Shown: positions 1 through 64,000 of the stretch, piece after piece | Layout: every line of letters begins with the position of its first letter | Numbering within the stretch: the stretch's first letter is position 1 | Assembly: GCA_964230645.1 (NCBI GenBank) | Contig: CAXRHT010000001.1 | Span: 224,001-288,000, forward strand | Length of the DNA stretch: 64,000 nucleotides | Reading direction: 5' to 3' | Origin: Bdellovibrionales bacterium | GTDB taxonomy: Bacteria; Bdellovibrionota; Bdellovibrionia; Bdellovibrionales; JAGQZY01 | The notes under the pieces: model-generated | What the model was told of the DNA's origin: nothing | Database searches by the model: none | What the model saw: only the letters and a program-made list of their open reading frames with translations | Position numbers and translations under genes: made by a program

Positions 1-650
1 AATTCATTGCAGAGATTTTTAGTGGAATTCCCACAGAGGATGTTCAGTTCACAAGTGATCGAGAGCTCTCTTCGGCTGAGATGATTATTGGAGCCAAATG
101 GGATGTCACCAATGACGTCGCTTTTCACCTTGGAGGCGGAACGGAACTTTACCATGGCTCAGCCTCCCCTGACTGGCGGGTCTACACGGGAATCAACTGG
201 GCCATCGGACCTCTTTTTGGAACCCAGTATGAAACCTACACAGAGCCTGAAGTGGTTTTTATAGAAGATCTCGATTTTCAAAAAAGAGCCAATGGGGATG
301 AAGTTTTTATCGCTAAAGATGTTCTTTTTGAATTCAATAGTGCTCGAGTCACCCCAGAGTTTCGTGCGACATTAAAAAAACTGGCGCGCTACCTAACCGG
401 TGGTGAGGGCTTTGAAACTCTTCTTATTACAGGTCACACGGACAGTGTCGGAAGTATCGCCTATAACGATCGCTTAAGCTTAAAAAGGGCCCGCAGCGTG
501 CGCCAAGAGCTTCTAGCTTACCTTCCTCCTAGCGAGCACGACAAGATCACAGCGCAAGGACGAGGGGAAAGAGACCCTATTGCTGACAACGGTAATTATC
601 AGGGACGCGCTCTTAATCGAAGAGTGGAATTCAATTTACGTCGCCCCTAA
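1..650 (+). CDS. OmpA-family outer membrane protein, 5' truncated by window edge
   Basis: Frame is open from base 3. C-terminal OmpA-like PG-binding motifs LFEFNSA, ITGHTDSVGS-YNDRLSLKRA, GRGERDP and GRALNRRVEF; beta-barrel-like segment upstream. Confidence 0.9.
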   Translation, partial: FIAEIFSGIPTEDVQFTSDRELSSAEMIIGAKWDVTNDVAFHLGGGTELYHGSASPDWRVYTGINWAIGPLFGTQYETYTEPEVVFIEDLDFQKRANGDEVFIAKDVLFEFNSARVTPEFRATLKKLARYLTGGEGFETLLITGHTDSVGSIAYNDRLSLKRARSVRQELLAYLPPSEHDKITAQGRGERDPIADNGNYQGRALNRRVEFNLRRP

Positions 651-958
651 ATCTCTGCTTGCGACACCAATCGGTGTCGCAGTGCTCTAAGTGACAGCGA
701 TCTAAAATAAATAACCTTATTTCCTTTTCATTTTTACCATCGTGCTTTTGAAATCTTTTTAATGGCAGGCCTTTGAAAATTTTAAATGAGGCTAGAAAGC
801 TCCCCTAAGCTCAAACACCGTCTTTTAAGAGATAACAAAAGAATTTTTTATAGCGCTCATTTCAAAGCATTATTTGCCTTTCAAGCCGCTAGACGCGATC
901 ACTCTTCTAAGGGACAACAAACAAACATCTATAAACGAACAACAGGGGGGGGGATTTC

Positions 959-1441
959 ATGACCCAATTCTTTAAATTAACTGTGGTCATTTTTCTTCTC
1001 ACACCTCTAACAGCACAGGGTTCCAACGAGACCAGTTTTAGTGCCGAAGAGCTACAACAGCTCTCCCCTTTTGATCCCTCTGTGCAGGAAAAGGTTCTCT
1101 CGGATGTGATTCGATTGATGGACCATCAAAAAGATAATGAAAAAGAAATACCGCCTGTACGCGTCTCAGAATCTGTGAGTGAGGAAGAAACCGAAGTGAT
1201 CGCAGCTTGTGAACACCAAGGAATGCCGGGATGGGCCCTAGCTAAGGGAATTAATATTTATCTCTTCAAGCTCAATATGATTCTCCTTGGCTCCGAAATG
1301 AAACTTCATAACCTAGCCCATGAGTACGCCCACTACGTTCAGTTGAAGTATGATCAAATGGACGAGCGAGAATTCAGTTTGGATTATCCGGAACAAGAGG
1401 CCGTTTATATTCAAAACTATTTTCGTGAGCCCTTTAACTAG
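959..1441 (+). CDS. Secreted putative zinc metallopeptidase-like protein
   Basis: Signal peptide; HEYAH (HExxH) plus downstream EQEA; G-rich RBS. Confidence 0.55.
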   Translation: MTQFFKLTVVIFLLTPLTAQGSNETSFSAEELQQLSPFDPSVQEKVLSDVIRLMDHQKDNEKEIPPVRVSESVSEEETEVIAACEHQGMPGWALAKGINIYLFKLNMILLGSEMKLHNLAHEYAHYVQLKYDQMDEREFSLDYPEQEAVYIQNYFREPFN

Positions 1442-1452
1442 GATCAGTCTCA

Positions 1453-2145
1453 GTGAAGTTTCTTTTTTTTATCACTCTTTTTGCTGTAGCTAATCCCGTT
1501 TGGGCCTCACAAGCCGACCCTCTGCGCACTTCGCAAATGCCTAGGCTTAAAGATGGGGTTTTAAAAATATCAGGCCCCATTGATTCTCACATCTACGATG
1601 CTCTAGCTTATATGCAAGCCGATCTGACCTCCGAGGTTGTCGTGGAATTGAACTCTTGGGGTGGTTCTACGGATTGGGCTTTAGAAATTGCTCGTAAGAT
1701 TCGATCGTTGGGCTTGGACACCTCTCTTCCAGAGGGACATGTCTGTGCAAGCGCTTGTGTTTATCTTTTTTCAGCCGGTAAAAAACGCTTTGCTGCCTCC
1801 TCAACCTGGTTTGGTATTCACGGTGCAAGGCTTGGAAAAGGTTTCCTAGTGGAATTTCAAAGCACTTGCTTTGAACAAGACGCAAAGGCCCAGTGGCTTT
1901 TCAATCAAGAAAAAAAGAATTGCTCTGAAGTGATTGAAAAATGGGAGGCTATCGCTATGGACTCCACTTTAGAGTCTTTTGCCTTCCTTGAGGCCGGCGG
2001 TGTTTCTAGCCAGTTAAGAACGGACTACCTCTCTATGGAAGAAGATCCCAACTGGCCCCTACAAGGGAACATCATAAAAATCAGAGATTGGAAGTTACAA
2101 ACCTTACAAGCACTCGAGTACAACCTAGTGACCGATATCTTATAA
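1453..2145 (+). CDS. Secreted ClpP/crotonase-fold putative serine peptidase
   Basis: Signal peptide; LNSWGG, CASACVYLFSAG and GIHGA motifs typical of Clp-like periplasmic proteins. Confidence 0.65.
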   Translation: MKFLFFITLFAVANPVWASQADPLRTSQMPRLKDGVLKISGPIDSHIYDALAYMQADLTSEVVVELNSWGGSTDWALEIARKIRSLGLDTSLPEGHVCASACVYLFSAGKKRFAASSTWFGIHGARLGKGFLVEFQSTCFEQDAKAQWLFNQEKKNCSEVIEKWEAIAMDSTLESFAFLEAGGVSSQLRTDYLSMEEDPNWPLQGNIIKIRDWKLQTLQALEYNLVTDIL

Positions 2146-2760
2146 AAAATCTCTAAGAAGCCCGCCCATTTCCCCAGAGAAAAAGATGGCCCAGTAATAA
2201 AGTACAAAACGAGGCACGCGCACAAGGGCTGCGATCAGAAAAGTTTTAAATGGAAGTTTAAATATGCCAGCGAGCCAACAGGTCAGAGAAAAAGGCAGTG
2301 GTGTTAGTGCTCCGATGACCACCATCCAAAAACCAAATTTTTTAACCGAACCTTTGTGTTCTCTTTTAAAGCTCTCGATAAAGCGATGAAGGATTTTAAG
2401 ATGCTCTAGTTTTTGTCCGATCAACCAACCGCACAAACCCGCTGCCGTGGATATTAACCCTAAGAGAGGGACCCAAATCATCCACTCTTGGTGAAGCGCA
2501 CTTTTTCCAATGAAGAAGAGAGCCGCGTCAGGAGGAATGGGAGAAATCAATAGGTCGGCCACAAAAACGCAGACTCCGATTCCCCAGAATCCAAAATTTT
2601 CAGTGAGCCAAGTCGCTGTGGCTCTTATTTGAGGCTCGAAACTTAAGGCGAGAAAGAAAATCAGCCCCACAAGGACAGTCAAAAACACCAATCCACGTAA
2701 CAACTGCTTTCGAAAGATTCGCTTTAATTCAGGGTTTTCCAGGTCTCTCAATTCAGTCAC
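2140..2760 (-). CDS. DedA/YqaA (VTT domain) membrane protein
   Basis: Multiple TM segments with PIPPD, LTPLPF and RVPRF motifs. Probable GTG start at 2760 (ORF track extends to 2871). Confidence 0.8.
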   Translation of the reverse strand: MTELRDLENPELKRIFRKQLLRGLVFLTVLVGLIFFLALSFEPQIRATATWLTENFGFWGIGVCVFVADLLISPIPPDAALFFIGKSALHQEWMIWVPLLGLISTAAGLCGWLIGQKLEHLKILHRFIESFKREHKGSVKKFGFWMVVIGALTPLPFSLTCWLAGIFKLPFKTFLIAALVRVPRFVLYYWAIFFSGEMGGLLRDFL

Positions 2761-2929
2761 TTGTCGCTTGCTCCCACGCCCAGGTCTTAACTTTAATGCT
2801 CTTAAAAAGCTATCCTCAAAGTGACAAATTTTGTACTGAGTAAGTCTTACAACGACCATTTTCGGCACCAAAGCCTCGTAGAGTCTAGCGATCTCCTGTT
2901 ATTTCAGTGATTTAAACCCTCTCTCATTT

Positions 2930-2945
2930 TGGGACACTCTTTGCA
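2930..2945 (+). promoter_or_regulatory. Possible sigma54 -24/-12 promoter
   Basis: TGGGACACTCTTTGCA gives GG-N10-GC, about 35 nt upstream of the 2981 start. Confidence 0.35.
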
Positions 2946-2980
2946 CTAGTAATGGGTATTAAAGTACTAGGAGGAAATCC

Positions 2981-3538
2981 ATGAATACCCCAAGCTTACT
3001 CCCAAGAGGGTTAGTTTTGGTTTTTGCTATACTGACTTTCAACCTACTGGCTTGTCACAATGCAAGCTTCGAGGCTGTGGGTCCGAACGATCAAGGCCAA
3101 AACACTCTACAACCTCGCGGAGGAGATCTCACAGATGGGGCCAATGAGATTCACTACTTTGGAAATGATGATCCCATTTATTGGTCCAGTCGCGAAGACA
3201 ACATTTATAAAGACGATATTGATGACTGTATTATTGGCCTTTCACAAAGTGCCGACGATGACGAAGTTGAAAGAAGAATCAGGCAACTTGCTACAATCTT
3301 AAGTCGCTCCCAGGTGGGTCGTGGCTCAAGAGAGGAGCCCGCAGCCGGTTCTCGTTATCTAGTTATCTATTACACCGATGGCAACCGCCGCGTTTTTAAT
3401 CTTAATGGTCAGCACGCCTCTCGTAATGAAGAATTTCTCAGCAATGGAAATGAAGTCATTGCCTTTTATGACCAGATCGACGCTGATCTTGAGGCCTACG
3501 GTCAGAGATCCTGCCCTTACGGTAAAGGTGACAAATAA
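2981..3538 (+). CDS. Hypothetical lipoprotein
   Basis: GGAGG RBS; signal peptide with lipobox LLAC. Confidence 0.7.
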   Translation: MNTPSLLPRGLVLVFAILTFNLLACHNASFEAVGPNDQGQNTLQPRGGDLTDGANEIHYFGNDDPIYWSSREDNIYKDDIDDCIIGLSQSADDDEVERRIRQLATILSRSQVGRGSREEPAAGSRYLVIYYTDGNRRVFNLNGQHASRNEEFLSNGNEVIAFYDQIDADLEAYGQRSCPYGKGDK

Positions 3539-3572
3539 ATCTTAATAAAATTAAGTGGAACGTTAGCAGTTG

Positions 3573-3597
3573 GTGGGATCCCTAAAAGGGGTCCCAC
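3573..3597. terminator. Hairpin terminator between convergent genes
   Basis: GTGGGATCCCT-AAA-AGGGGTCCCAC. Confidence 0.6.
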
Positions 3598-3621
3598 TGG
3601 CGTTTTTACAGTAAACTCGCA

Positions 3622-5397
3622 CTACTCAATCAGAATATCAAAAGGAAGTCTTGTCTTAAAGCTTTCTTGAATCGACTTTTTCTTAGCACTCAGAGCATTT
3701 CTTAAACTCTCAGGTAAAATCTGATTAAGCAAAGAGACCGAAACTCCCCCCATTTGTTTTAAAATGGCTTGAAAGGGCGAGAGCGGTTTCGGGTAAATAA
3801 CCACATCATAATCTTCAAGCTTGGCCAACTCCGCAGCTTTTAAAACCGCTTCGTTCAGACCTCCCATCTCATCGACAAGTCCTTTTTCAAGAGCATCCTT
3901 ACCAATCCACACTCGTCCTTGCGCCACTTCGTGAGTTTGTTCAATAGTTTCAAAGCTCGTGCGGCCATTGGTCACCACTGTCAAAAAGTCTTCATAAACC
4001 TGCTCGACAACATTCTGAACCTTTTGTCTTTCCTCTAAATCCACAGGACGCACAAGGGCATTTAAATCGGAAAAGCGGTGAGACTTATAAGTATCAAAGG
4101 TCATTCCCACTTTTTTATTCCAAAAATCTTTTGTGGCAAAACGAAGCCCAAAAACACCAATGGAGCCGGTAATGGTCGAGGGTTCTGCAAATATATACTG
4201 GCTTCCCGCTGAAATATAATAGCCTCCACTGGCGGCTACATTTCCGAAAGACGTCACAAAAGGTTTGGCGTCTTTTAACCACTGAGTGGAGGTCCAAATC
4301 ACATCAGATGCCAAAGCGGATCCTCCAGGGCTATTCACTCGCATCACAACAGCCTTCACTTCCTCTTCGCGCCGAATTTCCGTTAAAATTTCCGTGAGCT
4401 TTCTTGAGGAAATCCCCTCACCATCGGTTTCCTCTGTGGCAATACCACCTTCAGCAAAAACCACGGCGATTTTATTCTCTGAGCGCGCAACACGTGAATC
4501 CTTGTATTCCCGATAATACTTTCTCCAAGGTACGTATTTGGTCTTTTCTTCGGCTCCCGAGAGTTCTTTTAACTTCTCATCGACTTCCTCTTGGGAAGCT
4601 AACAGGTTTACAAACCCAGCCTTAAGCGCATCGGAGGCATACATGACAGAAAGCTCATCAGCCATCTCGTTCAAAGTCTCCACACTATTGTTGGATTTCT
4701 CAGAGGCGTATTTAAGAAGTTGATCCCAACTGCCTTGCACAAGAGCGCTAATCTGCTCGCGACTTGATTCACTCATTTCCTCATTAATAAAAGGCTCAAT
4801 GGCTGATTTGTATTTCCCCACTCGAAAAACTTGCGGCTCAACATCTAATTTTTTTGCCGTATTCTTTAAAAAGCTAAGCTTGGAAAAGAGACCATCCCAT
4901 TCAAAAAATCCTTTAGGGTAAAGAATAATTTCATCACTGGCTGAGGCCACAAGGTAATCCATCTCCGAATAGGCTTCTGCGTAAGAAATCAAAAACTTCC
5001 CTGATTTCTTAAAGCGAACAAGCTCACGGCGAAGCCCCTCGGCATTGGCCATTGCGGTCATCAGATTATCAAAACGGAGAATCACTCCTTGAATACGATC
5101 ATCTTTAGCGGCTTGTTGTAAAACCAAGGAAATTTCATAAAGCCCACTGACGGGCGGTTCATCGTAATTAACAATAGATGAGAAAATATCCCGCCGACTC
5201 ACATGATCTTTGAGTGGGCCATCAAAGGTGATTTCAAGAACGGAATTGTTCTCAATCCCCAACATCTCAGGCTCCCACTCGCTTGTGGTCGAAGATGCCA
5301 TAATGGCAATAAACATCATCAGCCCAAAAAACATCAAACTAAAAGCCAAAGTCGTCCCCATCATCGACGCCATAACAACTTTAAAAAACTGCTTCAA
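3622..5397 (-). CDS. sppA: Signal peptide peptidase SppA (67K type)
   Basis: RVGKYKSAIEPF, RVNSPGGSALASD, AASGGYY, TGSIGVFG and AQGRVW motifs. TTG start at 5397 behind GGAGGAG; the ORF-track extension to 5454 runs into a repeat. Confidence 0.95.
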   Translation of the reverse strand: MKQFFKVVMASMMGTTLAFSLMFFGLMMFIAIMASSTTSEWEPEMLGIENNSVLEITFDGPLKDHVSRRDIFSSIVNYDEPPVSGLYEISLVLQQAAKDDRIQGVILRFDNLMTAMANAEGLRRELVRFKKSGKFLISYAEAYSEMDYLVASASDEIILYPKGFFEWDGLFSKLSFLKNTAKKLDVEPQVFRVGKYKSAIEPFINEEMSESSREQISALVQGSWDQLLKYASEKSNNSVETLNEMADELSVMYASDALKAGFVNLLASQEEVDEKLKELSGAEEKTKYVPWRKYYREYKDSRVARSENKIAVVFAEGGIATEETDGEGISSRKLTEILTEIRREEEVKAVVMRVNSPGGSALASDVIWTSTQWLKDAKPFVTSFGNVAASGGYYISAGSQYIFAEPSTITGSIGVFGLRFATKDFWNKKVGMTFDTYKSHRFSDLNALVRPVDLEERQKVQNVVEQVYEDFLTVVTNGRTSFETIEQTHEVAQGRVWIGKDALEKGLVDEMGGLNEAVLKAAELAKLEDYDVVIYPKPLSPFQAILKQMGGVSVSLLNQILPESLRNALSAKKKSIQESFKTRLPFDILIE

Positions 5398-5431
5398 AAC
5401 TCCTCCTACGAACCTTCTCAAAAAAGACTGG

Positions 5432-5601
5432 CCTGTGCCTTCCGTAGGAAACAATTAGAATGTCTTTGAGTACAGGCTCGAGCAGCGAGCATTGCGTATC
5501 TTGGAGCGCGACATGCAATGGCGCGATCCGGGAGACGAAATGCACCCGCATGCGTGCCTGTGCTCAAAGACATTCTAATTGTTTCCTACGGAAGGCACAG
5601 G
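5432..5601 (+). repeat. Long-stem hairpin element, family I (copy A)
   Basis: 46-bp inverted arms (5432-5477 and 5556-5601, one T.G pair) around a 78-nt core homologous to 54403-54480. Confidence 0.9.
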
Positions 5602-5612
5602 ACAGGCCACAA

Positions 5613-6617
5613 TTATGCTTCGCGAACCATCTTCGCGCAAGCTTCGATCCAGTGATCATCGTCATTGAGGCAGGGCACAAATCGAAAGGACTCTCCTCCC
5701 GCGGCTAGAAAGCTCTCTTTTCCACCAAGAGCGATCTCTTCAAGGGTTTCTAACCCATCAACAGAGAATCCAGGACAGATGACACTCACCTTTTTATGTC
5801 CCTTTCCGGCCAACTCTTTGAGTTTGTTCTCTGTTGAAGGTTCTAACCACTTCTGACGCCCCAATCGGGATTGAAAACTAACACTATAATCCTCGGGACT
5901 GAGGCCCAACTCTTTGCTTAAAAGTTGAGCGGTCTTAAGGCACTGAGCTCGGTAACAAGTTTTTAAAACGTTTTGTGGTGCTTTTTCACAGCAGTTTTCT
6001 ACTTTCAGGCAGTGCTGTCCTGTGGGGTCCGTTTTGAAAAGGTGACTTTCTGGAAGACCGTGAAAACTCATTAATAAGTGCTCACCTTTCTGAGGCAGCC
6101 CTTGAGTCTTTAAAAAAACACCATAGGCTTTAATGAAGCGAGAATCATCAAAATAAGGCTCTATTACCGTGGCTTTTTCATTCTCAAAATACTGCTCAAA
6201 TTTTTCAAGACCCGTTTTAACCGTTGAGTCCGCATACTGCGGGTACTGAGGAAAGAAAATGATCTTCTCGCAGTCTTTAAGCTCATCGTGGGCGCTTTTA
6301 AAACCAGGCTCACCGTATCTCATGGCAACCACGACTTGGTAGTTTTGCCCCAATTTTTGCTGAAGCGCCTGAGCGGCTTTTTTTGTTTCCACTAACAGAG
6401 GAGAACCCTCACTCGTCCAAACTTTTTTATAATTGGCTGCTGATTTCGATTTCCTAAAAGGCACGATGATCCCCTTAACTAAAAGGGCTCGAAAAAACCA
6501 GGGCAGTTGGATGACATGTTTATCCATTAGAAATTCACCCAAATAGCGTCCTAAGGCTTTGGAATCGGGTCCATCCGGAGTTCCTAGGTTTGAGAAAACC
6601 ACTCCTATTTTAGCCAA
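5613..6617 (-). CDS. hemH: Ferrochelatase
   Basis: NLGTP, PQYPQYA, SFHGLP, FQSRLG-WLEP, LETLEEI and PCLND motifs. Likely TTG start at 6617. Confidence 0.95.
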   Translation of the reverse strand: MAKIGVVFSNLGTPDGPDSKALGRYLGEFLMDKHVIQLPWFFRALLVKGIIVPFRKSKSAANYKKVWTSEGSPLLVETKKAAQALQQKLGQNYQVVVAMRYGEPGFKSAHDELKDCEKIIFFPQYPQYADSTVKTGLEKFEQYFENEKATVIEPYFDDSRFIKAYGVFLKTQGLPQKGEHLLMSFHGLPESHLFKTDPTGQHCLKVENCCEKAPQNVLKTCYRAQCLKTAQLLSKELGLSPEDYSVSFQSRLGRQKWLEPSTENKLKELAGKGHKKVSVICPGFSVDGLETLEEIALGGKESFLAAGGESFRFVPCLNDDDHWIEACAKMVREA

Positions 6618-7833
6618 AGTGGCCTCCTTCAATTTTCTTTAAATTTTTCCTAGCCTTGAGCAAAATTTTACTCAACCCTAAATCCCCTAGATAATTTCCA
6701 ATAAAGAGATAAGGAGATTTGTCGTTTTCTAGATCCACGAGAAACTCTCTTAAGGCACTGTCATAAAGAGGAATCTTACCGGGCCACTGATAGACATAGG
6801 TTTTCTTTGGATCCACCCTCTCACCAGTAAGTTTATAACGATCCGTCATCACGTAGCGGATCAGAGCGGTATGACTCATATGGGAGAAATCCATTTTGTC
6901 GTCATTGAGAATCCAAGTTTCTGAAACGTGCGAGCCTCCACGACCTTTAAATATATTGTTATTAAATAAGACTCCCAAAGAATTAAAGCTTTCTTTTTTC
7001 GGAAATAAGCAGCCAAATCCGTCTTTCTTTTGAGCCACTTTGTTTTTTCCAAAACACAAAGTGACGGAAGTGAGAGAGACCGACTTTGTTTCAAGTATAC
7101 TTTTTGGAATATCCAACCTCTGACTATTCACAAGGCTTCTCATATCAGCCAAGCTCACTGCAAAAATAGTGGGATTTTGATTGAGATTCTCTTTTTCGGT
7201 TTCCAGAAAAAACTCACAACCATTTTCCACTAGATATTTGCGGGTCTGCTCGATCCACTCTCCCATTCCACCTTCAGGAGCGACGGATCCTCTTAACTTA
7301 CCTTTCTTTGGCCTTTTCTTAAGGGAGTCTAAAATCAATTGGGCATCAAGGTTTTTGGATTCGGTCGCGTAAACACCCTGCATACCGGGCTCCAAAAGGT
7401 TTTCTGTGACAGAAGCCCCAAGCAGTCGACATCCCCAGTCCCACAAACTCTCATCAGGACTTGCAACCAATTTGTCTTTACCCCATTTTGCCATCAGAGC
7501 AAATTTAGCCAGGGGAAGACTTTCAAAAAGACTCAGTGGCCAGCGGCTCATCTCTCCGTTGTTATAGACATAACGTTTACGCGCTTTCCTTTTTTTGGGG
7601 CGTAATTTCACCCCAATAACCGACGCGACTCGCTCAAGCTCTTTATTGGCAAGAAAAGCATTGGCTCCCTGTTCGATCAAAAATGGGGAATCCAACTTAG
7701 TACCAAGCAGTCCTCCTACTTTGGTTTCTTTTTCAAAAACCCGAACATTATAGCCTTTCTCTGTTAAATAGAAGGCCTGCATTAGCCCTGAGAAACCGCC
7801 ACCAATGATGTCAATTTTTATATCTTTACTCAC
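6610..7833 (-). CDS. hemY: Protoporphyrinogen oxidase (HemY/HemG FAD type)
   Basis: GGGFSGL dinucleotide-binding motif, EQGANAFL, GFGCLFP, LGVLFN; lies in the heme operon. Confidence 0.88.
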   Translation of the reverse strand: MSKDIKIDIIGGGFSGLMQAFYLTEKGYNVRVFEKETKVGGLLGTKLDSPFLIEQGANAFLANKELERVASVIGVKLRPKKRKARKRYVYNNGEMSRWPLSLFESLPLAKFALMAKWGKDKLVASPDESLWDWGCRLLGASVTENLLEPGMQGVYATESKNLDAQLILDSLKKRPKKGKLRGSVAPEGGMGEWIEQTRKYLVENGCEFFLETEKENLNQNPTIFAVSLADMRSLVNSQRLDIPKSILETKSVSLTSVTLCFGKNKVAQKKDGFGCLFPKKESFNSLGVLFNNNIFKGRGGSHVSETWILNDDKMDFSHMSHTALIRYVMTDRYKLTGERVDPKKTYVYQWPGKIPLYDSALREFLVDLENDKSPYLFIGNYLGDLGLSKILLKARKNLKKIEGGHFG

Positions 7834-7847
7834 TTAAAGGAAGCTCC

Positions 7848-9197
7848 TTACAAGGATTTAGAGAAAATTTCAGACTCTGGTTTTTTACGCAGAAGCCTTT
7901 CATCTAGAGAAAGACAGGCGTTACGCAAAAAGGGCTTTCCTTTTTTGGTTAAGCGCATCTCACCCTCTTTAATTTCAACCAACTGGTCTTGAATCATTTC
8001 TTTTAAAAATTCTTTCACTCGTTTTTCTTGCGCCTCGTTTTCAAAGCGAGTTTTACCAATAGTCATAAACTCTAAAATTTGCTCTCGCCTCTTCTGATCT
8101 TCCTCGGTTAAAAGATGACCTCGTAAAGTGGAAATTTCCCCTTGTTGAGTACGCCTTTCATAAACTGGCAAAGCTTTTTCATTCTGATGAAAGCAGTCTG
8201 GGGTTTCTGAGATCGCACTCACGCCAAGACCTAAAAGCACTTGCGTGCGCTCTTCGACATAACCCATGAAATTTCGGTGAAGCTCATTTTTCTCGAAACT
8301 TTTAGAGAGATCGTCAGTGGGAAGGGCGAAATGGTCCATACCAATTTCTACATAGCCTTTCTCTAAGAGAAAGGCTCTTGAGATTTCATAAAGTCGTCTT
8401 TTGTCTTTTCCCTTAGGGAGATCTTCGTCTTTGAAAAGTTTTTGAGCGGGTTTGATCCATGGAACGATCGCCAGGGAATAAAGAGCAATACGGTCGGGCT
8501 TAAGCGTCCAAGTTTTCTCCATCATATCCATGACTGAGGCCTCTGTTTGCGTGGGAAGGCCATAGATCAAATCAAAATTAACCGAGGAATAGCCTAAGCT
8601 TCTTGCTGCCTCGGTGATTTCCAAAGTTTGTTCGTAAGGCTGCACTCGGTGCACCAAACGCTGCACCTCAGGGTCAAAGTCTTGAACCCCTAAGCTCACT
8701 CGTGAAAAGCCCACGTCCCGCAATCTTTTTAAATGCTCTTTTGTGGTGCGCCGAGGGTCCACCTCAAAAGAGCCATGAAAGTTTTCAGGACGATTGAGAT
8801 TTTTCATAATCTCAAGAGCTAATGTTTGTAAATTTTTAGGACTTAAAAAGGTGGGTGTTCCTCCCCCAAAATGAAATTGCTGAAGGGGGGATTCCATTAA
8901 CTCGGGCAAAGCCTCCAAATAAAGACTCATTTCCTTGAGCACAATATCCATATAGGGCTCTTCTCTTTTATGATTACGAGTAATACTGGTGTTGCATCCA
9001 CAAAAGGTGCACAGCGTTTCGCAATAGGGAATATGAACATAAAGAGACCATGGCGGACGATTTTTATAGGCTTTTTTTAACGACTCAATCCACTGCTCTG
9101 TTGTGGGTGAATCCGACCAATAAGGAACCGTCGGATAACTGGTGTAGCGAGGTACGGGTACATTGTACTTATAAAAAAGTTCGTCTGAATCTTTCAA
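7848..9197 (-). CDS. hemN: Oxygen-independent coproporphyrinogen III oxidase (radical SAM)
   Basis: PRYTSYPT, CETLCTFC, GGGTPT, IGMDHFA and HRNFMGY motifs. Likely TTG start at 9197 overlapping the hemE stop. Confidence 0.95.
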   Translation of the reverse strand: MKDSDELFYKYNVPVPRYTSYPTVPYWSDSPTTEQWIESLKKAYKNRPPWSLYVHIPYCETLCTFCGCNTSITRNHKREEPYMDIVLKEMSLYLEALPELMESPLQQFHFGGGTPTFLSPKNLQTLALEIMKNLNRPENFHGSFEVDPRRTTKEHLKRLRDVGFSRVSLGVQDFDPEVQRLVHRVQPYEQTLEITEAARSLGYSSVNFDLIYGLPTQTEASVMDMMEKTWTLKPDRIALYSLAIVPWIKPAQKLFKDEDLPKGKDKRRLYEISRAFLLEKGYVEIGMDHFALPTDDLSKSFEKNELHRNFMGYVEERTQVLLGLGVSAISETPDCFHQNEKALPVYERRTQQGEISTLRGHLLTEEDQKRREQILEFMTIGKTRFENEAQEKRVKEFLKEMIQDQLVEIKEGEMRLTKKGKPFLRNACLSLDERLLRKKPESEIFSKSL

Positions 9198-10210
9198 AAG
9201 GACTCCCTTACGATTTTTACAAAGTTTTTCACATTTTCTTCTGGGGTTTTCGGAAGAACTCCATGCCCCAAACCACAAACCCAACCGGCTCGTTCTTCTT
9301 CTGTCATTTCCTGGAAGGGTTTCAGGTAGGCTCTGAGTGATTTTTCAAATTCATCGGGCTTTTGGAAAAGTTGGGATTGATCAAAGTTTCCTTGCACGAA
9401 CCCCTCCCCTTTATTCATCCAATCTGTTAAATGCCAACGGTGGTCATAACCGAAACCTGCGAACTTGGATTTTTCCCAAAGAGTGTGCAGATGACCGGGG
9501 AGAGTGTTTTTTGAATAATAACCGAGCTGTCCTGCAAAAGTTTTTGATAAATCAATAAGGTAGGGATGCAGAAGATGCCAGTAGTCTTGGCAGGCCAACT
9601 CACCGGCTGCCGTGTCAAAAACCATGACCTTTTCCGCTCCCCCACGAAGTTGCAGTTCAATGTTTTTCTCCATTAATGGAGCGATCATTTCACAAAAGGC
9701 TGGAAAAAGAGAGAGTCTTTTCTTCACTTCAATAAGACTGCCTTTATGTGATCCCGCCACAGCGTAAACAAAAAGAGTCCATGGACTACCAACAAAGCCG
9801 ATAAGGCTTTTTTCTTCGGGAAGCACTTTACGAGTTTCTCTCACAGCCTCTTCTTGAAACTGAAGCATTTCGAAAGCTTGATCCACGGTGTTCATCTTTT
9901 TAAAATCCTCAGCGGAATCAAGGTACCAACCAAGCTCCGGAGCCGGGTCATATTTTAATCCCATCCCCAGCCCTTCGAGCGGGAAAAGAAGATCACTAAA
10001 AAGAATGGAAACATCAAAATCGAATTCCGCCACGGGACCCAGCGCCACTTCTGCGGCAAGCTTTGGTGTTTTACAAAGTTCCACAAAACTGTGCTGCTTT
10101 CGCATACCCTGATAGTGCTTGTGATAGCGTCCCGCTTGTCTCATCATCCACACCGGAGGAACTTTCTGAGCTTTTCTTGAACAAGCATTTTTAAATTTTT
10201 CATTTCTCAT
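9194..10210 (-). CDS. hemE: Uroporphyrinogen decarboxylase
   Basis: PVWMMRQAGRY, ILFSDLL, GFVGSPWTL and LGHGVLP motifs. ATG at 10210. Confidence 0.95.
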   Translation of the reverse strand: MRNEKFKNACSRKAQKVPPVWMMRQAGRYHKHYQGMRKQHSFVELCKTPKLAAEVALGPVAEFDFDVSILFSDLLFPLEGLGMGLKYDPAPELGWYLDSAEDFKKMNTVDQAFEMLQFQEEAVRETRKVLPEEKSLIGFVGSPWTLFVYAVAGSHKGSLIEVKKRLSLFPAFCEMIAPLMEKNIELQLRGGAEKVMVFDTAAGELACQDYWHLLHPYLIDLSKTFAGQLGYYSKNTLPGHLHTLWEKSKFAGFGYDHRWHLTDWMNKGEGFVQGNFDQSQLFQKPDEFEKSLRAYLKPFQEMTEEERAGWVCGLGHGVLPKTPEENVKNFVKIVRESF

Positions 10211-10866
10211 GGGTTCTCTCCTTTTAAGGCCCAAAGGTAACCTTCTCCTCGTACCGAACGTATCCACTCATGGTCTTCATCAAGAAGCATTTGCCTGATA
10301 CCAACCACAGCGTTGTCCACTGTTCGATGAGAAGGGTTCTGATCCTTTCCATAAACATAATCAATAATTTCATCTCGGCTCACCACTTGGGGAGCTCTCT
10401 GTACTAGAATTTTTAACAAACGGAAGTCTCTTTTATTGAGAAGATGAGTGTCTTTACTCGTGGTGATCTGCCTTTTATGAAGATCTAAAGTCGTCCCATT
10501 GAGACTCCACTGGCTCTTCGCCTCTTGTTTCTCTCCAAGCGCTCGATCAATCTTTAAGAACAGCTCTTGCAGCAAAAAAGGCTTAGGAATAAAGTCCATT
10601 GCTCCGAGCTCTACCCCTTTTAGTCTATTTTCCGGATCACTCATGGCACTCATAATAATAACAGGGCAGCCCAGTGGTTTTACTAAATCAAAGCCTGTTC
10701 CATCAGGCAAATTCAAATCAAGGATGGCGAGATCAAACTCTCCTTCTCTTTTTTCTAGAGCCTCATTAAAATTCTGGGACCAATGCACCTGATAGCTTCT
10801 TTTTTCCAACTCATCACGAATCAAACGCCCAAGGTCTCTGTCATCTTCCACCAGAAGAATATTCAT
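10207..10866 (-). CDS. OmpR/PhoB-family response regulator embedded in heme operon (Leptospira HemR-like)
   Basis: Receiver domain (LLVEDD, ILDLNLPD, KPF) plus winged HTH (RTVDNAV, SVRGEGY). Confidence 0.9.
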   Translation of the reverse strand: MNILLVEDDRDLGRLIRDELEKRSYQVHWSQNFNEALEKREGEFDLAILDLNLPDGTGFDLVKPLGCPVIIMSAMSDPENRLKGVELGAMDFIPKPFLLQELFLKIDRALGEKQEAKSQWSLNGTTLDLHKRQITTSKDTHLLNKRDFRLLKILVQRAPQVVSRDEIIDYVYGKDQNPSHRTVDNAVVGIRQMLLDEDHEWIRSVRGEGYLWALKGENP

Positions 10867-11708
10867 TAAAATCCTCCTGGAAGTTGGATATGGACTTTCA
10901 GTGAGCCCGATGGCGATTGAGAAAAATTAAGTTTTCCTCCAAGCTTTGAAACCCACTGTCTTACAATAATCAAACCAAAGCCGGAGTTGCCCTGACTGGT
11001 TTCCTGCTGAGGATAGCCTAAACTTTCTAGATTTCCTTTAAAGCTTTTGCCATTGTCTTCGTAAATTATTTGGGAATTTTTATTTTCGTTTCTTAGAGTC
11101 ACTTTAACCTGATCGGCTTCTCCGTGAAAAAAAGAATTGTGAAAAAGGTTTTTAAAAATACTATGCAAGGCTTTACGGTCCGAGCGTATTTCCTCTTCTC
11201 CAGAGAATTGGATCGTGATCTCAGGCCATTGGATGTGTAGGTCCATCAGTAGGTTTTTTAAATTTATGTTTTCAATAAAAGTGCTTTTGCGCTGACCGAT
11301 GGTGGAATCCAGTCCGTTTTCAAAATCGATTTGCATCTTTCTCGTATGACCCAGAATTTTATCCCAACTCTCATCCTCGTTCTCACCAGCCGCTTTCTCC
11401 ACCTGGAGCTGTAAGCGAAAAAGATTTGTCTTCATGTCGTGAGCGAAGCTAGCAAAAAACATCTCTTTGGCAGACTTTTCTTTATACATTCTATAGGCAA
11501 GGTAAAAAAGCGCTAGGCCTCCACTGAGAAGACAGAAAAGAAGCACGGTACCTTCGGTAAACAGCATCTTTTGATGTTTGGCTAGTTGCGAGGGCATTCC
11601 AAGAGAGGCCGCTTTAGAAAGGGTTGTGATTCCAAAATAAAGCCACCAGCCCGCTAAAGACATAACAAAACTAAGCCAAACAAAAATGATCGCAAAGATC
11701 CATCTCAC
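10866..11708 (-). CDS. Sensor histidine kinase of the heme-operon two-component system
   Basis: Two TM helices with a short loop; H-box FAHDMKT, N-box NLFHNS, DNG and GFGL. Confidence 0.88.
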   Translation of the reverse strand: MRWIFAIIFVWLSFVMSLAGWWLYFGITTLSKAASLGMPSQLAKHQKMLFTEGTVLLFCLLSGGLALFYLAYRMYKEKSAKEMFFASFAHDMKTNLFRLQLQVEKAAGENEDESWDKILGHTRKMQIDFENGLDSTIGQRKSTFIENINLKNLLMDLHIQWPEITIQFSGEEEIRSDRKALHSIFKNLFHNSFFHGEADQVKVTLRNENKNSQIIYEDNGKSFKGNLESLGYPQQETSQGNSGFGLIIVRQWVSKLGGKLNFSQSPSGSLKVHIQLPGGF

Positions 11709-13036
11709 GCCTTTAACTTCTCCTTCAAACCAGTGAAAGCTTTTTTAAAGCGATGGGTGGCTTCGACCAGAACTTTCTCATTGTGGGCCCAAGAAAGAAA
11801 CGACACTTCAAAGCCACTGGGTGCTAAGAAGATTTTTTGCTTCAAACACTGATGAAAAAGTTCGGTGAAAAGTTCGCCTTGCTTAGTTGATATTTCCGGA
11901 AGAGATTCAGGCTCTTTTTTATCCGAGCCGTGCATCCAAAGAAGAGAACCTTGTTGTACAATTTTTAATGGAAGCTCAAGATCGCTAATATGGGATTCCA
12001 AAGCTTCCACAAAGCCTTCCGTTCTTTGAGTCATTTTCGCCAGAATATTTTCCCTACGTACTTTCTCAAGAGTCGTAAGACCTGCCACCATACCGACGGG
12101 ATTTCCACTCAAAGTACCGGCTTGATAAACAGGACCCTGTGGCGCCACATAGTCCATCAGATCTTTGCGGCCACCGTAACAACCCACTGGAAAACCGCCA
12201 CCGATCACTTTACCGTAGGTCACAAGATCCGGCGTTACCCCTGAGATCTCAGCCATGCCGCCAAGAGCCACTCGAAAACCTGAAATCACTTCATCAAAAA
12301 TAAGAAGACTGTCATTTTCTTTTGTGATTTTTCGCAAGAACTTTAAAAACTCAGGATCTTGCTTCAACATTCCAAAGTTAGCCGGAAGGGGTTCAATAAT
12401 AACGGCAGCAATATCGTCGTGATCATTGAATATCTTTTCAACGGACTCTTGATCCCCTAGGGAAGCAAGCAGAGTTTCCGAGGCGACTTTGTCTGAAACG
12501 CCGGCACTATCACTTGCGGACTGCCCTGCGAGGCCACTGCCAGCTTTCACAAGAAGAGAGTCCATATGACCATGGTAGCAACCTTCAAATTTCAAGATTT
12601 TATTTTTACCTGTCGCTCCACGAGCCACTCTCAGAGCACTCATGACGGCTTCGGTTCCTGAGCTGACAAAACGTAGATTTTCAACATGAGGCACATGTTC
12701 AACGATCCATTCGGCCAATTTTAAACTATAGGGTTCGCAAGCTCCGAAGGTCCACGCGGTTTTGATCATTTCCTCCACCGCCGAGGAAACATCCGGGTCT
12801 CTATGTCCCAGAATTAAGGGGCCAAAGCTTTGGCAGAAGTCTATGTACTCGTCACCTTCAACACTCGTGAGAGTAGCACCTTCGGCCTTTGCAAAAAACA
12901 GAGGATTTCCGCCTACACTTTTAAAAGCCCTGACGGGTGATTGAACCCCTCCTGGGGAGACTTTAACGGCTCTTTCATAGAGTTTCTTTGAATCCATAAT
13001 TTTTGTCCTGTTGTCTATTGGATCAGTTTTTCCCAA
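11705..13036 (-). CDS. hemL: Glutamate-1-semialdehyde 2,1-aminomutase
   Basis: PGGVQSPVRAF, SGTEAVMSA, GCYHGH, DEVISGFR and YQAGTLSGNP motifs. The start may be the ATG at 12997. Confidence 0.97.
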   Translation of the reverse strand: MGKTDPIDNRTKIMDSKKLYERAVKVSPGGVQSPVRAFKSVGGNPLFFAKAEGATLTSVEGDEYIDFCQSFGPLILGHRDPDVSSAVEEMIKTAWTFGACEPYSLKLAEWIVEHVPHVENLRFVSSGTEAVMSALRVARGATGKNKILKFEGCYHGHMDSLLVKAGSGLAGQSASDSAGVSDKVASETLLASLGDQESVEKIFNDHDDIAAVIIEPLPANFGMLKQDPEFLKFLRKITKENDSLLIFDEVISGFRVALGGMAEISGVTPDLVTYGKVIGGGFPVGCYGGRKDLMDYVAPQGPVYQAGTLSGNPVGMVAGLTTLEKVRRENILAKMTQRTEGFVEALESHISDLELPLKIVQQGSLLWMHGSDKKEPESLPEISTKQGELFTELFHQCLKQKIFLAPSGFEVSFLSWAHNEKVLVEATHRFKKAFTGLKEKLKA

Positions 13037-14499
13037 ACCGAGCGGTTGGGTAAAATTTCCGGTTTATTTTCAATACCCCGCTCTTTTAACACCTTCGAGA
13101 GCTTGCGGAAAGTATGGCCCGGCCCACAAAAATGACGAGCCTTGGCGATCTCCGGTACTTTGTTCAGGCAGTGCTCAAACTGGGAGCCACTGGACCAAAA
13201 GAATTCTTTGTACTCTTCAAGAAAAGAGAGGTCTTGCTCTTTTTCCACCAATTCATAAGTCAAAAGGGTGTCTTTTTCCTCGCCTTGAGTTCCTTCTTTG
13301 TGAGTCCATTTAAGCCACTTTTGCTCAGGCCACAAAGCTTTCAGCTGAGGGTCTTCTTTTTCTCCAAGTGATTCGGTTGAGCCATGAACCCAATGTCCTT
13401 TCTCTGCTAACTTTAACCAGGTTTTCATCCCAGCCACCCAGAGGAGATTGTCTTCAAAGTTTTCGCCCCCCTGAAGGCAAGAGGCTTTGGCGATAAAATG
13501 GCAATTGGCCTCGGCCTTTTTTTCCAAGGGGTATTTGAGATCTTTGCGTTCAAAAAGCTCAAGCTTGCCTGTGAAAGGTTTTTTGAGGCGAATCTTTTGA
13601 TCTTTGACACTCAAGTCTTCAAGAGTCTCCCCCTCTTCGGTCTCCCCTTTAAGATAAATCACTTCGCCGTAATCTCGACTCAACTGACTCACACCAATTT
13701 TCTGATGACAGCCACCCCCATGGGATTTCAGAATGCGCCTTTCGTTACACACCGCCTTCCAAGTGGACTCACAGTTAATTTTTAACAGGCTTTCCTTCAG
13801 ATCTTTTCTTTTGTCTGAAATTTCTATGGCAAGAGCCCCTTGGGCGGCCGCTGTTGGGTTTTCTGTCAGAGGAAGAACTTGGAAATCACAGAGGCTTAGG
13901 GCTTCGCGAATTTCGGTTTGAGATTTTTTGAATTCCTCTCTATTTGCTAGAAGCATGCGATCAATTGCGGCTTTGGCCACAATCAGTCCATCGACCTCCG
14001 GGTTTTCTAGCATTTTTCTAATACGTGTATTGATGTTCCCTCTCACATTTTCAAAACGGACTTCGTGTAAATCCCAGGGTAGGTACTTTTTAAAAAAGGG
14101 GGTGAGGTTATATATTCTTCGAGGGGATGAGGAAAACACAACCAGCTTACCCGTTTTTGAAAGCTTTTTTCTATGGGCTTTTTTAAAGAGGAAAAGATCC
14201 CGAAGATCAGCCCTGGGGAGTGTGGCAACTATTTGGGTGCCCTTACCGATATCCACCGGAAGGTCTTTCCATGAATGAACGACCATATCCCACTCACCAT
14301 TGATTAATCCCTCGCGAAAGTCTTCCGTGAAGACTCCTTTTTCGGGCATCTTCCAAAGAGGGTCGTTTTGATTCTGATCGCCAAGGGAAGTTCGGAAGTA
14401 ATAATCGATGTTGAAACCTCTTTTCTCTAAAAGGTCTCCAACTTGGTAGGCTTGTAAACGAGCTAAATCACTTTTTCTTGCGGCTATGCGCAGGTCCAT
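13015..14499 (-). CDS. hemC: Hydroxymethylbilane synthase with C-terminal HemD-like extension (HemC-HemD fusion)
   Basis: RKSDLARLQA, KGVFT, VHSWKDLP, SSPRR, RGNINTR, AQGALAIE and GGGCH motifs, followed by about 200 extra aa with WVAGMKT and FCGPGHT. Confidence 0.9.
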   Translation of the reverse strand: MDLRIAARKSDLARLQAYQVGDLLEKRGFNIDYYFRTSLGDQNQNDPLWKMPEKGVFTEDFREGLINGEWDMVVHSWKDLPVDIGKGTQIVATLPRADLRDLFLFKKAHRKKLSKTGKLVVFSSSPRRIYNLTPFFKKYLPWDLHEVRFENVRGNINTRIRKMLENPEVDGLIVAKAAIDRMLLANREEFKKSQTEIREALSLCDFQVLPLTENPTAAAQGALAIEISDKRKDLKESLLKINCESTWKAVCNERRILKSHGGGCHQKIGVSQLSRDYGEVIYLKGETEEGETLEDLSVKDQKIRLKKPFTGKLELFERKDLKYPLEKKAEANCHFIAKASCLQGGENFEDNLLWVAGMKTWLKLAEKGHWVHGSTESLGEKEDPQLKALWPEQKWLKWTHKEGTQGEEKDTLLTYELVEKEQDLSFLEEYKEFFWSSGSQFEHCLNKVPEIAKARHFCGPGHTFRKLSKVLKERGIENKPEILPNRSVWEKLIQ

Positions 14500-15362
14500 A
14501 GATCTTCCCAACCGAAGGGTCTTTGCTTTTCAAAAAGGCTGAAATTCACGGTGTGCTTTTCCACGGCTAGAAAGGCTTTTTTGCGGATTTTATGGGCTTG
14601 ATCTTTATTTTTCTCAATACTGGCAAAAAGAGTCCGCAAGGGAGTGGCACTTTTCACTTCAAGGGGATCTTCCACACTCGAACCTCTAAGATCATAAACA
14701 TGATCGAAGCCATCGAGGTTTACTCTTTCCTGTAACTCCTGAGATTCGATGGGGGCTGCCACCACCAAAACTCCACGACTGGAAAGACCAGAAAGCTCAT
14801 CCATAGGGAGCAGCTCTAAATTATCCTGCCCCTCTTCGAGCTCTTTGTACTTTTCCGGGCGCCGAGTAAAAACCTTGATTTTCACATCCATTTTCGCAAA
14901 CCAAGGGACGATATCTTGAGTGAGCGCTCCAGCTCCGATCAATACAAATTCTCCGGATTTATTTTTTAAATTTTTTCTTAAAAGACTACCGTAAGAAGTG
15001 CAGCCAAGGTTTTGTAAATACTGGGTTCTTACACTTTTGGCGTCTCGCTTGAGTTGGGTGACGATCTCACCCATTGTTACCGAAAAGTGCTCCTGATTCT
15101 TGCGGCAAAATTCTTTGAACTGCCCCAAAATTTCAGTTTCTCCGAGCATCGGAGAGTCCAGACCACAGATCACTGAGAGAAGAAAGCCGTAGGCCTTATC
15201 CCCTTGTTTTCTTTCGTAATTTTCCAGAATATCAGGATTTTCATCTTTTTGGTCAGAGATAATAATAGAACGTAAACACGTGGCCATATGCCAGTGGTTT
15301 TTGGGGAGGCTCATTGCCCGCCCCGGCTCTTTTCTATGATATAGGACCAAATTCTCCGTCAT
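14484..15362 (-). CDS. hemA: Glutamyl-tRNA reductase (short form)
   Basis: TCLR catalytic Cys motif, GLDSPMLGETEILGQ and IGAG; only 292 aa. Confidence 0.88.
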   Translation of the reverse strand: MTENLVLYHRKEPGRAMSLPKNHWHMATCLRSIIISDQKDENPDILENYERKQGDKAYGFLLSVICGLDSPMLGETEILGQFKEFCRKNQEHFSVTMGEIVTQLKRDAKSVRTQYLQNLGCTSYGSLLRKNLKNKSGEFVLIGAGALTQDIVPWFAKMDVKIKVFTRRPEKYKELEEGQDNLELLPMDELSGLSSRGVLVVAAPIESQELQERVNLDGFDHVYDLRGSSVEDPLEVKSATPLRTLFASIEKNKDQAHKIRKKAFLAVEKHTVNFSLFEKQRPFGWEDLWTCA

Positions 15363-15397
15363 GACCCTTTCAATATAACTGAAAACGTAATGAGATT

Positions 15398-15413
15398 TGT
15401 CATAGAAATGTCA
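15398..15413 (-). promoter_or_regulatory. TGACA-N6-TGACA OmpR/PhoB-type box upstream of hemA
   Basis: TGACATTTCTATGACA on the minus strand, about 35 nt upstream of the hemA ATG. Confidence 0.7.
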
Positions 15414-15481
15414 CCCGGCTCGATTCTTTGCCCATTTTCTCGATTTAAGACACACCACATTATAGGTAAGTATTATGTTTC

Positions 15482-15594
15482 ACTTGCTGCCCAAAGGTAG
15501 CGCTAGCGTGTCAAACATTACGCACCTTAGCTACCACTCGGAAGCAGGTACCTATAGGTGACGCAGAGGCGCTACCAATGGGAAGCAGGTACCT
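15482..15594. repeat. REP-like cluster: one inverted and two direct ~34-nt units
   Basis: ACGCA-N5-GCTACCA-N3-GGAAGCAGGTACCT at 15520 and 15561; a degenerate inverted copy at 15482-15509. Confidence 0.7.
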
Positions 15595-15602
15595 TTTGGT
15601 GA

Positions 15603-15911
15603 TTAGAGTTTTTTCTCTAGGTCTTGCATTTCTTTTATGCGGATTCTTAGGAGCTCTTTGAGAGCTTTGACGATGTATTTTTCTAAATCGGCGTCTGTGG
15701 CTCCTGTGTTTGAAACCACTTTATCGTAGATCTTTCGGGTTTCCTCGGTGACAGAAAGAGTGATCTTGTACTCGCTCAGATAGTCGTCGACGAGATCACG
15801 GATAAGACCACTCACATTTAGCCCTGAGTTGACTAGATGTTGATGCTGGTCCTCTCTCATCATTAAGCTAATTCGGCGTAAATCTTTGGCACTGTCTTTT
15901 TCTTTGCTCAA
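15603..15911 (-). CDS. Small hypothetical protein, ribbon-helix-helix-like
   Basis: RRISLMMREDQH...NVSGLIRDLVDDYL pattern resembles a CopG/RHH fold. Confidence 0.5.
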   Translation of the reverse strand: MSKEKDSAKDLRRISLMMREDQHQHLVNSGLNVSGLIRDLVDDYLSEYKITLSVTEETRKIYDKVVSNTGATDADLEKYIVKALKELLRIRIKEMQDLEKKL

Positions 15912-15991
15912 TGAAATCCCTCTCTCTAAAAGGCATTTAAAAACTTAAACCTAACCTTAGGACAGTTCCTTTATACAATCCATATTCAAAA

Positions 15992-16888
15992 GTGCAAAAG
16001 GAAACTAATATAATAGACATGACACTCTTAGACTACTTTCCTGAGTCCTTTGAAAAGTTAGAGGACAGCGCCCTTAAGGACCTTATGAGTTCGGTAGAGG
16101 CCTTTAGTTACGACAAAGAAGATTTAGATGAGGACACTGACTTATCGGGAAAAATTGCGGTCGGCGATCATATTCAAACATCAGCTTTCTTAAAAAACTT
16201 TGTGGAAAATAAACTAAGCAATGTCGTACAAACTTCAAACGACGATCTCCCCTACGAGCTTTTTATTGCCAGTATCATTCTTAAAAAGCCACGACTGTTC
16301 CTCAACAACCCCTTAACCATTCTCAATTCTCAAGACTCCTCAGCAACAGCTATGAGAGTATGGCAAGAAAACTTTAACTGCACTGAGCACAAAGAACGAG
16401 TCATGGAGAGTATTCAGAAGTTTATAGGGCGCAATAAGTCCATGAACCGACTTTCCGATAATATTTTAATAGTAATTGATGAACTTTTCTCCAACGCCCT
16501 TTTTAATGCTCCGGTCGATGAAGGCGGTTACCGAATTTTCAAAAACATGCACCGCAATGAACATGTGCGCTTCCCAGGCAATAAAAATGCAAAAATCTTT
16601 GCAGTGCACACTCAGAACGATCTTTTTATAGGTGCCGTGGACCCATGGGGGTCTGTCGATAGAGATGGTATTTGTCATTCTCTCTACAAGGCTTATAATG
16701 AACGCAAGGTGGATGAAACTTCCAAAGGCGCCGGTTTCGGTCTGCGCATGATGCTCGACCGGTCCAGATCAATCTACATCCTTTGTGAAAAGGGTAAAAG
16801 GACACTGGCCTGCTGCCATATGCGTCTTAACATTAGCTTAAAAAAAGTAGAAAATGTTCCGAAACAACTCCATATTAACTGTTTTTAG
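15992..16888 (+). CDS. HATPase_c-like (anti-sigma kinase-type) ATP-binding protein
   Basis: IDELFSNA (N-box), DPWG (G1) and GAGFGL (G2); no HisKA domain. Confidence 0.7.
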   Translation: MQKETNIIDMTLLDYFPESFEKLEDSALKDLMSSVEAFSYDKEDLDEDTDLSGKIAVGDHIQTSAFLKNFVENKLSNVVQTSNDDLPYELFIASIILKKPRLFLNNPLTILNSQDSSATAMRVWQENFNCTEHKERVMESIQKFIGRNKSMNRLSDNILIVIDELFSNALFNAPVDEGGYRIFKNMHRNEHVRFPGNKNAKIFAVHTQNDLFIGAVDPWGSVDRDGICHSLYKAYNERKVDETSKGAGFGLRMMLDRSRSIYILCEKGKRTLACCHMRLNISLKKVENVPKQLHINCF

Positions 16889-16896
16889 GTGAGGCA

Positions 16897-17391
16897 ATGA
16901 GCGGATTTAAAGTAACAACGAAAATTGACGACAATATGAAGACCCGTATTCAAATTGATGGGGCCATGGATGAGCATTCGGATTACTCATCCATTGAGAC
17001 GAAGTTCACAGATGAAGTTGTTTTTGATTTCAACAATGTCGAACATATCAACTCGACAGGCATCAAGCATTGGGTGCATTGGGTGGCTAAGGTTTCGGAA
17101 TCTAATCCCGAGCTTAAGTTTTATTTTGTAAATTGTCCTAAACCTATAGTGGATCAAATTAATATGGTGGATGGGTTTCTTCCTCCAAAGTCCACAGTTA
17201 AATCCTTCAAGGTTCCTTATTTTTGCGAGGTCTGCGATAAAGATATGACTTGCACCTTCGTGCTAGGTCGTGAGTACAGCTTTGAAGATGGCAAGGCGGT
17301 TCTATCCATCCCCGACAACACCTGCGATCGTGGCGACTGTGAAATGGAGCCCGACGTGGTTGAACAAAAGTATTTCCGTTTTCTTAAATAA
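16897..17391 (+). CDS. STAS-like protein with C-terminal Cys cluster
   Basis: VVFDFNNVEHINSTGI STAS motif; CEVC...CDRGDC at the C-terminus. Confidence 0.7.
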   Translation: MSGFKVTTKIDDNMKTRIQIDGAMDEHSDYSSIETKFTDEVVFDFNNVEHINSTGIKHWVHWVAKVSESNPELKFYFVNCPKPIVDQINMVDGFLPPKSTVKSFKVPYFCEVCDKDMTCTFVLGREYSFEDGKAVLSIPDNTCDRGDCEMEPDVVEQKYFRFLK

Positions 17392-17392
17392 G

Positions 17393-17420
17393 AAAAGGAG
17401 CTTAAAAAAGCTCCTTTTTT
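17393..17420. terminator. Bidirectional intrinsic terminator
   Basis: AAAAGGAGCTT-AAAA-AAGCTCCTTTTTT. Confidence 0.75.
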
Positions 17421-17423
17421 CAA

Positions 17424-17789
17424 TTACAGCTCATCAATAAGTTGAGGATCTAAGACCTCTTCGAGATCTTGCTCACAAGAAACGCCGGTGGACTCAATGT
17501 CCTCTGGGCTCAGAGTGGCGTAGGAAGTATCTACAAGAGCGTACTCACACATGGGCTCACTTTGCTCACAGTAGTCAATTTCACCCTGAGGAGCACAGTT
17601 ATCAGTGTTCACTGTAAAGCTCACTTTATAGATATCTTCTTGAGTTAACTCATCACTAAAAACCTTCTCAACCCCTATGACTGAAACGTACCGGTAGGCC
17701 TTAGAGCCCTGAAAATCCATCAGGCTCAACGCACTTGTGGCTAAAACAATCTGTGGCAAACTGATTAAAAGAATGACTAGAGTTTTCAT
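17424..17789 (-). CDS. Secreted hypothetical protein
   Basis: GGAGGGG RBS; MKTLVILL signal peptide; four Cys. Confidence 0.65.
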   Translation of the reverse strand: MKTLVILLISLPQIVLATSALSLMDFQGSKAYRYVSVIGVEKVFSDELTQEDIYKVSFTVNTDNCAPQGEIDYCEQSEPMCEYALVDTSYATLSPEDIESTGVSCEQDLEEVLDPQLIDEL

Positions 17790-17963
17790 ATCCCCTCCAA
17801 ATTTAATAGTCATCGCTCTTATAGGCCTCTCCTGACGCCCAGACAACGATTGGTGTAATTTTTACCGCTCCTAGCTAGGATCCGAGAAACAGAGAGTCAT
17901 GCATGGACTCGGGGCCCCTTGGAACTCCTCGCTCTCTTTGTATTTTTGAGATAGGCTAGAGTC

Positions 17964-18566
17964 ATGAGTCGAATTCTTAGAGGCAAAGCCTTTCTTTTTT
18001 TTCTTATCGCCCTCATTTTACTCCTGTGGTACTCCGCCGATCGTGAGGCCAGGCAGAACGTTATTGAGTTACAAAAAAAACAGAGCCCTCTTACTGAGGT
18101 AGAGACAAGTGAAGCGAAAAGACCCAGCCCTTTGGATTTTGCAAAAAGTCTCGCTGCAAGACTAAAAATACCAGAGGAGCAAATACAAGGTCCACTTGAT
18201 AAAAATGAGAGTCCTGACAATACCTTCCTCTTTCAACAAGAATGGCGCAAATACCCCGTCTATGAAGCCACTTTGGTTATCCAGGCTCAAGGCCCCGAAG
18301 GTTTTGAAGTTCTACAGAATAGTTTGAAAACAATTAAAGACGCTCAGGCCAATACACGTTTTGAAGCCAATGAAATTCTAGAAAACTTTAAAAATGCGCA
18401 ACCCGATAGCCTCATAGTTGGCGAGCTTCAGCAGGTGCTCTTTGTTCAGATGGAAAAAGGAGAGCTGGCCTACCTAATAAATTATGAAAATAAAGAGGGT
18501 GAAAAAAAGCAAACTCTTGTTAGTGCCGTTTCCAGTGAAGTTTTGTTAGAAAAGAAAACTTTCTAA
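17964..18566 (+). CDS. Membrane-anchored FTP/PepSY propeptide-like protein without a catalytic domain
   Basis: N-terminal TM; FQQEWRKYPVYEA (FTP-like); LAYLINY...VSAVSSEVL (PepSY-like). Confidence 0.55.
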   Translation: MSRILRGKAFLFFLIALILLLWYSADREARQNVIELQKKQSPLTEVETSEAKRPSPLDFAKSLAARLKIPEEQIQGPLDKNESPDNTFLFQQEWRKYPVYEATLVIQAQGPEGFEVLQNSLKTIKDAQANTRFEANEILENFKNAQPDSLIVGELQQVLFVQMEKGELAYLINYENKEGEKKQTLVSAVSSEVLLEKKTF

Positions 18567-18583
18567 AGCCCTAAGAGCCGGTA

Positions 18584-19231
18584 TTAAAAGTTTGGAGTAT
18601 TCAAAGATCCTTCCTGATCTTGAAAATAAATGCTAATTTTTTTGCTTTTTTGCTCCGGCAAGAGCCATTTTTCAATCAACTGCCCTAGTTCCCTTCGAGC
18701 CGTTTCTCTGACAAGAGCCTTGTTTTCTAAAGCTCTGTTACCAAGATAAGTTGAAAGCCTCTTCATCAATCGATCTTTAACGCTGGCTTCATTGCGAAAC
18801 ATACTGGACTTTTCATAGTGAATTTTAATCGCTGAAATGTCTGTGGCTGGACGATTAAACTCTAGAGGAGGAGCGATTACCACAATTTCCTGATCCTTTT
18901 CAGTCACCGTCCACGGCTTTTTTAAGTCAATAAAGTAAGTGAAGCGGACGGGAAGCTCCACCGAGACCACAACAGGAGGCAGCTCTAATTTTTCCCAAAA
19001 AATTTTGCGCCGGCTTGTTTCTGAAAACTCTTCAACCTGATCCAGTTCTGCTAACTGAAGATTTTGAACTCCTTGAAGGCTTGTAAGAAAACTTCTTAGC
19101 TCGACTTGCTTTTCTTCCTTGGTGAATTCTGTGACCAGACTTTTTGTCCACTGTCCGGTGAAGTAGAGAAACAAGCCCCCAGTAAGGAGAAAAATACCCA
19201 AAATGCCAGTGAGGAGTTTGATAATTTTCAT
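18584..19231 (-). CDS. DUF4230-like membrane-anchored protein
   Basis: N-terminal TM; PVRFTYFIDL...IVVIAPPL pattern. Confidence 0.55.
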   Translation of the reverse strand: MKIIKLLTGILGIFLLTGGLFLYFTGQWTKSLVTEFTKEEKQVELRSFLTSLQGVQNLQLAELDQVEEFSETSRRKIFWEKLELPPVVVSVELPVRFTYFIDLKKPWTVTEKDQEIVVIAPPLEFNRPATDISAIKIHYEKSSMFRNEASVKDRLMKRLSTYLGNRALENKALVRETARRELGQLIEKWLLPEQKSKKISIYFQDQEGSLNTPNF

Positions 19232-19522
19232 GAGCTTATAGCCTAGCATGTTTATTGGCGAAGCTTCCACTCATTCTTTCCCCCATTTCCCCTCAAAGCC
19301 TTGAGCTCAAAAACAACCCAACCAAAACGGTTTACCTGATAAAGTATTTTAATTTAAATTACTTTCCCTAATAAGGGCGCAGCCTGAATTTTCAGCACTC
19401 AAAAGTTGCCTCATTACGAGCCACCCCTTGAAAGCGGAAAGTAGTCGGCCCTCCTGGAACCCCCGGTTTCAGTGCAATTGTTTTTTTTCTTCATTTTTTT
19501 GTTTCATCATGGAGCGCTTTTC

Positions 19523-19550
19523 TAAACTCATGGCCTGAGTCTTCCGATAA
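19523..19550 (+). promoter_or_regulatory. FliA (sigma28)-type promoter
   Basis: TAAA-N16-TCCGATAA upstream of 19582. Confidence 0.6.
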
Positions 19551-19581
19551 AAACTTACTACAGATTTGAGGTGTAAAATAT

Positions 19582-20043
19582 ATGTCAATACTAGCGCGAT
19601 ACAAAAAACCAGGTGGCTTTAAACAGCTCCTCCAGCTCATCGAGACCAGTCAACCCCTCAAACAGGAAAAGCTCCTCGAAGTTGTTGAAAAGGAGGATCC
19701 CTCTTGGGCACAAAAAATTCGAGAAAAGAAAATCAGTCCAGAAATGGTTCTTGAATGGGAACATGACCATCTATCTTTGATTTTTGAGAACATGATCTCA
19801 CAACACTGCTCTAATATTTTCAAGTCTATGGGAGAGGAAAAGATCAAAGAGTTCTCAACTCTCCTGCGGGCCGATAAATATCGAGAGCTTAAGCAGCTTG
19901 TTGACGACTCCTCAGAGCCTAGTCCATCCCAGTTAGCCGCGGCTTACAGTAATATGCTGGAAACTGTTCGCTATCTTGACGAAGAAAAAATTATTGATTT
20001 ACGCTATATCGATCCTGTCCTGGATCTAGGAGAGGCGGTTTAG
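19582..20043 (+). CDS. FliG C-terminal-domain-like protein
   Basis: N-terminus MSILARYKKPGGF...EKEDPSWAQKI and a helical C-terminus resembling stand-alone FliG-C proteins. Confidence 0.6.
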   Translation: MSILARYKKPGGFKQLLQLIETSQPLKQEKLLEVVEKEDPSWAQKIREKKISPEMVLEWEHDHLSLIFENMISQHCSNIFKSMGEEKIKEFSTLLRADKYRELKQLVDDSSEPSPSQLAAAYSNMLETVRYLDEEKIIDLRYIDPVLDLGEAV

Positions 20044-20084
20044 TTTAAAGAAGAAATCTTTGAACTTATCTTAAAAGGGAACCT

Positions 20085-21542
20085 TTAGGTTCCCTTTTTA
20101 TGTTTTGGAAAGTAGCAGATAAATTCGCTACCAAGACCCGGAGCACTTTTTAAATCCACATGCCCCTCCATTTTAACCATGCAGTTTCGGACGATCGAAA
20201 GTCCTAAACCTGTTCCCTTAGCTTGTTGGTTTTGTTCGTCGCGCACTCGGTAAAAACGTTCAAAAAGTCGGCCTTGATGATAGCTTTCAATTCCCGGCCC
20301 ATTGTCTTTTACGCTCAAAAAACTATAGTTCTCCCCTTCACCCCAGCGAATTTTGATCTGTGAACCTTTTTGGGTGTATTTAATAGCATTCTCAACAAGG
20401 TTTACCAGAACATGCTCAAGGAGATCATAGTTGGCCTTGATCTTTTTTATTTCGTAACTCATATGAATGTCCGATTCATGCTCACGAATGTGTCCACTCA
20501 AGTCATGAAGCACAGCTTCGGTAATCTCCAATGTGTCTAGGTTTTCTATATGCACAGACTCGGCCGATTCAATTTTTGATAACTCTAAAAGATCTTGAAT
20601 AATATTATTGAGACGAAAAAGATTGTTCTCAACCACCTTGAAAGACTCCTCAAGGGTGGAATTGTTTTTCGCCATACTGTCTTTAATAAAACCCAAATAG
20701 CCTTGTATCGAAGTCAATGGAGTTTTTAGTTCATGGGAAGCATTGGCCACAAAGTCCATGCGGACCTTTTCTAATTTTTTGTGATCGGTGATATCGTGAA
20801 AAATAGCTACGGCTCCACGGGTGCGATTCTTTTTTTCATCCAGAAATGGAGAGATGGAAACTTGAAAGTAGTGAGTGGCCGAGTCCACCGACATATCATG
20901 CTGGGCCCCTACCCACTGACTTTTCTGTGTTCGAATACACTCGTTAAAGCCTTCAATGATTTTCTGACTGCGTAGAATTTCGTTGAGCTTCTTACCCCAA
21001 TTGCCTTCTTCTTTTTGATCAAAGAAAAGAGCCATGGGGGCGTTGTAGTAGCGAATGTTCATGTCGCGATCGACGGCCAAAATGGCATCGTTTGCGGCCG
21101 TGAGAAGGGCCTCTAACTCATTTCTTTCCTTTTCAACATCCGCTTTTTTGGTCTTAAGATCTTTCCAAATCTTATTGAGGGATAAATCGAGCTGATACCA
21201 CTCCCCTCGGCTCTCTTTAATCACTTCACTTTTTTTAATATTAAGAGAGCCCTTTTTAATCGCCCTAGCTTTTGCGATCAAAGCCCCTAGAGGCGAGAAA
21301 AAAAGTCGCACGTAAACGAGGCCAAAAATCATGGCCATGGCGAGTAAGACCCAAAACGAGTAAACTAAAACCTTATCGAGTTCAGAAAAAAAGCGGGCGA
21401 TTTCCGGCTGGCTCGCATCGAGCTTGGTTTTTAAGAAATAGCGGAAAAAAGAGCCGACCAGCAAAAATAAAAACAGAAAAAAGCCCACAAACCAGGTGTA
21501 GGCTTTTCGACTGACAATGGCGGCAGACTTAAAAATGGTCAT
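20085..21542 (-). CDS. phoR: Phosphate regulon sensor kinase PhoR
   Basis: TM-HAMP-PAS-HisKA (FVANASHELKTPLT)-HATPase (NLVENAIKY, DNGPG, GTGLGL); downstream of phoB. Confidence 0.88.
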   Translation of the reverse strand: MTIFKSAAIVSRKAYTWFVGFFLFLFLLVGSFFRYFLKTKLDASQPEIARFFSELDKVLVYSFWVLLAMAMIFGLVYVRLFFSPLGALIAKARAIKKGSLNIKKSEVIKESRGEWYQLDLSLNKIWKDLKTKKADVEKERNELEALLTAANDAILAVDRDMNIRYYNAPMALFFDQKEEGNWGKKLNEILRSQKIIEGFNECIRTQKSQWVGAQHDMSVDSATHYFQVSISPFLDEKKNRTRGAVAIFHDITDHKKLEKVRMDFVANASHELKTPLTSIQGYLGFIKDSMAKNNSTLEESFKVVENNLFRLNNIIQDLLELSKIESAESVHIENLDTLEITEAVLHDLSGHIREHESDIHMSYEIKKIKANYDLLEHVLVNLVENAIKYTQKGSQIKIRWGEGENYSFLSVKDNGPGIESYHQGRLFERFYRVRDEQNQQAKGTGLGLSIVRNCMVKMEGHVDLKSAPGLGSEFICYFPKHKKGT

Positions 21543-22245
21543 CCCTTATTCGGTAACCGATTCCTCGCACCGTTTCAATTAAATCTGCATATTTCCCCAA
21601 TTTTTTTCTCAAACCAAAGACATGGGTATCAATGGTTCGCCCTATCACAGAGATTCCCTCGCCTTGCACTTCCTCAATCAAACGGGCTCGGGTTAAAACT
21701 CGACCGCGATACTCGAGCATCGTAGCAAGAAGCTTAAACTCCGAAGGGGTGAGGCTAAGCATTTCCCCGTCTAAGTAAGCTTTGTAAGTTTTAAGGGATA
21801 CTCTTAAAGGGCCCACCTCAATTTCATCTTGCAAATCCGGCTGACTACTTTGTACCGGGGCCACCGTGTTTCTCTGCACTCTTCTCAACAGAGAAGACAT
21901 GCGCGCTTTAAGAATGTCGGGGCTAAAAGGCTTGGTGATATAGTCATCAGCCCCAGCCTCAAGACCCTCAACAATATTATCGGGATCCGACTTGGCGGTA
22001 AGCATAAGAATGGCAATATCTTTCATGGTATCCATTTTTCGAACCAACTGAGCAATCTCAATTCCTGAGAGTCCTGGCAGCATCCAATCAAGCAACATCA
22101 CATCGTAGCTGTCTCGGTTTAATAAAGCCAAAGCCTCTTCTCCGGAGGTGACATGATCCACAGAGTAGCCCATATTCTCAACCTGCATTTTTAACAGACG
22201 TCCAATATCCATTTCATCTTCAACAATTAATACCCTAGAACTCAT
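21529..22245 (-). CDS. phoB: Phosphate regulon response regulator PhoB
   Basis: LLDWMLPGLSG, GADDYITKPF, RTIDTHV and TVRGIGY motifs. ATG at 22245. Confidence 0.85.
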   Translation of the reverse strand: MSSRVLIVEDEMDIGRLLKMQVENMGYSVDHVTSGEEALALLNRDSYDVMLLDWMLPGLSGIEIAQLVRKMDTMKDIAILMLTAKSDPDNIVEGLEAGADDYITKPFSPDILKARMSSLLRRVQRNTVAPVQSSQPDLQDEIEVGPLRVSLKTYKAYLDGEMLSLTPSEFKLLATMLEYRGRVLTRARLIEEVQGEGISVIGRTIDTHVFGLRKKLGKYADLIETVRGIGYRIRDDHF

Positions 22246-22942
22246 TGTTTCCCTCCCTTGGCCCATCAAGTTCTCGTTCTCCACTTTCGTGTCGAATGTC
22301 CTCCCCTGAAATGAGGAAGATGGCTTCTTCGGCAATGTTGGTTGCATGGTCACCGATCCTTTCTAAGTTGCGAATAATTGTGAACAGTTCTAAATTTCCA
22401 TCAATATTGGTTTGGCTCTTACGCATAGACTCGCGAATGGCTTCACTGAGGGAGTCACGGTATCCATCCACGGAGTCGTCAATTTTCAAAACTTCCCTAG
22501 CCTCCTCCTCATCGTTTTGAATGAAGGCATTGAGACCTTTTCTGACCATCAGACGAACCAGGTCGGCCATTTTAGGGATTTCGTTGGCCACAGGCAGAGG
22601 CTGACCTTTCATGTAGTCATAGATGCTATAGGTCATTGAACAGGCTAAATCCCCCATGCGTTCAAGATCCATAGCCATTTTCGTGCAAACCAACAACAAG
22701 CGCAGATCCGAGGCCACGGGAGATTGTCTAGCCAATAACTTAAAGCAGTCTCGATCTATTTTTTTATGGAATTCATTAATTTTGTCTTCCAGTTCAAAAA
22801 CTCGCTCGAGACCTGCCGTATTTTTCTTGGCAAGGGCTTTGGTTGAGATCACAATGGACTCCTCCACCAATCCCGACATTTCATTCACCGCTGATTTCAG
22901 ACGGGTGAGATATTGTTGTAAAAGAGTATCCATATTAACCAA
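22235..22942 (-). CDS. phoU: Phosphate signalling protein PhoU
   Basis: PVASDLR, DLERMGD, DDSVD and LERIGDHATNIAE motifs. Confidence 0.95.
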   Translation of the reverse strand: MVNMDTLLQQYLTRLKSAVNEMSGLVEESIVISTKALAKKNTAGLERVFELEDKINEFHKKIDRDCFKLLARQSPVASDLRLLLVCTKMAMDLERMGDLACSMTYSIYDYMKGQPLPVANEIPKMADLVRLMVRKGLNAFIQNDEEEAREVLKIDDSVDGYRDSLSEAIRESMRKSQTNIDGNLELFTIIRNLERIGDHATNIAEEAIFLISGEDIRHESGERELDGPREGNNEF

Positions 22943-23696
22943 ACCTTCCGGTAATATAATCTTCCGTTCTTGTATCTTTGGGGTTCATAAAAAGGTCCGA
23001 AGTCTTTCCAACCTCAATCAACTCACCATCAAGAAGAAAGGCGGTGCGATCAGAAATACGGGCCGCCTGCTTTCTTGAGCTGGTAGTGAATATGACTGGG
23101 AACTTTTCAGAGAACTCCCGAATTAATTGTTCAATTTGTAAGGTCACTTGTAAGCCCACTCGGCTAGTCACCTCGTCCATCAACATAACTTTTGGCTTCA
23201 AACAAAGAGAGCGCGCAATACATACAAGCTGTTTTTCACCAGCGCTTAAGCGTTGTGGATAGCGATTTAAATTTTGTCTTAAATCATCCCATAAACCCAC
23301 TTGAATCAAAGCCTTTTCGACAGCCTCTCCGATATGAGCTCCTGACTCAATACGGTTCAGTCTCATGCCTAAGGCAATATTTTCAAAAATCGACAAATGA
23401 GAAAACGTGGTGGGCTCGGCAAAGATCATAGAGAAATTACGGCGAAGTTTAAGTAAATTGTAATGACTAGAGAGAAGGTTTTTACCATTAAACCAAATTT
23501 CCCCCTCGACCCGATTTCCCTGCCTCTCTTCAAAGAGACGGTTAATACACCGGAGCAGAGTGGACTTACCACTTCCCCTAGGGCCAATAATTGAAAGTAT
23601 TTTTTTATTCTCTACACCGAGATTCACTCGGTCTAAAATTTTGCGAGAATCTGACCAGGCCTCTAGATCCTTTATATCCATAATTGTTTTAGCCAT
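22935..23696 (-). CDS. pstB: PstB-family ABC ATPase with degenerate catalytic motifs
   Basis: Walker A GPRGSGKST, QAARISDRTAF and C-terminal TEDYITGRFG are typical of PstB. Q-loop, signature, D-loop and H-loop are altered. Confidence 0.88.
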   Translation of the reverse strand: MAKTIMDIKDLEAWSDSRKILDRVNLGVENKKILSIIGPRGSGKSTLLRCINRLFEERQGNRVEGEIWFNGKNLLSSHYNLLKLRRNFSMIFAEPTTFSHLSIFENIALGMRLNRIESGAHIGEAVEKALIQVGLWDDLRQNLNRYPQRLSAGEKQLVCIARSLCLKPKVMLMDEVTSRVGLQVTLQIEQLIREFSEKFPVIFTTSSRKQAARISDRTAFLLDGELIEVGKTSDLFMNPKDTRTEDYITGRFG

Positions 23697-24450
23697 ACTC
23701 CACCTCGTGATAATTCATTTGGGAATCGAGCACGGCCCTAAGTAGATGAAGCAAGACAAAGACAAGAGCAAGGCTGGCTGTTTTTTGCTGATCCTTGGCG
23801 ATATGAAAGAAAAACTCAAGGGAGAGATAGTGAAAGTCCCCATCACTATCTGAAAACAAGAATAAAAATGGAGTCACTAAGGCCACCAAATAAAGAAAGG
23901 TCGAGACAAAGTGTCCCCCATAGGTTTTGTAGTAACGTCTGATAAAGAGTTGATAGGCGATCACAGCCCGACTGAGCCCCATGGCTTGCATGCCCTCAAT
24001 TTCTAGGGATCTTATTTTTTCAGAAATTTGAATCCAACGCTGACTGAGTTTAATAGCTCCAATAAAAAAGAGACTGGTAAACATTATGATTTTTTGACCA
24101 CTAAAAACGTAAAGAAAACCCACCCCAATGAGGAGAACGGGAGTTCGAACGAGCCAATTCAAAAGCCTTCGAATCCCGGGATTTGATCTCGTGTGTTTTC
24201 TTGAAATAAAAATATAAGTGGCCGCTCCACTAAATGGCGCTGCCGTCAATAAGCTAATCAAAACCAATCCCAGAGTTTCTGGCAAATAGGTCATATCCTG
24301 CAATATTTGCGATAAGGAAATATTATAAAAAATATGAAAAGCCAGAACCAACAGATAGGAAACCAGTAAAATGAAGGAGAAACTAGCCAACAAATAAAGG
24401 CTTAACATCATCGAGTGGTTGGTACGGTTACGAAATTCACGACGAGGCAT
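23689..24450 (-). CDS. pstA: PstA-like permease, highly divergent
   Basis: Position between pstC-like and pstB; multi-TM; degenerate EAA loop IEGMQAMGLS. Confidence 0.6.
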   Translation of the reverse strand: MPRREFRNRTNHSMMLSLYLLASFSFILLVSYLLVLAFHIFYNISLSQILQDMTYLPETLGLVLISLLTAAPFSGAATYIFISRKHTRSNPGIRRLLNWLVRTPVLLIGVGFLYVFSGQKIIMFTSLFFIGAIKLSQRWIQISEKIRSLEIEGMQAMGLSRAVIAYQLFIRRYYKTYGGHFVSTFLYLVALVTPFLFLFSDSDGDFHYLSLEFFFHIAKDQQKTASLALVFVLLHLLRAVLDSQMNYHEVEYG

Positions 24451-25423
24451 AAGCTTGCCTCTCTTTTTTAATAAATTTCATCTCAACATAGGTAAAAGCC
24501 AGATAACAAACGAGCAGCACTCCTGCTATTTTCCATAAGAAAGCTTCCTCAAGGGGGCGCTTGATGGAAAAGGAAATAAAAAGTGAACTCAAACTCGCCC
24601 CCCACTGCTCGTGGTGTGGTCGATGATTGAACATAAAAAAGTGCAGGAGAGAGTAAGTGATCAAACCTTCGAAAAAACAGACTCGAGTGAAGTGAATAAG
24701 TATGGAGTTGAATCGATTTTTCATCGACTGCATCACTGTCATATGAATGCTTTCCCATGAGGTTCCGCCGAGAGACTTAATAATCTCAAAACTTTTTAAG
24801 CTCTCCTCCCCTTTCAAGGTTTTCTCCATAAAAAGAATCATTTTAGGTAAGATGTAGAGAAAAAGGCCGAGAACAACCACTACTGCCACAAGCCCGGCTT
24901 GCGCAAAATCGATCACTCTCTCTAAGGTCGATTGAAAAAAAGAATCCACGCTTAAGTCGGCATCGAAAAAAGGAAGAATCGTTAAAGGGTATAAAAGCAG
25001 AGTAATGGCAAAGGCCACCGATTGGGTCAAAAAATTAGAAGACGAAAAGAAATAGGTCCACTGATTTTGAAGAGCTAAAAAGCCCGGCTCCCCAATCACC
25101 TCTACATAGATGTAAACAAATAAAACCAGAGGCAAAGACGAGTAATATTTTAAGAACACTCGGATGGCGCGAATCAGTCGCCCCTTTTTTCTATGCTCCA
25201 TCAATGTGGCAAAAGAAAGAGCAAAGGGCCAACTAGAGAGGCTGGCTAACAATGAAACACTCAAGCCCACTGAAACCCATAGAAAGATTTTTCGAAAATC
25301 AAAAGATTCAAGATCGAGAAACAATGCCACCAAATAAAAGGCGCCCAACCCACAAAGAGCGGCAAGATAGAGGCTAATGAGTAGGAAAACGATCTTTTCC
25401 ATTCCTTTAAAAATAAGACTCAT
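24437..25423 (-). CDS. pstC: PstC-like permease, highly divergent
   Basis: TM pattern SSLPLVLF and ILPKM; EAA-like FEIIKSLGGTSWESI; first gene of the operon. Confidence 0.65.
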   Translation of the reverse strand: MSLIFKGMEKIVFLLISLYLAALCGLGAFYLVALFLDLESFDFRKIFLWVSVGLSVSLLASLSSWPFALSFATLMEHRKKGRLIRAIRVFLKYYSSLPLVLFVYIYVEVIGEPGFLALQNQWTYFFSSSNFLTQSVAFAITLLLYPLTILPFFDADLSVDSFFQSTLERVIDFAQAGLVAVVVVLGLFLYILPKMILFMEKTLKGEESLKSFEIIKSLGGTSWESIHMTVMQSMKNRFNSILIHFTRVCFFEGLITYSLLHFFMFNHRPHHEQWGASLSSLFISFSIKRPLEEAFLWKIAGVLLVCYLAFTYVEMKFIKKERQAYASS

Positions 25424-25518
25424 ACTCTCCGATCCTTTGCACCCTTGGCATCGCTACAACTGGCAACACTCGCTCCCTTATTTTCTAAAAGGATTCCCAG
25501 GCCAAGTCCAGCTGAGCA

Positions 25519-25545
25519 TGTCAAGATTCTGTCAAGATATTCTCA
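25519..25545. promoter_or_regulatory. 11-bp-period TGTCA direct repeats (Pho-box-like) between pstC and dinB
   Basis: TGTCA at 25519 and 25530, TCTCA at 25541. Confidence 0.65.
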
Positions 25546-25620
25546 GGGTTTGTCTAAGTTATTAAAAAAACGATTTTTTTATAAACTTGCTATCTTAAGA
25601 TGGTGTCGGTAGTTTGAGGC

Positions 25621-26703
25621 ATGGACTACGGTCATCGCAAGATTATCCACATTGATATGGATTGCTTTTACGCGGCTGTTGAGATGCGTGATCGTCCGGA
25701 TCTCAAAAATCGCCCACTAGCTGTGGGTGGTTCTCCCACAGGTCGTGGCGTACTAACCACCTGTAATTATCCAGCCAGGCGCTATGGTTTGCGCTCAGCT
25801 CTCTCCGCCAGAGAAGCCGTTAAACTCTGCCCTGATTTAGTCATCTTACCCGTTCGCATGAACAAATACCGGGAAGTCAGTCTGGAAATCTTAGAAATTA
25901 TGAAAAGCTATGCCTCTAAAATTGAAAGAGTTTCACTCGATGAGGCCTACTTGGATGTCACAGACTCCTCTCTCTTTGAGGGCAGTGCTAGTTTAATCGC
26001 AAAGAAGTTGCGTACAGACATTCGCGAAAAACTTGATCTCACGGCCTCTGCCGGAATTGCTCCCAATAAATTTTTAGCCAAAGTGGCCAGTGATTGGAAA
26101 AAGCCCGATGGGCAATACACTCTTGCTCCGGCTGATATCCCAGAATTTATAAAAACCCTTCCCGTTCAGAAAGTGCCAGGCGTGGGTCGTAGTTTTCTCG
26201 CTAAACTCTCCGAGAAAAATTTGAAAACCTGTGGAGATCTTCAGGCGATCAGCCTCAGTGATATGACTCACTATTGGGGCCAATGGGGAGCCAGACTTTT
26301 TGATCTTTGCCGAGGAGTGGATCAAAGCCCTGTGAGGTCAGAGAGAAAACGGAAGTCCATTTCCGTTGAAAGAACTTTTCGGAAAGATATTTCCACTTGG
26401 GAGGATTTGCGTCCTTGGGTAGAAAATCTTTTTGAGGAGCTTGAGTACCGAGTGAATAAAAACAACATCCAAACGGAACAACTCAAAAGCCTTGGAGTGA
26501 AAATGAAAACCCAGGACTTTGAAATTACAAGCCTTGAGAAGACTCTTCCCTTTGAGCTAGATAGCTATCTAGATCTCAGCCAAAAACATTTTTACAATCA
26601 GAATAAACCACTAAGACTTTTGGGGCTGGGTGCAAAACTCAACGAAAAAACTGAAAAGAAAAACCGCCAACAAATGAAGTTTGAACTAAGTCCAGGAGTG
26701 TGA
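25621..26703 (+). CDS. dinB: DNA polymerase IV
   Basis: HIDMDCFYAAVE, YPARRYG, SLDEAYLD and NKFLAKVASDWKKPDG motifs. Confidence 0.97.
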   Translation: MDYGHRKIIHIDMDCFYAAVEMRDRPDLKNRPLAVGGSPTGRGVLTTCNYPARRYGLRSALSAREAVKLCPDLVILPVRMNKYREVSLEILEIMKSYASKIERVSLDEAYLDVTDSSLFEGSASLIAKKLRTDIREKLDLTASAGIAPNKFLAKVASDWKKPDGQYTLAPADIPEFIKTLPVQKVPGVGRSFLAKLSEKNLKTCGDLQAISLSDMTHYWGQWGARLFDLCRGVDQSPVRSERKRKSISVERTFRKDISTWEDLRPWVENLFEELEYRVNKNNIQTEQLKSLGVKMKTQDFEITSLEKTLPFELDSYLDLSQKHFYNQNKPLRLLGLGAKLNEKTEKKNRQQMKFELSPGV

Positions 26704-27395
26704 GTTCTGTGATCAGTGTTGAACAAATTTTACTCAGCTTTATCCCCTTTGTCATTGGGATCAGTCTTCTCGCCTACTATTCCATCAACCTTAAAGAACT
26801 TCTCTACGCTAGTGTTCGCATGGTTTTACAACTTGTGGGAATTGGCTATGTACTCACCTACCTCTTTGCAAAAGATCATTTTCTTTGGACCTCCCTTTTA
26901 CTAACTATTATGATTGTTGTCTCGTCATGGGTTTCTCTAAGAGTGGTAAAAAAAGAGCGTTTAAAACTTTTGAAATATTCTTTTCTAGCTCTTCTTTTTG
27001 GATCCACCCCTGTGCTCTTCTGGACCACAGGGCTTGTGATTCCGGGTGAGAGCATTTGGGACCCTCGTTTTGTGATCCCACTGGCCGGCATGGTTTACGC
27101 CAATTCGATGAACACACTAAGTCTTGCTGCTGAAAGGCTCCTTAATGAATTAAAAATCCACCCCTGGCCGATGGCACAAAGTTTAGCTCTAAAAGCTGCC
27201 TTTATCCCTCACATTAACACCTTTCTTGTCGTGGGTTTGGTTTCACTACCCGGAATGATGACCGGGCAAATTCTCTCCGGCGTCGACCCATTGATCGCCG
27301 TTCGTTATCAAATTGTGATTATGACGATGATCTTTTCGTCCAGTGCGCTGAGCAGTTTACTTTTTGTTAAATTATTAGGGTCAAACCTGGATTAG
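26700..27395 (+). CDS. UPF0014 (FetB/YbbM-like) ABC permease
   Basis: RMVLQL, IPLAGM, GLVSLPGMMTGQILSG-P-AVRYQI motifs. Confidence 0.9.
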   Translation: MSSVISVEQILLSFIPFVIGISLLAYYSINLKELLYASVRMVLQLVGIGYVLTYLFAKDHFLWTSLLLTIMIVVSSWVSLRVVKKERLKLLKYSFLALLFGSTPVLFWTTGLVIPGESIWDPRFVIPLAGMVYANSMNTLSLAAERLLNELKIHPWPMAQSLALKAAFIPHINTFLVVGLVSLPGMMTGQILSGVDPLIAVRYQIVIMTMIFSSSALSSLLFVKLLGSNLD

Positions 27396-27396
27396 A

Positions 27397-27555
27397 GTGA
27401 TCCCGAGAAATGTTCATAGTCATCCTGAGATTTATTCATAGTCATCCTGAGACTTGTTCATTGTCATCCTGAGCGAAGCGAAGGATCTTAGGTCTTTCGC
27501 TTCGCTCAAGACGACATGCTCTCATCCAAGAAGACAGGCTTTCATCCGATATGAC
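27397..27555. repeat. GTCATCYTGAGC palindromic (REP/RPE-like) element with tandem terminal duplications
   Basis: Core palindrome at 27462-27516; 22-nt units start at 27397, 27419 and 27441; 20-nt units end at 27535 and 27555. Confidence 0.85.
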
Positions 27556-27558
27556 TTG

Positions 27559-28284
27559 CTACTTCAAGCAGTCGCGATACTGCCTCACCGTATTTTTCCA
27601 CCCCTCATTAAGAGCGTCACAGACCAAGGCGTGACCAATGGAAACTTCGGCGAGTTCGTCAATATGGTCATTGAAGAACTTTAAATTGTGGAGGTTTAAG
27701 TCATGACCAGCATTGACCTTCATTCCCATGGAATCGGCGAGCTTGGCGCACTTCTGATAGGCTTTGATTTCCTCTTCCTGCTGCCCCACCTTGAAAGCCT
27801 CAGCATAAGACTCGGTGTAAAGTTCCACGCGATCCACACCAAGATCTCGAAAAGCCAGAAGTTCTTTCATTTGAATTTCATTAGGATCCACAAAAAGAGA
27901 GACGCGGATATTTTTATTTTTCAATGTCGAGATCGCTTTTTTAAGGAGCTCCTCATTGCCTTCAAGCCTCCAACCCGCATTGGAAGTGAGCACCTCAGGT
28001 GGATCGGGTACGAGAGTGCACTGGTCCGGCTTTATTTGACCCACCTTCTCTAGAAAATGGCTCTCCGGAAAGCCCTCAACGTTGAGTTCCACTGAAATAT
28101 TTTCTTTAAGTTCTACCACATCGGGCCAGCGGATGTGGCGACCATCAGGCCTTGGATGAACGGTAATCCCCTGAGCGCCGAATTCGATAATCTTTAAAGA
28201 TTCACTGAGTACATTGGGTAGATCTTTACCTCGCGCATTGCGAAGGGTGGCTACCTTATTCACATTCACACTCAGTCGGGTCAT
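27559..28284 (-). CDS. pdxJ: Pyridoxine 5'-phosphate synthase
   Basis: LSVNVNKVATLRNARG, TVHPRPDGRHI, NAGHDL and EVSIGHAL motifs. ATG at 28284. Confidence 0.96.
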   Translation of the reverse strand: MTRLSVNVNKVATLRNARGKDLPNVLSESLKIIEFGAQGITVHPRPDGRHIRWPDVVELKENISVELNVEGFPESHFLEKVGQIKPDQCTLVPDPPEVLTSNAGWRLEGNEELLKKAISTLKNKNIRVSLFVDPNEIQMKELLAFRDLGVDRVELYTESYAEAFKVGQQEEEIKAYQKCAKLADSMGMKVNAGHDLNLHNLKFFNDHIDELAEVSIGHALVCDALNEGWKNTVRQYRDCLK

Positions 28285-28408
28285 GAGGCTCTTTATAGCG
28301 GAAAAATGGAGGAATACAAAGAAAAATCCTACGCCTCCACGGGGTCCTTGCGGTGGACTCTTGGCCCATTTAAGGATAAGCTCAGGCTTTCTAATGGGAG
28401 GAAGAAAT

Positions 28409-29659
28409 ATGAAGTTGCAACCCGTGCGAGGAACGCGAGACATTTACGGCGAAGAAGCTCTTCTTTTTAGAGAAATCGAGAGCCAGTTTTCCCGCACAGC
28501 AAAAATCTTTGATTTTCACGAGATTCAAACCCCCATTTTTGAATTCACTCAAGTTTTTAAAAGATCTCTTGGTGACGAAACCGATATTGTTAATAAAGAA
28601 ATGTACACTTTCGAAGATCGCAGTGGTGATTCTCTTACACTGAGACCTGAAGGCACAGCCAGTGTTGTGCGCTCAGTTCTTTCCGAAAGTCTGCTTAGAG
28701 ATTTACCTTTGAAGCTTTTTTACTCAGGTCCGATGTTCCGTCACGAAAGACCACAAAAAGGGCGGTACCGACAATTCACTCAGTTTGGAGTAGAAATGAT
28801 TGGTGTCGGCGATCCGGTGGGTGACATCGAAATTCTTTCTTTTGCTTGGAACTTTTTTAAAGGCTGCCAGCTTGATAAAAAAGTCGAACTTGAAATCAAC
28901 ACCATCGGTGATCTTGAAAGCCGTAAAAAATATCTAGATAAGTTGACCACCTTCTTAGAGTCCTACAAAAAAGATCTATCAGAGGATTCGCAAAGACGCC
29001 TTAAAAGCAATCCCCTTCGAATCTTAGATTCCAAGGACGAAAATGATAAAAAGATCGTCAGTGAGGCCCCTAGCCTTTCAGATTCACTTAATGACGAGTC
29101 GAAAAGTTTTTTCGACCAGGTACTCTCTGGTCTTGAGAAGTTGGGGCTTTCCTATAAACTCAATCCCCTTCTTGTGCGTGGTTTAGATTATTATAACCAC
29201 AGTGTTTTTGAATTCACCACAACCCATCTAGGCTCACAGAATGCCGTACTTTCTGGTGGCCGTTACAATAATCTTATTGAAACCATGGGAGGTCCCAGTA
29301 CACCGGGTGTAGGTTGGGCTGCGGGGACCGATAGAATTGCCTTACTTTTAGAAAAACCCAAAAACCCTCACAAAACATTGGCTCTTATTGCTGCCACAGA
29401 GAAAGGTAGCGAGCATCGTTTTAAACTCCTCAACGAGCTGCGAGAGGCGGAAATTCCAAGCCAAATCATTTACTCCGGTAACATTTCAAAACAAATGAAA
29501 AAGGCGAACAAACGTAACTGTTCCCACGCTCTCATAATCGGCGACGAAGAGATTGAAAAGGAAACCTATGAGCTTAAGAATTTAAAGGATGGTTCCCAGG
29601 AGAGTTTTCCAAAGGAGAAACTTTTTGATTTTCTAAAAAAACAAGACTGGGGCCTTTAA
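28409..29659 (+). CDS. hisS: Histidine--tRNA ligase
   Basis: RGTRD, LRPEGTA, FRHERPQKGRYRQF, LVRGLDYY and GGRY motifs. ATG at 28409. Confidence 0.97.
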   Translation: MKLQPVRGTRDIYGEEALLFREIESQFSRTAKIFDFHEIQTPIFEFTQVFKRSLGDETDIVNKEMYTFEDRSGDSLTLRPEGTASVVRSVLSESLLRDLPLKLFYSGPMFRHERPQKGRYRQFTQFGVEMIGVGDPVGDIEILSFAWNFFKGCQLDKKVELEINTIGDLESRKKYLDKLTTFLESYKKDLSEDSQRRLKSNPLRILDSKDENDKKIVSEAPSLSDSLNDESKSFFDQVLSGLEKLGLSYKLNPLLVRGLDYYNHSVFEFTTTHLGSQNAVLSGGRYNNLIETMGGPSTPGVGWAAGTDRIALLLEKPKNPHKTLALIAATEKGSEHRFKLLNELREAEIPSQIIYSGNISKQMKKANKRNCSHALIIGDEEIEKETYELKNLKDGSQESFPKEKLFDFLKKQDWGL

Positions 29660-29660
29660 A

Positions 29661-30242
29661 ATGACACCCATCATCCTGGCTAGCAGTTCCCCCTTTAGGC
29701 AAGAGCAGATGACAAACTTAGGTTTTAAGTTTGAGTCTCTTTCTCCTGCGGTTGACGAGCGAGCTCTGGAGAAAAATTACACTGATCCCATCGAAAAGCT
29801 TTCTGATTTTTTAGCAGAGAGAAAAGCTCAGGCCATTGCCCAACTGAATCCTGAGAAAGTGGTCATTGGATCAGACCAAGTCCTTATCTACCAAGGGCAA
29901 TCTTGGGCCAAACCGGAAACTCTTCTGGAGGTTGAAGAACGACTGGAAGCTCTTCAAGGAGACACCCACGAACTGCACACCAGTATCTGTGTGAAATTCA
30001 AAAAGCAGACTGTCATTGAAAAAGTGGTTTCCTCTATGTCGATGCATCCCTTGTCTCAAAGCGAGATTAAAAAATATGTCAGCCTCGACCAGCCCATTGG
30101 CTGTGCCGGAGGTTACAAGTTTGAAAAAAGAGGCTCAGCTTTGTTTTACAAGGTTGAGACCACAGACCCCACCTCCATCATAGGGCTCCCCCTCCTCCCT
30201 TTGGTCTCGATCCTTAGAAAATGGGGCATTTCCATACTTTGA
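29661..30242 (+). CDS. maf: Maf-family nucleotide pyrophosphatase
   Basis: ILASSSPFR, VDER, RKA, GSDQ, CAGGY and IIGLP motifs. Confidence 0.9.
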   Translation: MTPIILASSSPFRQEQMTNLGFKFESLSPAVDERALEKNYTDPIEKLSDFLAERKAQAIAQLNPEKVVIGSDQVLIYQGQSWAKPETLLEVEERLEALQGDTHELHTSICVKFKKQTVIEKVVSSMSMHPLSQSEIKKYVSLDQPIGCAGGYKFEKRGSALFYKVETTDPTSIIGLPLLPLVSILRKWGISIL

Positions 30243-30280
30243 TCGGGTGAGTTAAATCCTAAAAATCCCGATAGGTTCAT

Positions 30281-31714
30281 ATGGGATTTGCAGCGGAAAA
30301 AAACGAAGAACAGCAGTTAGTAAAAGACCAAATCAATCTTGAGAAAAGACGATTGGGACGATCCGAACTTATGGTTTCACCCATATGTTTCGGAAGTCTA
30401 CGCCTCACTCCTGAAAATGGCATTTACAAAGAAACTCTTTACCAAGCTCTCAACAGTGGGATCCAGTTTATTGATACCAGCGGAGCTTACGGTAACGGAG
30501 CCTCAGAAATTGTTATTGGGGAAGCTTTAAGAGAATACGTTGGTCAGTATCCCGATAAAAAAGACTCCATCGTACTTTGTACGAAAATGGGTATTGTACA
30601 AGGCGCCACTTTACAAGAATTACAAATGCGCTCCCAAATGGGTCATAAAATCCCCGGGGCCTACAAGATCAGCGAACGTATGAGCTACTGCCTCACTCCA
30701 GAATACATTGAATCACAATTAAGCCTTTCTTTAAGACGACTGCAAACCGAACGCGTAAGTCTCGTTCTTCTGCAAAACCCAGAATATCTTTTAAAGATTC
30801 TAGGATCAAAAAAAGAGTTCACCACTTATCTTAAAAGGGCTTTTGAGCACCTAGAAGTGGAAGTGGCTAAAGGAAGAATCTCTCACTATGGAATTAGTTC
30901 GAGTGCCTTTTTGAAAAAAGAGATTGCGCCTGATTTCCTTGATATTGATGAGGTGGTGGCGATTGCCGAATCGATTTCCAAGAAACATCACTTCTCAGTG
31001 GCCCAGGTTCCTTTCAACTTATTTGAGTCAGGACCTCTATTCACTAAGAATCAAAACAAAAGATCCTTTTTTGAAGCGGCCCACATGCACGATCTTGGGG
31101 TACTCACCTGCCGTCCTCTCACAAGCCATCATCGCGATAAGGTTCATCATTTTATCACCTTCCCTGGAAAAGACGAGGTTTCTATTAAAGGACGCCTACA
31201 TACCTTATTAATGGAAGTTGTCGAGCTTGAAAAAGAGCTGTTTAAAAAGATGCCTGAACACAAAGACCTCAAATGGGGACACCTTCTTCGGAACAACCTC
31301 AATAAAATTAGCGACTGGTGGAAGTGGAATCAGTACTTACAAAAAAACATACTTCCTAGTATGCAAGAAAGTATCGAGAAATTACCCCACTCTCCTGAGT
31401 GGAACAATTGGAAAGTGAACTACGTCAATCGCATGCACTCACTTTTTGGCTTAGTTACTGACAGTTTACAAGGGATTGCGAACCTACGCACCAATCAAAT
31501 CTGTCACTACCTCAATCAGGAGTGCGCTTCCCTTGAGGACGAGACTAAGCTTTCTAATAAAGTGACAAGGCTTTATCTTTCTCTCCCGGAGATTCACTCG
31601 GTGGTTATGGGGCTATCTCATCCTGACCATGTGGAAGATCTTTTGGAACTCGGAGAGATTCCTGATACGCAGACCACACTGCAAATTCTTAAGAAAGTTA
31701 AGATGCATTTCTAG
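30281..31714 (+). CDS. Aldo/keto reductase family protein (long form)
   Basis: LGRSELMVSPICFG, IDTSGAYGNGASE, TKMG and SLRRLQ motifs. Confidence 0.85.
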   Translation: MGFAAEKNEEQQLVKDQINLEKRRLGRSELMVSPICFGSLRLTPENGIYKETLYQALNSGIQFIDTSGAYGNGASEIVIGEALREYVGQYPDKKDSIVLCTKMGIVQGATLQELQMRSQMGHKIPGAYKISERMSYCLTPEYIESQLSLSLRRLQTERVSLVLLQNPEYLLKILGSKKEFTTYLKRAFEHLEVEVAKGRISHYGISSSAFLKKEIAPDFLDIDEVVAIAESISKKHHFSVAQVPFNLFESGPLFTKNQNKRSFFEAAHMHDLGVLTCRPLTSHHRDKVHHFITFPGKDEVSIKGRLHTLLMEVVELEKELFKKMPEHKDLKWGHLLRNNLNKISDWWKWNQYLQKNILPSMQESIEKLPHSPEWNNWKVNYVNRMHSLFGLVTDSLQGIANLRTNQICHYLNQECASLEDETKLSNKVTRLYLSLPEIHSVVMGLSHPDHVEDLLELGEIPDTQTTLQILKKVKMHF

Positions 31715-31745
31715 AAATTGATATCTTGAGGATGGGGCTCGATCG

Positions 31746-31888
31746 GAAGGCCTCGGTTGCCTTCGTTTGGCGGGAACATTCGCTAAAATAAACCGCGGCT
31801 CCTGCCTAACCTAAATTTCGCCCTCTGGGCGAAAACGCGTCCGCTTTTAGGAGGTTCATTTTAGCGAATGTTCCCGCCAAACGAAGGC
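31746..31888 (-). repeat. Long-stem hairpin element, family II (copy C)
   Basis: 36-bp arms (31759-31794 and 31853-31888); shares GAAGGCCTCGGTTG, GCTCCTGC and CGCGTCC motifs with 41037-41203. Confidence 0.85.
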
Positions 31889-31928
31889 TATCGTGGTTCG
31901 AACGTGTCCTTGATCAAATTAGCTTTTT

Positions 31929-32582
31929 TTATAGCTTGTTCATTAAAATTTTCTTTACTTGTTTCTTTAAATTCGGAAGAATTTCTTTTTCGAACCAGGG
32001 GTTCTTTTTAAGCCAGATGTTGTTTCTTGGGGATGGATGAGGAATTGGGAGATAGTTATTCTTTAAATGTTGCTTCCAGTTTTTTACGTTTTCTGTGAGA
32101 GTTTTTGATTCGTTTTTTAATATGTGGTCTTGGGCGTATTTTCCTATGAGAAGGTAGAGTTTGGGTTCTTTAAGGGCTTTTGACAAGGGAGGGTCCCATA
32201 TTTTTCGGCATTCCTTTAATGGCGGGAGGTCGCCGGAGTCTCCTTTGCCGGGGTAGCAAAAGGCCATGGGGAGAATGGCGAAGTTTGAAGGTTTGTAGAA
32301 TGTTTTTTCTGTCACTCCTAGCCAATCTCTTAGTCGTCTTCCGCTGGGGTCATCGAAAGGAATTCCTGAATTGTGAGCTTTGAAACCGGGGGCTTGGCTG
32401 ATGAGTGCGATTTTGGAATTCGCTTCAAAGCTCACAATGGGCCTTGGGGCTAAAGGAAGAAACTTTCTGCAGTGAATGCAGTTTCTTATTTTTTTAAGTA
32501 GCTCTTGGTCGGTAGTGATAAAAAAGCTCCGCTTTTTGTGGGTTTTATGCAACGAATTCCTTATTCTTGAGGAATACAGCAC
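31929..32582 (-). CDS. Uracil-DNA glycosylase family protein
   Basis: SQAPG, PFDDPSGRRLRDWLG, CYPG, IGKYAQ and HPSPRN motifs. Start is uncertain. Confidence 0.9.
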   Translation of the reverse strand: MLYSSRIRNSLHKTHKKRSFFITTDQELLKKIRNCIHCRKFLPLAPRPIVSFEANSKIALISQAPGFKAHNSGIPFDDPSGRRLRDWLGVTEKTFYKPSNFAILPMAFCYPGKGDSGDLPPLKECRKIWDPPLSKALKEPKLYLLIGKYAQDHILKNESKTLTENVKNWKQHLKNNYLPIPHPSPRNNIWLKKNPWFEKEILPNLKKQVKKILMNKL

Positions 32583-32702
32583 ATTCCACCCTTAATTATC
32601 AATAAATATTCAAAAAATATGCAACTTCCAGCGATCCTTTTAGTCGGAGGATCTGGCAGTTTTGAGAGTAAGAATTATTAACTGTTACAAAAGGAAATTA
32701 TC

Positions 32703-33287
32703 ATGAAGAATTTTTTAACTGCGGCTCTTGTGACTAGTGGACTGTTTTTTCTAACACCCTCTCAGAGCAAAGCTGTAGCCGCTGACGATGGTGGGCTTTT
32801 TTTAGAGCCTGGAGTGACTTATCAATTTAATACCGACGATCAACAGGATCTGCGCGGTCTTGGACTTATGTTCCGTTTGGGGTACCACATTGATGAACTT
32901 ATCTTTCTTGGCGCCGATGCTCGTTACAGTTTTCTCGAATACGGTAACGACACGGCTAATTTTGAAAGTGATGCCACCTCATACAATCTTGCCCCTGTGG
33001 TCGGAATTCAAATGAGAGACATTGGTTTAAGAGCTTGGGGAAGTTGGGTTGTTTTAGGAAACCTTGATCCGGATTCTAGCAATGGCACTGATGTTAATTT
33101 TGAAGAAGCTCAAGGTTTTCGTGTCGGTGGCGGATATCATATCTACAACTTTTCTGTGAATCTTGAATACGAGCGAATCAATTACAACGATACCACTTTT
33201 AACTCTAATATTATTACCAATCCGGATGCCTACGACCTAGAGTCGGAAGCATGGATTATAAGTGTTTCGGCTCCTATTGAGATTTAG
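32703..33287 (+). CDS. Outer membrane beta-barrel protein
   Basis: Signal peptide; alternating amphipathic strands such as GLFLEPG and VNLEY. Confidence 0.75.
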   Translation: MKNFLTAALVTSGLFFLTPSQSKAVAADDGGLFLEPGVTYQFNTDDQQDLRGLGLMFRLGYHIDELIFLGADARYSFLEYGNDTANFESDATSYNLAPVVGIQMRDIGLRAWGSWVVLGNLDPDSSNGTDVNFEEAQGFRVGGGYHIYNFSVNLEYERINYNDTTFNSNIITNPDAYDLESEAWIISVSAPIEI

Positions 33288-33312
33288 GACACGGGTTGAA
33301 ATTGTAATCTTG

Positions 33313-33350
33313 AACCCACTGAGTTTAACCCAGTGGGTTTTTCTTTTTTT
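33313..33350 (+). terminator. Intrinsic terminator
   Basis: AACCCACTG...CAGTGGGTT followed by a T-run. Confidence 0.75.
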
Positions 33351-33356
33351 TGGAGA

Positions 33357-33465
33357 TGTCATCTTGAGTATCGTACTGTCATCTTGAGCGTCAGCGAAAG
33401 ATCTTTCGCTATCGCTCAAGATGACATTATGAGGTTCAAGATGATAATATGAGGTTCAGGATGAC
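33357..33465. repeat. GTCATCYTGAGC palindromic element with 20-nt tandem terminal duplications
   Basis: Core TGTCATCTTGAGCG...CGCTCAAGATGACA at 33377-33426; extra units at 33357, 33435 and 33455. Confidence 0.85.
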
Positions 33466-33531
33466 TTTTTTAGCTAGTGGAGTTAGTCTACCCCTCTAAT
33501 CCAACGACTACCTGATATTTGTGGAACTGAA

Positions 33532-34491
33532 ATGGATGATTTAAAAGAATTTTTGACAGAACTTTCCGTGGTGCCCTACTCCCTTTGGATTTGGTTTACC
33601 ATTGGTGTTTTAATTCTTCTGGTTATAGACCTTGCGCTCTTTGGTCATTCCAATAAAAAGATGCACTGGAAGACGGGGCTCATTGAAAGTATTCTTTGGA
33701 TTAGCGTGGCTTTAGGTTTTAACCTCTGGTTTGCCTATCAATTCGGCTGGAAGCTGGGATCAGAATTTTTAACCGCGTACGTGGTCGAAAAAAGTCTGAG
33801 TGTGGACAATCTTTTTGTCATTCTTCTAATTTTTCAATCTCTTCGGATCCCCGACCGCTTTCAGCACAGAGTCCTTTTTTACGGAATTTTTGGAGCCGTT
33901 GTCTTCCGTGCGATTTTTATCTTAATTGGAGCTAAGATCATCCACCATTTTCACTGGGTTCTTTACATCTTTGGAATCATCCTGGTCTATTCCGCTTATA
34001 GTTTGATTACTCGCAACAAAGTAGAGCACGAAAAAGAAGAAAGTAAGCTCTTAAGAAAGTTACGACGAGTTCTCCCCACTACCACTCTCACAGAAAGCGA
34101 AGACTTCTTCGTTCGCAAAGAGGGACGTCTCATGGTGACGCCTCTTTTTCTCGCTCTTGCGACCATCGAGATCAGCGACATCTTTTTTGCCGTGGATTCG
34201 ATCCCGGCTGTTTTTGCGGTGACCAACGATGCCTTTGTAGCCTTTGCCTCTAATATCTTAGCCATCCTTGGACTCAGAGCTCTGTTTTTTGTGCTCGCCG
34301 ATGGAGTATCAAAACTCAAGTATCTTGAAGTGGGCCTTGCTTTTGTATTGGGTTTTATCGGAGTAAAAATGCTCATCGAAGAGTGGCTTCATATTCCAAG
34401 CTGGGTGTCTTTGATGGTGATTGCTGTAATTTTTATCACTACGGGAATCATGTCTCTTCGAGCCAATAGCATCGAAAAAGATACCCTCTAA
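33532..34491 (+). CDS. TerC/Alx family membrane protein
   Basis: EKSLSVDNLFV, QHRVLFYG, DIFFAVDSIPA and SNILAILGLRAL motifs. Confidence 0.93.
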   Translation: MDDLKEFLTELSVVPYSLWIWFTIGVLILLVIDLALFGHSNKKMHWKTGLIESILWISVALGFNLWFAYQFGWKLGSEFLTAYVVEKSLSVDNLFVILLIFQSLRIPDRFQHRVLFYGIFGAVVFRAIFILIGAKIIHHFHWVLYIFGIILVYSAYSLITRNKVEHEKEESKLLRKLRRVLPTTTLTESEDFFVRKEGRLMVTPLFLALATIEISDIFFAVDSIPAVFAVTNDAFVAFASNILAILGLRALFFVLADGVSKLKYLEVGLAFVLGFIGVKMLIEEWLHIPSWVSLMVIAVIFITTGIMSLRANSIEKDTL

Positions 34492-34514
34492 AATCGAATC
34501 TCGAGTGAGTCGGA

Positions 34515-35807
34515 CTAGATTTCTCGCAAATAGCCCCAGCTATGAAGCCGGTCACTGTCCTCGGACCAGCGATCCCCAATATCTTTTCTAAAGTACATAT
34601 TGGGAATCAAAATATTTTTAATCCGGTTATAGGCCTGGCTCTGGGCTTGCTTCATCGTGGGGCCACTCCCGCAGACAACCAAAACCACTCCCACAGATCC
34701 AGCCACAAACCACTGATCTCCAAGCTGCTTCACATCCTCGATGTGAACTCCTTCCCTATTGGGCTTTTTAAAAACGATAGCCGCATTTTTTGAATAGGAA
34801 TCAAAGGTTTTTTTATCTTCAAAAGGAAAAGGCGGCATGCAAAGCCTCACTCCAATATGGAAACCCTGTTTGGTGCGAAGTTTTGTTTTCTCTCCGCTGG
34901 CCAGTTCATAAAAGAATTTTCCCATAGGGGTCAGCATACTTTCTTGCTGGATGCTGATAGTTGGGTACCCGAAACGGGATGTGAACTCTAAAGGATAAAC
35001 CCCTTTGTGATTCACAATACAGTTAAGATCTATATACCCCACAAACCCCTCTTCTTTAAGTTTAGGCGCCATGCGGGAAAGTGTGAGGTTAAACAAGCGG
35101 TTGGGCCCGCTCCAGAACATGGCTGTCCCCATCTCCCCGGTAGGAGGTCCAAAATTTCCAGGGAAAAGTTTTTTGTGTTCAAAGTTAATATTGATAGGGA
35201 GAACAAACTCTTCTCCGTTAAAAAAAGCGCCCACGGCCACCTCAACCCCTTGCACTCTTTTTTGAAGTTGAAACTGTTTTATCTTTTCTGAAAAGGCTTT
35301 TTTATAGGCCTCAAGCATGCGAACCAGGTCACTGCCATCATCCTCCTCTCCAACAAAAAGTAGCCTTTTGGTGTTTTGAGCTTCCCCACTGGGCTTAATC
35401 ACATAGGAAGCGGGATTCTTTTTCACATATTCAATGGCGTCGTCAAAGGAGGTGAAATCTTGATAGGGAATAATTTGGATATCGTATTTTTTTAACTCTT
35501 CTTGCCCAAAGGATCTGTCGTCTTCGAGTTTATCTGTATAGGGTGTGCCACCGATGACTTTTTTGCCTTTTTTTCTGAGCTCACTGGCAAGCTCGCCATG
35601 ACCCAGCACATCGTCAAAGACAATCACATCGGCCCAATCCACATGATCGCGCCAGGCATCAACTTTTTCAACAAAGCCGTCAGAGATCTCTCGCTCTGAC
35701 TCAGAATCAATGGAGTAGCGAACACTGTGCCCCTCTTTTTGAACTTGCCATGCAATGTCCCCAATAAGACCGGACCAAGAAACAAATAAGAAATTGTGCT
35801 TTTCCAT
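34515..35807 (-). CDS. PurD-like ATP-grasp ligase (non-canonical phosphoribosylamine--glycine ligase family)
   Basis: VIKPSG, FEHKK, TGEMG, LEFTSRFGYP and YFRKDIG motifs; lacks the canonical N-terminal GSGGREH. Confidence 0.75.
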   Translation of the reverse strand: MEKHNFLFVSWSGLIGDIAWQVQKEGHSVRYSIDSESEREISDGFVEKVDAWRDHVDWADVIVFDDVLGHGELASELRKKGKKVIGGTPYTDKLEDDRSFGQEELKKYDIQIIPYQDFTSFDDAIEYVKKNPASYVIKPSGEAQNTKRLLFVGEEDDGSDLVRMLEAYKKAFSEKIKQFQLQKRVQGVEVAVGAFFNGEEFVLPININFEHKKLFPGNFGPPTGEMGTAMFWSGPNRLFNLTLSRMAPKLKEEGFVGYIDLNCIVNHKGVYPLEFTSRFGYPTISIQQESMLTPMGKFFYELASGEKTKLRTKQGFHIGVRLCMPPFPFEDKKTFDSYSKNAAIVFKKPNREGVHIEDVKQLGDQWFVAGSVGVVLVVCGSGPTMKQAQSQAYNRIKNILIPNMYFRKDIGDRWSEDSDRLHSWGYLREI

Positions 35808-35881
35808 TATAAAACTCCCCTCTGAAACGGCTGTTAGGCTTCAGGGAATTTTATACATGAATTTTTGCTGAATGTAATGTT

Positions 35882-36523
35882 TTATGCCGCCTTTATATGG
35901 CCAGGAAACTGTATAGGGTCTTTCGCCTTTTCTTTTTCCAGTTTTTTATGGGCTGCGATAAAGATGTTTACAAACTCCTCATCGAACTGAGAGCCTGCAA
36001 ACTTGCGCAATTCTTTATAAACGACAGGCATCGGCAAACCTTTGCGGTAGGCCCGTGTTTGAGTCATAGCGTCGACCGTATCGGCAATGAGAATCAAACG
36101 AGAAATATGAGGAATTTGCTCCCCTTCTAACTTTAGGGGATATCCTTTACCATCGACTCTTTCGTGGTGGTGAAGAACAGCCACCTGCACTTCTCTAAAA
36201 AATTCGGAGTGCTCAAGGGACTCTAGCATTTCAGCGCTAAAAAGAGAGTGCTTTTTCATAAGCTCATATTCATCATCTGTTAGTTTTCCAGGTTTATTTA
36301 AAACACTTAGAGGAATTTTTGCTTTACCGACGTCATGCAAGAGACCTGCAAATTGAGCCAAAAGTTTTTCGTAGTCACTCAGTTCTGCTGCTTCCGCTAT
36401 AAAAACACAGAGTTCAGAAACCCTGACACAGTGTTTGTAAGTTTCAAGATCGTGCTCTTTGAGCTCCTCAAGAATTTCGTTCACCTGAACGAGTAGCGGC
36501 TGTGGAATAGAACTCCAGATCAT
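35882..36523 (-). CDS. HD-GYP domain phosphodiesterase
   Basis: HCVRV, LHDVGK, HHERVDGKGYP and ADTVDAM-RAYR motifs. Confidence 0.93.
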   Translation of the reverse strand: MIWSSIPQPLLVQVNEILEELKEHDLETYKHCVRVSELCVFIAEAAELSDYEKLLAQFAGLLHDVGKAKIPLSVLNKPGKLTDDEYELMKKHSLFSAEMLESLEHSEFFREVQVAVLHHHERVDGKGYPLKLEGEQIPHISRLILIADTVDAMTQTRAYRKGLPMPVVYKELRKFAGSQFDEEFVNIFIAAHKKLEKEKAKDPIQFPGHIKAA

Positions 36524-36596
36524 AAATAGACTCCCCTCATTGACCCCAAACGGTTACCATTCTCTTTGTTCAAAGAGACGACCACCTACATTGATA

Positions 36597-36623
36597 GTAT
36601 CGGCCTAGGTCTAGCGGAACTAA
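36597..36623 (-). promoter_or_regulatory. FliA-type promoter
   Basis: TTAG-N15-GCCGATAC upstream of the HD-GYP gene. Confidence 0.6.
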
Positions 36624-36775
36624 AACACATTTGTACAATTTCTCATATTGAGTCCTTTTTACTAGAGACTTGAAATGAATTTTATTAAATTTATTGGCTC
36701 TTAGTCCAATTCAATCAAGTCGGGTCTCAAAAAGACCCAATCTTTTCGCTAGAATAACCTCTGAAAGGTGGTTTC

Positions 36776-37936
36776 ATGGAAGAAAAACAATCGACCTCAA
36801 TCAGTGGAAAATATGTTATGGGAGTTCTCGTTGCCGTGGTCTTAGGGATTGGGGCTTATGTTGTCTCTGATCAACCCACACAGGCGACCAAGGGAAAAAG
36901 AAACATAGCAGAATTTTTAAATCCCAATCAACACTTAGCAAGACTGACCCATGCCGATCGTGTTCGACTGCGTGAAAATATGCTCGCTCGTCAGTGTTAC
37001 AGCGGGACAGTGATTGATCAAAATAGTGAGTCCTGTGGAGCTTTTAACGATTGGCCCAATGGAGATCCCAGCTTTAATGATGATCCTCTTATGAATATGA
37101 TCCCAAGACAAACGCGTGTGAACGTGGATGTTGTTTGTAACGAAGCCACAGGACAATTTCAGACTAGAGTTTACTTTCCAAATGTTTGCCCTCTGACTCG
37201 CGACTCTCGCCCTACGGGTGATTGTGGAGAGTCCTATTTTCAAAATCCCTACACTCAAAACCGTGACACGCCCTTTTCGACAACACCAGATAACTGGTTG
37301 ACCTCCCCTGGTGTTTTTAACCATAACGATGTCACCAACGTGACAAGCAGAAACCAACCCGGTCGTGAGAGTGATTTCAATATAGATCCTAACACCGATT
37401 TAAATTCTTTTGACTATAGTTCAAACTTGGGTGCGGGAGCGCAAGCGGGTGCGGAACTTCACATTGTCAGTAGCGCAAAAGAATGGGAAGGCGCTGCGAT
37501 GACCAACACTCTTTGGCTCCGAGGAGACTACGCCATTCATGGAGCTTGTGAAGGTTACACCGATGATCTTCAATGTGAGTTCAGTGGTCGTCCCGCCTCA
37601 AGAGGTTGCATTCGTCTTGAACCAAACAATGCGCGCGCTCTTTATAATCTCGTCAGACGTGTCGGTACACGCCATGTCCGCTATCAATTTCACGGTTATG
37701 GTCGTCCTCTTGCAAGATTGGGTGGGCGCCCCGCTTGTTCTTTAAGCCAAGAAGAGTGGGATAGACATCAAGCCGGTCAACCCGTGCTTGCCGAAACTGA
37801 GGCTCAAGTAGAGACTCGCCAGCAAACAGCAAGACGGGAGAGCCGTCAATCCTACAACTGGTTTCAACGGGCCTGGAGAGGGATTAGTAACTTCTTTAGA
37901 GGTAATAGTCGCAACCAGCGTGGTTCTGCTCAATAA
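36776..37936 (+). CDS. L,D-transpeptidase (YkuD family) with insertions
   Basis: N-terminal TM; YAIHGA...GRPASRGCIRL catalytic His/Cys motif. Confidence 0.85.
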   Translation: MEEKQSTSISGKYVMGVLVAVVLGIGAYVVSDQPTQATKGKRNIAEFLNPNQHLARLTHADRVRLRENMLARQCYSGTVIDQNSESCGAFNDWPNGDPSFNDDPLMNMIPRQTRVNVDVVCNEATGQFQTRVYFPNVCPLTRDSRPTGDCGESYFQNPYTQNRDTPFSTTPDNWLTSPGVFNHNDVTNVTSRNQPGRESDFNIDPNTDLNSFDYSSNLGAGAQAGAELHIVSSAKEWEGAAMTNTLWLRGDYAIHGACEGYTDDLQCEFSGRPASRGCIRLEPNNARALYNLVRRVGTRHVRYQFHGYGRPLARLGGRPACSLSQEEWDRHQAGQPVLAETEAQVETRQQTARRESRQSYNWFQRAWRGISNFFRGNSRNQRGSAQ

Positions 37937-37956
37937 TTAACTTCTCTATTTTTCAT

Positions 37957-37988
37957 AAAAAAAAAAGCTCCTGAACGGAGCTTTTTTT
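37957..37988. terminator. Bidirectional intrinsic terminator
   Basis: A-run-GCTCC-TGAAC-GGAGC-T-run. Confidence 0.8.
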
Positions 37989-38007
37989 GTATCAATTGTA
38001 AGATATC

Positions 38008-39258
38008 TTATCGACTTGTTGGACGATCGTAGTTACCGCCCTCACTTTCCTCTGGGCAGCAAAGACCTCTTTGGCTACAAAGTTGAGCCTGTTGTGAGCG
38101 AGACTTGCTAGAACAGATTACTGGAGTGTAGTCCACAGGATCGTTGGGCTCTTGTGGTTCTGGACGATCAGGACAGCATACCCCTCTCTGTGCACAAAGC
38201 TGCGCTTGTCCTTGAGGAGTTTTGCTAGAACAGATGATCGTAGGAATCTCAAGAGGATCGTCACTTGTTGGTGGTGGATAATGGGGTTGTGGCTGAGGAC
38301 GTGGAGTATCAGGCACTCGGCAACCATTGTAGCCAGTAAAACAAGTGGATGTCGCCATACCTTCAAGCATGTTCCAACCACCAGACTGACAAGACATTTG
38401 CTTTCTATGGATACATTTACAAATTTGAACCGCTTGTGGACGGCCACCCATACGAGAAGAATATTGTCTTACACAACGCTCATCGTAACGATGTTGAGTG
38501 TTGGTGTCGGTATTGAATTTACCATTATCACGGAAGTTAGGTCTAACCATATCCAAACGACGACGAAAATCACGAGGCATACTGCGTGTACTACACATGC
38601 GACCGCCGCGGAAATTACTGCGGTAAGGTCTCAATTCATCAGCACTGACTGAATAGCGGTTGCCACCGGACTGTACAGTGATCGGACGAGCGGTGTACTC
38701 ACATCGAGGAGCATTGGCGGCATTGGCTTCATTAGCAGCAATCGCTAATCCCCCGGCAACAAGTCCGAAAGCTAACAAAGGAGCAATCGCGTGGGCTTCA
38801 TTAACGAAAAGAGCGTCATAAACTCCTGCCACTGAATTCTTTTTAAGAGCGGCGACGTTTTTCTCATGGTAGTCTTTAAAACTCATTCCGTCTGTCCACG
38901 CAATGAGAGTTCCGTTGAGTTTGTAAGAACGACCGTTAGCGTCCATATCAGAGATAATGGCTTGCACTCTTCCATTGATACGAAGAGCCACTTTTCCGCC
39001 GGTACGGGGTTCAAAGCGCCAAAGCCATTTATCAAATTGCTTTTTGTTTTCCTTGTAAAGCTTATCCAAATATTTGTGATCCGCACGGCTTTCAAAATGA
39101 CCTTTGTACTTCATTACAAGTGCTTCAAGATTTGACTCGTAGTTTAGATAGTCAATACCTCGGCGAACGTTCACGTTTAAATCGGCGTTCGCAAAACTTG
39201 TTGAAAGCAATAGAACCAATTGGATAAATCCGATGATTACATTTCTTAGAGATTTCAT
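38008..39258 (-). CDS. Secreted Cys-rich hypothetical protein with two C-terminal repeats
   Basis: Signal peptide; internal hydrophobic segment; two ICSSK-x4-QAQLC-x-QRG-x-CCP repeats. Confidence 0.75.
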   Translation of the reverse strand: MKSLRNVIIGFIQLVLLLSTSFANADLNVNVRRGIDYLNYESNLEALVMKYKGHFESRADHKYLDKLYKENKKQFDKWLWRFEPRTGGKVALRINGRVQAIISDMDANGRSYKLNGTLIAWTDGMSFKDYHEKNVAALKKNSVAGVYDALFVNEAHAIAPLLAFGLVAGGLAIAANEANAANAPRCEYTARPITVQSGGNRYSVSADELRPYRSNFRGGRMCSTRSMPRDFRRRLDMVRPNFRDNGKFNTDTNTQHRYDERCVRQYSSRMGGRPQAVQICKCIHRKQMSCQSGGWNMLEGMATSTCFTGYNGCRVPDTPRPQPQPHYPPPTSDDPLEIPTIICSSKTPQGQAQLCAQRGVCCPDRPEPQEPNDPVDYTPVICSSKSRSQQAQLCSQRGLCCPEESEGGNYDRPTSR

Positions 39259-39570
39259 ATCCCTTCCCTTTGTTGAAAGAAAACTTATAATGCCAGATCG
39301 GTTGTTAAAATCTGAGACTTTAGTTCCTACCGACTGAAACTAGACTATCATCCCTGAATTGCTAAAAGAAAGCATTCAGGGGCTAGACCTGGACCCCTAC
39401 GATCAGCCTCGACTTAGGGAAGTGCTTCAGCCCCAATGAGTGACGCAGTTGAAGTTAAATTTCTTCCTAGATCATCGAACGGAAAACTTCCCCCTGAGGC
39501 CCTGGAAGCTACATTCACCTCTTTAATGAGTGTAAAATCTAGGTTGGTGCTCAACAAGGGGTTTATAAGA

Positions 39571-41025
39571 GTGTTGCATTCATTATTACCAGTTCGCTTC
39601 TTTTTTGTTTCGATTCTCATTTTAGGATCGACTTCCAAAGCCTCTCTTCGTCTAGAGGAAGGCTCCTATGCCAATAGAACTCATATTGATGCTGCGTTAA
39701 GAAGAGCCAATCTCAACTTCACCTACAGAGGTTGTGACCAAACCCCTGATCCCCGCCGCGTGCAACTCACTCCCGACCCCAATTGCGCGCGAAGCACTCC
39801 TCAGGAGACTGGAACCTCCGGAAATGCCCATGGTCGCACAAGCCTTGAAGGACGAGTGACTGCCACCTACGAAGACCAAACCGAATGTGAAGACAACGAA
39901 CAAGTCACCAGACGCATTCACACCAATCATTCTTTAAGAAACATCTACGAACATTTTGAACGCCTGGGCTGCCGCCCTACTCACATTGTGATTGAAGACA
40001 GCGATCCCGAGTTTTTAAGTCAAGTCAGACAAAGCACTCAAGATCCTAGTCTTTGTGAAATTCCTGAGACTCGCATTTCAAAACCGGGTTTTCCCACCGA
40101 CGAACATTCTTTTTTCAATATGAGTGCTAATGATGAAGGCTTTAAAATCGGCGGACACACCGAGTATAAATTCAATCACGACACAGGCTCTTGGTGCGTA
40201 CGATACATCCCTAACAACACTGGAAGTTGCGAACAGCCCCAAGACTGGCCAGGCCCCATTCCAATGCTTTACTGCACGGACACCACCCCTAACAGCTGCC
40301 AGCAAGGCCGAGGGAACTATCACGTTAAGGGAACGGTTTCGCTTATGCCCAATGGACAAGCGCAAATCCGTGCTATGAACCGAACTTTTTCCAGCTACGA
40401 GGCTGTGTTTGAAGCTCAGAAAAATGGGGAACTCACAAATACGATCACTTCGGCTGGACGCATTGATTTTCAAACCTGGAGAAAACCCAACGGGCTTGTT
40501 CGCAGTATCGTACGCTCTTACGACCAAGACACACCCGGCGCGAACCATCAAAGAGCGATTAACTTTTTTGCCCGTAATGTTTTTGGGATTGGGGTGACAA
40601 GCAGTTGGTGTTCGGATGAGCACTGCTTTGCTGATGTTAGCCAGGAAAGGCTTCGCCCCTCTCGCTGCGAAGATAACCCCAGTGTGAATCTCCACAATGG
40701 AGGAAGTGGGAACTTGTGTCACTCTTGCATTGGAATTCTTCCGGGACATTGTGCGATTGAACGCCAAGAAGTGGACTACTTGCGCTCGAAGCTTCGCCAA
40801 AACTCCCAGTTTACCATTCTTGATACCGGCGAGTACAAAATGGGTCAAAACGTTGAAACCGGTCTCATGGCCAATTTCAACCGTATCGTTACCACTCCTC
40901 AAAATAACCGCGGCTGCTTTGAGGGCCACTCCCCTTCTTTTGATCATGTCTTTGATCCTGGGGAAGTGGAACGTAATGGGAGCACTGAGGGGCGAACGAT
41001 TCAGAACAAAAAAGAATCGCTTTAG
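39571..41025 (+). CDS. Secreted Cys-rich hypothetical protein, possible atypical L,D-transpeptidase-like C-terminus
   Basis: Signal-like segment ending STSKA (start probably 39571 or 39574 rather than 39436); VNLHNG...CHSCIGI. Confidence 0.6.
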   Translation: MLHSLLPVRFFFVSILILGSTSKASLRLEEGSYANRTHIDAALRRANLNFTYRGCDQTPDPRRVQLTPDPNCARSTPQETGTSGNAHGRTSLEGRVTATYEDQTECEDNEQVTRRIHTNHSLRNIYEHFERLGCRPTHIVIEDSDPEFLSQVRQSTQDPSLCEIPETRISKPGFPTDEHSFFNMSANDEGFKIGGHTEYKFNHDTGSWCVRYIPNNTGSCEQPQDWPGPIPMLYCTDTTPNSCQQGRGNYHVKGTVSLMPNGQAQIRAMNRTFSSYEAVFEAQKNGELTNTITSAGRIDFQTWRKPNGLVRSIVRSYDQDTPGANHQRAINFFARNVFGIGVTSSWCSDEHCFADVSQERLRPSRCEDNPSVNLHNGGSGNLCHSCIGILPGHCAIERQEVDYLRSKLRQNSQFTILDTGEYKMGQNVETGLMANFNRIVTTPQNNRGCFEGHSPSFDHVFDPGEVERNGSTEGRTIQNKKESL

Positions 41026-41036
41026 GGTGCAAAGAA

Positions 41037-41203
41037 GAAGGCCTCGGTTGGCATTCAATCCTGTTTTGCTGGAGTTTTTAAGACACCTATTTTCATAGGC
41101 ACAGCTCCTGCTTTGCTGGCATCACCCTGCGGGTGAGCGCGTCCCGCTTGCCAGAGCCTACGAAAATAGGTGTCTTAAAAACTCCAGCAAAACAGAATTG
41201 AAT
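41037..41203 (-). repeat. Long-stem hairpin element, family II (copy D)
   Basis: 48-bp arms (41053-41100 and 41156-41203, two mismatches) around a 55-nt structured core. Confidence 0.88.
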
Positions 41204-41245
41204 AGCCTTGTGATTTTTTTTGTATTTTTAAAATTATTTAATTTG

Positions 41246-41998
41246 TTAGAGGTAAATTTTCTTCATTTCTTCGAATTCGCGGACGACGTCTTCTCGGATT
41301 TGTTCTTTTACTTTTTTCATTTCTTCGATGGGGACTTTGGCCATGTCGACAGGTGGAAGGAATCTTACGCCCACTTTTTTTGTCCAATTTGTTTTGTTAA
41401 TCAGGATAGAGCCTTTTGGTAGCACGCGGTCCATTCCGCAGATGACCACGGGGACGACGGGCATTTTTGCGTTGATGGCGAAGATGAAGGGGCCGGATTT
41501 GAATTTTTTTATCTCATCACCTTCGCGTCGTCCACCCTCTGGAGCTAAAGCGAAGGCTTCGCCTTTGGCGACTCTTTCTTCAGCTTTTCGGTAGACTTCT
41601 ATTACTTTGCTTCTGTCTTCTCTTGTGATTGGTAGAGTTCCGGCTAACTCCATAGCTTTTCCGAAAAGGGGAATTTTGAAAAGGGAGGCTTTGGCTCCGT
41701 AGCGGAAACTTTTAGGTGAACAGACAAATAAAAAGGGAATGTCCATATGACTGCAGTGGGTGAATAAAAAGAGGAAGCCTTTGTTTTTTGGGACATTTTC
41801 TTGGCCTTCGATTTCAGGGATGACTCCGCTAAGTTTTACCATCGGGTAGCACCACATGGGGCCTACGGCGAAATCCACTATTTTTCTGGGAGCTCTTAGG
41901 AGTAAAAGACTAATCACTATGATCGAGCAATAGCCGGTGTGGAGGGCTACGAAAAATGCGAGAAAAAAAGAGCGAAGAAAAGCTAGGATTTTTAGCAT
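41246..41998 (-). CDS. plsC: 1-acyl-sn-glycerol-3-phosphate acyltransferase
   Basis: HCSHMD (HX4D), AKASLFKIP, PEGGR and FKSG motifs. Confidence 0.88.
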   Translation of the reverse strand: MLKILAFLRSFFLAFFVALHTGYCSIIVISLLLLRAPRKIVDFAVGPMWCYPMVKLSGVIPEIEGQENVPKNKGFLFLFTHCSHMDIPFLFVCSPKSFRYGAKASLFKIPLFGKAMELAGTLPITREDRSKVIEVYRKAEERVAKGEAFALAPEGGRREGDEIKKFKSGPFIFAINAKMPVVPVVICGMDRVLPKGSILINKTNWTKKVGVRFLPPVDMAKVPIEEMKKVKEQIREDVVREFEEMKKIYL

Positions 41999-42068
41999 AG
42001 GTCATTCTACTCATCCCTGGACTCAGGTCAATAAATCCGGCGAAAAGACGAGATCTCAGTGAATTCAT

Positions 42069-42095
42069 TAATTTTGGGTACTATTGTGCCGATAT
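42069..42095 (+). promoter_or_regulatory. FliA-type promoter
   Basis: TAAT-N15-GCCGATAT upstream of mscS. Confidence 0.55.
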
Positions 42096-42114
42096 GAGAC
42101 ATTGAGGAAGCAAC

Positions 42115-43023
42115 ATGGATTTCAACGAGATAATTAGCAAAATAACAGCCTGGATCAGCGTTCCCTTATTCGAATTAAGGGGCAATCCTATTTCTGTTAA
42201 GAGCCTAATCGTCTTAGCTTCCCTCCTCTGGGGCTTCTACTGGCTTTCCAAGTGGATCGAAAAATTTGCTCATAAGACTCTTTTATATAAAGACATCGAC
42301 CCTGGGATTAAGGGTTCCATTGAGCGATTCAGTCGCTATTTTATTTTAATTATTGGTACTTTTGTGAGTTTAAGCTCCATTGGAATTAACTTAACAACTT
42401 TGACCGCCGTCGGTGGATTTGCCCTAGTCGGTATTGGTTTTGGACTACAGAACATCACCCAAAACTTTATGTCTGGAATTGTCATTCTCCTCGAACGCCC
42501 CATTAAAAAAGGGGATATCGTCAGAGTGGGTGACACCTCTGGCCGAGTTCTCGACATCAAAGCTCGCTCCACACTGGTTCTTACCCGTGATGACGTTGTT
42601 ATGATTGTGCCGAACTCCGACTTTATCAGTAAGCAAGTGGTCAATGATAGTTTTTCAGGCGATAAACTCCGATTGCATGTTGATGTCGGTGTTGCTTACG
42701 ACTCAGATATCGATACTGTCACACAAGTCCTTATGGACGTGGCTTCAAGACACGATAAGGTCCTTTCCTCTCCCCCACCCACTGTTGTGCTTAAAGAGTT
42801 TGCAGATTCAAGTCTCAACTTCACCTTAAGAATTTGGACCAGTGAGTTGTGGTTTTTCGATCTTCTTCTCTCAGAGCTTCGCTATGAAATTGTGCGAGAA
42901 TTCCGCAAAAAAGGAGTCACAATCCCCTTTCCTCAAAGAGATCTGCATCTTCGCTCAGTGTCTGCGGAAAAGCCTCTTGGGATACGAAGTGTGGCTTCGG
43001 TGCGAAAACCTGGAGATCACTAA
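42115..43023 (+). CDS. MscS-family mechanosensitive channel
   Basis: GIGFGLQNITQNFMSG, ERPIKKGD, VPNS and IPFPQRD motifs. Confidence 0.93.
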   Translation: MDFNEIISKITAWISVPLFELRGNPISVKSLIVLASLLWGFYWLSKWIEKFAHKTLLYKDIDPGIKGSIERFSRYFILIIGTFVSLSSIGINLTTLTAVGGFALVGIGFGLQNITQNFMSGIVILLERPIKKGDIVRVGDTSGRVLDIKARSTLVLTRDDVVMIVPNSDFISKQVVNDSFSGDKLRLHVDVGVAYDSDIDTVTQVLMDVASRHDKVLSSPPPTVVLKEFADSSLNFTLRIWTSELWFFDLLLSELRYEIVREFRKKGVTIPFPQRDLHLRSVSAEKPLGIRSVASVRKPGDH

Positions 43024-43119
43024 TAAAATCAGTGACTCAAGGCACAATTTACTGATTTATCAACTTTTACACGACAAACTAATGAGGTTAGACAATCCGT
43101 GAGAATAATAGGAGGAATT

Positions 43120-43500
43120 GTGAAAAAGCTTTTGATTTTAAGTGCTATCGTTATGGGTCTCGGAGCTTGCAGCTCAGCTGAAAAGAAAGACATGAAAGAT
43201 GCCGGCGATGAGGCTCAGGCAACGGCCGAGCAAACAAAAGAAAATATGGAAGAAAAAGCCGAAGAGGCCAAAGAAGAAGCGGAGTCCTCCATGGAAGGCA
43301 GCAAAGCCTCCTGCACACTCGACAAAGACACTCGTGTGATCGAAGTGAAGAAAACTGAGGGTGGCGGATGCGAACTTTTCTATACAAAGTTTGGTGAATC
43401 GAAGTCTGTGGCTTCTTCTGGGTTCGGAACACAGTATTGCGAAGAAGTAAAAGATCGCATTCAGTCCAACTTGAGTAAAGCTGGATTTACATGTCAATAA
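43120..43500 (+). CDS. Hypothetical lipoprotein
   Basis: GGAGG RBS then GTG start; lipobox LGAC; acidic coiled linker; four-Cys C-terminal domain. Confidence 0.75.
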   Translation: MKKLLILSAIVMGLGACSSAEKKDMKDAGDEAQATAEQTKENMEEKAEEAKEEAESSMEGSKASCTLDKDTRVIEVKKTEGGGCELFYTKFGESKSVASSGFGTQYCEEVKDRIQSNLSKAGFTCQ

Positions 43501-44312
43501 TTAGGCCTCTAAAGCCTTTGGGACGAACCTTTGGGTTCGTCCTTTTTTTTGTCTTTTTTCTTGGTCTGTCTGCCCCTAGTCAGGCGGACGAAAAAAAACC
43601 ACAGTCTAAATGGGGTTTGGGGCTTGGAGCTGGTTGGATCAGTGACTATCCAGGAGCCGCCCAGGGACGAATGCGTTTTCTTCCCTTCCCTGTTTACAGA
43701 GGCAGTGCTTTTCGAATCGACCGAATCTCCGGCGTATCCGGGGATGTGTTTGCTAACACGCGCTTTGATTTTTCCTGGAATTTTATTTTTCAATTTCCTA
43801 CCGATTCAGAGTCCATTCCCGTGCGCCAAGGAATGCCCGATCTTGATTGGTTATTAAGTCTTGGGCCACAGATGAAATACTTTATCTATGTGCACCCCAA
43901 TCATACCTTTTTCTTTCGATTTCCCATTCGCCTCAACGCTTGCACTAACTTTGCAAAACGTTCGCGCTTTTGCGGGGTTGTTTTTAACCCTGGATTCCGT
44001 CACGCCATTCGTTATCAAGGTTTAGGAGAGCTGACCTTTCGCGCCGAAGCTCTGATTCAATCAAGTGAATACCAACAGTACTTCTTTGAGGTCCCCAAAG
44101 AATTTGCCACCCCCACCAGACCAAGCTTCCACGCCCGAGCTGGCTTCTTAGGCTTTGTTTATGGATTTTTTCACACCCTTCCTTTTGAGGGATGGAACCT
44201 TTCTTCATCCGTAAACATTTATGATTACAGCCTAGCCATCAATCACAACTCCCCCCTATTCATTCACAAAACCAACTATGGTTTTCTAATGGCTGTCACT
44301 TTTGATATTTAG
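43491..44312 (+). CDS. MipA/OmpV family outer membrane protein
   Basis: WGLGLGAG-DYPGA, RQGMPDLD-GP and YFFEV motifs. Confidence 0.8.
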   Translation: MSIIRPLKPLGRTFGFVLFFVFFLGLSAPSQADEKKPQSKWGLGLGAGWISDYPGAAQGRMRFLPFPVYRGSAFRIDRISGVSGDVFANTRFDFSWNFIFQFPTDSESIPVRQGMPDLDWLLSLGPQMKYFIYVHPNHTFFFRFPIRLNACTNFAKRSRFCGVVFNPGFRHAIRYQGLGELTFRAEALIQSSEYQQYFFEVPKEFATPTRPSFHARAGFLGFVYGFFHTLPFEGWNLSSSVNIYDYSLAINHNSPLFIHKTNYGFLMAVTFDI

Positions 44313-44618
44313 TTACTTGTCTGAGCACCACTCAAATGGGCGCTCACCCTGTTTTCTTTGCAAATTCACCATTTTATAATTTTTCTCGACGCACCCTGGT
44401 CGCTATCAGCAAACATTCTTTTCATCTGACGAATCAAGCCGACACAAAAAATCTTCTGTTAACAATGGTATTGCATTCAACCTCTAGAATTCTTCGTCAT
44501 ACAAGCGCACGACTAACTTTCCATCCACTCATTTTGACGAAACAGGCTAAAAATCTCTATAAAACGGCTGTTTTCAAAAACGAACAACAAACATCTTTAA
44601 CAACAAAAGGAGAACAAG

Positions 44619-44975
44619 ATGAAAAAATTACTAGTGATCGCTATCATGGCCGTATCAAGTGTTGCATTTGCTCGCGGGGAAAAAACAGTATTCAGCGAAA
44701 CTGTACAAGGTGCTACAGCTCAAGAAGCTTACGACAATGGAATGGCTTTAGTTGCTGCTATCGAAGCTGCTGGTGAGACTCGTCCAGAAGTTTCTGGAAT
44801 GGCTTACAATGCAATGAAAGTTTACAGCGATTGTTTTCTTTCTTCTAGCGAAGCTCAAGACAACGACTACCTAAAAAGAAAAGCTTACCTTGTAGGTCAA
44901 ATCACTCAAGGGATCGACGTAAAAACTGGTTACAACGTTTGGAACGTAACTGTTAAAATTTCTTGCGAGCAGTAA
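44619..44975 (+). CDS. Secreted hypothetical protein
   Basis: AAGGAG RBS; signal peptide ending AFA; followed by a terminator. Confidence 0.75.
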   Translation: MKKLLVIAIMAVSSVAFARGEKTVFSETVQGATAQEAYDNGMALVAAIEAAGETRPEVSGMAYNAMKVYSDCFLSSSEAQDNDYLKRKAYLVGQITQGIDVKTGYNVWNVTVKISCEQ

Positions 44976-44998
44976 TCTCTTAGAAATTTCTTAAACTT

Positions 44999-45030
44999 AA
45001 AAGCCCTGGGTTAACACTCAGGGTTTTTTT
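44999..45030. terminator. Intrinsic terminator
   Basis: AAAGCCCTGGG-TTAACA-CTCAGGG followed by a T-run. Confidence 0.7.
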
Positions 45031-46436
45031 TATTTTAAATTCAATTTTTCTTGAAACAGAATATTCCCTTTCTGTCCCCAACTCTTAACTTCCCAGACTC
45101 CTTTTTTCTGAGCCTCTAAAGTCACAAAGTTCCATGTGCCGTCCACTCCATGAATGCGATGAGGATTGGGATCTCTTTCGAGGGCATCTTCATAAACAGA
45201 ACTGTGAACAGGACTTGAGGTTACCTCATAACTTCCTCCCGACACTTCTGTCGTTGGGATTTTCATCAATTCACTCATATGACGATCTCCGGAAATAAAC
45301 AGATAGCGCGCTTTCTTTTTATTAAGAAGCGAGAGTAAATCTTTAAACTCTTTTTTATGATTGCCTTCAAAGGATTCGAAACTATGGTAGGCCCCAAAGA
45401 ATTGGTCACCAGAGACAAGCCAGTTGAGATGATCCTCACTTAACTGCTCCCCGACCCACTTTATTTGCTTTTCACCAAGATGGTGTTCTTTGTCTCGAAA
45501 CGAGCGGTTATCAAGAAAGAGGAAGTTTTGCTTTTGCCACTGGAACGAAAAAGCCACTCCAGGTCCTTTTTCGACGGCTTCTGTGGAAAAATACAGGGGA
45601 AAGAAAGATCGAAAGATCTGGGCACTGATCTCTTTGTTGGAGTACTCAGCCCCGCCATTGTTTTTACCGTAATCATGATCATCCCAGACTCCGTAAACTG
45701 GCACCAGACTCTCCCAGCGAAATATGGGAAGCTTAAAACGGGTTTCCATATGACGTCGCCAAATGGTTTGTGGGTCCATCCCGTTGGGGCGAATCTTAAT
45801 ACCCTGATCGAGATAGGAGTTATCACCAATCATAAAAATGAGTGTTGATTTTCTCTTTTCAAGTGTCGACCAAATGTCTTTTATATCCTTGTAGCTATCT
45901 TTCATACAAGACAACAAAGACACTTTCGGCTTCTCCTCCTTTTTGTGAAACAATCGAAAACGGCGCGCATCTAAAAGCTCGCCCATTTCATTGGTTACAA
46001 AAAGTTTGTAGGACGCTCCGGCCTTTAAATCTTCAAAAGCGATATGCCAAAGGCGTCGACTTGTTTTATAGCGATGCACTTCTTTAAGAATATTTGGCTC
46101 AGAGATTTTCATCTGGCCCTTCTGACGAATGAGAAATCTTAAGGGAGCTTTTCCCTCCTGAGCCACTACAAATTGACTGGCATTGATTGTGGTCACTCCT
46201 TGCATTATGGGGAGGCGATGCTGGACCTCCACTTTCTTTCCCAAAAGAGCGCAGGAGGCTTTGTGCTTTTTTTTACAGAGGGGCTCCAGGCGAGCTTTGG
46301 CTTTCTCGATTTTTCCGGCTTTCAGAGCCTCTAAGGCGTCGTCAAATCCCGCCAGCTTCTTTTGGTGTTCAAAGCTGGTGCAACCGACAGCTAAAAGTAG
46401 GAGTGGTAGTAGTAAAGCTCTATTGAGCCTCGTCAA
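45030..46436 (-). CDS. phoD: PhoD-family alkaline phosphatase/phosphodiesterase lipoprotein
   Basis: GDNSYLD, WDDHDYG-NNG, LDNRSFR and SGDRH motifs; lipobox AVGC. Likely TTG start at 46436 overlapping the LysR stop. Confidence 0.85.
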   Translation of the reverse strand: MTRLNRALLLPLLLLAVGCTSFEHQKKLAGFDDALEALKAGKIEKAKARLEPLCKKKHKASCALLGKKVEVQHRLPIMQGVTTINASQFVVAQEGKAPLRFLIRQKGQMKISEPNILKEVHRYKTSRRLWHIAFEDLKAGASYKLFVTNEMGELLDARRFRLFHKKEEKPKVSLLSCMKDSYKDIKDIWSTLEKRKSTLIFMIGDNSYLDQGIKIRPNGMDPQTIWRRHMETRFKLPIFRWESLVPVYGVWDDHDYGKNNGGAEYSNKEISAQIFRSFFPLYFSTEAVEKGPGVAFSFQWQKQNFLFLDNRSFRDKEHHLGEKQIKWVGEQLSEDHLNWLVSGDQFFGAYHSFESFEGNHKKEFKDLLSLLNKKKARYLFISGDRHMSELMKIPTTEVSGGSYEVTSSPVHSSVYEDALERDPNPHRIHGVDGTWNFVTLEAQKKGVWEVKSWGQKGNILFQEKLNLK

Positions 46437-47346
46437 ATTTGGAGATAAGAAACTCCAAGGTTTTCTGAACAGGTGTGGAGTGAGTGCGGTTTTTAACAGT
46501 GGCCAGACTGATTTTGTTATGGGATTCTTTTCCTTTGGCATCAAATTCATAGAGCTTATAACCTTGTTCCAGTAGTTTTTCACCGTGGTGCCCCGGGAGA
46601 ACTCCAACTCCCATACCTGAGGTGATAAACCGAGCCACACCGAGGGCGTCGCTCACATAAGCTCGAACATTCAATTGCATTTGTCCGGCGCGAACATGCT
46701 GTTTCAACCAGTGCCTGAGAATTGGCTCCCCTTTTTCATAGGAAATATAATCAAAAGCCTCGTAAAAGCTTTTTCCTTTGAGGGACCCCACTTCTTTTTT
46801 CTTGGTCTTATAGTAATCTTCCGAACAGTAAAGTTTCAAGATTTCATCGTAAACTTTCTCAGTTTTAATCTGAGAGTCCATATTAAAATCATCCACAAAT
46901 GCAAAATCCACTTCACCGCTGAGAAGCATATTGTTGAGCACATGCCCTAATTCAAACTTCAAATTGAAATCAAGGTCTGGATGCTGTTCACCGAATTCCT
47001 TGAGCCATGGAATAATTAAGTTCAAACCAAAAACCACTGGCAATCCAATGGTCACCTCTCCTCTGAGTGTGTGATCTTTGGCGGTAACCCCTGTGAGAGC
47101 TTGTTCTAAACCTTTGAGCTGTGGAGAAATGTTATCATAAAGGGTTTTACCGGCCGCTGTTGGGATGAGCTTTTGTTTGATTCGATCAAAAAGCTTAACT
47201 TCAAGAGAGTCTTCAAGGGAACGTATGTGCTGGCTTATGCCCGACTGGGTCAAATGCAGCTCCGTGGCGGCCTGAGTCATACTGCGTGTGCGGTACACGG
47301 ATTCAAAGATTCTAAGGTAATTCAGGTTGATTTGATCTAAAAGCAT
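46420..47346 (-). CDS. LysR-family transcriptional regulator
   Basis: SMTQAATELHLTQSGISQHIRSLE-L-VKLFDR helix-turn-helix. Confidence 0.95.
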   Translation of the reverse strand: MLLDQINLNYLRIFESVYRTRSMTQAATELHLTQSGISQHIRSLEDSLEVKLFDRIKQKLIPTAAGKTLYDNISPQLKGLEQALTGVTAKDHTLRGEVTIGLPVVFGLNLIIPWLKEFGEQHPDLDFNLKFELGHVLNNMLLSGEVDFAFVDDFNMDSQIKTEKVYDEILKLYCSEDYYKTKKKEVGSLKGKSFYEAFDYISYEKGEPILRHWLKQHVRAGQMQLNVRAYVSDALGVARFITSGMGVGVLPGHHGEKLLEQGYKLYEFDAKGKESHNKISLATVKNRTHSTPVQKTLEFLISKFDEAQ

Positions 47347-47686
47347 GTTTTTCCCAATTTTTCTCGGCCTAATAAGGTTGTAAAAAGATCGACAAAAAAA
47401 CGCAACCTATAAAGCTGTGTATAGTATTTTTTCGACTCCTCTGACATTCGCCTCACCGAGCCCCCAAGTTGTGGAGGCTTTTGAGTGAATAGTTGACAGT
47501 CGACTAAATTTCAAAAAGTGCTTTTTTTTTGAAACTCAAACAATTTCAGAGATTTAGAGCGTCTCATTCGGAAACGATGACTCAATAAGCCCATTAGTTC
47601 CAAGAGCTTACCCCATTTTTTAAGCTTCCAGACCTTCGTACTAAAATAAAAACACAAAGGTAAGGAATGAAAGAAAGAGGGTTTAT

Positions 47687-48757
47687 ATGAATAGGTTAAT
47701 GAGACTAAAGATTTTCGGATTCGCGCTGTCCATTCTTTTTCTAGCAGGTTGTGCAGGAGACACTGGCTTTTCACTGGGAGGCGATCAGAACGTCTTTCAG
47801 CAGAGTGTCACTCGTACTAAGGTGAAAGTGGATATTCTCTGGGTGATCGACAACTCAGGTTCAATGGAAACTTCACAAGACAATGTGGCGGCCAACTTTC
47901 AATCTTTTATTGAAAAGTTCCAGCAAACAAACTTCGACTATCAAATGGCTGTTACAGCCACTGACGCCTGGCTTGCTCCCCATGATGGTGATCCAAGCCT
48001 AGCTCGATTCAGGGACGGTACAGATGCTACAGGTCACTCTGGTGTAACAGTGATTAAACCAGACACCCCTGATCTTGAGGCCACCTTCTCTAACAATATT
48101 CGTTTAGGTGTTAACGGAAGTGGTGATGAAAGAGGTTGGCAGTCACTACAGGAAGCTTTGAGCCTTCAAGCCAATCTTGATGAGCCCTTTCCAAGACAAG
48201 ATGCTCTTTTAGCTGTGATTTTTCTCACAGATGAAGACGACTTCTCTCATGATGGTCTCTACAACGCTCAGGCTCAAGCCGATCCTTATAACAATCCGGA
48301 TCTTCACGATCCCATGCAGTACTTTGACTTTCTTTATAACTTAACAGGAAGTAGCGAGGGAGACTTAAACTTTATTGTAAACACGATCGGTATTTTCGAC
48401 CAACAGTGTTTAGACGATCTAAGCTCTGATGGATTCACTGGTCGTTTTATTGCTCAACGCTATGTTGGAGTGACAGACGCCACGGGTGGATACAAAGGAA
48501 GTCTTTGTGATGACTTCACCGATGTGATGTCTGGAATTTCTGATTCGATTATTGAAAAATCAACAGCTTTTAAACTCAATCGTGAGCCTGACATTGACTC
48601 CATTGAAGTGGTTGTGGATGGGAGAGACATTCCACAAGATCCTGACAATGGCTGGACTTACAATTCCGATGGTTGGCTGATCACTTTCCATGGTGACGCG
48701 ATCCCTGGATCGGAAGCCATTGTGAATATTACTTTTGACCCTATTGGATTGAAATAA
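47687..48757 (+). CDS. vWA (MIDAS) domain lipoprotein
   Basis: Lipobox LAGC; DILWVIDNSGSM (DxSxS) and IFLTDEDD. Confidence 0.8.
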   Translation: MNRLMRLKIFGFALSILFLAGCAGDTGFSLGGDQNVFQQSVTRTKVKVDILWVIDNSGSMETSQDNVAANFQSFIEKFQQTNFDYQMAVTATDAWLAPHDGDPSLARFRDGTDATGHSGVTVIKPDTPDLEATFSNNIRLGVNGSGDERGWQSLQEALSLQANLDEPFPRQDALLAVIFLTDEDDFSHDGLYNAQAQADPYNNPDLHDPMQYFDFLYNLTGSSEGDLNFIVNTIGIFDQQCLDDLSSDGFTGRFIAQRYVGVTDATGGYKGSLCDDFTDVMSGISDSIIEKSTAFKLNREPDIDSIEVVVDGRDIPQDPDNGWTYNSDGWLITFHGDAIPGSEAIVNITFDPIGLK

Positions 48758-48795
48758 AACCTTTGTGACGACTATTCAGAAACATCTCTTTTTGA

Positions 48796-48830
48796 GCCCC
48801 ACTCTGTCCAAGAGTGGGGCATTTTTATTT
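48796..48830 (+). terminator. Intrinsic terminator
   Basis: GCCCCACTCT-GTCCA-AGAGTGGGGC plus a T-rich tail. Confidence 0.8.
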
Positions 48831-48927
48831 TTAAGAGCATTAAAACGGTTTTCATAAAAAAGACCCTCAACTCCCACCGACCAACGTCCGATAAAAAAGT
48901 ACAACTATTCGCCCTATAGGATGGTTA

Positions 48928-49302
48928 ATGCGTGTGTCTGTGATTGTTTTTATTTTGCTCGCCCTGATCATGTCAGGATGCGGCCTTGAATCGACGGTTC
49001 CTTCCGAACAGTCCTCCTCCCCATCCAGGGAAAGAGCGGTGTTTATATCTAGTATTGAGGATACACCCTCTGGCTCTATTGTCACCTGCGCACTCAATGA
49101 GGTTCTAGTGAGTGACAATATGGAAGTGCCTCTTTTTTTAGAGTTTGAGGGCGTAATGATTGAGCGAGTGATTCTATCCAATGAAGGCCTTTTCAGTTTT
49201 CACGCCTACGATCCCCCAGCAGACGGTAAGATTGTTTGTGTGGTCGAACTTGCCGATGCTGAGTTTGAAAGTGAAGAGGCATGGTTAGAGCACCAAGAGT
49301 AA
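48928..49302 (+). CDS. Hypothetical lipoprotein
   Basis: Lipobox MSGC; FliA-like promoter at 48867-48894. Confidence 0.6.
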   Translation: MRVSVIVFILLALIMSGCGLESTVPSEQSSSPSRERAVFISSIEDTPSGSIVTCALNEVLVSDNMEVPLFLEFEGVMIERVILSNEGLFSFHAYDPPADGKIVCVVELADAEFESEEAWLEHQE

Positions 49303-49384
49303 AAGCCGTAATATTTTCAAACCTACTTTTTATCATCCTCCAAATTCAATAAGATACAAGCCAAACAGTATCCTTAAGGAATTT

Positions 49385-50350
49385 ATGAGACCAAATTTTC
49401 AAACACAACTTATCTCCGTTTTATGGACTATACTTATCTTTTGCACACCAAACATGGGCTGGTCCCAGTCCACTGACAGGATTGACGGAGCCTTATGGCG
49501 ATTAAAATCAAAAACAGGGGGCTCTAAATGCACAGGGGTCTTTGTGTCGCCGAAGGGGTATTTTCTCACCAATCTTCACTGCATCACTCAGTGTCTTGAG
49601 GACAATGATCTCTTAGTGACTTCTGACCCTGACACGAAGTACGAGCCGCTACGACCCTACAAGGAATCAGCCTTTCATAAGCTATATCTCACTTTGCAAG
49701 TAGACAGGGAAATTCTCTGTGAAGACCTTATTATCTCTCATCCTTCTTTAAAGAAGCTTTACGGAAAACCTTCCCTCCTTGCATGGGGGCGCGGCTGGGG
49801 AACCCTTTCCACAAAAAACATCGATCAATTGAGTGAATCCGACTTTTTGGAATGGACAAACTCGGTAGAAGATTACGCTCTATTGCAATTCTACCCAAGA
49901 GAAGATGAGACTTTTTCCTGCCTTCCCCTTGTTCCTGTTGGCGAAATTTCTGAGGACTATCAGGTGGAAACACTCGGCTATCCCAGTGGCAAGATTCATT
50001 CTGGAGGTCTCACCCTCTTTCGATATTCAGGAAGCTTACGGTCCCCTGGGAGTTTGTCTCCTTATTTAAAAAGTCTCCCTCTCTCACCGCTTGCAATAAA
50101 TCGCCATCGTTACATAAACTCACACCCAAAGCTTCTGGTCAGCAGTGCCGCTGTTTTTCCTGGAATGAGCGGAGGCGTCCTTATTAATTCCAAGAAAGAA
50201 ATAATAGGCCTTAATTACTCTACAAATAAAAGCGCTTCGGAAGAGTCTTTAGAGAAAGGTTCCAGTTTTTCTTTTGGTGCTGAATTTCTTATTGAAAGCC
50301 TACAAACAAATTGGTCCCTAGCTCAAGACAAAATAAAATGTAATGATTAA
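49385..50350 (+). CDS. Secreted trypsin-like serine protease
   Basis: CTGVFVS-G-TNLHC (His), DYALL (Asp) and PGMSGG (Ser). Confidence 0.88.
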   Translation: MRPNFQTQLISVLWTILIFCTPNMGWSQSTDRIDGALWRLKSKTGGSKCTGVFVSPKGYFLTNLHCITQCLEDNDLLVTSDPDTKYEPLRPYKESAFHKLYLTLQVDREILCEDLIISHPSLKKLYGKPSLLAWGRGWGTLSTKNIDQLSESDFLEWTNSVEDYALLQFYPREDETFSCLPLVPVGEISEDYQVETLGYPSGKIHSGGLTLFRYSGSLRSPGSLSPYLKSLPLSPLAINRHRYINSHPKLLVSSAAVFPGMSGGVLINSKKEIIGLNYSTNKSASEESLEKGSSFSFGAEFLIESLQTNWSLAQDKIKCND

Positions 50351-50362
50351 ACTTCTATAAAA

Positions 50363-50887
50363 TTAATTAGGTGGCTCAAAAGTGAAAATAACATTGAGTG
50401 AGCCAAGATTAGAAGGCATCGGGTTTGATACCTGTTGATTGGTATCGGTCAGCCCCACAAGCTCTAGTGACAAAGTGTACATTCTGTCGGGCACGACAGG
50501 TTCTTTATTGATGAGAATCGGTACAACGAAACGCCCCGACTCACAGCGGTCATCCACAAATCCTTGTGCTACCACTTTCTGAGCTCCGAAGCCTTCTCTC
50601 ATTTCAAAAAGAAAACTATGATGTCTAAACTGTCCCACACCACAGATCCCGCCCACATTAAAGTGACCACCATTGTTAAGTGTAGAATATTCGATTTTAT
50701 AAGGATCAAACTCTCGGATGGTCATCCAGAGCTGATTGGCACTGGTGGCACAGTTCCCCTCACTACATTGTTGCGGTGTTAGGGCTTCTTCGGCCATAGA
50801 TAAAGTGTCTCGTGTGAGATTATCTCCACAATTTTGGAATCCTAAAAGGATCACTCCCATTGTCATAAAGACAAGAACGACTTTCAT
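50363..50887 (-). CDS. Hypothetical lipoprotein with GFQNC signal
   Basis: LLGFQNC lipobox variant; GCCGATAA -10 element at 50907-50914. Confidence 0.75.
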   Translation of the reverse strand: MKVVLVFMTMGVILLGFQNCGDNLTRDTLSMAEEALTPQQCSEGNCATSANQLWMTIREFDPYKIEYSTLNNGGHFNVGGICGVGQFRHHSFLFEMREGFGAQKVVAQGFVDDRCESGRFVVPILINKEPVVPDRMYTLSLELVGLTDTNQQVSNPMPSNLGSLNVIFTFEPPN

Positions 50888-50989
50888 GTATCCCCCAGTC
50901 CCTCTATTATCGGCTTATTGCTTAAGAAAATCGAATGATTTGCCTCCCCTTGGTACCATCTTCAAATAATTGATGTTAGAAGTCTCATA

Positions 50990-52516
50990 ATGATACGCAC
51001 ACTACTCCCCGCTCTTTTGATTCTTTTGACTCAATGTACAGGTTCAAAAAATAAAGAACTCACCCACTTTAGCCTCCACTTATTCCAAGAGCCCATGCAC
51101 CTTGACCCCACACGAGCCCGAGCCTCGACCTCTAGTTATTTTTTTTACAATATTTTGAGAGGCCTTTATAAAATTAATGAGAAAAATGAGCTGGAAACTG
51201 AGGGTGGAAAGTGCCAGTGGCTCTCTTCTAAAAAACTCACTTGTAAAATCAGAGATCAACACTGGTGGGATGGCACTCCGGTTCAGGCCAAGGATTACAA
51301 AAGAAGTTTTATCGACCTGATCGACCCAGAAAACGCCTCTCCCAGGGCTCACTTACTGGGTCGTATTGAGGGAGCTCAAGAAATCCTGTCCGGTCAGAAA
51401 GATCCGAAAGAGATTTCCTTTGAAATCACCTCTGAGGATTCTTTTAGCCTTCAGTTTAAAGACCACGACCCTGAGTTTTTATATAAACTGGCAAGCACTG
51501 CCCTTTTCCCGACCCACAAGAATCGGGCTGATACCCGGCAAGACTTTCAAAATTTTATTGGCAACGGTCCCTATAAAATGGCCACCTGGCAGGCCGGTAA
51601 GCATCTAGAATTAATTCCTAATCCACACTACAAAAAGGGTCACCCCAACAGGCCTCCCGTTAAAATTTATTTTATCGATGACGAAATGACAGCCTATCGC
51701 CTCTACGAAAAAGGAGAACTGCAGTTTTTAAGACGCATTCCCTCAAAGCTTTTTCATAAAGTCTTAGAGCGGGATGACTTTTTTCAACTGCCCATGCTTC
51801 GTTTTGACTACGTCGGCTTCGGCGATGATTTAAAGGAAAACAAAAATCTAAGAGCGGCTTTAAGCCATTCTATAAACTACGAGGTCCTGAAAAAACTCCT
51901 CTTTGCTCTCGAACGCCCTGGCTGCCCCAGTATTCCTAAAGGCTGGATGCAGGAGCAACCCTGCTACGCTTTTGACCTAAAGACCGCAAAAAAATGGCTC
52001 TCCAAAGTGTCTGAACAAGACAAAAGCAAAGTTTATGATCTCAAGGTCAGTCAACAAGGTGGCAACGATATCAAGAAACAAGCGGAGTTTTTACAAAATC
52101 AATGGAAAAAACATCTGGGACTTAACGTGCGAGTGAGTCAAGTTGAGGGCAAAGTTCTTATTAACGAATTGCGCACAAGTCCCCCAGACATATTTAGAAA
52201 AGGAGTGGGCCTTGATCGCCCCACTTGTTTGAGTGCTCTAGAAACTTTTTCAGCCGACTCAAAACAAAACTATCTCGACATAAAGGATTCCGAGTACGGT
52301 GAATTTGTGACAGGTCTAAAAGAAGCCAAATCTCCGCAGCAATATAAAAAGATCTGCCAAAAAGCCAATGAGTATCTTTTAAAAAATTATTTTCTCATTC
52401 CCTTAGGAGAGATGCATTTTGGCATCATGGCTAAAAAGTCATTCACTGGCTGGAAAATGAATGGCATGAACCAATTGGACCTTAGTCAACTCTCAAAAGC
52501 CTCATCTCAAAATTAG
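50990..52516 (+). CDS. Peptide ABC transporter substrate-binding protein (OppA-like), orphan
   Basis: EP-HLDP, WWDGTPVQAKD, GNGPYK and NPHY motifs; lipoprotein signal; no adjacent permease genes. Confidence 0.88.
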   Translation: MIRTLLPALLILLTQCTGSKNKELTHFSLHLFQEPMHLDPTRARASTSSYFFYNILRGLYKINEKNELETEGGKCQWLSSKKLTCKIRDQHWWDGTPVQAKDYKRSFIDLIDPENASPRAHLLGRIEGAQEILSGQKDPKEISFEITSEDSFSLQFKDHDPEFLYKLASTALFPTHKNRADTRQDFQNFIGNGPYKMATWQAGKHLELIPNPHYKKGHPNRPPVKIYFIDDEMTAYRLYEKGELQFLRRIPSKLFHKVLERDDFFQLPMLRFDYVGFGDDLKENKNLRAALSHSINYEVLKKLLFALERPGCPSIPKGWMQEQPCYAFDLKTAKKWLSKVSEQDKSKVYDLKVSQQGGNDIKKQAEFLQNQWKKHLGLNVRVSQVEGKVLINELRTSPPDIFRKGVGLDRPTCLSALETFSADSKQNYLDIKDSEYGEFVTGLKEAKSPQQYKKICQKANEYLLKNYFLIPLGEMHFGIMAKKSFTGWKMNGMNQLDLSQLSKASSQN

Positions 52517-52661
52517 ATTTTTTTAACGATTTAACTCCACAGTCTCCTTTCATGGTTTTTACTCAAGACCTTAGAGCGGGAGACCTTAGTCGTTAAAATT
52601 GTTTTTTCCTATAAGCGCGTTCAAATTCTCACTTCTTATGACCGATGAGTAGGGAAGCATT

Positions 52662-54308
52662 ATGAAAAAGAAAAAGACACCACAATCAAATTATACCAAA
52701 CGCCTACGCAGCCTGATTGATATTGGGGTGGCTCTTTCTTCTGAAAAGGAACTCAACAACCTTCTTCGAGTTATTCTACAAAAAGCCATTGATGTTACCC
52801 AGTGCGAAGGCGCCAGCATTTACCTTGTGCACGAAAAGGCAACCCATAAAACTTCCAATGTGGTCTCACTGCAAAAAGAGTCAGTCTTGCGCTTTTTAAA
52901 GTCAATGAATCGAAGAGAGGGAATTTTTGATCAGCAAGGTGTTTTACCCATTGACTCCAACAGTATCGCCGGCCACGTTGCCCAGTCTAAAGAGATACTT
53001 AATATCAAGGATTGTTATAAAATAGACTCAGGCGAAGTTTTCCAATTTAACGATATCTTCGACAAAAACAACGATTACAAATCAAAATCCATGCTCACCA
53101 TCCCAATGATCACCGCGGATGGAAAGGTCAAAGGCGTTCTTCAACTTATCAACAAACTCTCAGATAAGGGCTTAGAAAAACTCGAAACAAATGGCAAAAT
53201 GGCCATGAACTGCATCCGCACCTTTAGTGACGATGATGTAGAATTAATGCGAGTTTTTGCCAGCTACGCGGCCATCGCACTAGAAAATTCACAACTCACT
53301 GAAAACATCGAAAACCTTTTTGAAAGTTTTGTCAGAGCTTCCGTTAAAGCCATCGAATCAAGAGACCCCACCACGAGTGGACACAGTGATCGTGTGGCAA
53401 TGATGACTGTGGAATTGGCTTTAGCAACTCACAAAATTAAAGAAGGTCCCTTTAAACACGTTCAATTCTCTGAGGAACAGATCAAAGAGATCCGTTACGC
53501 TTCCCTACTTCACGACTTTGGAAAAATTGGTGTTACTGAAAAAGTATTACTTAAAAAGAAGAAGTTACATGACCGCGACCTAGAGTCTATTTTGTTAAGG
53601 TTCGACACCACAGGTTTTCACCAGGAAACCAAGATCTGGAAAAACTTTAGCGAGAAACTGCTCGAACAAGCCCGTGGGAAATCTGATGGCTCATTTGATC
53701 CCGACAAAGCTTTTAAGGAAGCCAATCAACAAATTGAAACCTTAAAATCACGCATTCAAACTATGCGAAGCCAACTCATCACAGCCAATGAACCGCAAGT
53801 GATGAGTGATGACTTTGATATCCATGAACTGATTCAACGCTTAGAAAACGCCAATCATTATTTCAATGACAATGTCCTCTCTCAAGACGAACTAAAAACT
53901 CTATCGATACCCAGAGGAAGTCTGAATTTAGAAGAAAGAAAAGAAATCGAATCCCACGTGAGTCACACTTACGAATTCTTAAAACAAATCGCCTGGACCG
54001 ACAATCTTAGCCACGTCACCACAATCGCCCACTGTCACCACGAAAAAATGGACGGCACCGGCTACCCAAGAAAAATAGCCGGCGACCAAATCCCGATTCA
54101 ATCAAGAATGATGACGATCGCCGATATCTATGACGCCCTAACCGCTTTCGACAGACCTTACAAAAAGTCAGTCACTCCAGCCCGCGCTCTAGAAATTTTA
54201 ATCAAAGACGCCAGAGCCGGAAAAATCGACGGATTCCTTTTGAAGATTTTCATTGAATCAGGAATCTTTCACAATGCGACTCTGGGCACCCACAAAAAAG
54301 CCAGCTAA
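52662..54308 (+). CDS. GAF plus HD-GYP domain phosphodiesterase
   Basis: GAF (SIAGHVA, SMLTIPM, LQLINK); HSDRVA, LHDFGK, HHEKMDGTGYP and DRPYK motifs. Confidence 0.93.
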   Translation: MKKKKTPQSNYTKRLRSLIDIGVALSSEKELNNLLRVILQKAIDVTQCEGASIYLVHEKATHKTSNVVSLQKESVLRFLKSMNRREGIFDQQGVLPIDSNSIAGHVAQSKEILNIKDCYKIDSGEVFQFNDIFDKNNDYKSKSMLTIPMITADGKVKGVLQLINKLSDKGLEKLETNGKMAMNCIRTFSDDDVELMRVFASYAAIALENSQLTENIENLFESFVRASVKAIESRDPTTSGHSDRVAMMTVELALATHKIKEGPFKHVQFSEEQIKEIRYASLLHDFGKIGVTEKVLLKKKKLHDRDLESILLRFDTTGFHQETKIWKNFSEKLLEQARGKSDGSFDPDKAFKEANQQIETLKSRIQTMRSQLITANEPQVMSDDFDIHELIQRLENANHYFNDNVLSQDELKTLSIPRGSLNLEERKEIESHVSHTYEFLKQIAWTDNLSHVTTIAHCHHEKMDGTGYPRKIAGDQIPIQSRMMTIADIYDALTAFDRPYKKSVTPARALEILIKDARAGKIDGFLLKIFIESGIFHNATLGTHKKAS

Positions 54309-54344
54309 GAGAATAAAACTATAACCGTTAACTAACTTTTAAAC

Positions 54345-54538
54345 CATTTTGTGATCGAGTTCTTCGAATCTGCTTAGGATTTTGGGAGAATTTCGGAGGG
54401 GCTCGAGCAACGAGCGCTGCGTATCTTGGGCTGCGACATGCAATGGCGCAGCCCGGGAGACGAAGTGCACCCGGGTGCGTGCCGCTCCGAAAGGCTCCCA
54501 AAATCTTAAGCAGATTCGAAGAACTCGATCACAAAATG
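54345..54538 (+). repeat. Long-stem hairpin element, family I (copy B)
   Basis: 58-bp arms (54345-54402 and 54481-54538) around a 78-nt core, 66/78 identical to 5478-5555. Confidence 0.9.
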
Positions 54539-54605
54539 CCCCCGCCCCAAGTTTCTCGACACGCCCGAGTTTGTCCATCCTCCCCCAAGCGTCTATAACA
54601 ATTCT

Positions 54606-55337
54606 ATGGAAAATATTGTTATAAGTGGTGCCTCCTCAGGTATCGGCTCAGAAATTGTTCGTTATTTCAGTCAAAAAGGTTGGACCGTCTATATGGTGGC
54701 CCGTAACCAGGAAAAGCTCGATCAGCTCGCTAAGGAGTGTAAGAACGCAACACCCATCGCTTGCGACCTCACCGATCCAAGCGCCATCAAGACTTTAAAA
54801 GAAAAGCTAGAAGGCCAGCCCATTGATGCCTTGATCAATAATGCTGGAATCTTTCAACCCTGCCCTATTGAGGATGACAACGACGAGGTCTGGGAAAACC
54901 ACTTTCAAAGTAACCTTATGAGTGCCGTGCGCCTGACAAGAGCTCTCTGGCCCCAGCTTAAAGAATCAAAAGGGGTAATTCTTAATATCTCATCCACTCT
55001 TGCCATGCGTCCTATTCCCAACACCGCGGCTTATTCGGCAATTAAAGCCGCCATGAGCAATTGGACACAAGCCTTGGCCCTTGAAGGGGCCCCTCTAGGG
55101 ATTCGAGCTAACGCCATTTGCCCTGGGATCATCGACACACCCATTCACTCTTATGTAGGTAGCCCTAAACCTGAAGACCAGGAACTCTATCAAACAATGC
55201 AGAAAGCCCAGCCGCTGGGTCGCACCGGAAAAGTCACTGATATTGCGCCCATGGCTTACCAGCTGGTTTCCAAAGACTCCCAGTGGATTACAGGCACTTT
55301 GCTCAATATCGATGGTGGAATTTTACTGAACAGCTAA
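54606..55337 (+). CDS. SDR family oxidoreductase
   Basis: SGASSGIG, NNAG, YSAIK and ICPG motifs. Confidence 0.93.
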   Translation: MENIVISGASSGIGSEIVRYFSQKGWTVYMVARNQEKLDQLAKECKNATPIACDLTDPSAIKTLKEKLEGQPIDALINNAGIFQPCPIEDDNDEVWENHFQSNLMSAVRLTRALWPQLKESKGVILNISSTLAMRPIPNTAAYSAIKAAMSNWTQALALEGAPLGIRANAICPGIIDTPIHSYVGSPKPEDQELYQTMQKAQPLGRTGKVTDIAPMAYQLVSKDSQWITGTLLNIDGGILLNS

Positions 55338-55390
55338 CCCCTCCAAAGTCCTGTTCAAAAATGACACAATCCCACCGATAAGATTGTGAC

Positions 55391-55774
55391 ATGTACATGA
55401 GTCTTCTTTTCCTAAAACTGACCCTACTGACCCTTGTGATCAGTCATCTTCGCGCTAGGAGAACCTCACCTCTTGAAGGCGAGGGCTATCAGTATGAGCT
55501 CCGCTTTGATGGCTCAAAAGAGGAATTCTTTTCAAAACTCGACAACGAAATTCTGGTTCAAAAAAAGTATCTTTTGCTCGAAAAAACACCTCACAAGTGT
55601 TTAATCAGCGAAAGGGCTGGGCTTTTCAACTACGGAGCTTTTTACCATATAAAGCTTCAAGCTGAGGAGGCTGGAGTTCGTGTTTGCATTCAGGTGCAAC
55701 CTAAACTAGTAAGTCATTCAGATGGACAAAAAGAAGACTCAAAAAAAGCATTCAAAAAAATCGGCCTCAAATAA
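55391..55774 (+). CDS. Hypothetical protein
   Basis: 127-aa ORF with N-terminal hydrophobic segment; FliA-like promoter at 55355-55381. Confidence 0.55.
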   Translation: MYMSLLFLKLTLLTLVISHLRARRTSPLEGEGYQYELRFDGSKEEFFSKLDNEILVQKKYLLLEKTPHKCLISERAGLFNYGAFYHIKLQAEEAGVRVCIQVQPKLVSHSDGQKEDSKKAFKKIGLK

Positions 55775-56501
55775 TAAAAGCGAAGGGGTTCGAATTAATA
55801 AATACCTCGCTGACCAAGGTCTCTGTTCTCGTAGAGAAGCCGATGCTTTGATCGAAAAAGGCTGGATTCGGATCAATGGCGAAGTTTTAAAAGAGCTAGG
55901 CTATAAAGTCTTACCCAAAGATAAAGTGGAGTGGGATGAAAAGGCTGAAAAACAAATTAAAAACAAAAAAACCATCATTATTCATAAACCCCTTGGATAT
56001 GTTTCGGCTCAGGCCGAGGACGGCTATCAACCAGCCATTCGCTTAGCGACTGCTGAAAACTATTACGGCGACATGAAGCACCCTAAAATCTTTCACAAGG
56101 GCTTTGCTCCGGCTGGACGCCTTGATATTGATTCAACCGGGCTTTTAATCCTCACCCAGAACGGAAAAATTGCTAAGAATATTATCTCCCCACAATCCAT
56201 AGTGGAAAAAGAGTATGTCGTTCTTGTTAATGGTGACATCACTGAGGAAAAAGTAAAAAAGCTTTGCTTTGGTCTGTCCCTTGATGGCAAAAAATTAAAA
56301 CGAGCCAAGGTTAAAAAAGAAGAGGCACAGAAATTGCGCTTCGTTTTAATTGAAGGAAAAAAACGACAAATTCGGCGGATGTGCGAGCAGGTCGACCTTG
56401 AGGTGACCTCCTTAAAAAGAGTTCGGATCGGAAGATTGCGCTTAGGAAAACTCCCCCTTGGCAAGTGGCGTTTTTTAAAAGACTCGGAAAAAATTTTTTA
56501 G
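55722..56501 (+). CDS. rRNA pseudouridine synthase (RsuA/RluF family)
   Basis: S4 domain RINKYLA-G-CSRREAD; GRLDIDSTGL; EGKKRQIRRM. Confidence 0.92.
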   Translation: MDKKKTQKKHSKKSASNNKSEGVRINKYLADQGLCSRREADALIEKGWIRINGEVLKELGYKVLPKDKVEWDEKAEKQIKNKKTIIIHKPLGYVSAQAEDGYQPAIRLATAENYYGDMKHPKIFHKGFAPAGRLDIDSTGLLILTQNGKIAKNIISPQSIVEKEYVVLVNGDITEEKVKKLCFGLSLDGKKLKRAKVKKEEAQKLRFVLIEGKKRQIRRMCEQVDLEVTSLKRVRIGRLRLGKLPLGKWRFLKDSEKIF

Positions 56502-57247
56502 CCCTGACTCTGTTTAAGTATTTCCAATTCCCATTCTTCAAAGCCTGCTTGCTGTCTTAATTTTAGCGCCGGCTTATTTCCACGCTTATGTTTTTTTGCT
56601 AAGGCCTTTGTCATCCGATGAAAAAAAAGTTTCTCATCAATTGAAAACTGAGAACTAAAATGTCGAAACCAGCGGTTTCCAAATTCGACATGGCCGATTT
56701 CTTCTTCAACAATAAGTCCCACCGTTTGTTTGACCACAGGACTCTGCACCCCCTGGAGTCTTTTAAGAATGGAATCTCCTGCATCAAGGCCTGAGCCCTC
56801 AAGATACCGATGCACAATAAAGAGTCTTTGCAAAAGGGTATCCGATCGATCAACGGAATTCCAAAGCCCTAGATGCACGGGCCACTTTCCCCAGTGACCT
56901 CCCAGGCTTTCCAAGCTCTCTAAACATTTTTTGAGATGCTTGCCTTCCTGTAGCACAATTTCAGCCAATTCTTCGCGAAAATCCATTGGGGTCCAAGGAA
57001 ATTCTATCAAAGTTCGTAAACCTAACTCCATGGCTTGAAGCTCAATATTCGCAAGATCGTGGAGGAGTTTTTGCTGCCCTAGAGGTGAGAGTCCCATTTT
57101 TGCTGGTAAGTTGTGCACGGATTGGACCAAAATATCTCGCCCAGGAAGAGCGGGAATCTGATTCTGATCGGGATCTGTAATAAGAGCCCCAATCTCTTCT
57201 TCAAGCCCCTTTAGTTTTAAAAAGATATTCTCCTCGGCTAGTACCAT
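56498..57247 (-). CDS. Ferritin-like (DUF455) protein
   Basis: HDLANIELQA, QEGKH, LEGSGLD and EEIGHV-FG-RWF di-iron motifs. Confidence 0.85.
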   Translation of the reverse strand: MVLAEENIFLKLKGLEEEIGALITDPDQNQIPALPGRDILVQSVHNLPAKMGLSPLGQQKLLHDLANIELQAMELGLRTLIEFPWTPMDFREELAEIVLQEGKHLKKCLESLESLGGHWGKWPVHLGLWNSVDRSDTLLQRLFIVHRYLEGSGLDAGDSILKRLQGVQSPVVKQTVGLIVEEEIGHVEFGNRWFRHFSSQFSIDEKLFFHRMTKALAKKHKRGNKPALKLRQQAGFEEWELEILKQSQG

Positions 57248-57373
57248 GGACCCATCTAAACCTGAGGGCCTTGTATGAAACAAGGATTATGTTGCATTTT
57301 GACAAAGGATTCAGGCTTTTCTGGACAGAATCAGTGGACAAATTTAGATTGTTAGTCTGTTGAGGAGTATCGT

Positions 57374-58093
57374 ATGGGAAAAAGTTGGAAGAATCCTTTT
57401 AAAGAAGCCAATGCTCAGAAAAAAGGGGCTCAAATATCAAAACTGGCAAAAGAGATCTCTGTGGCCGCCAAATTAGGTGGTGGTGATCCTGAGGCCAATT
57501 CCCGTCTGCGCTTGGCCATCAACAGTGCCAAGGCCGAATCGGTCCCAAAAGACACCATTGAAAGAGCCATTAAAAAGGGTACGGGCGAGCTTGATGACGG
57601 TAAAACCATTGAAGAAGTGATGTATGAAGGCTACGCCCCTCACCAAGTCGGAGTGCTTGTGGAGTGCCAAACGGACAATCGCGCCAGAACCGCCCCCGAT
57701 ATTCGCTTCATTTTTAAAAAACATGACGGTCAAATGGGTGAGCAAGGCAGTGTGGCCTGGATGTTTGATCGCATTGGGCTCGTAGAGGGTGTTCCCCCTG
57801 AGGGCAAAGAGATTGATCCCGAAGAAGAAGCCATTGAAGCCGGAGCCAATGAGGTTGAAAAGTCTAATGACGACGAGCAAACTCTTTATTCCTTTTACAC
57901 AGAAGCCGACGAAGTGGACGTTGTTCAAAAAGCTTTAACAGAGAGAGGCTGGGAAATTAAAACAGCCGAGCTCTCATACAAAGCAAAAAACAAAACCGCA
58001 GACCTTACCGAAGAGCAAGTCAAAGACGTCTATGAGTTTATGGATGCACTTGACGAAAACGACGACACCGCCCGGATTCACACCACCCTATAG
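57374..58093 (+). CDS. yebC: YebC/PmpR family protein
   Basis: GGGDPEANSRLR, IERAIKK, YEGY, TDNRART and SVAWMF motifs. Confidence 0.95.
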   Translation: MGKSWKNPFKEANAQKKGAQISKLAKEISVAAKLGGGDPEANSRLRLAINSAKAESVPKDTIERAIKKGTGELDDGKTIEEVMYEGYAPHQVGVLVECQTDNRARTAPDIRFIFKKHDGQMGEQGSVAWMFDRIGLVEGVPPEGKEIDPEEEAIEAGANEVEKSNDDEQTLYSFYTEADEVDVVQKALTERGWEIKTAELSYKAKNKTADLTEEQVKDVYEFMDALDENDDTARIHTTL

Positions 58094-58100
58094 CAGGGGA

Positions 58101-58185
58101 AGATCCTTCGCTCCGCTCAGGATGACAGTGGGCTCCTCTGGATGACAGTGGGCTTCTCTTGATGACAGTGGCTCCTCAGGATGAC
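58101..58185. repeat. Half GTCATCCTGAGC element with three tandem terminal duplications
   Basis: AGATCCTTCGCTCCGCTCAGGATGAC, then AGTGGGCT...GATGAC units at a 20/20/19-nt period. Confidence 0.85.
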
Positions 58186-58200
58186 CTTGAGCTACTCATT

Positions 58201-58635
58201 TTAGTTTTGGGCTTGGATTTGAAAGGCTTGGGCGTAGAGCATGGTTTGCTTGATCATGGAAAGAAAACCATTGGCACGGCTGGGTGAGAGGGATTCTTTA
58301 AAGCCTAGCTCTTCAATAAAGTTGGGAGGAGTTGTCAGAACTTCTTTCGGAGGTAGGCCCGAGTAAGCCCTTAATAATAAGGAGACTAAGCCTTTAACGA
58401 TCATGGCATCACTGTCGGCTTTTAGAATCATTCGCCCCTCCTCGTTGAGTGAAGCGTGCAACCACACTTGAGACTGACAGCCTTTAACTAGGAATTTTTC
58501 TTGATAAAGTTCCTCAGGAAGCTCGGGAAGCTCTTTTCCGATTTGAATGATCTTTTTATAGCGATCTTCCCAGCCACTAAGGCTCGAAAATTCTTCAACT
58601 ATAGCCTGCTGTCTTTTTTCACCTTCTGTACTCAT
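58201..58635 (-). CDS. sufE: SufE/CsdE sulfur acceptor protein
   Basis: WEDRY, VKGCQSQVWL, DSDAMIVKGL and LSPSRANG motifs. Confidence 0.95.
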   Translation of the reverse strand: MSTEGEKRQQAIVEEFSSLSGWEDRYKKIIQIGKELPELPEELYQEKFLVKGCQSQVWLHASLNEEGRMILKADSDAMIVKGLVSLLLRAYSGLPPKEVLTTPPNFIEELGFKESLSPSRANGFLSMIKQTMLYAQAFQIQAQN

Positions 58636-59332
58636 AGTGCCCTTTTGCTAACATAAGCTGAGTGTACTGGCCAGATAGATTTTCTGCTTGCGGTTGATTG
58701 GCCAGGAGAAGTCTTTGAGCTCTAGCATCCTTTTTAAGAAAATGGTGGGCCTGTCTATAAGTGGACTTGGCCTCATGCAATTGGGATATCTTGAAAAAAG
58801 AAGGTAGCTCTCCTTTAGGCCTCTCATCCATATAACCGCACCAAAGATTCCAGTCCTCAAGACTCCCCCCTTTGAATTCAAACCACAGCTTTAAAAGATT
58901 AGCCTCAAGCCTCATCTGCCAACTTTCTATTTGAGTGTAGATCTCTGAACCTAATTCGGAAGCGCAAAAGAAGGTAAAACACGTACTTGGACGATGAGAC
59001 CAAATCCCACACCCCCCGTTCTGATCATAGAAGTGACAAAGGGTCTCTTTACTTATTCTATGGGAACGAGGGTGAAGGGCTCCCATAAGAGTGAGCTCCA
59101 TTTCTTCAATGCGCGGGAACTTTTCAAGCTCCTCGCCTTTCTCTAACCAGGCTCCTATAGCAAAGGCCGACCAAAAAGGAGAAAACTGACAGCACTTTTT
59201 GTCCGGGGTGTACTTTTCCTTTCTTTTAAGAGGCCTTTTCACTTGGCAGTGAAAACAATCCACCGACGGCTCCTTAAGTGAAGGAGAATCTAAACAGAGG
59301 CGCTCATATAACCAATTCACAGAACTGGTCAT
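58619..59332 (-). CDS. YkgJ-like cysteine-cluster protein
   Basis: CFHC, CC, CHFY-GCGIW-RPSTC-FFC motifs. Confidence 0.7.
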   Translation of the reverse strand: MTSSVNWLYERLCLDSPSLKEPSVDCFHCQVKRPLKRKEKYTPDKKCCQFSPFWSAFAIGAWLEKGEELEKFPRIEEMELTLMGALHPRSHRISKETLCHFYDQNGGCGIWSHRPSTCFTFFCASELGSEIYTQIESWQMRLEANLLKLWFEFKGGSLEDWNLWCGYMDERPKGELPSFFKISQLHEAKSTYRQAHHFLKKDARAQRLLLANQPQAENLSGQYTQLMLAKGHYEYRR

Positions 59333-59553
59333 AGCACGATCAGCCGCTGACCTGGAAGACCGTACTGGTGGCTAAAAAGCCCCCCCCAAAAAAAGTGACA
59401 CTCAACGTCTCTGTTTTTGGCCTTTGACACCCGTCTCACAATGAAACGAGCTAATAATTCAGTGTTTTTAATGGTTTACAGAAAAAGCCTCAATTGGCAC
59501 TTGGCCTTTTTATTGTACTTATAAAGGGTAACGAACAAACCCAAGGGGGGAAC

Positions 59554-59886
59554 ATGTTTAAGAAGATTCTAATGATTTCACTGTATTTAATGATCGGTTA
59601 CCAAGCCAAGGCGAGCTATAACACTATGGCTAATAGCGCTGAGCACCAGCCAGCCTCTATTAAAGAAGCGGCTGCGAAAACCAAAAACATCTGCACCATC
59701 AATGCTGGTGACATCGGCAAATTGAAATACCGCGGGGCCACTTACGAGGAGGCTTTCTCTAGAGTGACCAACGAGTGCTTTCAACGACGCACCGATCTTT
59801 TCGTGAAAAACAGAAACCAACAGCCTGATCAAGATCGTCAGATCCTTTTTGCTGAGTCCTGCGTCAATAGCGTAAAATGTATCTAA
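59554..59886 (+). CDS. Secreted hypothetical protein
   Basis: G-rich RBS; ATG at 59554; signal ending AKA; four Cys. Confidence 0.7.
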   Translation: MFKKILMISLYLMIGYQAKASYNTMANSAEHQPASIKEAAAKTKNICTINAGDIGKLKYRGATYEEAFSRVTNECFQRRTDLFVKNRNQQPDQDRQILFAESCVNSVKCI

Positions 59887-59980
59887 AGAGCTGACTTGCT
59901 TTGCTCAAGTCAAAATAGTAAAAATAATCTCAAGGTCTCGCTTTAAAAAGTGGGACCTTTGATTTTCTGGGAGTTTTTTT

Positions 59981-60187
59981 ATGATCAAAGCCCTACTTGG
60001 TTTTTTATTTGGAAAGCAAACCAATATCTTCAACCCTAAAGGTCGCGTTGAGCACGATCTGGGTAACAAAAAGTGGGAAGCCTGGAATAATAGACTCTCA
60101 GAAAACCCTCGCTACAACTGGAAAAAACACAGCGGCAAGACGCCTCAATCTAAAGAAAAAGAGTCGGCCGAGTCTCCTTCGGCTTAA
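59981..60187 (+). CDS. Small hypothetical protein
   Basis: GGGAG RBS; 68 aa; fills the gap before the convergent cca gene. Confidence 0.55.
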   Translation: MIKALLGFLFGKQTNIFNPKGRVEHDLGNKKWEAWNNRLSENPRYNWKKHSGKTPQSKEKESAESPSA

Positions 60188-60189
60188 CT

Positions 60190-61398
60190 TCAATCCGAAA
60201 GTTTTTGTAACAGGACCTCTTTATTTTTAATACCCTCTAGTAATTGCAGTCTGTAAAGACGCTTAAGCTCTTTGGCGATCTGAGGACCTGGAGCGACACC
60301 AAACTGAATAAGATCCTCTCCATTAATTAGAATTTCAGGCAGCACTCCCTTTTGAAAGAAGCTTTCTGCTTTTTTGAGCTTTTCAAAAAAGTCCTCTTTG
60401 ATCTTGCCTTGATGGAGTTGAGTGAAGACTTCTAAAGCTAGACGACCATTGGGTTTGGCCAGAAATATGGCCAAATCGACAGGAGCCACGTTTTGAATAT
60501 TACGGAGTTGCGGCAACGACTGAAAGCAATAAATCATTTTCTGAATCATTTTCTTTGGAAGTTTCCAATGAAGTCCAAGCTCAGCTAACTTTTCTTTAGA
60601 CTCCTGGCAGTGGACGAGAAACCAAAGAATCCAAAGGATTTCTTCGTCTTTGCCTCTATTGACGTCAAAAATCTTTTTATACTCTTCAGAGTTGTATTTC
60701 CAACTTCCAAATAAGGGAGACCATAAACCCAGATCATAGGTGCGTCCCATTCCACTGACAGCTTTCTCCGCTTTTAAAATCTTTTCCCATTCGTCACGGA
60801 CGCGTTCCATGGAAACCTGATGGATCATGATACTGAATTTTCGAATCGCTTCACTGGTGTGCTGCTCAATGTGAAATCCTAATTGAGCATGAAAGCGTAC
60901 CGCTCGTAAAATACGCAATTTATCTTCCTCAAAACGTTTTTCTGGAAGGCCTACCGTTCGAATGGTTTTTTTCATTACGTCGTTTTGTCCATTCACAAAG
61001 TCGATGATCTCTTTTTTGTCGATATCGTAAAAAAGAGCATTGATGGTAAAATCTCGTCTTTTGGCATCCTCTTCCATGGAGGAAAATTCGATGGACTCAG
61101 GCTTTCGGCCATCACGGTAAGGACCGTCTTTTCTGAAAGTCGCAACTTCAATATCTTGTCCCCCAACCAGCACGCGAGAAACTCCAAAGGCTTTCCCCAC
61201 CATCACCGTCTTTTCAAACAGGGCCTCGACTTGCTCAGGTTTAGCGTCCGTGGCAATATCGATGTCGTTAGGCATTCGTTGTAATAGGAGATCCCTTACG
61301 GCTCCGCCGGCAATAAGAGACTGAAATCCCTCTTTGGAGAGTGTTTTGTGAATGGCTTCAATGGCTGGCCATTGAGGGTGATTGATAAATGGTGACAC
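60190..61398 (-). CDS. cca: CCA tRNA nucleotidyltransferase / poly(A) polymerase family
   Basis: GGAVRDLL-DIDIATDA, EVATFR, RRDFTINAL and EDKLRILRAVRF motifs. Confidence 0.9.
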   Translation of the reverse strand: MSPFINHPQWPAIEAIHKTLSKEGFQSLIAGGAVRDLLLQRMPNDIDIATDAKPEQVEALFEKTVMVGKAFGVSRVLVGGQDIEVATFRKDGPYRDGRKPESIEFSSMEEDAKRRDFTINALFYDIDKKEIIDFVNGQNDVMKKTIRTVGLPEKRFEEDKLRILRAVRFHAQLGFHIEQHTSEAIRKFSIMIHQVSMERVRDEWEKILKAEKAVSGMGRTYDLGLWSPLFGSWKYNSEEYKKIFDVNRGKDEEILWILWFLVHCQESKEKLAELGLHWKLPKKMIQKMIYCFQSLPQLRNIQNVAPVDLAIFLAKPNGRLALEVFTQLHQGKIKEDFFEKLKKAESFFQKGVLPEILINGEDLIQFGVAPGPQIAKELKRLYRLQLLEGIKNKEVLLQKLSD

Positions 61399-61459
61399 TC
61401 CCTATTAGAAACAAAAAAAAGGAGAACTGTCTATTCTTGATGAAGAAAGGCTAAAAAAA

Positions 61460-62461
61460 TTGAAGGAGAGCTTTGAACTAAGCGCTCTGGCCCATATCCC
61501 TCTTGGACGCCCGCTCAGTCATGAGGCCTTTGATCAATGGCTTGATGAGGGCTTGCAGGCTGATATGGACTACCTTAAAGAAAGTCGTGAAGTTCGCAAA
61601 AACCCTAGTGAGCATTTTAAGCCCATGAAATCCGTACTTCTCGTCACTCAAGAGTACTATCCCATGCCTGAATCCGCTGGCCCTCCCCCTTTTAAATCCT
61701 TGCGAATGGCTCACTACGCTAGAGGAAAAGATTATCACTTCTGGTTTCGTGAGAAACTAAGCCAAATTGCCGGCAAACTTCAAAAGGACTCTCCTAATGA
61801 GAGCTTTCTCTGTTTTACCGATGCCGTTCCCTTTTTGGAAAGGGATTTTGGAGCACAGGCCGCTCTCGGATGGATTGGTAAAAACACCTGTCTTATTCAT
61901 CCTAAAAAAGGCAGTCTCTTTTTTATTGGCGAAATTTTGACAACTCTTGAGGGCCCCAATGAAACCCCTCCCCCGCTTCATGATTTTTGTGGAAAGTGCA
62001 GAGCTTGTATCGACATCTGCCCAACCGAGGCCTTAGATGAGTCCCGTCGTTTGGATGCCAATAAGTGTCTGGCTTTTTGGAATATTGAATCTAAAAAAGT
62101 TCCTCCTCTTGAGATTCGCGAGAAAATGGAGGATTGGTTTTTTGGTTGCGATCTTTGTCAAACGGTCTGCCCATGGAATCTTAAACTTTTTAAGGACCAA
62201 AGCGATTTTGAACAAAGCTCAGGCACCAGAGAATCCCTTGTTGAAGAGCTAGGGTTTGTGTTGAGATCTTCGAACAAACAGCTTATGCGAACACTTAAAG
62301 AAACTCCTTTAAGTCGCGCAGGGGGTCGAGGTTTAAAACGTAACGCTCTAATAGTCATCGCCAATAAAAAGCTGCAGGAATTGAAAACCGATGTCAGCAA
62401 TTTTGAAGATCATCCTCAATTAGGGGAACTCGCCCGATGGACACTCACACAGATTGTGTAA
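61460..62461 (+). CDS. queG: Epoxyqueuosine reductase
   Basis: YARGKDYH, LGWIGKN, CGKCRACIDICPT and FGCDLCQTVCPWN motifs. Confidence 0.95.
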   Translation: MKESFELSALAHIPLGRPLSHEAFDQWLDEGLQADMDYLKESREVRKNPSEHFKPMKSVLLVTQEYYPMPESAGPPPFKSLRMAHYARGKDYHFWFREKLSQIAGKLQKDSPNESFLCFTDAVPFLERDFGAQAALGWIGKNTCLIHPKKGSLFFIGEILTTLEGPNETPPPLHDFCGKCRACIDICPTEALDESRRLDANKCLAFWNIESKKVPPLEIREKMEDWFFGCDLCQTVCPWNLKLFKDQSDFEQSSGTRESLVEELGFVLRSSNKQLMRTLKETPLSRAGGRGLKRNALIVIANKKLQELKTDVSNFEDHPQLGELARWTLTQIV

Positions 62462-62608
62462 ACACATTCACAAATCCGTCTTCCTACTGAGAAGAATTCC
62501 ATCATCCACCATTATATGATGAGTCGTTTTTGAGGGCCTTGAACTCAAGCTTAAGTGCCCGTTATAGTGAAAGACAAATGATAATTATAAATCGAAAGGA
62601 GGCCTTGA

Positions 62609-63187
62609 ATGGCTATCGAACTACCGGAACTCCCTTATTCCAAAGACGCATTGGCACCTCATATTTCTGCCGAAACTCTTGATTACCACTATGGAAAGCA
62701 CCATGCCGGTTACGTAAAAAAATTAAACAACGCAATCGAAGGTACTCCCATGGCGGAGAAGTCTCTTGAAGAGATCGTAAAAAATTCTGACGGTGGAACT
62801 TTTAATAATGCCGCTCAAGTTTGGAATCACACGTTTTACTGGAACTCATTAAGCCCCGATGGTGGTGGAGAGCCTTCAGGTGCCATTGCTGAGGCGATCA
62901 AAAAGCAATTCGGATCTTTTGATGATTTTAAAGATAAGTTCACGGAAGCGGCCACAACACTTTTTGGAAGCGGTTGGGTTTGGTTGATCAAAAATGACGA
63001 TGGTTCTTTAGAGATCTCTAAGATGTCCAACGCTGGCACTCCTCTCGCAGAGGGGAAAACAGCTGTTCTCACATGTGATGTTTGGGAGCATGCTTTTTAT
63101 ATCGATTATAGAAACGCAAAGCCTGATTATATGAAGGCCTTCTGGAACTTGGTAAACTGGGATTTTGCCAATAAAAACTTAGGTTAG
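62609..63187 (+). CDS. sodB: Fe superoxide dismutase
   Basis: HYGKHH, FNNAAQVWNHTFYW, FGSGW and DVWEHA motifs. Confidence 0.96.
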   Translation: MAIELPELPYSKDALAPHISAETLDYHYGKHHAGYVKKLNNAIEGTPMAEKSLEEIVKNSDGGTFNNAAQVWNHTFYWNSLSPDGGGEPSGAIAEAIKKQFGSFDDFKDKFTEAATTLFGSGWVWLIKNDDGSLEISKMSNAGTPLAEGKTAVLTCDVWEHAFYIDYRNAKPDYMKAFWNLVNWDFANKNLG

Positions 63188-63191
63188 TCTT

Positions 63192-64000
63192 TTGAGTTGG
63201 TCGAATTCTTTTCTGCCAGCCGACGACAAACTTTTTTTTAAGTCCACGAAAACGGGAGATCCACGAATGGGTGAGATCTCCCTTTCTTTTTCTATGGACC
63301 AATTAAAAAAAGACAGTTTTGTGCTTGCAGGCTACAGTGATGATGAAGGCATTGGTCTTAACCAAGGACGCCAAGGAGCCAAAGACGCCCCTGACGCCAT
63401 CCGCAGTCGTTTTTATAAAACCACTCGTGGAGAATTTCATAAACCTGATTTCAAGCTTTTAGACCTTGGAAATATTGACCCTAGTCTTGCACTCAAAGAA
63501 AAACACGAAGCGGGAAAAAAAGCAGCCTCCGAAGTTATAAAAAAACAAGGACGTTGGATTGGCTTAGGTGGAGGCCATGACTTTGGATACCCCGATGGAG
63601 CTGGCTTTCTACTGGCCAACAAGGATTCTCAAAAAAAGCCTTTGATCATAAATTTTGATGCCCATTTGGACGTACGCCCCACAGATCAGGGTTTATCAAG
63701 TGGCACCCCTTTTTACCGCCTCCTCACTGATTCCGAGCTTCCCCCTTTTGACTTCGTTGAAGTGGGAATTCAAAGACAGTGCAACTCCTTAGAGCACATT
63801 GAGTGGGCTCAAGAAAAAGGTGTCGAAATTATTTTTATGGAAGATATTCTCATGAGTGGAGAATCTACCTTTAAATATCTGGCTGGTTATTTTGCCGAAA
63901 CTCTTGTGTCTTCACGTCCCACTTTTGTAAGTGTGGACATTGATTGTTTCTCTAGTGCTTATGCCATGGGATGCTCCCAGGCCTGGCCCACGGGATTTAT
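63192..64000 (+). CDS. hutG: Formimidoylglutamase (arginase family), 3' truncated by window edge
   Basis: Missing from the ORF track. Manual translation from TTG 63192 gives DEG-NQGRQGA-APDAIR, GGGHD, NFDAHLDVR, SGTPF and SVDID. Confidence 0.9.
   Translation, partial: MSWSNSFLPADDKLFFKSTKTGDPRMGEISLSFSMDQLKKDSFVLAGYSDDEGIGLNQGRQGAKDAPDAIRSRFYKTTRGEFHKPDFKLLDLGNIDPSLALKEKHEAGKKAASEVIKKQGRWIGLGGGHDFGYPDGAGFLLANKDSQKKPLIINFDAHLDVRPTDQGLSSGTPFYRLLTDSELPPFDFVEVGIQRQCNSLEHIEWAQEKGVEIIFMEDILMSGESTFKYLAGYFAETLVSSRPTFVSVDIDCFSSAYAMGCSQAWPTGF

Follow-up and report, generated by a model that had tools for sequence, protein, structure and literature searches.

The question raised by this locus is why synonymous sites beside intergenic hairpins lean to A and C on one particular DNA strand. 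The window, a stretch of 64,000 nucleotides from a Bdellovibrionales genome, holds four copies of a hairpin element (A to D). An earlier note had reported from hand counts of third codon positions that the strand with the wobble-supported fold was A/C-rich on the 5' side of each copy, following the polarity of the element and not that of the gene, and had attributed this to deamination of a repeatedly exposed strand. Here, X denotes the better-folding strand of an element and Y its opposite. The hand counts were reproduced for the HD-GYP gene beside copy B (16/20 A/C at 54001-54060, 11/20 at 52861-52920) and for plsC beside copy D (19/20 at 41281-41340), while udg beside copy C gave 19/20 at 32101-32160 on recount, about 18 having been claimed.

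Copy A (type T1, 5428-5605, X = plus strand) had arms at 5428-5480 and 5553-5605 and a structured core of 78 nt, and its folding energy as DNA was -27.6 kcal/mol on the plus and -20.8 kcal/mol on the minus strand. Copy B (T1, 54345-54538, X = plus) had arms of 58-61 bp, a 78-nt core and, outside the 3' arm at 54539-54550 (plus), a C-run conserved in types T1, T2 and T5. On the minus strand, copy C (T3, 31751-31896, X = minus) had imperfect 44-bp arms and a 58-nt core, and copy D (T2, 41053-41203, X = minus) had 48-bp arms and a three-hairpin core. In the 600-bp 5' flanks, corrected for codon family, gene strand and replichore, the excess of A+C was +0.33 at D (z 8.8; plsC, PF01553, 41246-41998, minus), +0.28 at C (z 7.0; udg, PF03167, 31929-32582, minus) and +0.20 at B (z 5.2; 3' part of a GAF/HD-GYP gene, 52845-54308, plus, with +0.08 persisting at 600-1500 bp). 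The fourth value, for copy A, was +0.05 (z 1.3, counted from the gene call at 5319). The earlier note had taken sppA, coded on the minus strand in the 5' flank of A (4828-5427, plus), as its control. Read from its ATG at 5361, the gene does have G or T at the end of 18 of its first 19 codons, and codons 1-40 from 5373 have G/T at 23/27 degenerate sites, falling to 0.54-0.59 thereafter; the bias is thus strong over about 40 codons and weak beyond, and with only +0.05 this control is the weakest copy. The shorter bias claimed for the far flanks of C (31560-31714, minus, at the end of an aldo/keto reductase gene) and D (40930-41025, minus) was also recovered, each small at +0.19 (z 2.7 and 2.1) and zero beyond. 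Other repeats in the window behaved differently from one another. Two REP-like copies (15530-15602, minus), whose tag is common to the repeats flanking the RAYT-like genes of the genome, had a short 5' halo of their own in the gene at 15603-15911 (+0.19, z 3.7), and repeats with this tag showed a halo that was shorter but had the same sign. The CGTC-like hairpin cluster at 27396-27516, with others at 33359-33444 and 58100-58190, had none and served as a negative control class.

Genome-wide, 52 such hairpin elements were found, with a conserved core and near-perfect arms that differ from copy to copy (mid-arm mismatches 12/897). The wobble-supported fold and the GGA loops lay on X, not Y. T1 is a single unbranched stem, and in T2-T5 the arms (about 25-70 bp) form a long basal stem from which the hairpins branch; in an alignment fitted to the model, 98.6% of the cells were paired and 14/15 pairs changed on both sides. 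The C-run just outside the 3' arm was kept in T1, T2 and T5 (C at positions 2-4 in 35/38, 34/38 and 29/38 copies); it is unpaired and so marks the end of arm pairing, and read on Y it is a G-run at the 5' start of the element. At a constant position on its 3' side, type T4 adjoins an array of repeats. Furthermore, divergent doublets of elements occurred in relatives, and stop codons lay in the 3' arm in 9/60 and in the 5' arm in 3/28 cases there. A decayed G-run was considered as the origin of the 5' A-run but found no support, the A excess being identical whatever base would pair. A MITE with conserved terminal inverted repeats was rejected, as the termini differ between copies, and so was a REPIN with two conserved REPs as arms, the arm identity between copies being 0.38 (T1) and 0.36 (T2), with the core as the conserved part. 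The exact T1 pattern gave 0 matches in GTDB and in JGI metagenomes, T1 was found by blastn in 0/40 relatives, and weak T1-like copies were detected by covariance model in 6/25 family relatives.

The observation of the earlier note was confirmed across the genome and proved larger than reported. At synonymous sites on X, the excess of A+C in the 5' flank was +0.27 at the element, fell to +0.03 over 1.5 kb with an e-fold distance of 411 +/- 51 bp in an exponential fit, and was gone by 2 kb. The 3' flank showed +0.07 and +0.04 in the first 200 bp and then zero. The halo was positive in 42/42 testable copies outside T4, and 0/5000 matched control draws reached the observed effect. As claimed, the skew followed the orientation of the element. 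It was +0.14 (z 16) at 22 copies whose 5' gene lies on the opposite strand and +0.23 (z 27) at 21 copies with the gene on the same strand, and it was found in each of the four arrangements of genes (0.21, 0.26, 0.17 and 0.14) and in both replichores (0.21 where X is leading-like, 18 copies; 0.17 where it is lagging-like, 25 copies). None of the four outcomes that the earlier note had named as refuting its claim was observed. Codon positions 1 and 2 were unshifted (223 vs 216). The nine T4 copies had no halo, and four copies had a reversed 3' flank (z -5.2, -4.0, -3.3 and -2.5). No correlation of halo strength with arm length, mismatches, arm G+T or C-run was detected. Since genes were called with our own dicodon model and replichores were assigned by the sign of the GC skew, codon usage at gene ends, replichore skew or the gene calls could have mimicked the halo; such an artefact has next to no probability, because matched element-free gaps gave +0.001 +/- 0.007 (maximum 0.026) compared with 0.185 observed, 92 CGTC-like clusters and most element-free orthologues had no halo, and the strongest unassigned peak pointed to one further, unlisted hairpin.

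The 5' halo recurred in relatives and depended on the element. The last 130 codons of udg ended in A/C at 0.71/0.84, compared with 0.45/0.52 (G008) and 0.37/0.51 (G011) in relatives, and those of plsC at 0.85/0.82, compared with 0.54/0.30 in the closest relative, G004, which has no element. In an msbA-like gene, the last 65 codons were 98% A/C, and in the nearest relative 39%. Direct polarisation against relatives met third positions near saturation (43-47% identical), and no clear variant was seen in the halos of C, D and msbA in four runs of one study, used as contigs, two of them possibly the source. The genome G019 has lost an element and still keeps the skew (0.75/0.77). These results bear on selection, which would keep X free of structure and rich in A/C in the flank so that it could serve as a loading zone for a functional RNA or DNA hairpin, such as a Rho-type RNA site or a helicase or ssDNA pad. 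The cores are strongly constrained at orthologous loci (3.8% divergence vs 40% at synonymous sites), the halo is stronger where X is the mRNA strand, and no increase in rate was seen, all of which would suit it. However, the halo is also strong with the gene on Y, the skew outlived the element in G019, no motif accompanies the smooth decay over 1.5 kb, and T is depleted in the halo although Rho sites are pyrimidine-rich. Selection of this kind is decidedly unlikely.

The halo is of transition type. Read on Y, it amounts to equal A>G and C>T: T/C and G/A rose about equally, the purine fraction was nearly unchanged (0.655 vs 0.624; 0.387 vs 0.376), and within 200 bp the log odds were 1.3-1.5 for A>G and 1.1 for C>T. 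This 1:1 ratio matches the leading/lagging asymmetry of the genome (0.18-0.24), the halo being about six times larger. The process postulated by the earlier note, acting on one strand outward from the element, is consistent with these data, whereas its chemistry is less secure. Deamination of a Y strand left single-stranded, as a displaced flap, a D-loop or the template of a gap in X, is the main rival explanation, and we consider it unlikely. Both changes, and the strand on which they lie, are as it predicts, and any strand displacement would also expose the old Y, so that both processes may act. Moreover, the genome gave no match to Endonuclease V (PF04493), so that hypoxanthine could persist while uracil is repaired, which would even out the two classes. 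Against it, the A>G excess is at least as large as that of C>T, although spontaneous deamination of adenine is far slower than that of cytosine; the context on Y is weak (log odds 0.56-0.94 for C>T and 0.60-1.20 for A>G); and, were X gap-filled toward the element, the arm on the halo side would have to serve as the template, whereas one case hints at the reverse. In that case, G041 vs G024, the core is inverted between the genomes, and the uvrA stop region recurs in inverted form at the beginning of the halo-side arm. Fork stalling, X-strand R-loops and double-strand-break resection were rejected because they would expose X, the wrong strand. The interpretation in the earlier note is thus partly supported.

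Transcription was considered in two forms. A promoter in the element could fire along Y into the flank, with R-loops exposing or priming Y and Rho termination setting the decay. On Y the element opens, at its 5' end, with a G-run, which would agree with this, and the length scale would fit short antisense transcripts. However, X is the strand with the wobble-supported fold and the GGA loops, coding-strand A+C is 0.483, so that ordinary transcription leaves next to no skew of this kind, copy B has no sigma-70-like site (a weak test on one copy), and the halo is independent of a gene arriving on Y. We regard this promoter as slightly more improbable than selection. Alternatively, X-strand RNA could be reverse-transcribed from the hairpin and retrohomed into the 5' flank, in the manner of diversity-generating retroelements, which, like the mitochondrial D-loop, are cases of site-directed, strand-specific local mutagenesis. 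The cDNA would be Y, would start at the element and would carry the same wobble errors. The genome, 99.6% complete, has no match to the reverse transcriptase family PF00078; antisense flanks have halos, and both transition classes shift, not adenine alone, making this route very improbable. Moreover, the elements differ from such retroelements in having no template/variable repeat pair and in targeting silent sites of housekeeping genes.

The reading that we tentatively favour, at somewhat less than an even chance, is that each element is a one-way start from which Y is repeatedly re-synthesised outward into the 5' flank of X by a non-proofreading Pol I. The Pol I of this genome (840 aa; best full-length PDB match, Taq) has no PF01612. 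This domain occurred in 13/26 family genomes, always in frames of 159-277 aa and never in one of Pol I size, and in 0/5 genomes of other families; judged by such matches, the Pol I of the lineage is without a recognisable proofreading domain. A non-proofreading polymerase making wobble errors on a new strand would explain the equality of A>G and C>T at least as well as deamination does. Under the proposed mechanism, the core folded on X would be bound by a protein that nicks or primes Y near the C-run and 3' arm, and Pol I would extend Y by nick translation or strand displacement, dropping off or handing over at an e-fold distance near 0.4 kb. Mismatch repair would handle these tracts poorly, and the A>G and C>T errors would be left on Y, fading over about 1.5 kb. 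Amino-acid changes would be purged by purifying selection, and the record would thus be confined to silent and intergenic sites. A comparable footprint is that of an error-prone Pol I extending the ColE1 primer, with 32 A>G vs 9 T>C on the new strand, C>T over G>A, and exponential decay over at least 1.3 kb, as given in the accessible text of PMC3167613. The halo shares the one-way errors and the decay, but ColE1 involves a plasmid origin, an engineered mutator Pol I and the RNA II primer, whereas the sites here are chromosomal, dispersed and natural.

The arms offer a second view of such copying. In nine orthologous copy pairs, the two arms changed in concert: 49/198 arm positions had changed on both sides together (27 by transversion) and 11 on one side only, and the core differed at 22/577. 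In the proposed re-synthesis, the new Y would sometimes fold back and copy the first arm into the second, so that the arms stay perfect while drifting. Homogenisation of arms by template switching at quasi-palindromes has been described (PMC5941160, accessible text); it explains perfect, co-evolving arms but not, alone, a kilobase-scale skew on one outer side.

Several results count against the Pol I reading. No raised synonymous divergence was seen in the halos of G002/G008, which are weak (0.404 at 438 sites vs 0.406 at 2785). For msbA, three halos had 35 parsimony changes to G/T vs 13 to A/C, and a cross-genome comparison, which is saturated, showed transversion asymmetry as well (55 vs 28). 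In addition, MutS and MutL are present, T4 copies lack the halo, the four 3' flanks are reversed, and the G+T bias of the left arm is only mild (0.56 in T1, 0.62 in T2, 0.55 in pooled relatives, 0.48-0.49 in G002/G008). No initiating enzyme, nicking or priming, was found. The 49 genes scanned beside elements were housekeeping or unmatched; two more were RAYT-like genes, the two in the genome, which are flanked by their own terminal repeats and not by T elements. RAYT-like matches occurred in 19/21 element-positive and 0/4 element-negative family relatives, two of the latter having IS200-like matches only, as judged by score and length, and in 3/5 genomes of other families. G198 and G260 carry elements with no Y1 match, and a dense element cluster in G260 had no nuclease-like Pfam match in 18 ORFs. 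The sole GIY-YIG occurrence was in a UvrC-sized frame, the 22 Y1 loci of relatives had no convincing R2 match (one at E 0.28), and the T2 pattern had three viral-contig matches with no R2 match.

Among known repeats, the element resembles TwoAYGGAY (RF01731; bioRxiv 10.64898/2026.09.22.753630), likewise an intergenic hairpin present in many copies, whose GGA-loop hairpins sit on a long basal stem, and may be a variant of it. A fixed 3' junction with a repeat array, as in T4, is described for Pseudomonas in the accessible text of that preprint. L172, a member of the phylum above the Rfam cut-off, has the T2-type layout. However, the loops here are degenerate and T1 is unbranched. Two exact AYGGAY motifs occurred in 0/17, 0/113 and 0/61 aligned copies and one motif in 2, 5 and 19, with GGA near the 3' loop in 17/17, 106/113 and 58/61; the RF01731 model gave 0 matches in the window, in 14 loci at E<=5 and in genome G000, and the gathering cut-off was not reached. 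AYGGAY-type copies in other phyla had no 5' halo. True TwoAYGGAY copies in two Lachnospiraceae (37 elements) showed no decaying halo, which also counts against the Pol I reading, as the Pol I there is presumably without proofreading too. The accessible text of the preprint makes no mention of flank skew; it proposes RNA sponges, with the link to mobility unresolved, and presents transcription and Csr/Rsm binding as proposals only. REP/REPIN-RAYT systems (PMC8266576, PMC3116915, PMC5581495) are also strand-specific folded intergenic repeats, and no halo is mentioned in their accessible text; T elements differ in not flanking RAYT genes, in sharing no terminal REP and in their variable arms. No description of such halos was found in the literature searched, in which subscription papers were thinly represented.

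One-sided halos thus surround dozens of scattered repeats in this predatory host and its relatives, and the cause that we tentatively favour is error-prone one-way re-copying. Core genes here owe their codon endings to a dispersed bacterial repeat, which locally overrides the replication skew about six-fold. This cautions that local codon bias can be the footprint of a repeat and not of translational selection. In contrast to the RNA-sponge proposal, the halo suggests that the repeats act on DNA. It gives a testable handle on the action of REP-like and TwoAYGGAY-like repeats and on its strand, and it can be used to locate elements and the scars of lost ones. It is possible, though rather doubtful, that in Bdellovibrionota the host maintains its dozens of TwoAYGGAY-like repeats as chromosomal mini-origins, one-way sites of priming or nicking that fire Pol I independently of the fork. 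If so, a Pol I without proofreading would make mini-origin activity visible as a natural footprint, and active repeats could be read out from sequence alone.

The genome under study (G000; 3.78 Mb on three contigs, C1 to C3, with 3361 genes called; the window is C1:224001-288000) was scanned for long inverted repeats and then searched with profiles, which gave 52 hairpin element copies of four core types, namely 28 of T1, 11 of T2, four of T3 and nine of T4. In the window, copies A and B belonged to T1, with the better-folding strand (X; its opposite is Y) on the plus strand, and copies C (T3) and D (T2) had X on the minus strand; the core of all four folded better on a single strand. The window genes sppA, udg, plsC and the GAF/HD-GYP gene were recovered under the identities given in the earlier note. 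Every copy consisted of a conserved core and arms, mostly 35–65 bp long, and an unpaired C-run lay directly beyond the 3′ arm; the T1 core held conserved G-U pairs on X. The two arms of a copy were nearly fully complementary (12 mismatches at 897 mid-arm positions), and the likeness of arms between copies was 36–38% for T1 or T2 and 79% for T4. Some elements were nested: a 40-nt hairpin insert recurred in four copies, three of type T4 and one of T1 (L017, L016, L050 and C1:733423), and the relative G007 carried one element within another (L333). One T1 copy (L010:1467-1642) lay inside a prepilin-type gene, within its reading frame. The spacers of divergent doublets in the relatives G006/G010 (L147, L156, L165, L169 and L171) were AT-rich, of low complexity and locally strand-skewed.

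Synonymous third positions were scored against an expectation that took account of codon family, replichore and the strand of the gene. In the 5′ flanks (relative to X) of the 43 T1–T3 copies, the A+C excess on X, called the halo, was +0.27, 0.26, 0.21 and 0.17 in the first four 100-bp bins, 0.13 at 401–600 bp, then 0.08, 0.06, 0.05 and 0.03 up to 1500 bp, and about 0 past 2 kb. On their 3′ side, the excess was +0.07 and +0.04, then 0. In controls drawn to match from 943 gaps without an element, the excess came to 0.001 ± 0.007, and the observed 0.185 was reached in none of 5000 draws. With exact ends, every one of the 42 copies that had over 40 sites showed a positive 5′ halo (z > 3 in 32), and the halo was present with the 5′ gene on X or Y, in all four neighbour arrangements and in both replichore orientations. 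None of the nine T4 copies had a halo. The one-sided, element-oriented bias that had been noticed beside the window's hairpins was thus confirmed genome-wide. On Y, the weak 3′-flank bias (1–400 bp) of T1–T3 and T5 copies lay almost solely in G relative to A (0.62, 0.38, 0.20) with scant T/C shift, a signature unlike that of the halo. Reversed-sign 3′ flanks at C3:726612-726787, C2:1820734-1820891, C3:486890-487108 and C2:857758-857945 were possibly scars of a former element in the opposite orientation.

In a blind genome-wide scan, 48 peaks exceeded |z| 4, and 29 of these lay at T1–T3 copies with the expected sign. One peak (z 7.9) led from its halo to the unlisted fifth hairpin type, a singleton at L041:1931-2054 (C3:715930-716053) between a 99-aa gene and polA, directly upstream of the latter. 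In the relative G011, a T-type element likewise adjoined polA. Inspection covered 19 of the 21 unassigned peaks; RAYT-type repeats accounted for three, the vicinity of CGTC-like repeats for two and reversed 3′ flanks for two. Eleven of the 48 (|z| 4–6) were without a long hairpin, at 204601, 913801, 925401, 932301 and 949301 on C1, 1135801, 1167101, 1605001, 1776101 and 1903001 on C2, and 57401 on C3; these may be traces of elements since lost, DNA of foreign origin or the result of codon selection.

Hairpins as such do not cause the halo, because 92 CGTC-like hairpin clusters genome-wide showed none (+0.005); a second CGTC-like class gave a marginal +0.02 (29 of 3000 draws). In the window, CGTC-like repeats lay at 27396-27516, 33359-33444 and 58100-58190, with tails that decayed tandemly. 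T4 copies adjoined such repeats, and a search for their cognate nuclease found none. The halo at repeats with the tag found around two RAYT-like genes was shorter than that of the T elements and agreed with it in sign; within 150 bp it was +0.15 (z 8.4) and +0.10 (z 3.5), equalled by none and one of 3000 control draws, respectively. Such repeats, with a short 5′ halo of their own, lay at window 15530-15602 and in L011 and L012. The closest Atlas clusters of the RAYT-like protein were mostly from Bdellovibrionota, which is probably the phylum of G000. No 5′ A+C halo was found at canonical AYGGAY-type copies of other phyla (80 of 120 loci, fewer after filters, mostly in high-GC genomes), nor at the 37 copies that were identified among 67 loci from two Lachnospiraceae. 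The Lachnospiraceae TwoAYGGAY arms (L374-L442; G186, G187) reached about 100 bp, and their 5′ side was G-rich in the examples shown. In layout, the elements were similar to TwoAYGGAY repeats (bioRxiv 10.64898/2026.09.22.753630), but they were recognised neither by the RF01731 model nor by the two-AYGGAY test. REPINs, DGRs and MITEs did not match on the features tested. Judged by titles and abstract openings, none of the papers listed by the literature searches reported a repeat-anchored, one-sided synonymous skew in bacteria.

The bias also followed the element into related genomes. A T2–T5 covariance model had matches in 21 of 25 family relatives and 25 of 120 sampled class members. For 113 family copies, a subset of these matches from 95 loci, the 5′ excess was +0.133 (z 11), 0.085, 0.046 and 0.023, with none on the 3′ side; strength was uneven, such as +0.26 in G010 and +0.06 in G002. 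Four other families (60 copies, 14 genomes) gave +0.088 (z 5.9) and +0.044; the halo of family f10 was strong (+0.31, +0.16), and that of f5 was weak and noisy. The A/C fraction at the plsC end was 0.85/0.82 in G000 and 0.35–0.60 (last 65 codons) in 19 of 21 relatives; the exceptions were G007 (0.70), with its own nested element at that place, and G010 (0.76), whose contig ended soon past the gene. The msbA-like gene had 0.98 in G000 versus 0.39–0.66 in 15 of 19 relatives. Here, G041 (0.82) and G024 (0.76) had their own long hairpin and halo, G019 (0.75) had cleanly lost the element and retained the skew, and G011 (0.80) was without explanation. Reciprocally, genes within 300 bp of relatives' elements had 0.653 and their element-free G000 orthologues 0.525 (703 sites, 23 gene pairs).

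Near the element, T/C and G/A on Y were raised together (log odds 1.1 and 1.3–1.5), the purine fraction of Y hardly shifted and sequence context was weak. The excess fitted an exponential of 411 ± 51 bp. Since the leading/lagging asymmetry of G000 (0.18–0.24) had the same 1:1 ratio, Y resembles a leading strand in exaggerated form that begins at the element. From the geometry, it is quite likely that Y, starting at the element and moving away from it, is either synthesised inaccurately or stays exposed, independently of the fork and of neighbouring transcription. The strand-specific geometry of the earlier note was upheld; its deamination of exposed single strands is unproven. The balance tips toward polymerase error over exposure chemistry, because A>G changes match C>T changes in strength, because the published ColE1 Pol I footprint (PMC3167613) has the identical two changes and decay, and because no proofreading domain can be recognised in the Pol I of this genome or in any Pol I-sized frame of 26 family genomes and five others. 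In footprint, the elements behave like a ColE1-type Pol I start site. Against Pol I error stand a search for an initiator that found none, the mismatch repair genes of G000, the Lachnospiraceae copies without halos and a blank rate test. Composition yields rate ratios, not rates, and synonymous divergence was not raised in the halos of G002/G008, the sole pair close enough, whose halos are weak. Parsimony at three msbA halos tilted toward reversion, by a method that favours common-to-rare calls. The sole Y-family polymerase match of the genome (DinB-like; window 25621-26703) is an alternative error-prone candidate. RAYT co-occurred in 19 of 21 element-positive and 0 of 4 element-negative family genomes, which as kin are not independent, and co-occurrence failed in the element-bearing G198 and G260.

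During such Y synthesis, the new strand would fold back on its first arm and give arm copying or core inversion by template switching (PMC5941160). In orthologous copies, 49 of 198 arm pairs were changed on both sides, 27 of them by transversion. The element after msbA had opposite core orientations in G041 and G024 and was absent from G019 (L366, L367, L368); in G041/G024 the halo-side arm copied the uvrA end, and the core was inverted, which could be an assembly error. By sequence comparison, arm evolution would fit the same Y-synthesis process. Because of the strong constraint on the core (22 of 577 differences between orthologous copies), the elements are probably kept up for some function, and for this reason selection, rather than mutation, stays in play as a rival explanation.

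Follow-up and report, generated by a model that had tools for sequence, protein, structure and literature searches.

REPINs are non-coding intergenic hairpins of 90-200 nt, the arms of which differ from copy to copy and pair with compensatory changes (PMC3116915, PMC3337134). attC sites are single-stranded DNA (ssDNA) hairpins selected by structure; G.T pairs, a skew towards purines and a GAA tip favour one of their strands (PMC5027507). The SRM/NTS repeats of the Ssn system are oriented ssDNA hairpin repeats found at many intergenic sites (PMC11893778). Among Y1 transposase systems, IS200/IS605 elements use the lagging-strand template (PMC6006769), and TIRtrons, or TIRYT, are associated with TnpA-Y1 subclass 2.1 (PMC3733652, PMC6006769).

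Here we describe F1, a family of dispersed hairpins noticed in a 64,000-nt stretch (the window; contig CAXRHT010000001.1) of a Bdellovibrionales genome, referred to as G000. F1 resembles REPINs in its variable self-pairing stem with compensatory changes, its A/T-rich flank, its mosaics and its clusters (PMC3116915, PMC3337134), as well as in its many intergenic copies, which are patchy between relatives. In REPINs, however, conservation is found in the REP ends and variation between them, whereas F1 has a conserved, non-palindromic 78-nt tip and varying ends. F1 has no conserved inverted REP end units; its distal arms are 26% identical, at the level of shuffles, and no end motif occurs on both sides. 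The initial annotation had described F1 as the reverse of REPIN logic. This holds for the place of the conserved part but not for the variable self-paired stems, which the cited descriptions present as a REPIN trait. Moreover, F1 in G000 has no cognate Y1/RAYT gene flanked by the same repeat, an association found for subfamilies in genomes G093 and G041/G024.

The likeness to attC lies in a strand-biased fold (G.T pairs, purine skew, GAA tip). In contrast to attC sites, which have a conserved base and a variable tip (PMC5027507), F1 conserves the tip, lacks RYYYAAC/GTTRRRY ends (by inspection) and cassette arrays, and is dispersed in both orientations beside housekeeping genes. F1 shares orientation, hairpin structure and many intergenic sites with SRM/NTS repeats, and the sister families F3 and F4 abut SRM-like repeats; nevertheless, F1 has no CGTCAT-type motif and is three times longer (PMC11893778), and no small GIY-YIG gene was found in G000. 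F1 differs from MITEs in that its ends differ per copy and its flanks carry no consistent direct repeat indicative of target duplication, and from retron msr-msd or RT-linked RNAs in that G000 has no RVT_1. F1 fails the defining features of REPIN, MITE, attC, retron and SRM. It is best filed as an inside-out variant of REP/REPIN-type palindromic repeats that is undescribed in the literature searched; a description of an F1-type family was not found in the open-access literature.

Two F1 copies in the window

The features of the two window copies are as follows.

3622..5397, - strand: sppA, host gene; start set at 5397 by comparison with relatives
5428..5605, + strand: complete F1 copy A of 178 nt; sits in the hemH-sppA spacer and runs antisense to the two genes
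5428..5477, + strand: 5' arm of copy A, 48/50 paired with the 3' arm
5478..5555, + strand: conserved core of copy A, 78 nt, a bulged hairpin with a GCA triloop at the tip
5556..5605, + strand: 3' arm of copy A
5613..6632, - strand: hemH (ferrochelatase), host gene; stop 7 nt from copy A
54345..54538, + strand: complete F1 copy B of 194 nt, in sense orientation relative to its neighbours
54345..54402, + strand: 5' arm of copy B, 54/58 paired
54403..54480, + strand: conserved core of copy B, 78 nt
54481..54538, + strand: 3' arm of copy B
54539..54548, + strand: C-rich 3' tail behind the arm of copy B; the tail is degenerate in copy A

The inner arms of copy A (5432-5477/5556-5601) pair at 45/46 positions, and extension to 5428-5605 yields the 48/50 given above. 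The cores of A and B are identical at 66/78 positions. These values bear out the core identity and the near-perfect 46- and 58-bp arms initially reported. With the sppA start at 5397, copy A does not overlap this gene. Copy B is flanked by an HD-GYP-type gene (the label is a below-cut-off NCBIfam match) and an SDR gene, both on the + strand.

Six of the 12 differences between the cores make up three strict compensatory pairs, and two convert G.A into C-G. The others change A-T into G.T (one), swap G.A for A.G (two) or are unpaired (one). When anchored at the core, the arms of the two copies match at 11/47 positions. In both copies, the + strand is the better fold (RNA z of -4.4 and -4.8 vs -2.2 and -2.7).

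Chance does not account for the hairpins: contig C1 contains 38 seeds of inverted repeats (16 bp, at most 400 nt apart), and a shuffle of C1 none. Short-read contigs span 5441-5592 at 100% in three of four runs, two of which are possibly from the source sample, and an assembly artefact is not evident. The sequencing runs containing window sequence are marine.

F1 and sister families in the genome

Further copies had been expected, and an iterated profile search of the 3.78-Mb assembly identified 28 F1 copies. Arms of 40-59 bp, specific to each copy, are present in 27 of them; the 28th has its own arms too, plus a 43-nt hairpin inserted in the core. Mean identity is 81% in the core and 34% in the arms. 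The claim that the arms lack similarity stands for the 11/47 matches of A and B and for the distal arms, which are at shuffle level, but not for the 12 bp nearest the core: identity falls from 43% in these to 37% in the next 12 bp and 26% beyond, shuffles giving 25%. Cores 95-98% alike have arms merely 18-52% alike, and the Mantel correlation between core and arms is weak (r=0.17, p=0.06). The four window arms tested match nothing else in the genome beyond chance matches of 15-29 nt.

A CCC lies within 9 nt of the 3' arm end in 23/27 copies, forming the C-rich tail, and the 5' flank is A-rich (51%). Tail and flank make the F1 unit polar from end to end. The F1 core is on the C-rich strand in 20/28 copies (p=0.04), not on the lagging-strand template, in contrast to IS200/IS605 elements (PMC6006769).

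Three sister families, F2 (n=11), F3 (n=4) and F4 (n=9), have branched cores inside the same kind of arms. Two members are in the window.

31751..31896, - strand: F3 copy, with a branched 58-nt core, conserved outer ends and, between the two, variable arms of ~35 bp
41053..41203, - strand: F2 copy, with copy-specific 48-bp arms, a branched core of 55-62 nt and a C-rich tail as in F1

Additional features of this repeat landscape were observed. One F1 copy (C1:640963-641138) is located inside an open frame where a type II secretion gene begins. F1 arms show a weak periodic pattern 7-23 positions away from the core, with AAAAGCTT near +7 to +14 and AATTT near +19 to +23, and an A.G mismatch is kept at +2 to +6 in 14 cases. 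A mini-hairpin of 40-43 nt interrupts the core in four copies, one of F1 and three of F4 (C3:487004, C1:142900, C1:733500 and C3:591776), and a motif search detected it nowhere else; it is a repeat that targets F1/F4 repeats. Further core types (36-60 nt) in similar perfect arms occur at C3:702274-702377 and C3:715930-716053 in G000, and at loci L428, L433, L439 and L451; one such type is common to G000 and genus g4. Hairpin repeats of the GTCATCCTGAG type are found at window positions 27396-27554, 33357-33465 and 58100-58167, and resemble an Ssn-related motif (PMC11893778). The GGAAGCAGGTACC repeat occurs ~18 times in the genome, and two of these copies stand in tandem at window positions 15530-15602. 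This family resembles the Y1-flanking repeats of G093, and differs from the ends of the two Y1 genes of G000.

Fold and strand of the core

In 27 aligned F1 copies, 92% of cells are paired and 21/39 pairs vary on both sides, 6/39 being arm pairs, in a test that ignores the relatedness of the copies. None of 500 shuffles reached the F1 value, and slid controls gave 34-45%. The covariation proposed from copies A and B thus extends to the family. The most constant words of the core, GCGTATC and GRAGACG, lie opposite one another when it is folded.

The core strand folds better in 27/27 copies with DNA parameters and in 25/27 with RNA parameters. Among 61 leftover arm mismatches, read on the core strand, G.T outnumbers A.C (20 vs 6, p=0.009), and purine.purine outnumbers pyrimidine.pyrimidine (34 vs 1); the bias is much weaker in a pool of 123 copies from many genomes, in which arm ends were drawn automatically. 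Selection for folding thus acts on one strand of the core.

In 26/28 F1 copies, the tip forms a GNA triloop, and all four N occur. In genome G040, the GNA loop is largely lost, and other loops are mostly found. In DNA, GNA loops greatly exceed the stability of the RNA counterpart tested (PMC13037366).

Distribution among genomes

BLASTN with the core gave no match in 40 relatives. Related cores were recovered by covariance models, the approach suggested in the initial annotation, in 9/61 genomes in a first round and in 22/150 genomes of the order, representing 16/68 genera; model R2 came from an alignment with three antisense rows among 61. The closest relative searched has no F1 core by covariance model, nor were related cores found outside the order (0/120 genomes of a phylum sample, covariance models). 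Carrier genomes have from 1 to >50 copies; F1 counts per genome are lower bounds, because 27-150 candidates were scored in each, and may include antisense duplicates. Inspected matches in relatives have their own arms, typically of 25-90 bp. F2-type cores occur in 7/40 relatives.

A strict core pattern had no match across a genome contig collection. A looser pattern hit at least 120 loci; among the matches listed, six had arms and the others were chance matches, and the five armed loci with titles were from Bdellovibrionales or Pseudobdellovibrionaceae. The core pattern had one match, without arms, in viral sequences, none in phages and one chance match in plasmids.

Gain at sites and behaviour of the arms

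The initial annotation had suggested looking for empty sites in relatives, and such sites were found. The element is absent from the hemH-sppA spacer in all 12 relatives with that gene order (<55 nt in nine of them); without the element, 37 nt of this spacer are left in G000, which is the size of the empty spacers. Similarly, the rsmD-aspC spacer is empty in 17/19 genomes (46-115 nt) and filled in G000 and in G015, a member of another genus; the non-element remainder in G000 (~50 nt) equals an empty spacer. In G016 and G020, copies are found one and two spacers beyond rsmD-aspC. The comparison with empty spacers indicates that the arms belong to the insert, and are not duplicated target. Since most orthologous spacers are empty and the insert brings both of its arms, F1 is likely mobile, and its arms are neither duplicated target nor captured guides.

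G031 and G043 feature tandem, nested, partial and near-identical copies, as in REP mosaics; the tandem, nested and near-identical ones look recent. Inserts of 60-120 nt, or whole further copies, interrupt the core stems of L408 and L388 (G093) and of L495, L496 and L515 (G043, G031). The insert at L408 resembles sequence beside a decayed core at the Y1 locus of G093. No excision joint was detected in the contig sets of four runs; contigs drop rare variants.

Changes in one arm are mirrored in the other. In nine homologous copies of G093, 114 departures from the majority are present in both arms and 19 in one arm, 9/19 of the latter being an artefact of the chosen cut point. Indels are mirrored as well as substitutions. 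At the dapB site of G006 and G010, the cores are identical over 77 nt, while the arms are 52% identical and the third codon positions of dapB 51%; the arms therefore drift at a roughly neutral rate. Relative to the same flanks, the core is inverted between G041 and G024 at kup-rlmH, and it is also inverted relative to the flanks between copies of G031. Arms overlap 13-21 nt of a gene end in 2/123 copies, showing that they can extend into flanks. Arms are related by descent in four sets, namely G093, G024/G041, family F4 and one metagenome set.

One arm is likely copied from the other by template switching. Arm homogenisation and spacer inversion are known outcomes of this process (PMC5941160, PMC8604942), and quasi-palindrome correction as described in these reports explains mirrored substitutions and indels as well as inversion of the spacer. 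In contrast, it gives no account of a conserved, uncorrected core or of spread to new sites. Since template switching would also erase core mismatches, their survival would imply selection.

A model for the spread of F1

We consider it moderately probable that F1 is a dispersed DNA hairpin, the tip of which is read as folded ssDNA by a strand-transfer enzyme that copies the unit, the arms being kept identical by copying. This putative enzyme likely recognises the conserved asymmetric tip and likely carries copies of the complete unit to new gene ends. Internal core mismatches may survive because the protein reads them, while the arms would need only to form a duplex of ~4-5 helical turns. Template switching during replication would homogenise the arms and flip the core. 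The mover may be HUH-like or another ssDNA strand-transfer enzyme, and Y1 (TIRYT-type) ends may act as an extra vehicle in some lineages only. The initial view of F1 as a non-autonomous structured element, with a conserved tip and free arms, is in line with these data.

More tentatively, these hairpins could be self-renewing ssDNA replicators that operate without RAYT, Ssn, RT or IS transposase. An attC-like tip would be read by a putative, perhaps host-encoded enzyme, and each move would rebuild one arm from the other. If so, the unit would hold no sequence information outside the tip, and could borrow the ends of other repeats.

Search for a partner enzyme

The initial annotation had proposed a trans-acting enzyme that recognises the loop, which was not found; of the Y1, GIY-YIG and RT genes that it suggested, none flanks a copy in G000. 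Inspection by eye of the genes beside the 52 F1-F4 copies of G000 revealed no nuclease, transposase or RT of the mobile-element kind; neighbours include uvrA, uvrC and an SRAP-like gene. Clustering of F1 neighbour genes returned housekeeping genes only, and no Pfam match of the mobile kind was found among 30 genes between close copy pairs.

The partner search took in RT, GIY-YIG, IS110, Y1 and tyrosine recombinases. RT was rejected, as RVT_1 is absent from G000 and from 6/12 element-rich genomes. The GIY-YIG match in G000 is just UvrC-sized, and no copy lies in the 1.3 kb adjoining two small GIY-YIG matches of G031/G043. IS110 was discarded too (none in G000; 0/5). None of the three tyrosine recombinases of G000 is beside a copy. 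A short tyrosine recombinase that seemed to be shared was rejected: it is present in 115/150 genomes and missing in G010, G031 and G043, and no core was found near 13 of its loci.

This tyrosine recombinase (~180 aa, the size of the catalytic domain; L539:1906-2514, or C2:155405-156013 in G000) is a single-copy gene in the 115/150 genomes of the order, usually adjoining a conserved helix-turn-helix-like gene. It is near a GC-skew switch in G000 and near mid-chromosome in many one-contig genomes.

Y1 genes require closer attention, since F1 copies could be miniatures of a RAYT-like Y1 (TIRYT-type) transposon, in which the terminal repeats move, the core is cargo and copies without repeats are old remnants. 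A Y1 gene is present in 47/61 genomes searched. In G093, nine F1 copies have as their ends the repeat flanking the Y1 gene of that genome, and directly behind this gene a repeat pair encloses a decayed core. Similarly, in G041/G024 the outer ends of copies equal repeats flanking a Y1 gene, although such pairs also enclose other cores or none. A subset of copies in G093, G041 and G024 is thus bounded by local Y1 inverted repeats, as are TIRtrons; the TIRYT descriptions consulted make no mention of a conserved structured core inside such pairs (PMC3733652, PMC6006769). These Y1 proteins may belong to subclass 2.1, judging from a REP_Tyr_transpos NCBIfam match below the cut-off. Repeats may also outlive their enzyme. 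For instance, G000 has 248 Ssn-type motif matches, and neither an ssn gene nor a small GIY-YIG gene was found; because these motifs persist, the enzyme that moved F1 may likewise have been lost.

However, most copies of G093 and all those of G000 are without Y1-repeat ends. The two RAYT-like Y1 genes of G000 have their own GGTACC-type repeats, the pairs of which do not hold the F1 core, and no core was found near 32 Y1 loci. Genomes G040, G031, G043 and G130 have 18-54 core matches each, and searching them with a profile built from 18 relatives gave no Y1 match, G031 being one contig (1.8 Mb); Y1 was rejected as the general partner. Moreover, remnants would not hold an invariant core across families. 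An origin of F1 as Y1 miniatures is therefore unlikely.

At C1:146487-148144 of G093 (L376 / L399), an F1 copy bounded by Y1 repeats and a core-less arm twin flank a two-gene module, the first gene of which is AbiEi-like (below cut-off). This arrangement suggests that the module is cargo carried between Y1-repeat ends.

RNA-level and host functions

It is unlikely that F1 copies are primarily RNA-level hairpins (terminators, RNase III sites or small RNAs) kept by the host. Location at gene ends would suit this role. Among the 123 pooled copies, 39 lie between convergent and 13 between divergent genes. Stop codons less than about 30 nt away are commoner 3' of the element (44 cases) than 5' of it (20 cases). 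The A-rich 5' flank supplies a T-tract behind the hairpin on the other strand, and G.T wobbles fit RNA too. In contrast, in co-directional gene pairs the folding strand is more often the non-mRNA strand (29 antisense vs 15 sense copies). Sites are gained sporadically, tips are triloops rather than GNRA tetraloops, there is no shared promoter, and Rfam 15 covariance models gave no match over any copy at E<=1 or E<=10.

The sense/antisense and convergent/divergent counts indicate that the folding strand is not tied to mRNA. Polarity belongs to the element itself, as initially proposed, the core strand folding better while orientation does not follow transcription. Of the earlier alternative of a structured ssDNA or RNA element, structure is upheld, and the sequence data favour ssDNA over RNA as the folding substrate. 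Secondary use of F1 hairpins as terminators is likely, and is compatible with the copied ssDNA hairpin that we prefer.

We regard as very unlikely that the core is a host ssDNA signal (a primase, SSB-excluding or fork-restart site) with rare duplication and no dedicated mover. GNA mini-hairpins have been found at ssDNA priming sites and resist SSB (PMC13037366), the core is biased towards one strand (20/28 copies), and genomes of 1.8-2.4 Mb keep dozens of copies without Y1 or IS110. Against this stand the restriction of cores to 22/150 genomes of the order, the negative result in the closest relative searched, copy numbers from 1 to >50, and nested and tandem copies.

That the arms are captured or duplicated sequence, derived from inverted target duplication or from other DNA as guides, is highly improbable: arms are unique per copy and 2/123 copies reach into gene ends, but empty spacers fall short of the length of one arm plus the remainder, arms are related by descent in the four sets named above, and the four window arms tested have only chance matches elsewhere in the genome.

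Implications

The present analysis adds to the initial description the link to Y1 repeats in two lineages, four rich carriers without Y1, empty sites, and counts of strands and mirrored changes. The spread and persistence of REP-like repeats have long been in question, and are usually explained by RAYT. A tip conserved across the order, and thriving in genomes in which no RAYT was found, points to another ssDNA-processing activity. The F1 core gives a defined 80-nt oligonucleotide bait for finding that activity, and the 50-bp arms are a clean natural reporter of arm-to-arm copying. A site read by structure, with stems free of sequence requirements, could also prove useful for recombination or nicking.

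Follow-up and report, generated by a model that had tools for sequence, protein, structure and literature searches.

A catalytically degenerate PstCAB module kept beside phoU-phoB-phoR in a genus of Bdellovibrionales probably serves phosphate signaling

How the sensor kinase PhoR learns the phosphate level, whether from transporter conformation, flux, or cytoplasmic phosphate, has long been debated, and the reports that bear on it disagree (PMC5775613, PMC10055408, PMC12301784, and 10.1101/2023.10.07.561339). A natural system without PstS and transport, in which PstCAB, PhoU, and PhoR are present, would separate the two jobs of the complex and show which residues signaling needs. The window analyzed here, 64,000 nucleotides of a Bdellovibrionales contig (CAXRHT010000001.1, positions 224,001 to 288,000), raises the question of whether such a system exists: it carries an operon in which PstCAB subunits that look catalytically dead precede PhoU, PhoB, and PhoR. 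Its features are as follows.

25520..25537, minus strand: predicted PhoB box, a direct repeat of two TCTTGAC copies with an 11-bp period, about 115 nt upstream of pstC
24437..25423, minus strand: pstC-derived membrane subunit, 328 aa (profile comparison, fold search)
23689..24450, minus strand: pstA-derived membrane subunit, 253 aa (profile comparison, fold search)
22935..23696, minus strand: pstB-derived nucleotide-binding domain, 253 aa (alignment to E. coli PstB)
23070..23087, minus strand: codons of the new T-T-S-S-R-K motif (PstB residues 204-209) in the former H-loop place (alignment)
22938..23000, minus strand: PstB C-terminal tail, residues 233-253, with E245 equivalent to E. coli E249; candidate PhoU-contact surface
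22235..22933, minus strand: phoU, 232 aa from ATG or 235 aa from TTG at 22942; above the TIGR02135 cut-off
21529..22245, minus strand: phoB-type response regulator, 238 aa
20085..21542, minus strand: phoR-type kinase, 485 aa

None of the six genes contains an internal stop. A first-pass annotation had described all of them as overlapping start to stop without frameshifts; the frames are indeed open and four junctions overlap, but pstB and phoU do so only if phoU starts at TTG, and a 1-nt gap separates them with the ATG start that is common to homologues. Four marine metagenome runs of a single study, two of which may be the source, agree with the stretch letter for letter wherever they cover it, and each of the 12 other genomes of the genus shows the same motif losses; the operon is therefore not an assembly artifact. 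The intact order pstC-pstA-pstB-phoU-phoB-phoR was found in all 13 genomes of this uncultured genus. At one of 14 loci (L059) pstC is broken, possibly by a sequencing error.

Alignment to E. coli PstB bore out every PstB motif as the first-pass annotation had quoted it. We compared 49 PstB clusters of the clade with 88 canonical PstB sequences, all of which carry the five elements in question. The H-loop His (H210) and the signature SGG are absent from all 49 clade sequences, the Q-loop Gln (Q98) and the adenine-stacking A-loop aromatic each persist in a single one, and the D-loop D185 persists in 8; the A-loop loss had been overlooked in an otherwise correct list. The window protein has thus lost five of seven ATPase motifs, while Walker A and Walker B stay (Walker A Lys in 48/48 clade sequences, Walker B DE in 48/49). 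In place of the H-loop stands a new S-R-K, whose basic R-K pair adjoins the former gamma-phosphate site and occurs in 48/49 clade and 0/88 canonical sequences. Because catalytic E179 and Q160 (the position changed in E. coli Q160K) are both retained, window PstB reproduces neither of the E. coli lock mutants. Its TIGR00972 score is 265, against a cut-off of 343. Overall identity is comparable in the clade (0.64) and in canonical PstB (0.62-0.67), but within the clade it drops to 0.53 at the signature and 0.44 at the D-loop; over residues 214-257 it reaches 0.86-0.89, versus 0.58-0.77 in canonical sequences, so that the C-terminal tail is better conserved than that of working pumps. Since this is the only pstB in the genome, both sites of the homodimer are dead.

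Neither Pfam nor NCBIfam gave a PstC/PstA or ABC-permease family match for the membrane subunits. These were recognized by profile comparison (PstC, probability 88, E 3e-6; PstA, probability 96, E 2e-9) and by a fold search in which E. coli PstC or PstA cryo-EM chains were the top three matches of the respective subunit. From these matches, the gene order, and an extra helical PstC insert in common with the working PstC of genus g3, we conclude that the window subunits descend from PstC, PstA, and PstB. The phosphate ligands of the E. coli structure are R220 of PstA and R237 of PstC (PMC12976172). Arg stands at the former position in 1 of 14 PstA and at the latter in 0 of 13 PstC; in window PstA the R220 and E224 positions read Tyr and Leu, in agreement with the reported absence of the PstA motif. 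In window PstC, with the register set by counting without gaps from the Trp of the coupling helix and by basal homologues carrying RAFFE or KAFFE, the R237 position is Val, a bulky Phe replaces the pocket-lining Gly240, and E252 is the kept equivalent of E241. The letters of TRVCFFEG therefore differ from the canonical motif as the first-pass annotation had said, but their Arg lies one residue before the R237 position and the Glu is not lost. F250-F251-E252, scored as new residues, are invariant in 13/13 PstC, and the coupling helices of both subunits are preserved. The first periplasmic loops are shorter, not larger (in PstA by about 11 residues). PstA is the fastest-evolving gene of the operon, with 47-53% identity in four pairs, in three of which PdxJ shows 81-85%; PstC is better conserved. 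Among 401 genomes of the phylum searched, this type-1 PstC is confined to the genus of the window, g1; in the 50% library, a cut-off of E 1e-10 gave 18 representatives.

No pstS precedes pstC, as already noticed, and none was found anywhere in the window genome (G000, 99.6% complete) with PF12849, TIGR02136, or TIGR00975; the proposed search for a second canonical pstSCAB or an orphan pstS returned no second pstB either. The sole PF12849 match is what we take to be the N-terminus of a LysR-like gene. At E 1e-10, pstS was detected in 0 of 13 genomes of the genus, 265 of 301 of the order, and 9 of 10 of genera g2-g4. There is no binding-protein gene beside the operon at the 13 loci and no PhnD family member in G000. 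Phosphate uptake has apparently been handed to a Na/Pi symporter; in 5 of the 13 genus genomes neither this carrier nor PitA was detected, a point against the reading proposed below. Genomes of this kind are annotated with a phosphate ABC transporter ATPase, yet probably pump no phosphate by that route. Further dead PstB were sought among low TIGR00972 scorers of the order, and none of the 5 inspected out of 11 non-genus genomes qualified: G132 and G164 hold amino-acid ABC ATPases, G047 and G054 a motif-intact pstSCAB, and G072 an assembly gap. Nine loci with distant PstB matches likewise read as ordinary ABC ATPases or a working pst operon.

Selection was estimated by NG86, with synonymous sites mostly saturated across the 13 genomes. 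For the pair G002/G008, dN/dS is 0.012 (PstB), 0.022 (PstC), and 0.086 (PstA); for G012/G001 it is 0.070, 0.159, and 0.190, respectively, compared with 0.152 for PdxJ. The PstB values (0.01-0.07) are as low as those of PhoU and PhoB. The prediction that relatives would share the substitutions at dN/dS below 1 was thus borne out, with values far under that mark (0.01-0.2) and the same losses throughout the clade, and pstCAB is kept under purifying selection across the genus.

The three partner proteins have their key motifs intact, in line with the canonical look attributed to them. PhoU contains both LERxGD motifs unbroken; the PhoB-type regulator conserves the acceptor Asp and the DNA-binding helix; the PhoR-type kinase has two membrane helices, a short outer loop, a PAS domain, the H-box HELKTPLT, and intact ATP-binding boxes. 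The best matches of the latter two are PhoB/PhoR-type families, with scores below those families' cut-offs. E. coli PhoU requires A147/R148 for contacting PhoR's PAS domain (PMC4423584); these positions are conserved neither in window PhoU nor in working Bdellovibrionales relatives.

The repeat upstream of pstC, predicted to be a PhoB box, is exact in 10 of 13 genus genomes and has one mismatch in an 11th; G012 and G001 have none before pstC. With a matrix built without G000, the pstC repeat of that genome ranks first of 2851 upstream regions. The same repeat lies ahead of pstS of working pumps and ahead of five Na/Pi symporter orthologues. The symporter site of G000 scores 11.2; antisense controls get that high just as frequently (14 vs 12 regions with scores of at least 10), and the assignment of the site draws on conservation. 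The predicted PhoB targets are still phosphate genes. Genome-wide, the matrix exceeds background only for the top two or three sites, the Markov control being a single noisy sample, and a pattern-shuffle control (2 real vs a mean of 0.08 and a maximum of 2 in 60 shuffles) is partly circular because the pattern was derived from the pstC sites. We therefore rejected a genome-wide regulon drawn from the matrix, and also mgtC as a conserved regulon member: its repeat is strong only in G000 and weak in G004, and none of the 10 remaining copies scores above G004.

A sister, more eroded Pst module (type 2) stands ahead of phoU-phoB-phoR in 8 genomes of the same family, with dN/dS of 0.01-0.06 in four close pairs. 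Its PstB keeps DE in 1/8 only, the Walker A Ser/Thr is changed in 8/8, and S-S-R-K is absent, so this motif is not a universal sensor. The single, strongly conserved membrane protein of the module is unrecognizable as PstA or PstC, and homology to them is unsupported (hhalign E 0.01-0.8). No repeat was found before type-2 operons. In four of the 8 genomes there is also a second, motif-intact pstSCAB that lacks a neighboring phoU; in these, transport and signaling are apparently split into two copies.

Taken together, the window module is probably a remnant of a phosphate ABC transporter that acts only as a membrane scaffold through which PhoU controls PhoR. Loss of transport with retention for a regulatory role, as proposed by the first-pass annotation, appears well supported by the absent pstS and second pstB, the clade-wide motif losses, and the low dN/dS, since the genomic checks came out as predicted. 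Lacking the signature, D-loop, Q-loop, and H-loop, the PstB pair would be unable to close and hydrolyze ATP, and PstC-PstA-PstB2 would for that reason rest inward-open, which in E. coli is the state signaling that phosphate is sufficient; sufficiency is indeed signaled by a PstB mutant that is dead for transport and has a predicted inward-open state, and PhoR repression requires Pst (PMC5775613). PhoU would dock on the conserved PstB tail, around E249 and A216. As no outside reading is possible without PstS, the switch is likely cytoplasmic phosphate, which may be bound by PhoU, by the kept P-loop with its new S-S-R-K neighbors, or by both. When phosphate drops, PhoR would turn kinase and PhoB would induce the pst operon and the Na/Pi symporter, the latter performing the actual uptake. 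PhoR of Salmonella is set by a cytoplasmic signal (PMC10055408), and PstCAB assembles without PstS, with a Kd for Pi of 7.76 mM and an ATPase inhibited by Pi (PMC12976172). Against a cytoplasmic cue, Caulobacter PhoB signaling reportedly does not track cytoplasmic phosphate (10.1101/2023.10.07.561339), and against the need for a scaffold, PhoU of Mycobacterium smegmatis is reported to read Pi without Pst (PMC12301784).

Our literature search found no natural case of a signaling-only Pst. In the UhpC-UhpB system, too, a two-component kinase is controlled by a retained relative of a transporter, but UhpC belongs to the secondary carriers and takes up its ligand at an outside-facing site, whereas the window module derives from an ABC importer of several subunits, has lost its outer input, and acts, as we propose, through PhoU. 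The E. coli PstSCAB-PhoU-PhoR/PhoB system (PDB 9k3s, 9k3x, 9k3y; PMC12976172, PMC5775613) is alike in the PstC, PstA, and PstB folds, the gene set, PhoU, a PAS-containing PhoR without a large outer domain, and predicted autoregulation by an 11-bp repeat; in contrast, the window genome lacks PstS, the phosphate arginines, and five ATPase motifs, and has gained S-S-R-K. The laboratory mutants PstB Q160K, PstA R220Q, and PstC R237Q lose transport and can still hold PhoR repressed (PMC5775613), but these are single substitutions with PstS kept, whereas the window state is natural, fixed in the clade, and under selection, with Q160 and E179 kept. Degenerate sites of ABC exporters also lose catalytic motifs while the Walker A site persists, but there one of two sites is dead and transport continues (PMC7756269), whereas here both are dead and the A-loop is lost as well. 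Tandem PstB1/PstB2 of Enterococcus faecalis are likewise PstB paralogues with unequal roles, both of them described as ATPases of a working importer (PMC12096839), whereas no working PstB is left in the window genome.

Among other explanations, the module could be signaling-only with a nucleotide or another phosphorylated compound (ATP, ADP, pyrophosphate) as the ligand at the PstB P-loop, so that PhoR would follow the energy state rather than free phosphate. Binding without hydrolysis is well known for degenerate ABC sites, and loss of the adenine-stacking aromatic shortens ATP residence in ABCC7 (PMC7756269). The retained Walker A and B residues and the basic pair near the former gamma-phosphate site would suit such a ligand; nevertheless, that aromatic is missing from 48/49 clade sequences, the ATP-clamping signature of the partner domain from 49/49, and the sister form is equally conserved with Walker A and B eroded. 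We consider this reading unlikely, and ATP as the signal, given also the predicted phosphate targets of PhoB, is the weakest part of the first-pass annotation. Alternatively, the membrane subunits may sense a membrane or periplasmic cue, with PstB a mere adaptor to PhoU and PhoR. Such a role would fit the invariant Phe-Phe-Glu and the insert of PstC, its conservation above PstA, and the strongly conserved membrane protein of the sister form, but the short outer loops, the fast drift of PstA, and the phosphate genes predicted under PhoB make it quite improbable. We hold a similarly low opinion of residual movement, in which a slow phosphate facilitator or a transporter of another solute would rely on residual ATPase activity or on an ATPase and a binding protein borrowed from elsewhere. 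An ABC exporter can become a nucleotide-gated facilitator through a D-loop mutation (PMC7756269), the catalytic Glu and coupling helices are retained, and no other phosphate importer was found in five genus genomes; yet His, Gln, and signature are jointly gone from all copies of a homodimeric site, as are both phosphate arginines, bulky Phe occupies former pocket-lining Gly positions, no binding-protein gene was found beside the operon at the 13 loci and no PstS or PhnD family member in G000, and genus g4 has a separate working pump beside the sister form. A decaying relic, its frames open only through overlap and translational coupling to phoU-phoB-phoR, is highly improbable and already largely refuted: PstA and PstC have diverged beyond family profiles and one pstC is broken, but PstB evolves under constraint on par with PhoU and PhoB, frames stay open in 13/13 genomes despite saturated synonymous sites, and new invariant residues have arisen.

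Beyond the scaffold reading, it is possible, as a tentative extension, that signaling-only Pst modules make up a receptor class of their own, derived from ABC transporters and evolved repeatedly. In the family, transport would have been lost once in an ancestor, with the two forms as descendants; the dead ATPase site of the window form (P-loop, Walker B acids, S-S-R-K) would have been rebuilt as a direct sensor of cytoplasmic phosphate, switching PhoR via PhoU bound to the tail of PstB at E249; and the two jobs would be fully divided between two Pst copies in genus g4.

E249 is a candidate PhoU contact on the strength of its distribution; no solved structure of the PstB-PhoU interface was found in our literature search. 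It is retained in 48/48 dead PstB of the clade, 8/8 of the sister form, and 10/10 pumps with adjacent phoU, and missing from 8 of the 11 pumps that have no phoU next to them (3 keep it; the four g4 sequences count as one event, and the G054 contig ends before the next gene). Fisher tests give p 0.001 by sequence and 0.015 by lineage, values to be taken as no more than a guide, since related sequences lack independence. A dead pump of this kind could let researchers define how a pump communicates with a sensor kinase, and comparison of dead copies with pumps without adjacent phoU yields a small set of residues testable in E. coli PstB: E249, A216, V130, S219, and T253.

The six genes pstC, pstA, pstB, phoU, phoB and phoR are all open, and a repeat lies before pstC:

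25423 down to 20085, minus strand: pstC, pstA, pstB, phoU, phoB and phoR, six open genes
25520-25537: TCTTGAC repeat, 11-bp spacing

PhoU scores above its NCBIfam cut-off; the top family matches of PhoB and PhoR are PhoB/PhoR-type with scores under the cut-offs, and the family nearest to PstB is TIGR00972 (score 265 vs. a cut-off of 343). Family-profile searches placed neither membrane protein in a PstC, PstA or ABC-permease family. Their identity comes from comparing profiles against E. coli and seven working relatives and from structure prediction: the predicted folds of PstC and PstA (pLDDT 80 and 82) have the corresponding E. coli PstC or PstA chains as their best three PDB matches. A stand-alone protein of 153 aa that weakly resembles FliG C-terminal/MgtE-N (19582-20043, plus strand) is convergent on phoR in most loci of the genus; dinB (25621-26703, plus strand) is divergent from pstC, the repeat-containing intergenic region being common to both; and pdxJ (27559-28443, minus strand) is a conserved upstream marker common to the related genus g3 and genome G028. 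The source genome (G000; 3.78 Mb, three contigs) is 99.6% complete, and the window DNA is present in four marine metagenome runs, all from one study.

A protein search yielded 49 clusters (90% identity) of PstB of the window form (type 1), which form a single branch in a quick tree (SH-aLRT 100). We compared them with 88 canonical PstB (71 search hits and 17 from genomes of the order), using E. coli numbering. The losses in Q-loop, signature, D-loop and H-loop noted in the first-pass annotation are borne out across the clusters: Q98 is found in 1/49, the SGG of the signature in 0/49, D185 in 8/49, H210 in 0/49 and, in addition, the A-loop aromatic in 1/49, whereas each is present in 88/88 canonical sequences (motif roles are summarised in passages of PMC7756269). 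Walker A and B are indeed retained (K49 in 48/48 aligned, D178-E179 in 48/49), as is Q160 (49/49). S-S-R-K replaces H210-N211-M212-Q213, with R-K in 48/49 vs. 0/88 canonical. Overall identity within sets is similar (0.64 type-1 vs. 0.67 canonical, 0.62 among order members), but conservation has shifted away from the signature, where it is 0.53 in type-1 and 0.93 in canonical PstB, and from the D-loop (0.44 and 0.91, respectively), towards residues 214-257 (0.86-0.89 and 0.58-0.77). As the genome encodes no other PstB, neither site of the dimer escapes these changes.

In the E. coli structure, phosphate sits between PstA R220 and PstC R237, with E241 bracing (PMC12976172, excerpt). The R220 position is Arg in 1/14 and Lys in 2/14 type-1 PstA, and the R237 position is Arg in 0/13 type-1 PstC, in agreement with the earlier report of altered PstA and PstC motifs. 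F250-F251-E252 (numbering of the PstC encoded here) is invariant in 13/13 type-1 PstC. Basal PstC homologues from a 50% library read RAFFE, KAFFE and KAFVE against the canonical RALGE, which fixes the register and suggests that the Gly-to-bulky change preceded loss of the Arg. The first periplasmic loop of PstA is ~11 residues short, the missing residues including the proline stretch that contacts PstS, and that of PstC is, by hydropathy, ~19 residues shorter; the coupling helices of both are still recognisable.

The suggested search for a second canonical pstSCAB or an orphan pstS in G000 found neither: tblastn gave no second pstB (the next-best ATPase has only 29% identity), and three PstS profiles produced a single weak match, at the beginning of a LysR-like gene. 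PhnD and PitA families had no match in G000, which encodes a 380-aa Na/Pi symporter. In the other 12 genomes of the genus, PstB is free of stops (12/12) and the gene order is identical, although phoR is cut short in G001 and G009 because the contig ends there or close by. PF12849 (E 1e-10) detected pstS in 0/13 genus genomes, in 9/10 genomes of genera g2-g4 and in 265/301 of the order. TIGR00972 matched 279/301 order genomes, 256 over the cut-off, and all 12 genus genomes sampled were under it. The window Pst falls outside the set of working PstSCAB, and we are confident that transport has been lost. The symporter family occurs in 8/13 genus genomes and PitA in 0/13. In G001, G006, G010, G011 and G012, PstS, PitA and symporter were all not found, and phosphate is possibly prey-derived. 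A record titled Kofleriaceae bacterium (L059), with pstC split in three pieces, looks like a mislabel or mis-bin, because operon and flanking genes match the genus.

For the two pairs with the least saturation, dN/dS was 0.012, 0.022 and 0.086, and 0.070, 0.159 and 0.190, for PstB, PstC and PstA, and 0.010 and 0.109 for PhoU; these values are rough, as dS is 0.7-2.4 or saturated. None is near 1 and the motif losses are clade-wide (49 clusters), as anticipated if the substitutions are maintained by selection in relatives. PstA is, by comparison of identities, under relaxed constraint, because G000 and G004 share 50% identity in PstA vs. 82% in PdxJ, against 74% and 58% in one working pair.

Genus g3 has the same operon downstream of pdxJ with fully canonical motifs, pstS being relocated beside genes that we take to be ppx- and ppk-like; its PstC also carries the helical insert of the dead type-1 PstC. 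A sister form (type 2) was found via phoU in family genomes without a PstB or PstS match:

L183:6979-8425, L184:6832-8234, L185, L186, L203, L204, L205, L207: type-2 loci
G015, G016, G017, G019, G022, G023, G024, G041: type-2 genomes

It comprises a single membrane gene (231-239 aa), a 237-aa PstB remnant and phoU-phoB-phoR, and occurs in 8/390 class genomes, all of the same family as the window genome (g4 6/6, g5 1/2, g6 1/1). A ThrE-family exporter gene follows in all seven loci extending that far. Q-loop and signature are lost in 8/8 type-2 PstB, DE is present in 1/8 and the His is kept in 3/8; sequence comparison did not establish homology of the membrane protein to PstA or PstC. With dN/dS of 0.01-0.06 in four close pairs, the module is, as its sequences indicate, a second, more eroded pseudo-Pst under strong purifying selection. 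A quick PhoU+PhoB+PhoR tree of 25 genomes (G001, G009, G021, G022 and G032 excluded as incomplete), with long branches flagged, joins types 1 and 2 (SH-aLRT 100) as sister to g3, so a single origin would be the simplest reading. No pstS or canonical pstB was found in G016 and G017; G015, G019, G023 and G024 have a separate motif-intact pstSCAB that phoU does not adjoin.

On the output side, all complete copies keep the PhoR H-box and ATP-binding boxes and the PhoB acceptor Asp. The TCTTGAC repeat, which we take to resemble PhoP/PhoB boxes and treat as a predicted PhoB box, is exact before pstC in 10/13 genus genomes, has one mismatch in G011, and is absent there in G012 and G001, whose pdxJ directly adjoins pstC. 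It also lies upstream of pstS in working relatives and of the symporter in G000, G003, G005, G007 and G004, a tally that excludes three symporter copies; against the upstream scores of G000, the first four sites rank in the top 0.25, 0.07, 0.04 and 3.7%. One G009 paralogue is missing the repeat. An exact match (G000:C2:19943-19960) precedes a heavy-metal efflux-like operon, presumably of TolC-like, 1047-aa RND and cation-diffusion genes, and might serve a different regulator of the OmpR family. In G012 and G001, an exact copy lies in conserved intergenic sequence that is not closely followed by an ORF in the sense direction (L143, G012:C2:2452097; L144, G001:C34:96032), possibly marking a small RNA or short gene. 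Three tandem copies, the second-best site in the genome, lie upstream of an MgtC-family gene (L171, G000:C2:1639630-1640536), strongly in G000 only; this may form a feedback loop, since Salmonella MgtC activates PhoR (PMC6658541, excerpt).

In E. coli, PhoR stays in its kinase state when phoU or any one of the pst genes is removed, and sufficiency is signalled by a transport-dead PstB for which a lasting inward-open state is predicted (passages of PMC5775613). A lineage without pumping would still require the Pst complex for switching PhoR off, which would explain its retention. Kinase, regulator and box are all conserved, although a system locked in the off state would serve no purpose, so some input must remain; given the lack of PstS, its expected origin is the cell interior. 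Excerpts of published work indicate a cytoplasmic signal for PhoR in Salmonella (PMC10055408) and a direct response of M. smegmatis PhoU to Pi (PMC12301784), whereas Caulobacter data are contrary to a cytoplasmic signal (10.1101/2023.10.07.561339). Of the initial proposal of a signalling-only Pst responding to ATP, the signalling role is probable and ATP is disfavoured: with the adenine-stacking residue lost, the P-loop kept and S-S-R-K gained, the PstB site would fit an anion better, the least secure step. The full model, a transport-dead Pst serving as a PhoU/PhoR signalling part with an inside input, is somewhat favoured. The window Pst would work like the signalling half of the E. coli Pst-PhoU-PhoR complex, open to unusually direct tests of Pst signalling. 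A full-text literature search, covering few subscription papers, found no natural transport-dead Pst in the passages retrieved.

PhoU binds PstB, and the passages of the two reports (PMC4423584, PMC13577022) contain no residue map of this binding. V130, A216, S219, E249 and T253 of PstB are kept in ≥95% of type-1 and ≥90% of canonical sequences and changed in 4/4 transport-only PstB of g4; E249 is also kept in 8/8 type-2 PstB. Among working PstB of the order, E249 is kept in 10/10 with adjacent phoU and lost in 8/11 without (about four lineages); the G054 contig ends before the next gene, and for G027 and G037 the neighbourhood considered was 1.5 kb. By their conservation, E249 and the other four positions are candidate PhoU contacts. 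Two divergent, motif-intact pstSCAB loci (L129:6855-10167 in G047; L130 in G054) encode a PstB without the usual C-terminal tail sequence, and the gene adjoining the former is presumably arsenite-methyltransferase-like.

What the first reader, a model, noticed from the sequence alone, without database searches (positions are those of the whole stretch)
31746..41203. Hairpin element family II: same architecture with fully covarying helices (copies at 31746 and 41037)
Seen, read on the minus strand where all three arm mismatches become G.T pairs: long stem, then a 6-bp helix (CCTAAA/TTTAGG in C, CTGGCA/TGCCAG in D), a conserved bulge AGCGG(G)ACGCG, a 3-nt-loop hairpin (TTTCGCCC/GGGCGAAA versus TCACCC/GGGTGA), conserved GCAGGAGC, the return stem and an identical tail CAACCGAGGCCTTC. 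Paired regions differ while unpaired motifs are kept. Copy D closes its loop with GGCTC...GTGCC, as family I does. Both copies sit between convergent genes. Inference: a structured ncRNA or ssDNA element related to family I; conserved unpaired motifs suggest protein recognition or catalysis.
Basis: partly seen in the sequence, partly recalled or inferred. Interest (0 to 1): 0.72.

Follow-up and report, generated by a model that had tools for sequence, protein, structure and literature searches.

The report
TwoAYGGAY-like foldback repeat of predatory bacteria
The two hairpins belong to a multi-copy repeat of Bdellovibrio-type bacteria, a conserved three-hairpin head with GGA loops on a long stem that changes freely but stays paired; it resembles the known TwoAYGGAY motif, yet its loops and placement suggest it likely spreads and acts as folded single-stranded DNA rather than as an RNA gene.

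Summary
Copies C and D are 2 of 25 family-II copies in this genome, beside 28 family-I copies. A covariance model finds the head in 45 of 151 genomes of the order, up to 75 per genome. Across 123 copies, 36 of 37 pairs covary.

The closest known family is TwoAYGGAY (Rfam RF01731). Both have GGA loops, a poorly conserved long stem, divergent doublets and REP neighbours. One relative passes the Rfam cut-off; no copy in this genome does.

Evidence for DNA-level action:
- The apex loops are DNA-type GNA/AAA triloops.
- There is no promoter or terminator signal.
- The folded strand is usually the template strand of the nearest gene.
- Arm ends sometimes copy host tRNA or gene ends.

Evidence for RNA: the last loop is A(N)GGA(N), the CsrA motif, in 120 of 123 copies.

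No dedicated mobiliser was found. In one lineage 28 of 47 copies flank a multi-copy HTH-HNH nuclease gene. This scan reported similar elements earlier on other DNA. Verdict: new variant of a known kind, function unproven.

The parts
31746..31903 (-). Copy C, subfamily IIb element, from the 5' foot to the 3' tail
   Evidence: CM score 85.8 bits
31853..31888 (-). C: 5' arm of the long stem (P1)
31846..31851 (-). C: P2 5' strand; its partner is 31810-31815
31837..31844 (-).
31816..31834 (-). C: P4 hairpin, 3-nt apex loop (AGA here; GNA or AAA in most copies)
31797..31806 (-). C: P3 hairpin with an AGGA loop (A(N)GGA(N) motif)
31759..31794 (-). C: 3' arm of the long stem
31746..31759 (-). C: 14-nt tail, identical in D
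41037..41203 (-). Copy D: IIa head with a IIb-type tail
   Evidence: CM score 90.1 bits
41156..41203 (-). D: 5' arm of the long stem
41101..41155 (-). D: head. P2 41149-41154/41116-41121, L1 41139-41147, P4 41122-41136 with a GCA triloop, P3 41103-41112 with an AGGA loop
41053..41100 (-). D: 3' arm of the long stem
41037..41050 (-). D: 14-nt tail, identical in C
30281..31714 (+). Aldo/keto reductase gene. Its stop codon faces the 3' end of C; the same gene end carries a IIa copy in G002 and G008
31929..32582 (-). Uracil-DNA glycosylase family gene on the 5' side of C
39436..41025 (+). 529-aa ORF with no Pfam match; its stop codon faces the 3' end of D
41246..41998 (-). Acyltransferase gene on the 5' side of D
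5428..5605 (+). Family I copy: same long-stem architecture, rod-like head, GCA apex, no GGA loops
54345..54538 (+). Family I copy

Best explanation
C and D are copies of a non-coding, multi-copy repeat related in design to TwoAYGGAY, which likely spreads as a selfish element by folding as single-stranded or cruciform DNA whose three-hairpin head would be recognised by a nuclease or transposase supplied in trans. Shown: the conserved, covarying head; a long stem whose sequence drifts while pairing is kept; DNA-type apex loops; dispersal to gene 3' ends in a preferred orientation; nesting with REP halves, mini-palindromes and, in one lineage, HTH-HNH genes. Inferred: the arms are kept paired and sometimes lengthened by template switching during replication, and their role is to let the head extrude. 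Also inferred: an HUH-, Ssn- or HTH-HNH-type enzyme copies the element to new sites. The A(N)GGA(N) loop may additionally bind CsrA when the folded strand happens to be transcribed.
For: 1) Apex loops. P4 is a triloop in 104 of 121 copies with a callable loop (GNA 67, AAA 23, one GAAA tetraloop). The family I apex is GNA in 24 and AAA in 2 of 26. Terminator-like hairpins of the same genome, a crude RNA-level control, show 23 triloops and 0 GNA among 158. d(GNA) loops with C:G closure are especially stable in DNA, and the RNA counterpart of the related GCGAAAGC mini-hairpin is much less stable (passages of PMC3201870 and PMC13037366). L1 is often a GGA triloop closed by any of the four Watson-Crick pairs. 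2) Strand bias. G.T outnumbers A.C 46:10 here and 93:32 in other genomes, as on the active single strand of attC (passages of PMC5027507). 3) No transcription signals. A -10-like box lies upstream in 9 of 145 copies against about 20 in shuffles, and a U-tract follows the stem in 3 of 145. 4) Orientation. The gene at the 3' side is on the opposite strand in 62 of 90 copies (median 15.5 nt), 72 of 90 in a partly overlapping second set and 33 of 53 here (not significant alone). The nearest mRNA therefore usually carries the complement, without GGA loops. 5) Mobility signs. Copy number is 1 to 75; sites are empty in congeners; the same gene end holds different subfamilies; IIb/IIc copies are fused to CGTC-type REP halves. 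6) Arms. In 7 orthologous pairs from G002/G008, 33 arm pairs changed on both sides to another Watson-Crick pair, 15 on one side, 4 otherwise and 164 not at all, while the core kept 408 of 427 positions. Arm ends include inverted copies of 3-8 nt of four tRNA 3' ends and of 16-18 nt of two coding ends. 7) Candidate enzyme. In G129, 28 of 47 copies lie within 1 kb of an HTH-HNH gene, against about 3% of the genome.
Against: No dedicated mobiliser was found. This genome has no reverse transcriptase, no Ssn-type GIY-YIG and no full-length HTH-HNH gene. Its two RAYT loci carry no copy. HTH-HNH loci from other genomes carry none at E<0.01 (0 of 23), and in G006, G011 and G016 the genes are not adjacent to the listed copies. 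Among 111 neighbouring proteins there is no transposase, only a XerC-like integrase. No target duplication was seen. There is no preference for the lagging-strand template. Many copies are old and stably inherited, which fits host function as well as mobility. The P3 loop varies exactly as the CsrA motif A(N)GGA(X) does, and this is better explained at the RNA level. G.T bias alone does not tell DNA from RNA.
Confidence: 0.5

Rival explanations
1. The element is a multi-copy small RNA, a Bdellovibrionota TwoAYGGAY variant, that titrates the CsrA dimer with two GGA loops; the long stem protects it or marks it for processing.
For: P3 is A(N)GGA(N) in 120 of 123 copies, matching the Csr/Rsm framework (passages of PMC4005645). 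L1 carries GGA in 66 of 123. csrA is in this genome and in 128 of 151 phylum genomes. CsrA binding has been proposed for TwoAYGGAY (passages of PMC4333381 and bioRxiv 10.64898/2026.09.22.753630). AT-rich spacers of divergent doublets could hold promoters.
Against: L1 is TGA in 56 of 123 copies. There is no promoter or terminator signal. Apex loops are DNA-type. Orientation is mostly antisense to the nearest gene. Family I has the same architecture and placement with no GGA loop. csrA is too widespread for co-occurrence to mean anything.
Confidence: 0.27
2. Whatever its origin, the element is now a domesticated chromosome site: a DNA structure bound by a host protein (as BIMEs bind gyrase, IHF and Pol I), or an mRNA 3'-end hairpin, at the ends of convergent or highly expressed genes.
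For: Copies persist at the 3' ends of glmS (G006, G019, G024), groEL (G000, G017), ettA and the aldo/keto reductase gene across species or genera. The core is under purifying selection, with 0 differences in 78 nt at the C site in a related organism whose flanking gene differs by about 10%. Convergent context holds for 38 of 86 and 56 of 90 copies. BIME binding partners are described in passages of PMC3184786.
Against: Close relatives lack the element at the same sites or altogether. A plain mRNA hairpin does not need a strand-specific head.
Confidence: 0.14
3. The element is retro-copied: a reverse transcriptase primes at a nick behind a gene end, copies the head, and fold-back synthesis makes the second arm from target DNA.
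For: Fixed orientation to gene ends; inverted copies of host tRNA and coding ends in the arms.
Against: No RT in G000, G011 or G016 and none beside any copy. The inner 30 nt of the arms and the outer termini are shared among paralogues, so arms travel with the element.
Confidence: 0.06
4. The head is a self-cleaving ribozyme or deoxyribozyme.
For: A multi-helix junction with conserved unpaired bases.
Against: No Rfam ribozyme hit; the conserved bases are interchangeable loop motifs.
Confidence: 0.03

Closest known systems
TwoAYGGAY motif (Rfam RF01731; PMC2864571 table row; PMC4333381; bioRxiv 10.64898/2026.09.22.753630)
   Same: Two GGA-loop hairpins on a common helix and a long, poorly conserved outer stem. 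Large copy-number variation. Divergent doublets (24 of 26 doublets in three genomes; 68% in Pseudomonas). REP sequences at the 3' side of some copies. Proposed CsrA binding and unresolved mobility.
   Different: An extra hairpin (P4) with a GNA/AAA triloop sits between the GGA loops. The loops are mostly not AYGGAY (15 of 123 at P3, 3 of 123 at L1). Window and genome copies do not score on RF01731. Bdellovibrio is not mentioned in the main text of the 2026 preprint (supplements closed).
REP/BIME with RAYT, and NTS/SRM with the Ssn nuclease (PMC11893778)
   Same: Strand-specific DNA hairpins dispersed in intergenic regions near gene ends, in clusters and doublets. In G129 the hairpin-gene-hairpin layout around HTH-HNH recalls NTS-ssnA-NTS.
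   Different: REP and NTS units are 20-50 nt with conserved stems and a GTAG or CGTC tag. Here the unit is 130-200 nt, has a variable stem and a branched head, has no tag, and no RAYT or Ssn gene is flanked by it (1 of 22 Y1 loci has a copy).
Integron attC sites (PMC5027507)
   Same: Structure conserved over sequence, G.T pairs enriched on one strand, fixed orientation behind a gene.
   Different: attC keeps its boxes in the stem and varies the tip; here the tip is conserved and the stem varies. No IntI-type array; the neighbours are housekeeping genes.
Bacterial MITEs (Correia, ERIC, Nezha; PMC3184786)
   Same: Non-autonomous 100-200 nt foldback elements with filled and empty sites.
   Different: MITEs have conserved terminal inverted repeats and target duplications; here the outer arms are the least conserved part and no duplication was found.

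Membership tests
TwoAYGGAY (RF01731) | Reaches the Rfam gathering score (43 bits) | tested here: not met
   C and D: none at gathering; 0 matches in G000 at E<=1; 0 of 8 further G000 loci. Among relatives, L119 scores 49.1 (1 of 12 loci), L102 33.6 and the L500 copy 30.1.
TwoAYGGAY (RF01731) | Two sequential hairpins on a common basal helix | tested here: inconclusive
   Two GGA-type hairpins are present, but L1 and an added P4 sit on P2 while P3 sits outside it.
TwoAYGGAY (RF01731) | AYGGAY in both terminal loops | tested here: not met
   AYGGAY in 15 of 123 P3 loops and 3 of 123 L1 loops; neither window copy has it.
TwoAYGGAY (RF01731) | Long, poorly conserved outer stem; variable copy number; divergent doublets | tested here: met
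Csr/Rsm sponge RNA | A(N)GGA(X) in hairpin loops | tested here: met
   P3 in 120 of 123 copies; L1 has GGA in only 66 of 123.
Csr/Rsm sponge RNA | Own promoter and terminator | tested here: not met
   a simple sigma-70/sigma-54 and U-tract test of limited power.
Csr/Rsm sponge RNA | Expressed and binds CsrA | not testable with these tools
   Needs RNA-seq and binding assays.
REP-RAYT / SRM-Ssn | Short conserved hairpin with a GTAG or CGTC tag | tested here: not met
   the CGTC-type halves beside IIb/IIc copies are a separate repeat, also found alone at about 90 clusters.
REP-RAYT / SRM-Ssn | Cognate RAYT or Ssn gene flanked by the repeat | tested here: not met
   1 of 22 Y1 loci and 0 of 6 GIY-YIG loci carry a copy.
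MITE | Conserved terminal inverted repeats and target-site duplication | tested here: not met
   Identity beyond 30 nt from the head is at chance level; flank repeat length 3.8 against 3.9 shuffled in 39 copies.
attC | Conserved R/L boxes and an integron integrase array | tested here: not met
   No conserved boxes in the arms; one XerC-like neighbour among 111.

The most novel reading that the evidence does not exclude
TwoAYGGAY-type 'RNAs' and these Bdellovibrionota repeats are one class of ssDNA/cruciform selfish elements. A modular folded head (GGA-loop family II, or rod-like family I) sits on a sequence-free stem renewed by template switching, and is mobilised by an unstudied HTH-HNH nuclease family that, in the G129 lineage, is still caught between arrays of the hairpins. 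The CsrA-type loop would then be a host-factor handle or a later exaptation.
Probability: 0.15. Interest if true: 0.8.

Novelty: new variant of a known kind. Interest (0 to 1): 0.5.

Why it matters
How TwoAYGGAY-like elements multiply, and whether they are RNAs at all, is stated as unresolved in a 2026 preprint. This family gives three handles on that question: DNA-type apex loops with a within-genome control, a strong orientation rule at gene ends, and a named candidate nuclease. It is also a clean natural case of stems that stay perfectly paired while drifting at about the genome-wide rate, which warns that covariation in long stems need not mean RNA function. If the RNA reading is right instead, it is a candidate Csr antagonist in a phylum where my search found none described (6 papers listed, passages of one read).

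Tried and rejected
- Arms as guides: their best matches elsewhere in the genome average 29.3 bits for 42 arms against 27.6 for shuffles.
- Phages and plasmids: no match with copy D. Two viral-contig pattern scans gave 5 loci, none with arms.
37 of the 80 loci scored on my model; 35 have Bdellovibrionota-type titles and 2 are titled 'Proteobacteria bacterium'. The pattern was built from these copies, so it says little about other phyla.
- Sequencing runs: no RNA holder listed, which is no evidence on expression.
- HTH-HNH as general mobiliser: 26 of 33 metagenome loci carry copies, but nearly all encode proteins 73-100% identical to the G129 one and are not independent. The 53% relative has none. 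Other lineages place the gene beside other repeats.
- Its fold search gave no match at E<=0.001; ParB and HNH rows were weak. NCBIfam IscB hits were far below cut-off.
- DNA between 20 close pairs (19 divergent, 1 tandem) is AT-rich and unrelated; six pairs hold an ORF of 200 aa or more, none recurring.
- Empty sites in G003 and G005 were too diverged to fix junctions.
- No replication-strand rule for family II: 14 against 11.
- Literature searches for a Bdellovibrio description listed none; only listings were seen for most papers.
- Counts from the phylum and order scans are capped at about 27 scored candidates per genome.
Full report
Observation. The two hairpins are real and as described. 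Read on the minus strand, each is a long stem (36 bp in C, 48 bp in D) carrying a head: helix P2 encloses a small hairpin L1 and a hairpin P4 with a 3-nt loop, followed by hairpin P3 with an AGGA loop. Rfam gives nothing at gathering score in the window.

Extent. Profile searches of the genome find 53 copies at E<0.001: 28 of family I and 25 of family II (IIa 11, IIb 4, IIc 10). A covariance model built from 52 copies hits 13 of 151 phylum genomes and 45 of 151 order genomes, including 18 of 20 in the own family. Five genomes scored in depth hold 75, 47, 40, 26 and 9 copies. A family I model hits 19 of 151 order genomes. Named records that score carry Bdellovibrionota-type titles in 35 of 37 cases.

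Structure. On 123 model-aligned copies, 93.8% of cells pair and 36 of 37 pairs change on both sides; slid controls pair at 36-50%. The alignment was fitted to the structure, so these figures lean towards it. P3 is A(N)GGA(N) in 120 of 123 copies. L1 has GGA in 66 and TGA in 56. P4 is a triloop in 104 of 121, GNA in 67 and AAA in 23. The family I apex is GNA or AAA in 26 of 26 copies here and a triloop in most of 27 copies elsewhere. Terminator-like hairpins of this genome have 0 GNA loops in 158. Passages of PMC3201870 and PMC13037366 state that d(GNA) loops are exceptionally stable in DNA and that the RNA counterpart of the GCGAAAGC mini-hairpin is much less so. Passages of PMC4005645 give A(N)GGA(X) as the Csr/Rsm motif. 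The head therefore carries one DNA-type signature and one CsrA-type signature on the same strand.

Arms. Arms match nothing else in the genome. Similarity between paralogues fades from the head outwards and is at chance beyond 30 nt, although IIc copies share nearly whole arms. [quoted passage not shown] A contig of a related organism has the C core with 0 differences in 78 nt, the same downstream gene and unlike arms. Four copies end inside a tRNA 3' end, with 3-8 tRNA bases repeated inverted in the other arm; two copies repeat 16-18 coding bases. Template switching can create and maintain such stems (abstract and opening of PMC8794818); that it does so here is my inference.

Placement. The gene at the 3' side of the element points towards it in 62 of 90 copies, median gap 15.5 nt, and in 72 of 90 in a second set that overlaps the first and holds orthologues. 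Kin are not independent, so the p-values overstate. Doublets are divergent in 24 of 26 cases, median 561 nt (125 listed copies of 141). There is no promoter or U-tract signal and no target duplication. Some gene ends are occupied across species or genera, at times by a different subfamily: the C site holds IIa in G002 and G008, and ettA holds family I here but IIa there. Congeners have empty sites. Several sites that hold family II in G008 lie at CGTC-type REP clusters here.

Search for a mobiliser. This genome has no RT, no Ssn-type GIY-YIG and two RAYT genes without copies. Among 419 neighbouring ORFs the only recurring non-housekeeping family was a protein of about 270 aa with a helical N-terminal part and a C-terminal HNH domain, all from G129. 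There 28 of 47 copies lie within 1 kb of such a gene and 19 of 34 such genes have a copy, against about 3% expected. The cassette has a conserved left-end motif, ends at its stop codon, and in two loci is itself flanked by inverted duplications of about 39 and 70 bp. The family matches 27 of 41 relatives (some only through the HNH domain), but 0 of 23 loci from other genomes carry a copy at E<0.01, and G000 lacks the full-length gene. It is either the lineage's mobiliser or, more simply, a parasite of hairpin repeats.

Comparison. An earlier scan note pointed to TwoAYGGAY, and I tested it. One family member passes the Rfam cut-off, two score 30-34 bits, and copies in this genome score nothing. 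Passages of the 2026 preprint describe for Pseudomonas TwoAYGGAY the same extended stem, copy-number swings, divergent doublets and downstream REP arrays; they propose Csr sponging and leave mobility open. PMC4333381 proposed CsrA binding (passages); PMC2864571 lists the motif in one table row. The element works like a TwoAYGGAY/REP-type repeat. C and D are not RF01731 members by score or by loop sequence.

Verdict. Real, widespread in one order, and a new variant of a known but unexplained kind. I favour a DNA-level selfish repeat (0.5) over a CsrA-sponge RNA (0.27) and a domesticated chromosome site (0.14). Interest 0.5.

Noticed in passing
L280, L281, L291, L357 (G129 lineage) and L292-L321: A multi-copy HTH-HNH gene cassette (up to about 34 per genome) with a conserved left-end motif about 265 nt upstream, ending at its stop codon and sometimes flanked by inverted duplications. 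It sits beside different hairpin repeats in different lineages and looks like an undescribed selfish element of Bdellovibrionota.
   Followed up: partly
G000 C1:142907, C1:733510, C3:487007, C3:591787: A palindromic mini-insert of about 40 nt occurs at only four places in the genome, always inside a family IIc or family I head.
   Followed up: partly
window 27396-27554, 33359-33444, 58100-58197: CGTC-type REP repeats with tandem 20-22-nt units; about 150 matches in 90 clusters genome-wide, with no Ssn-type gene found.
   Followed up: partly
G000 C2:546817-546973: An inverted duplication that begins inside the 3' end of tRNA-Ala and encloses an AT-rich spacer with no head.
   Followed up: partly
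G000 C1:640963-641138 and C2:424904-425013: A family I copy and a degenerate IIa copy lie inside long ORFs.
   Followed up: no
L499:1501-1659 (G007): A two-hairpin, long-stem element closer to canonical TwoAYGGAY (37.9 bits) that my family II profile does not detect.
   Followed up: no
L302:2752-2913 (G023): A 51-bp arm hairpin with yet another head, about 400 nt downstream of an HTH-HNH gene.
   Followed up: no
L322, L327, L335, L336 (G006): Divergent pairs of the element bracket single AT-rich accessory genes, like small cassettes.
   Followed up: partly
L493 (G006): A small stand-alone GIY-YIG gene (about 80 aa) follows a tRNA and a hairpin pair; it carries no family I or II copy.
   Followed up: no
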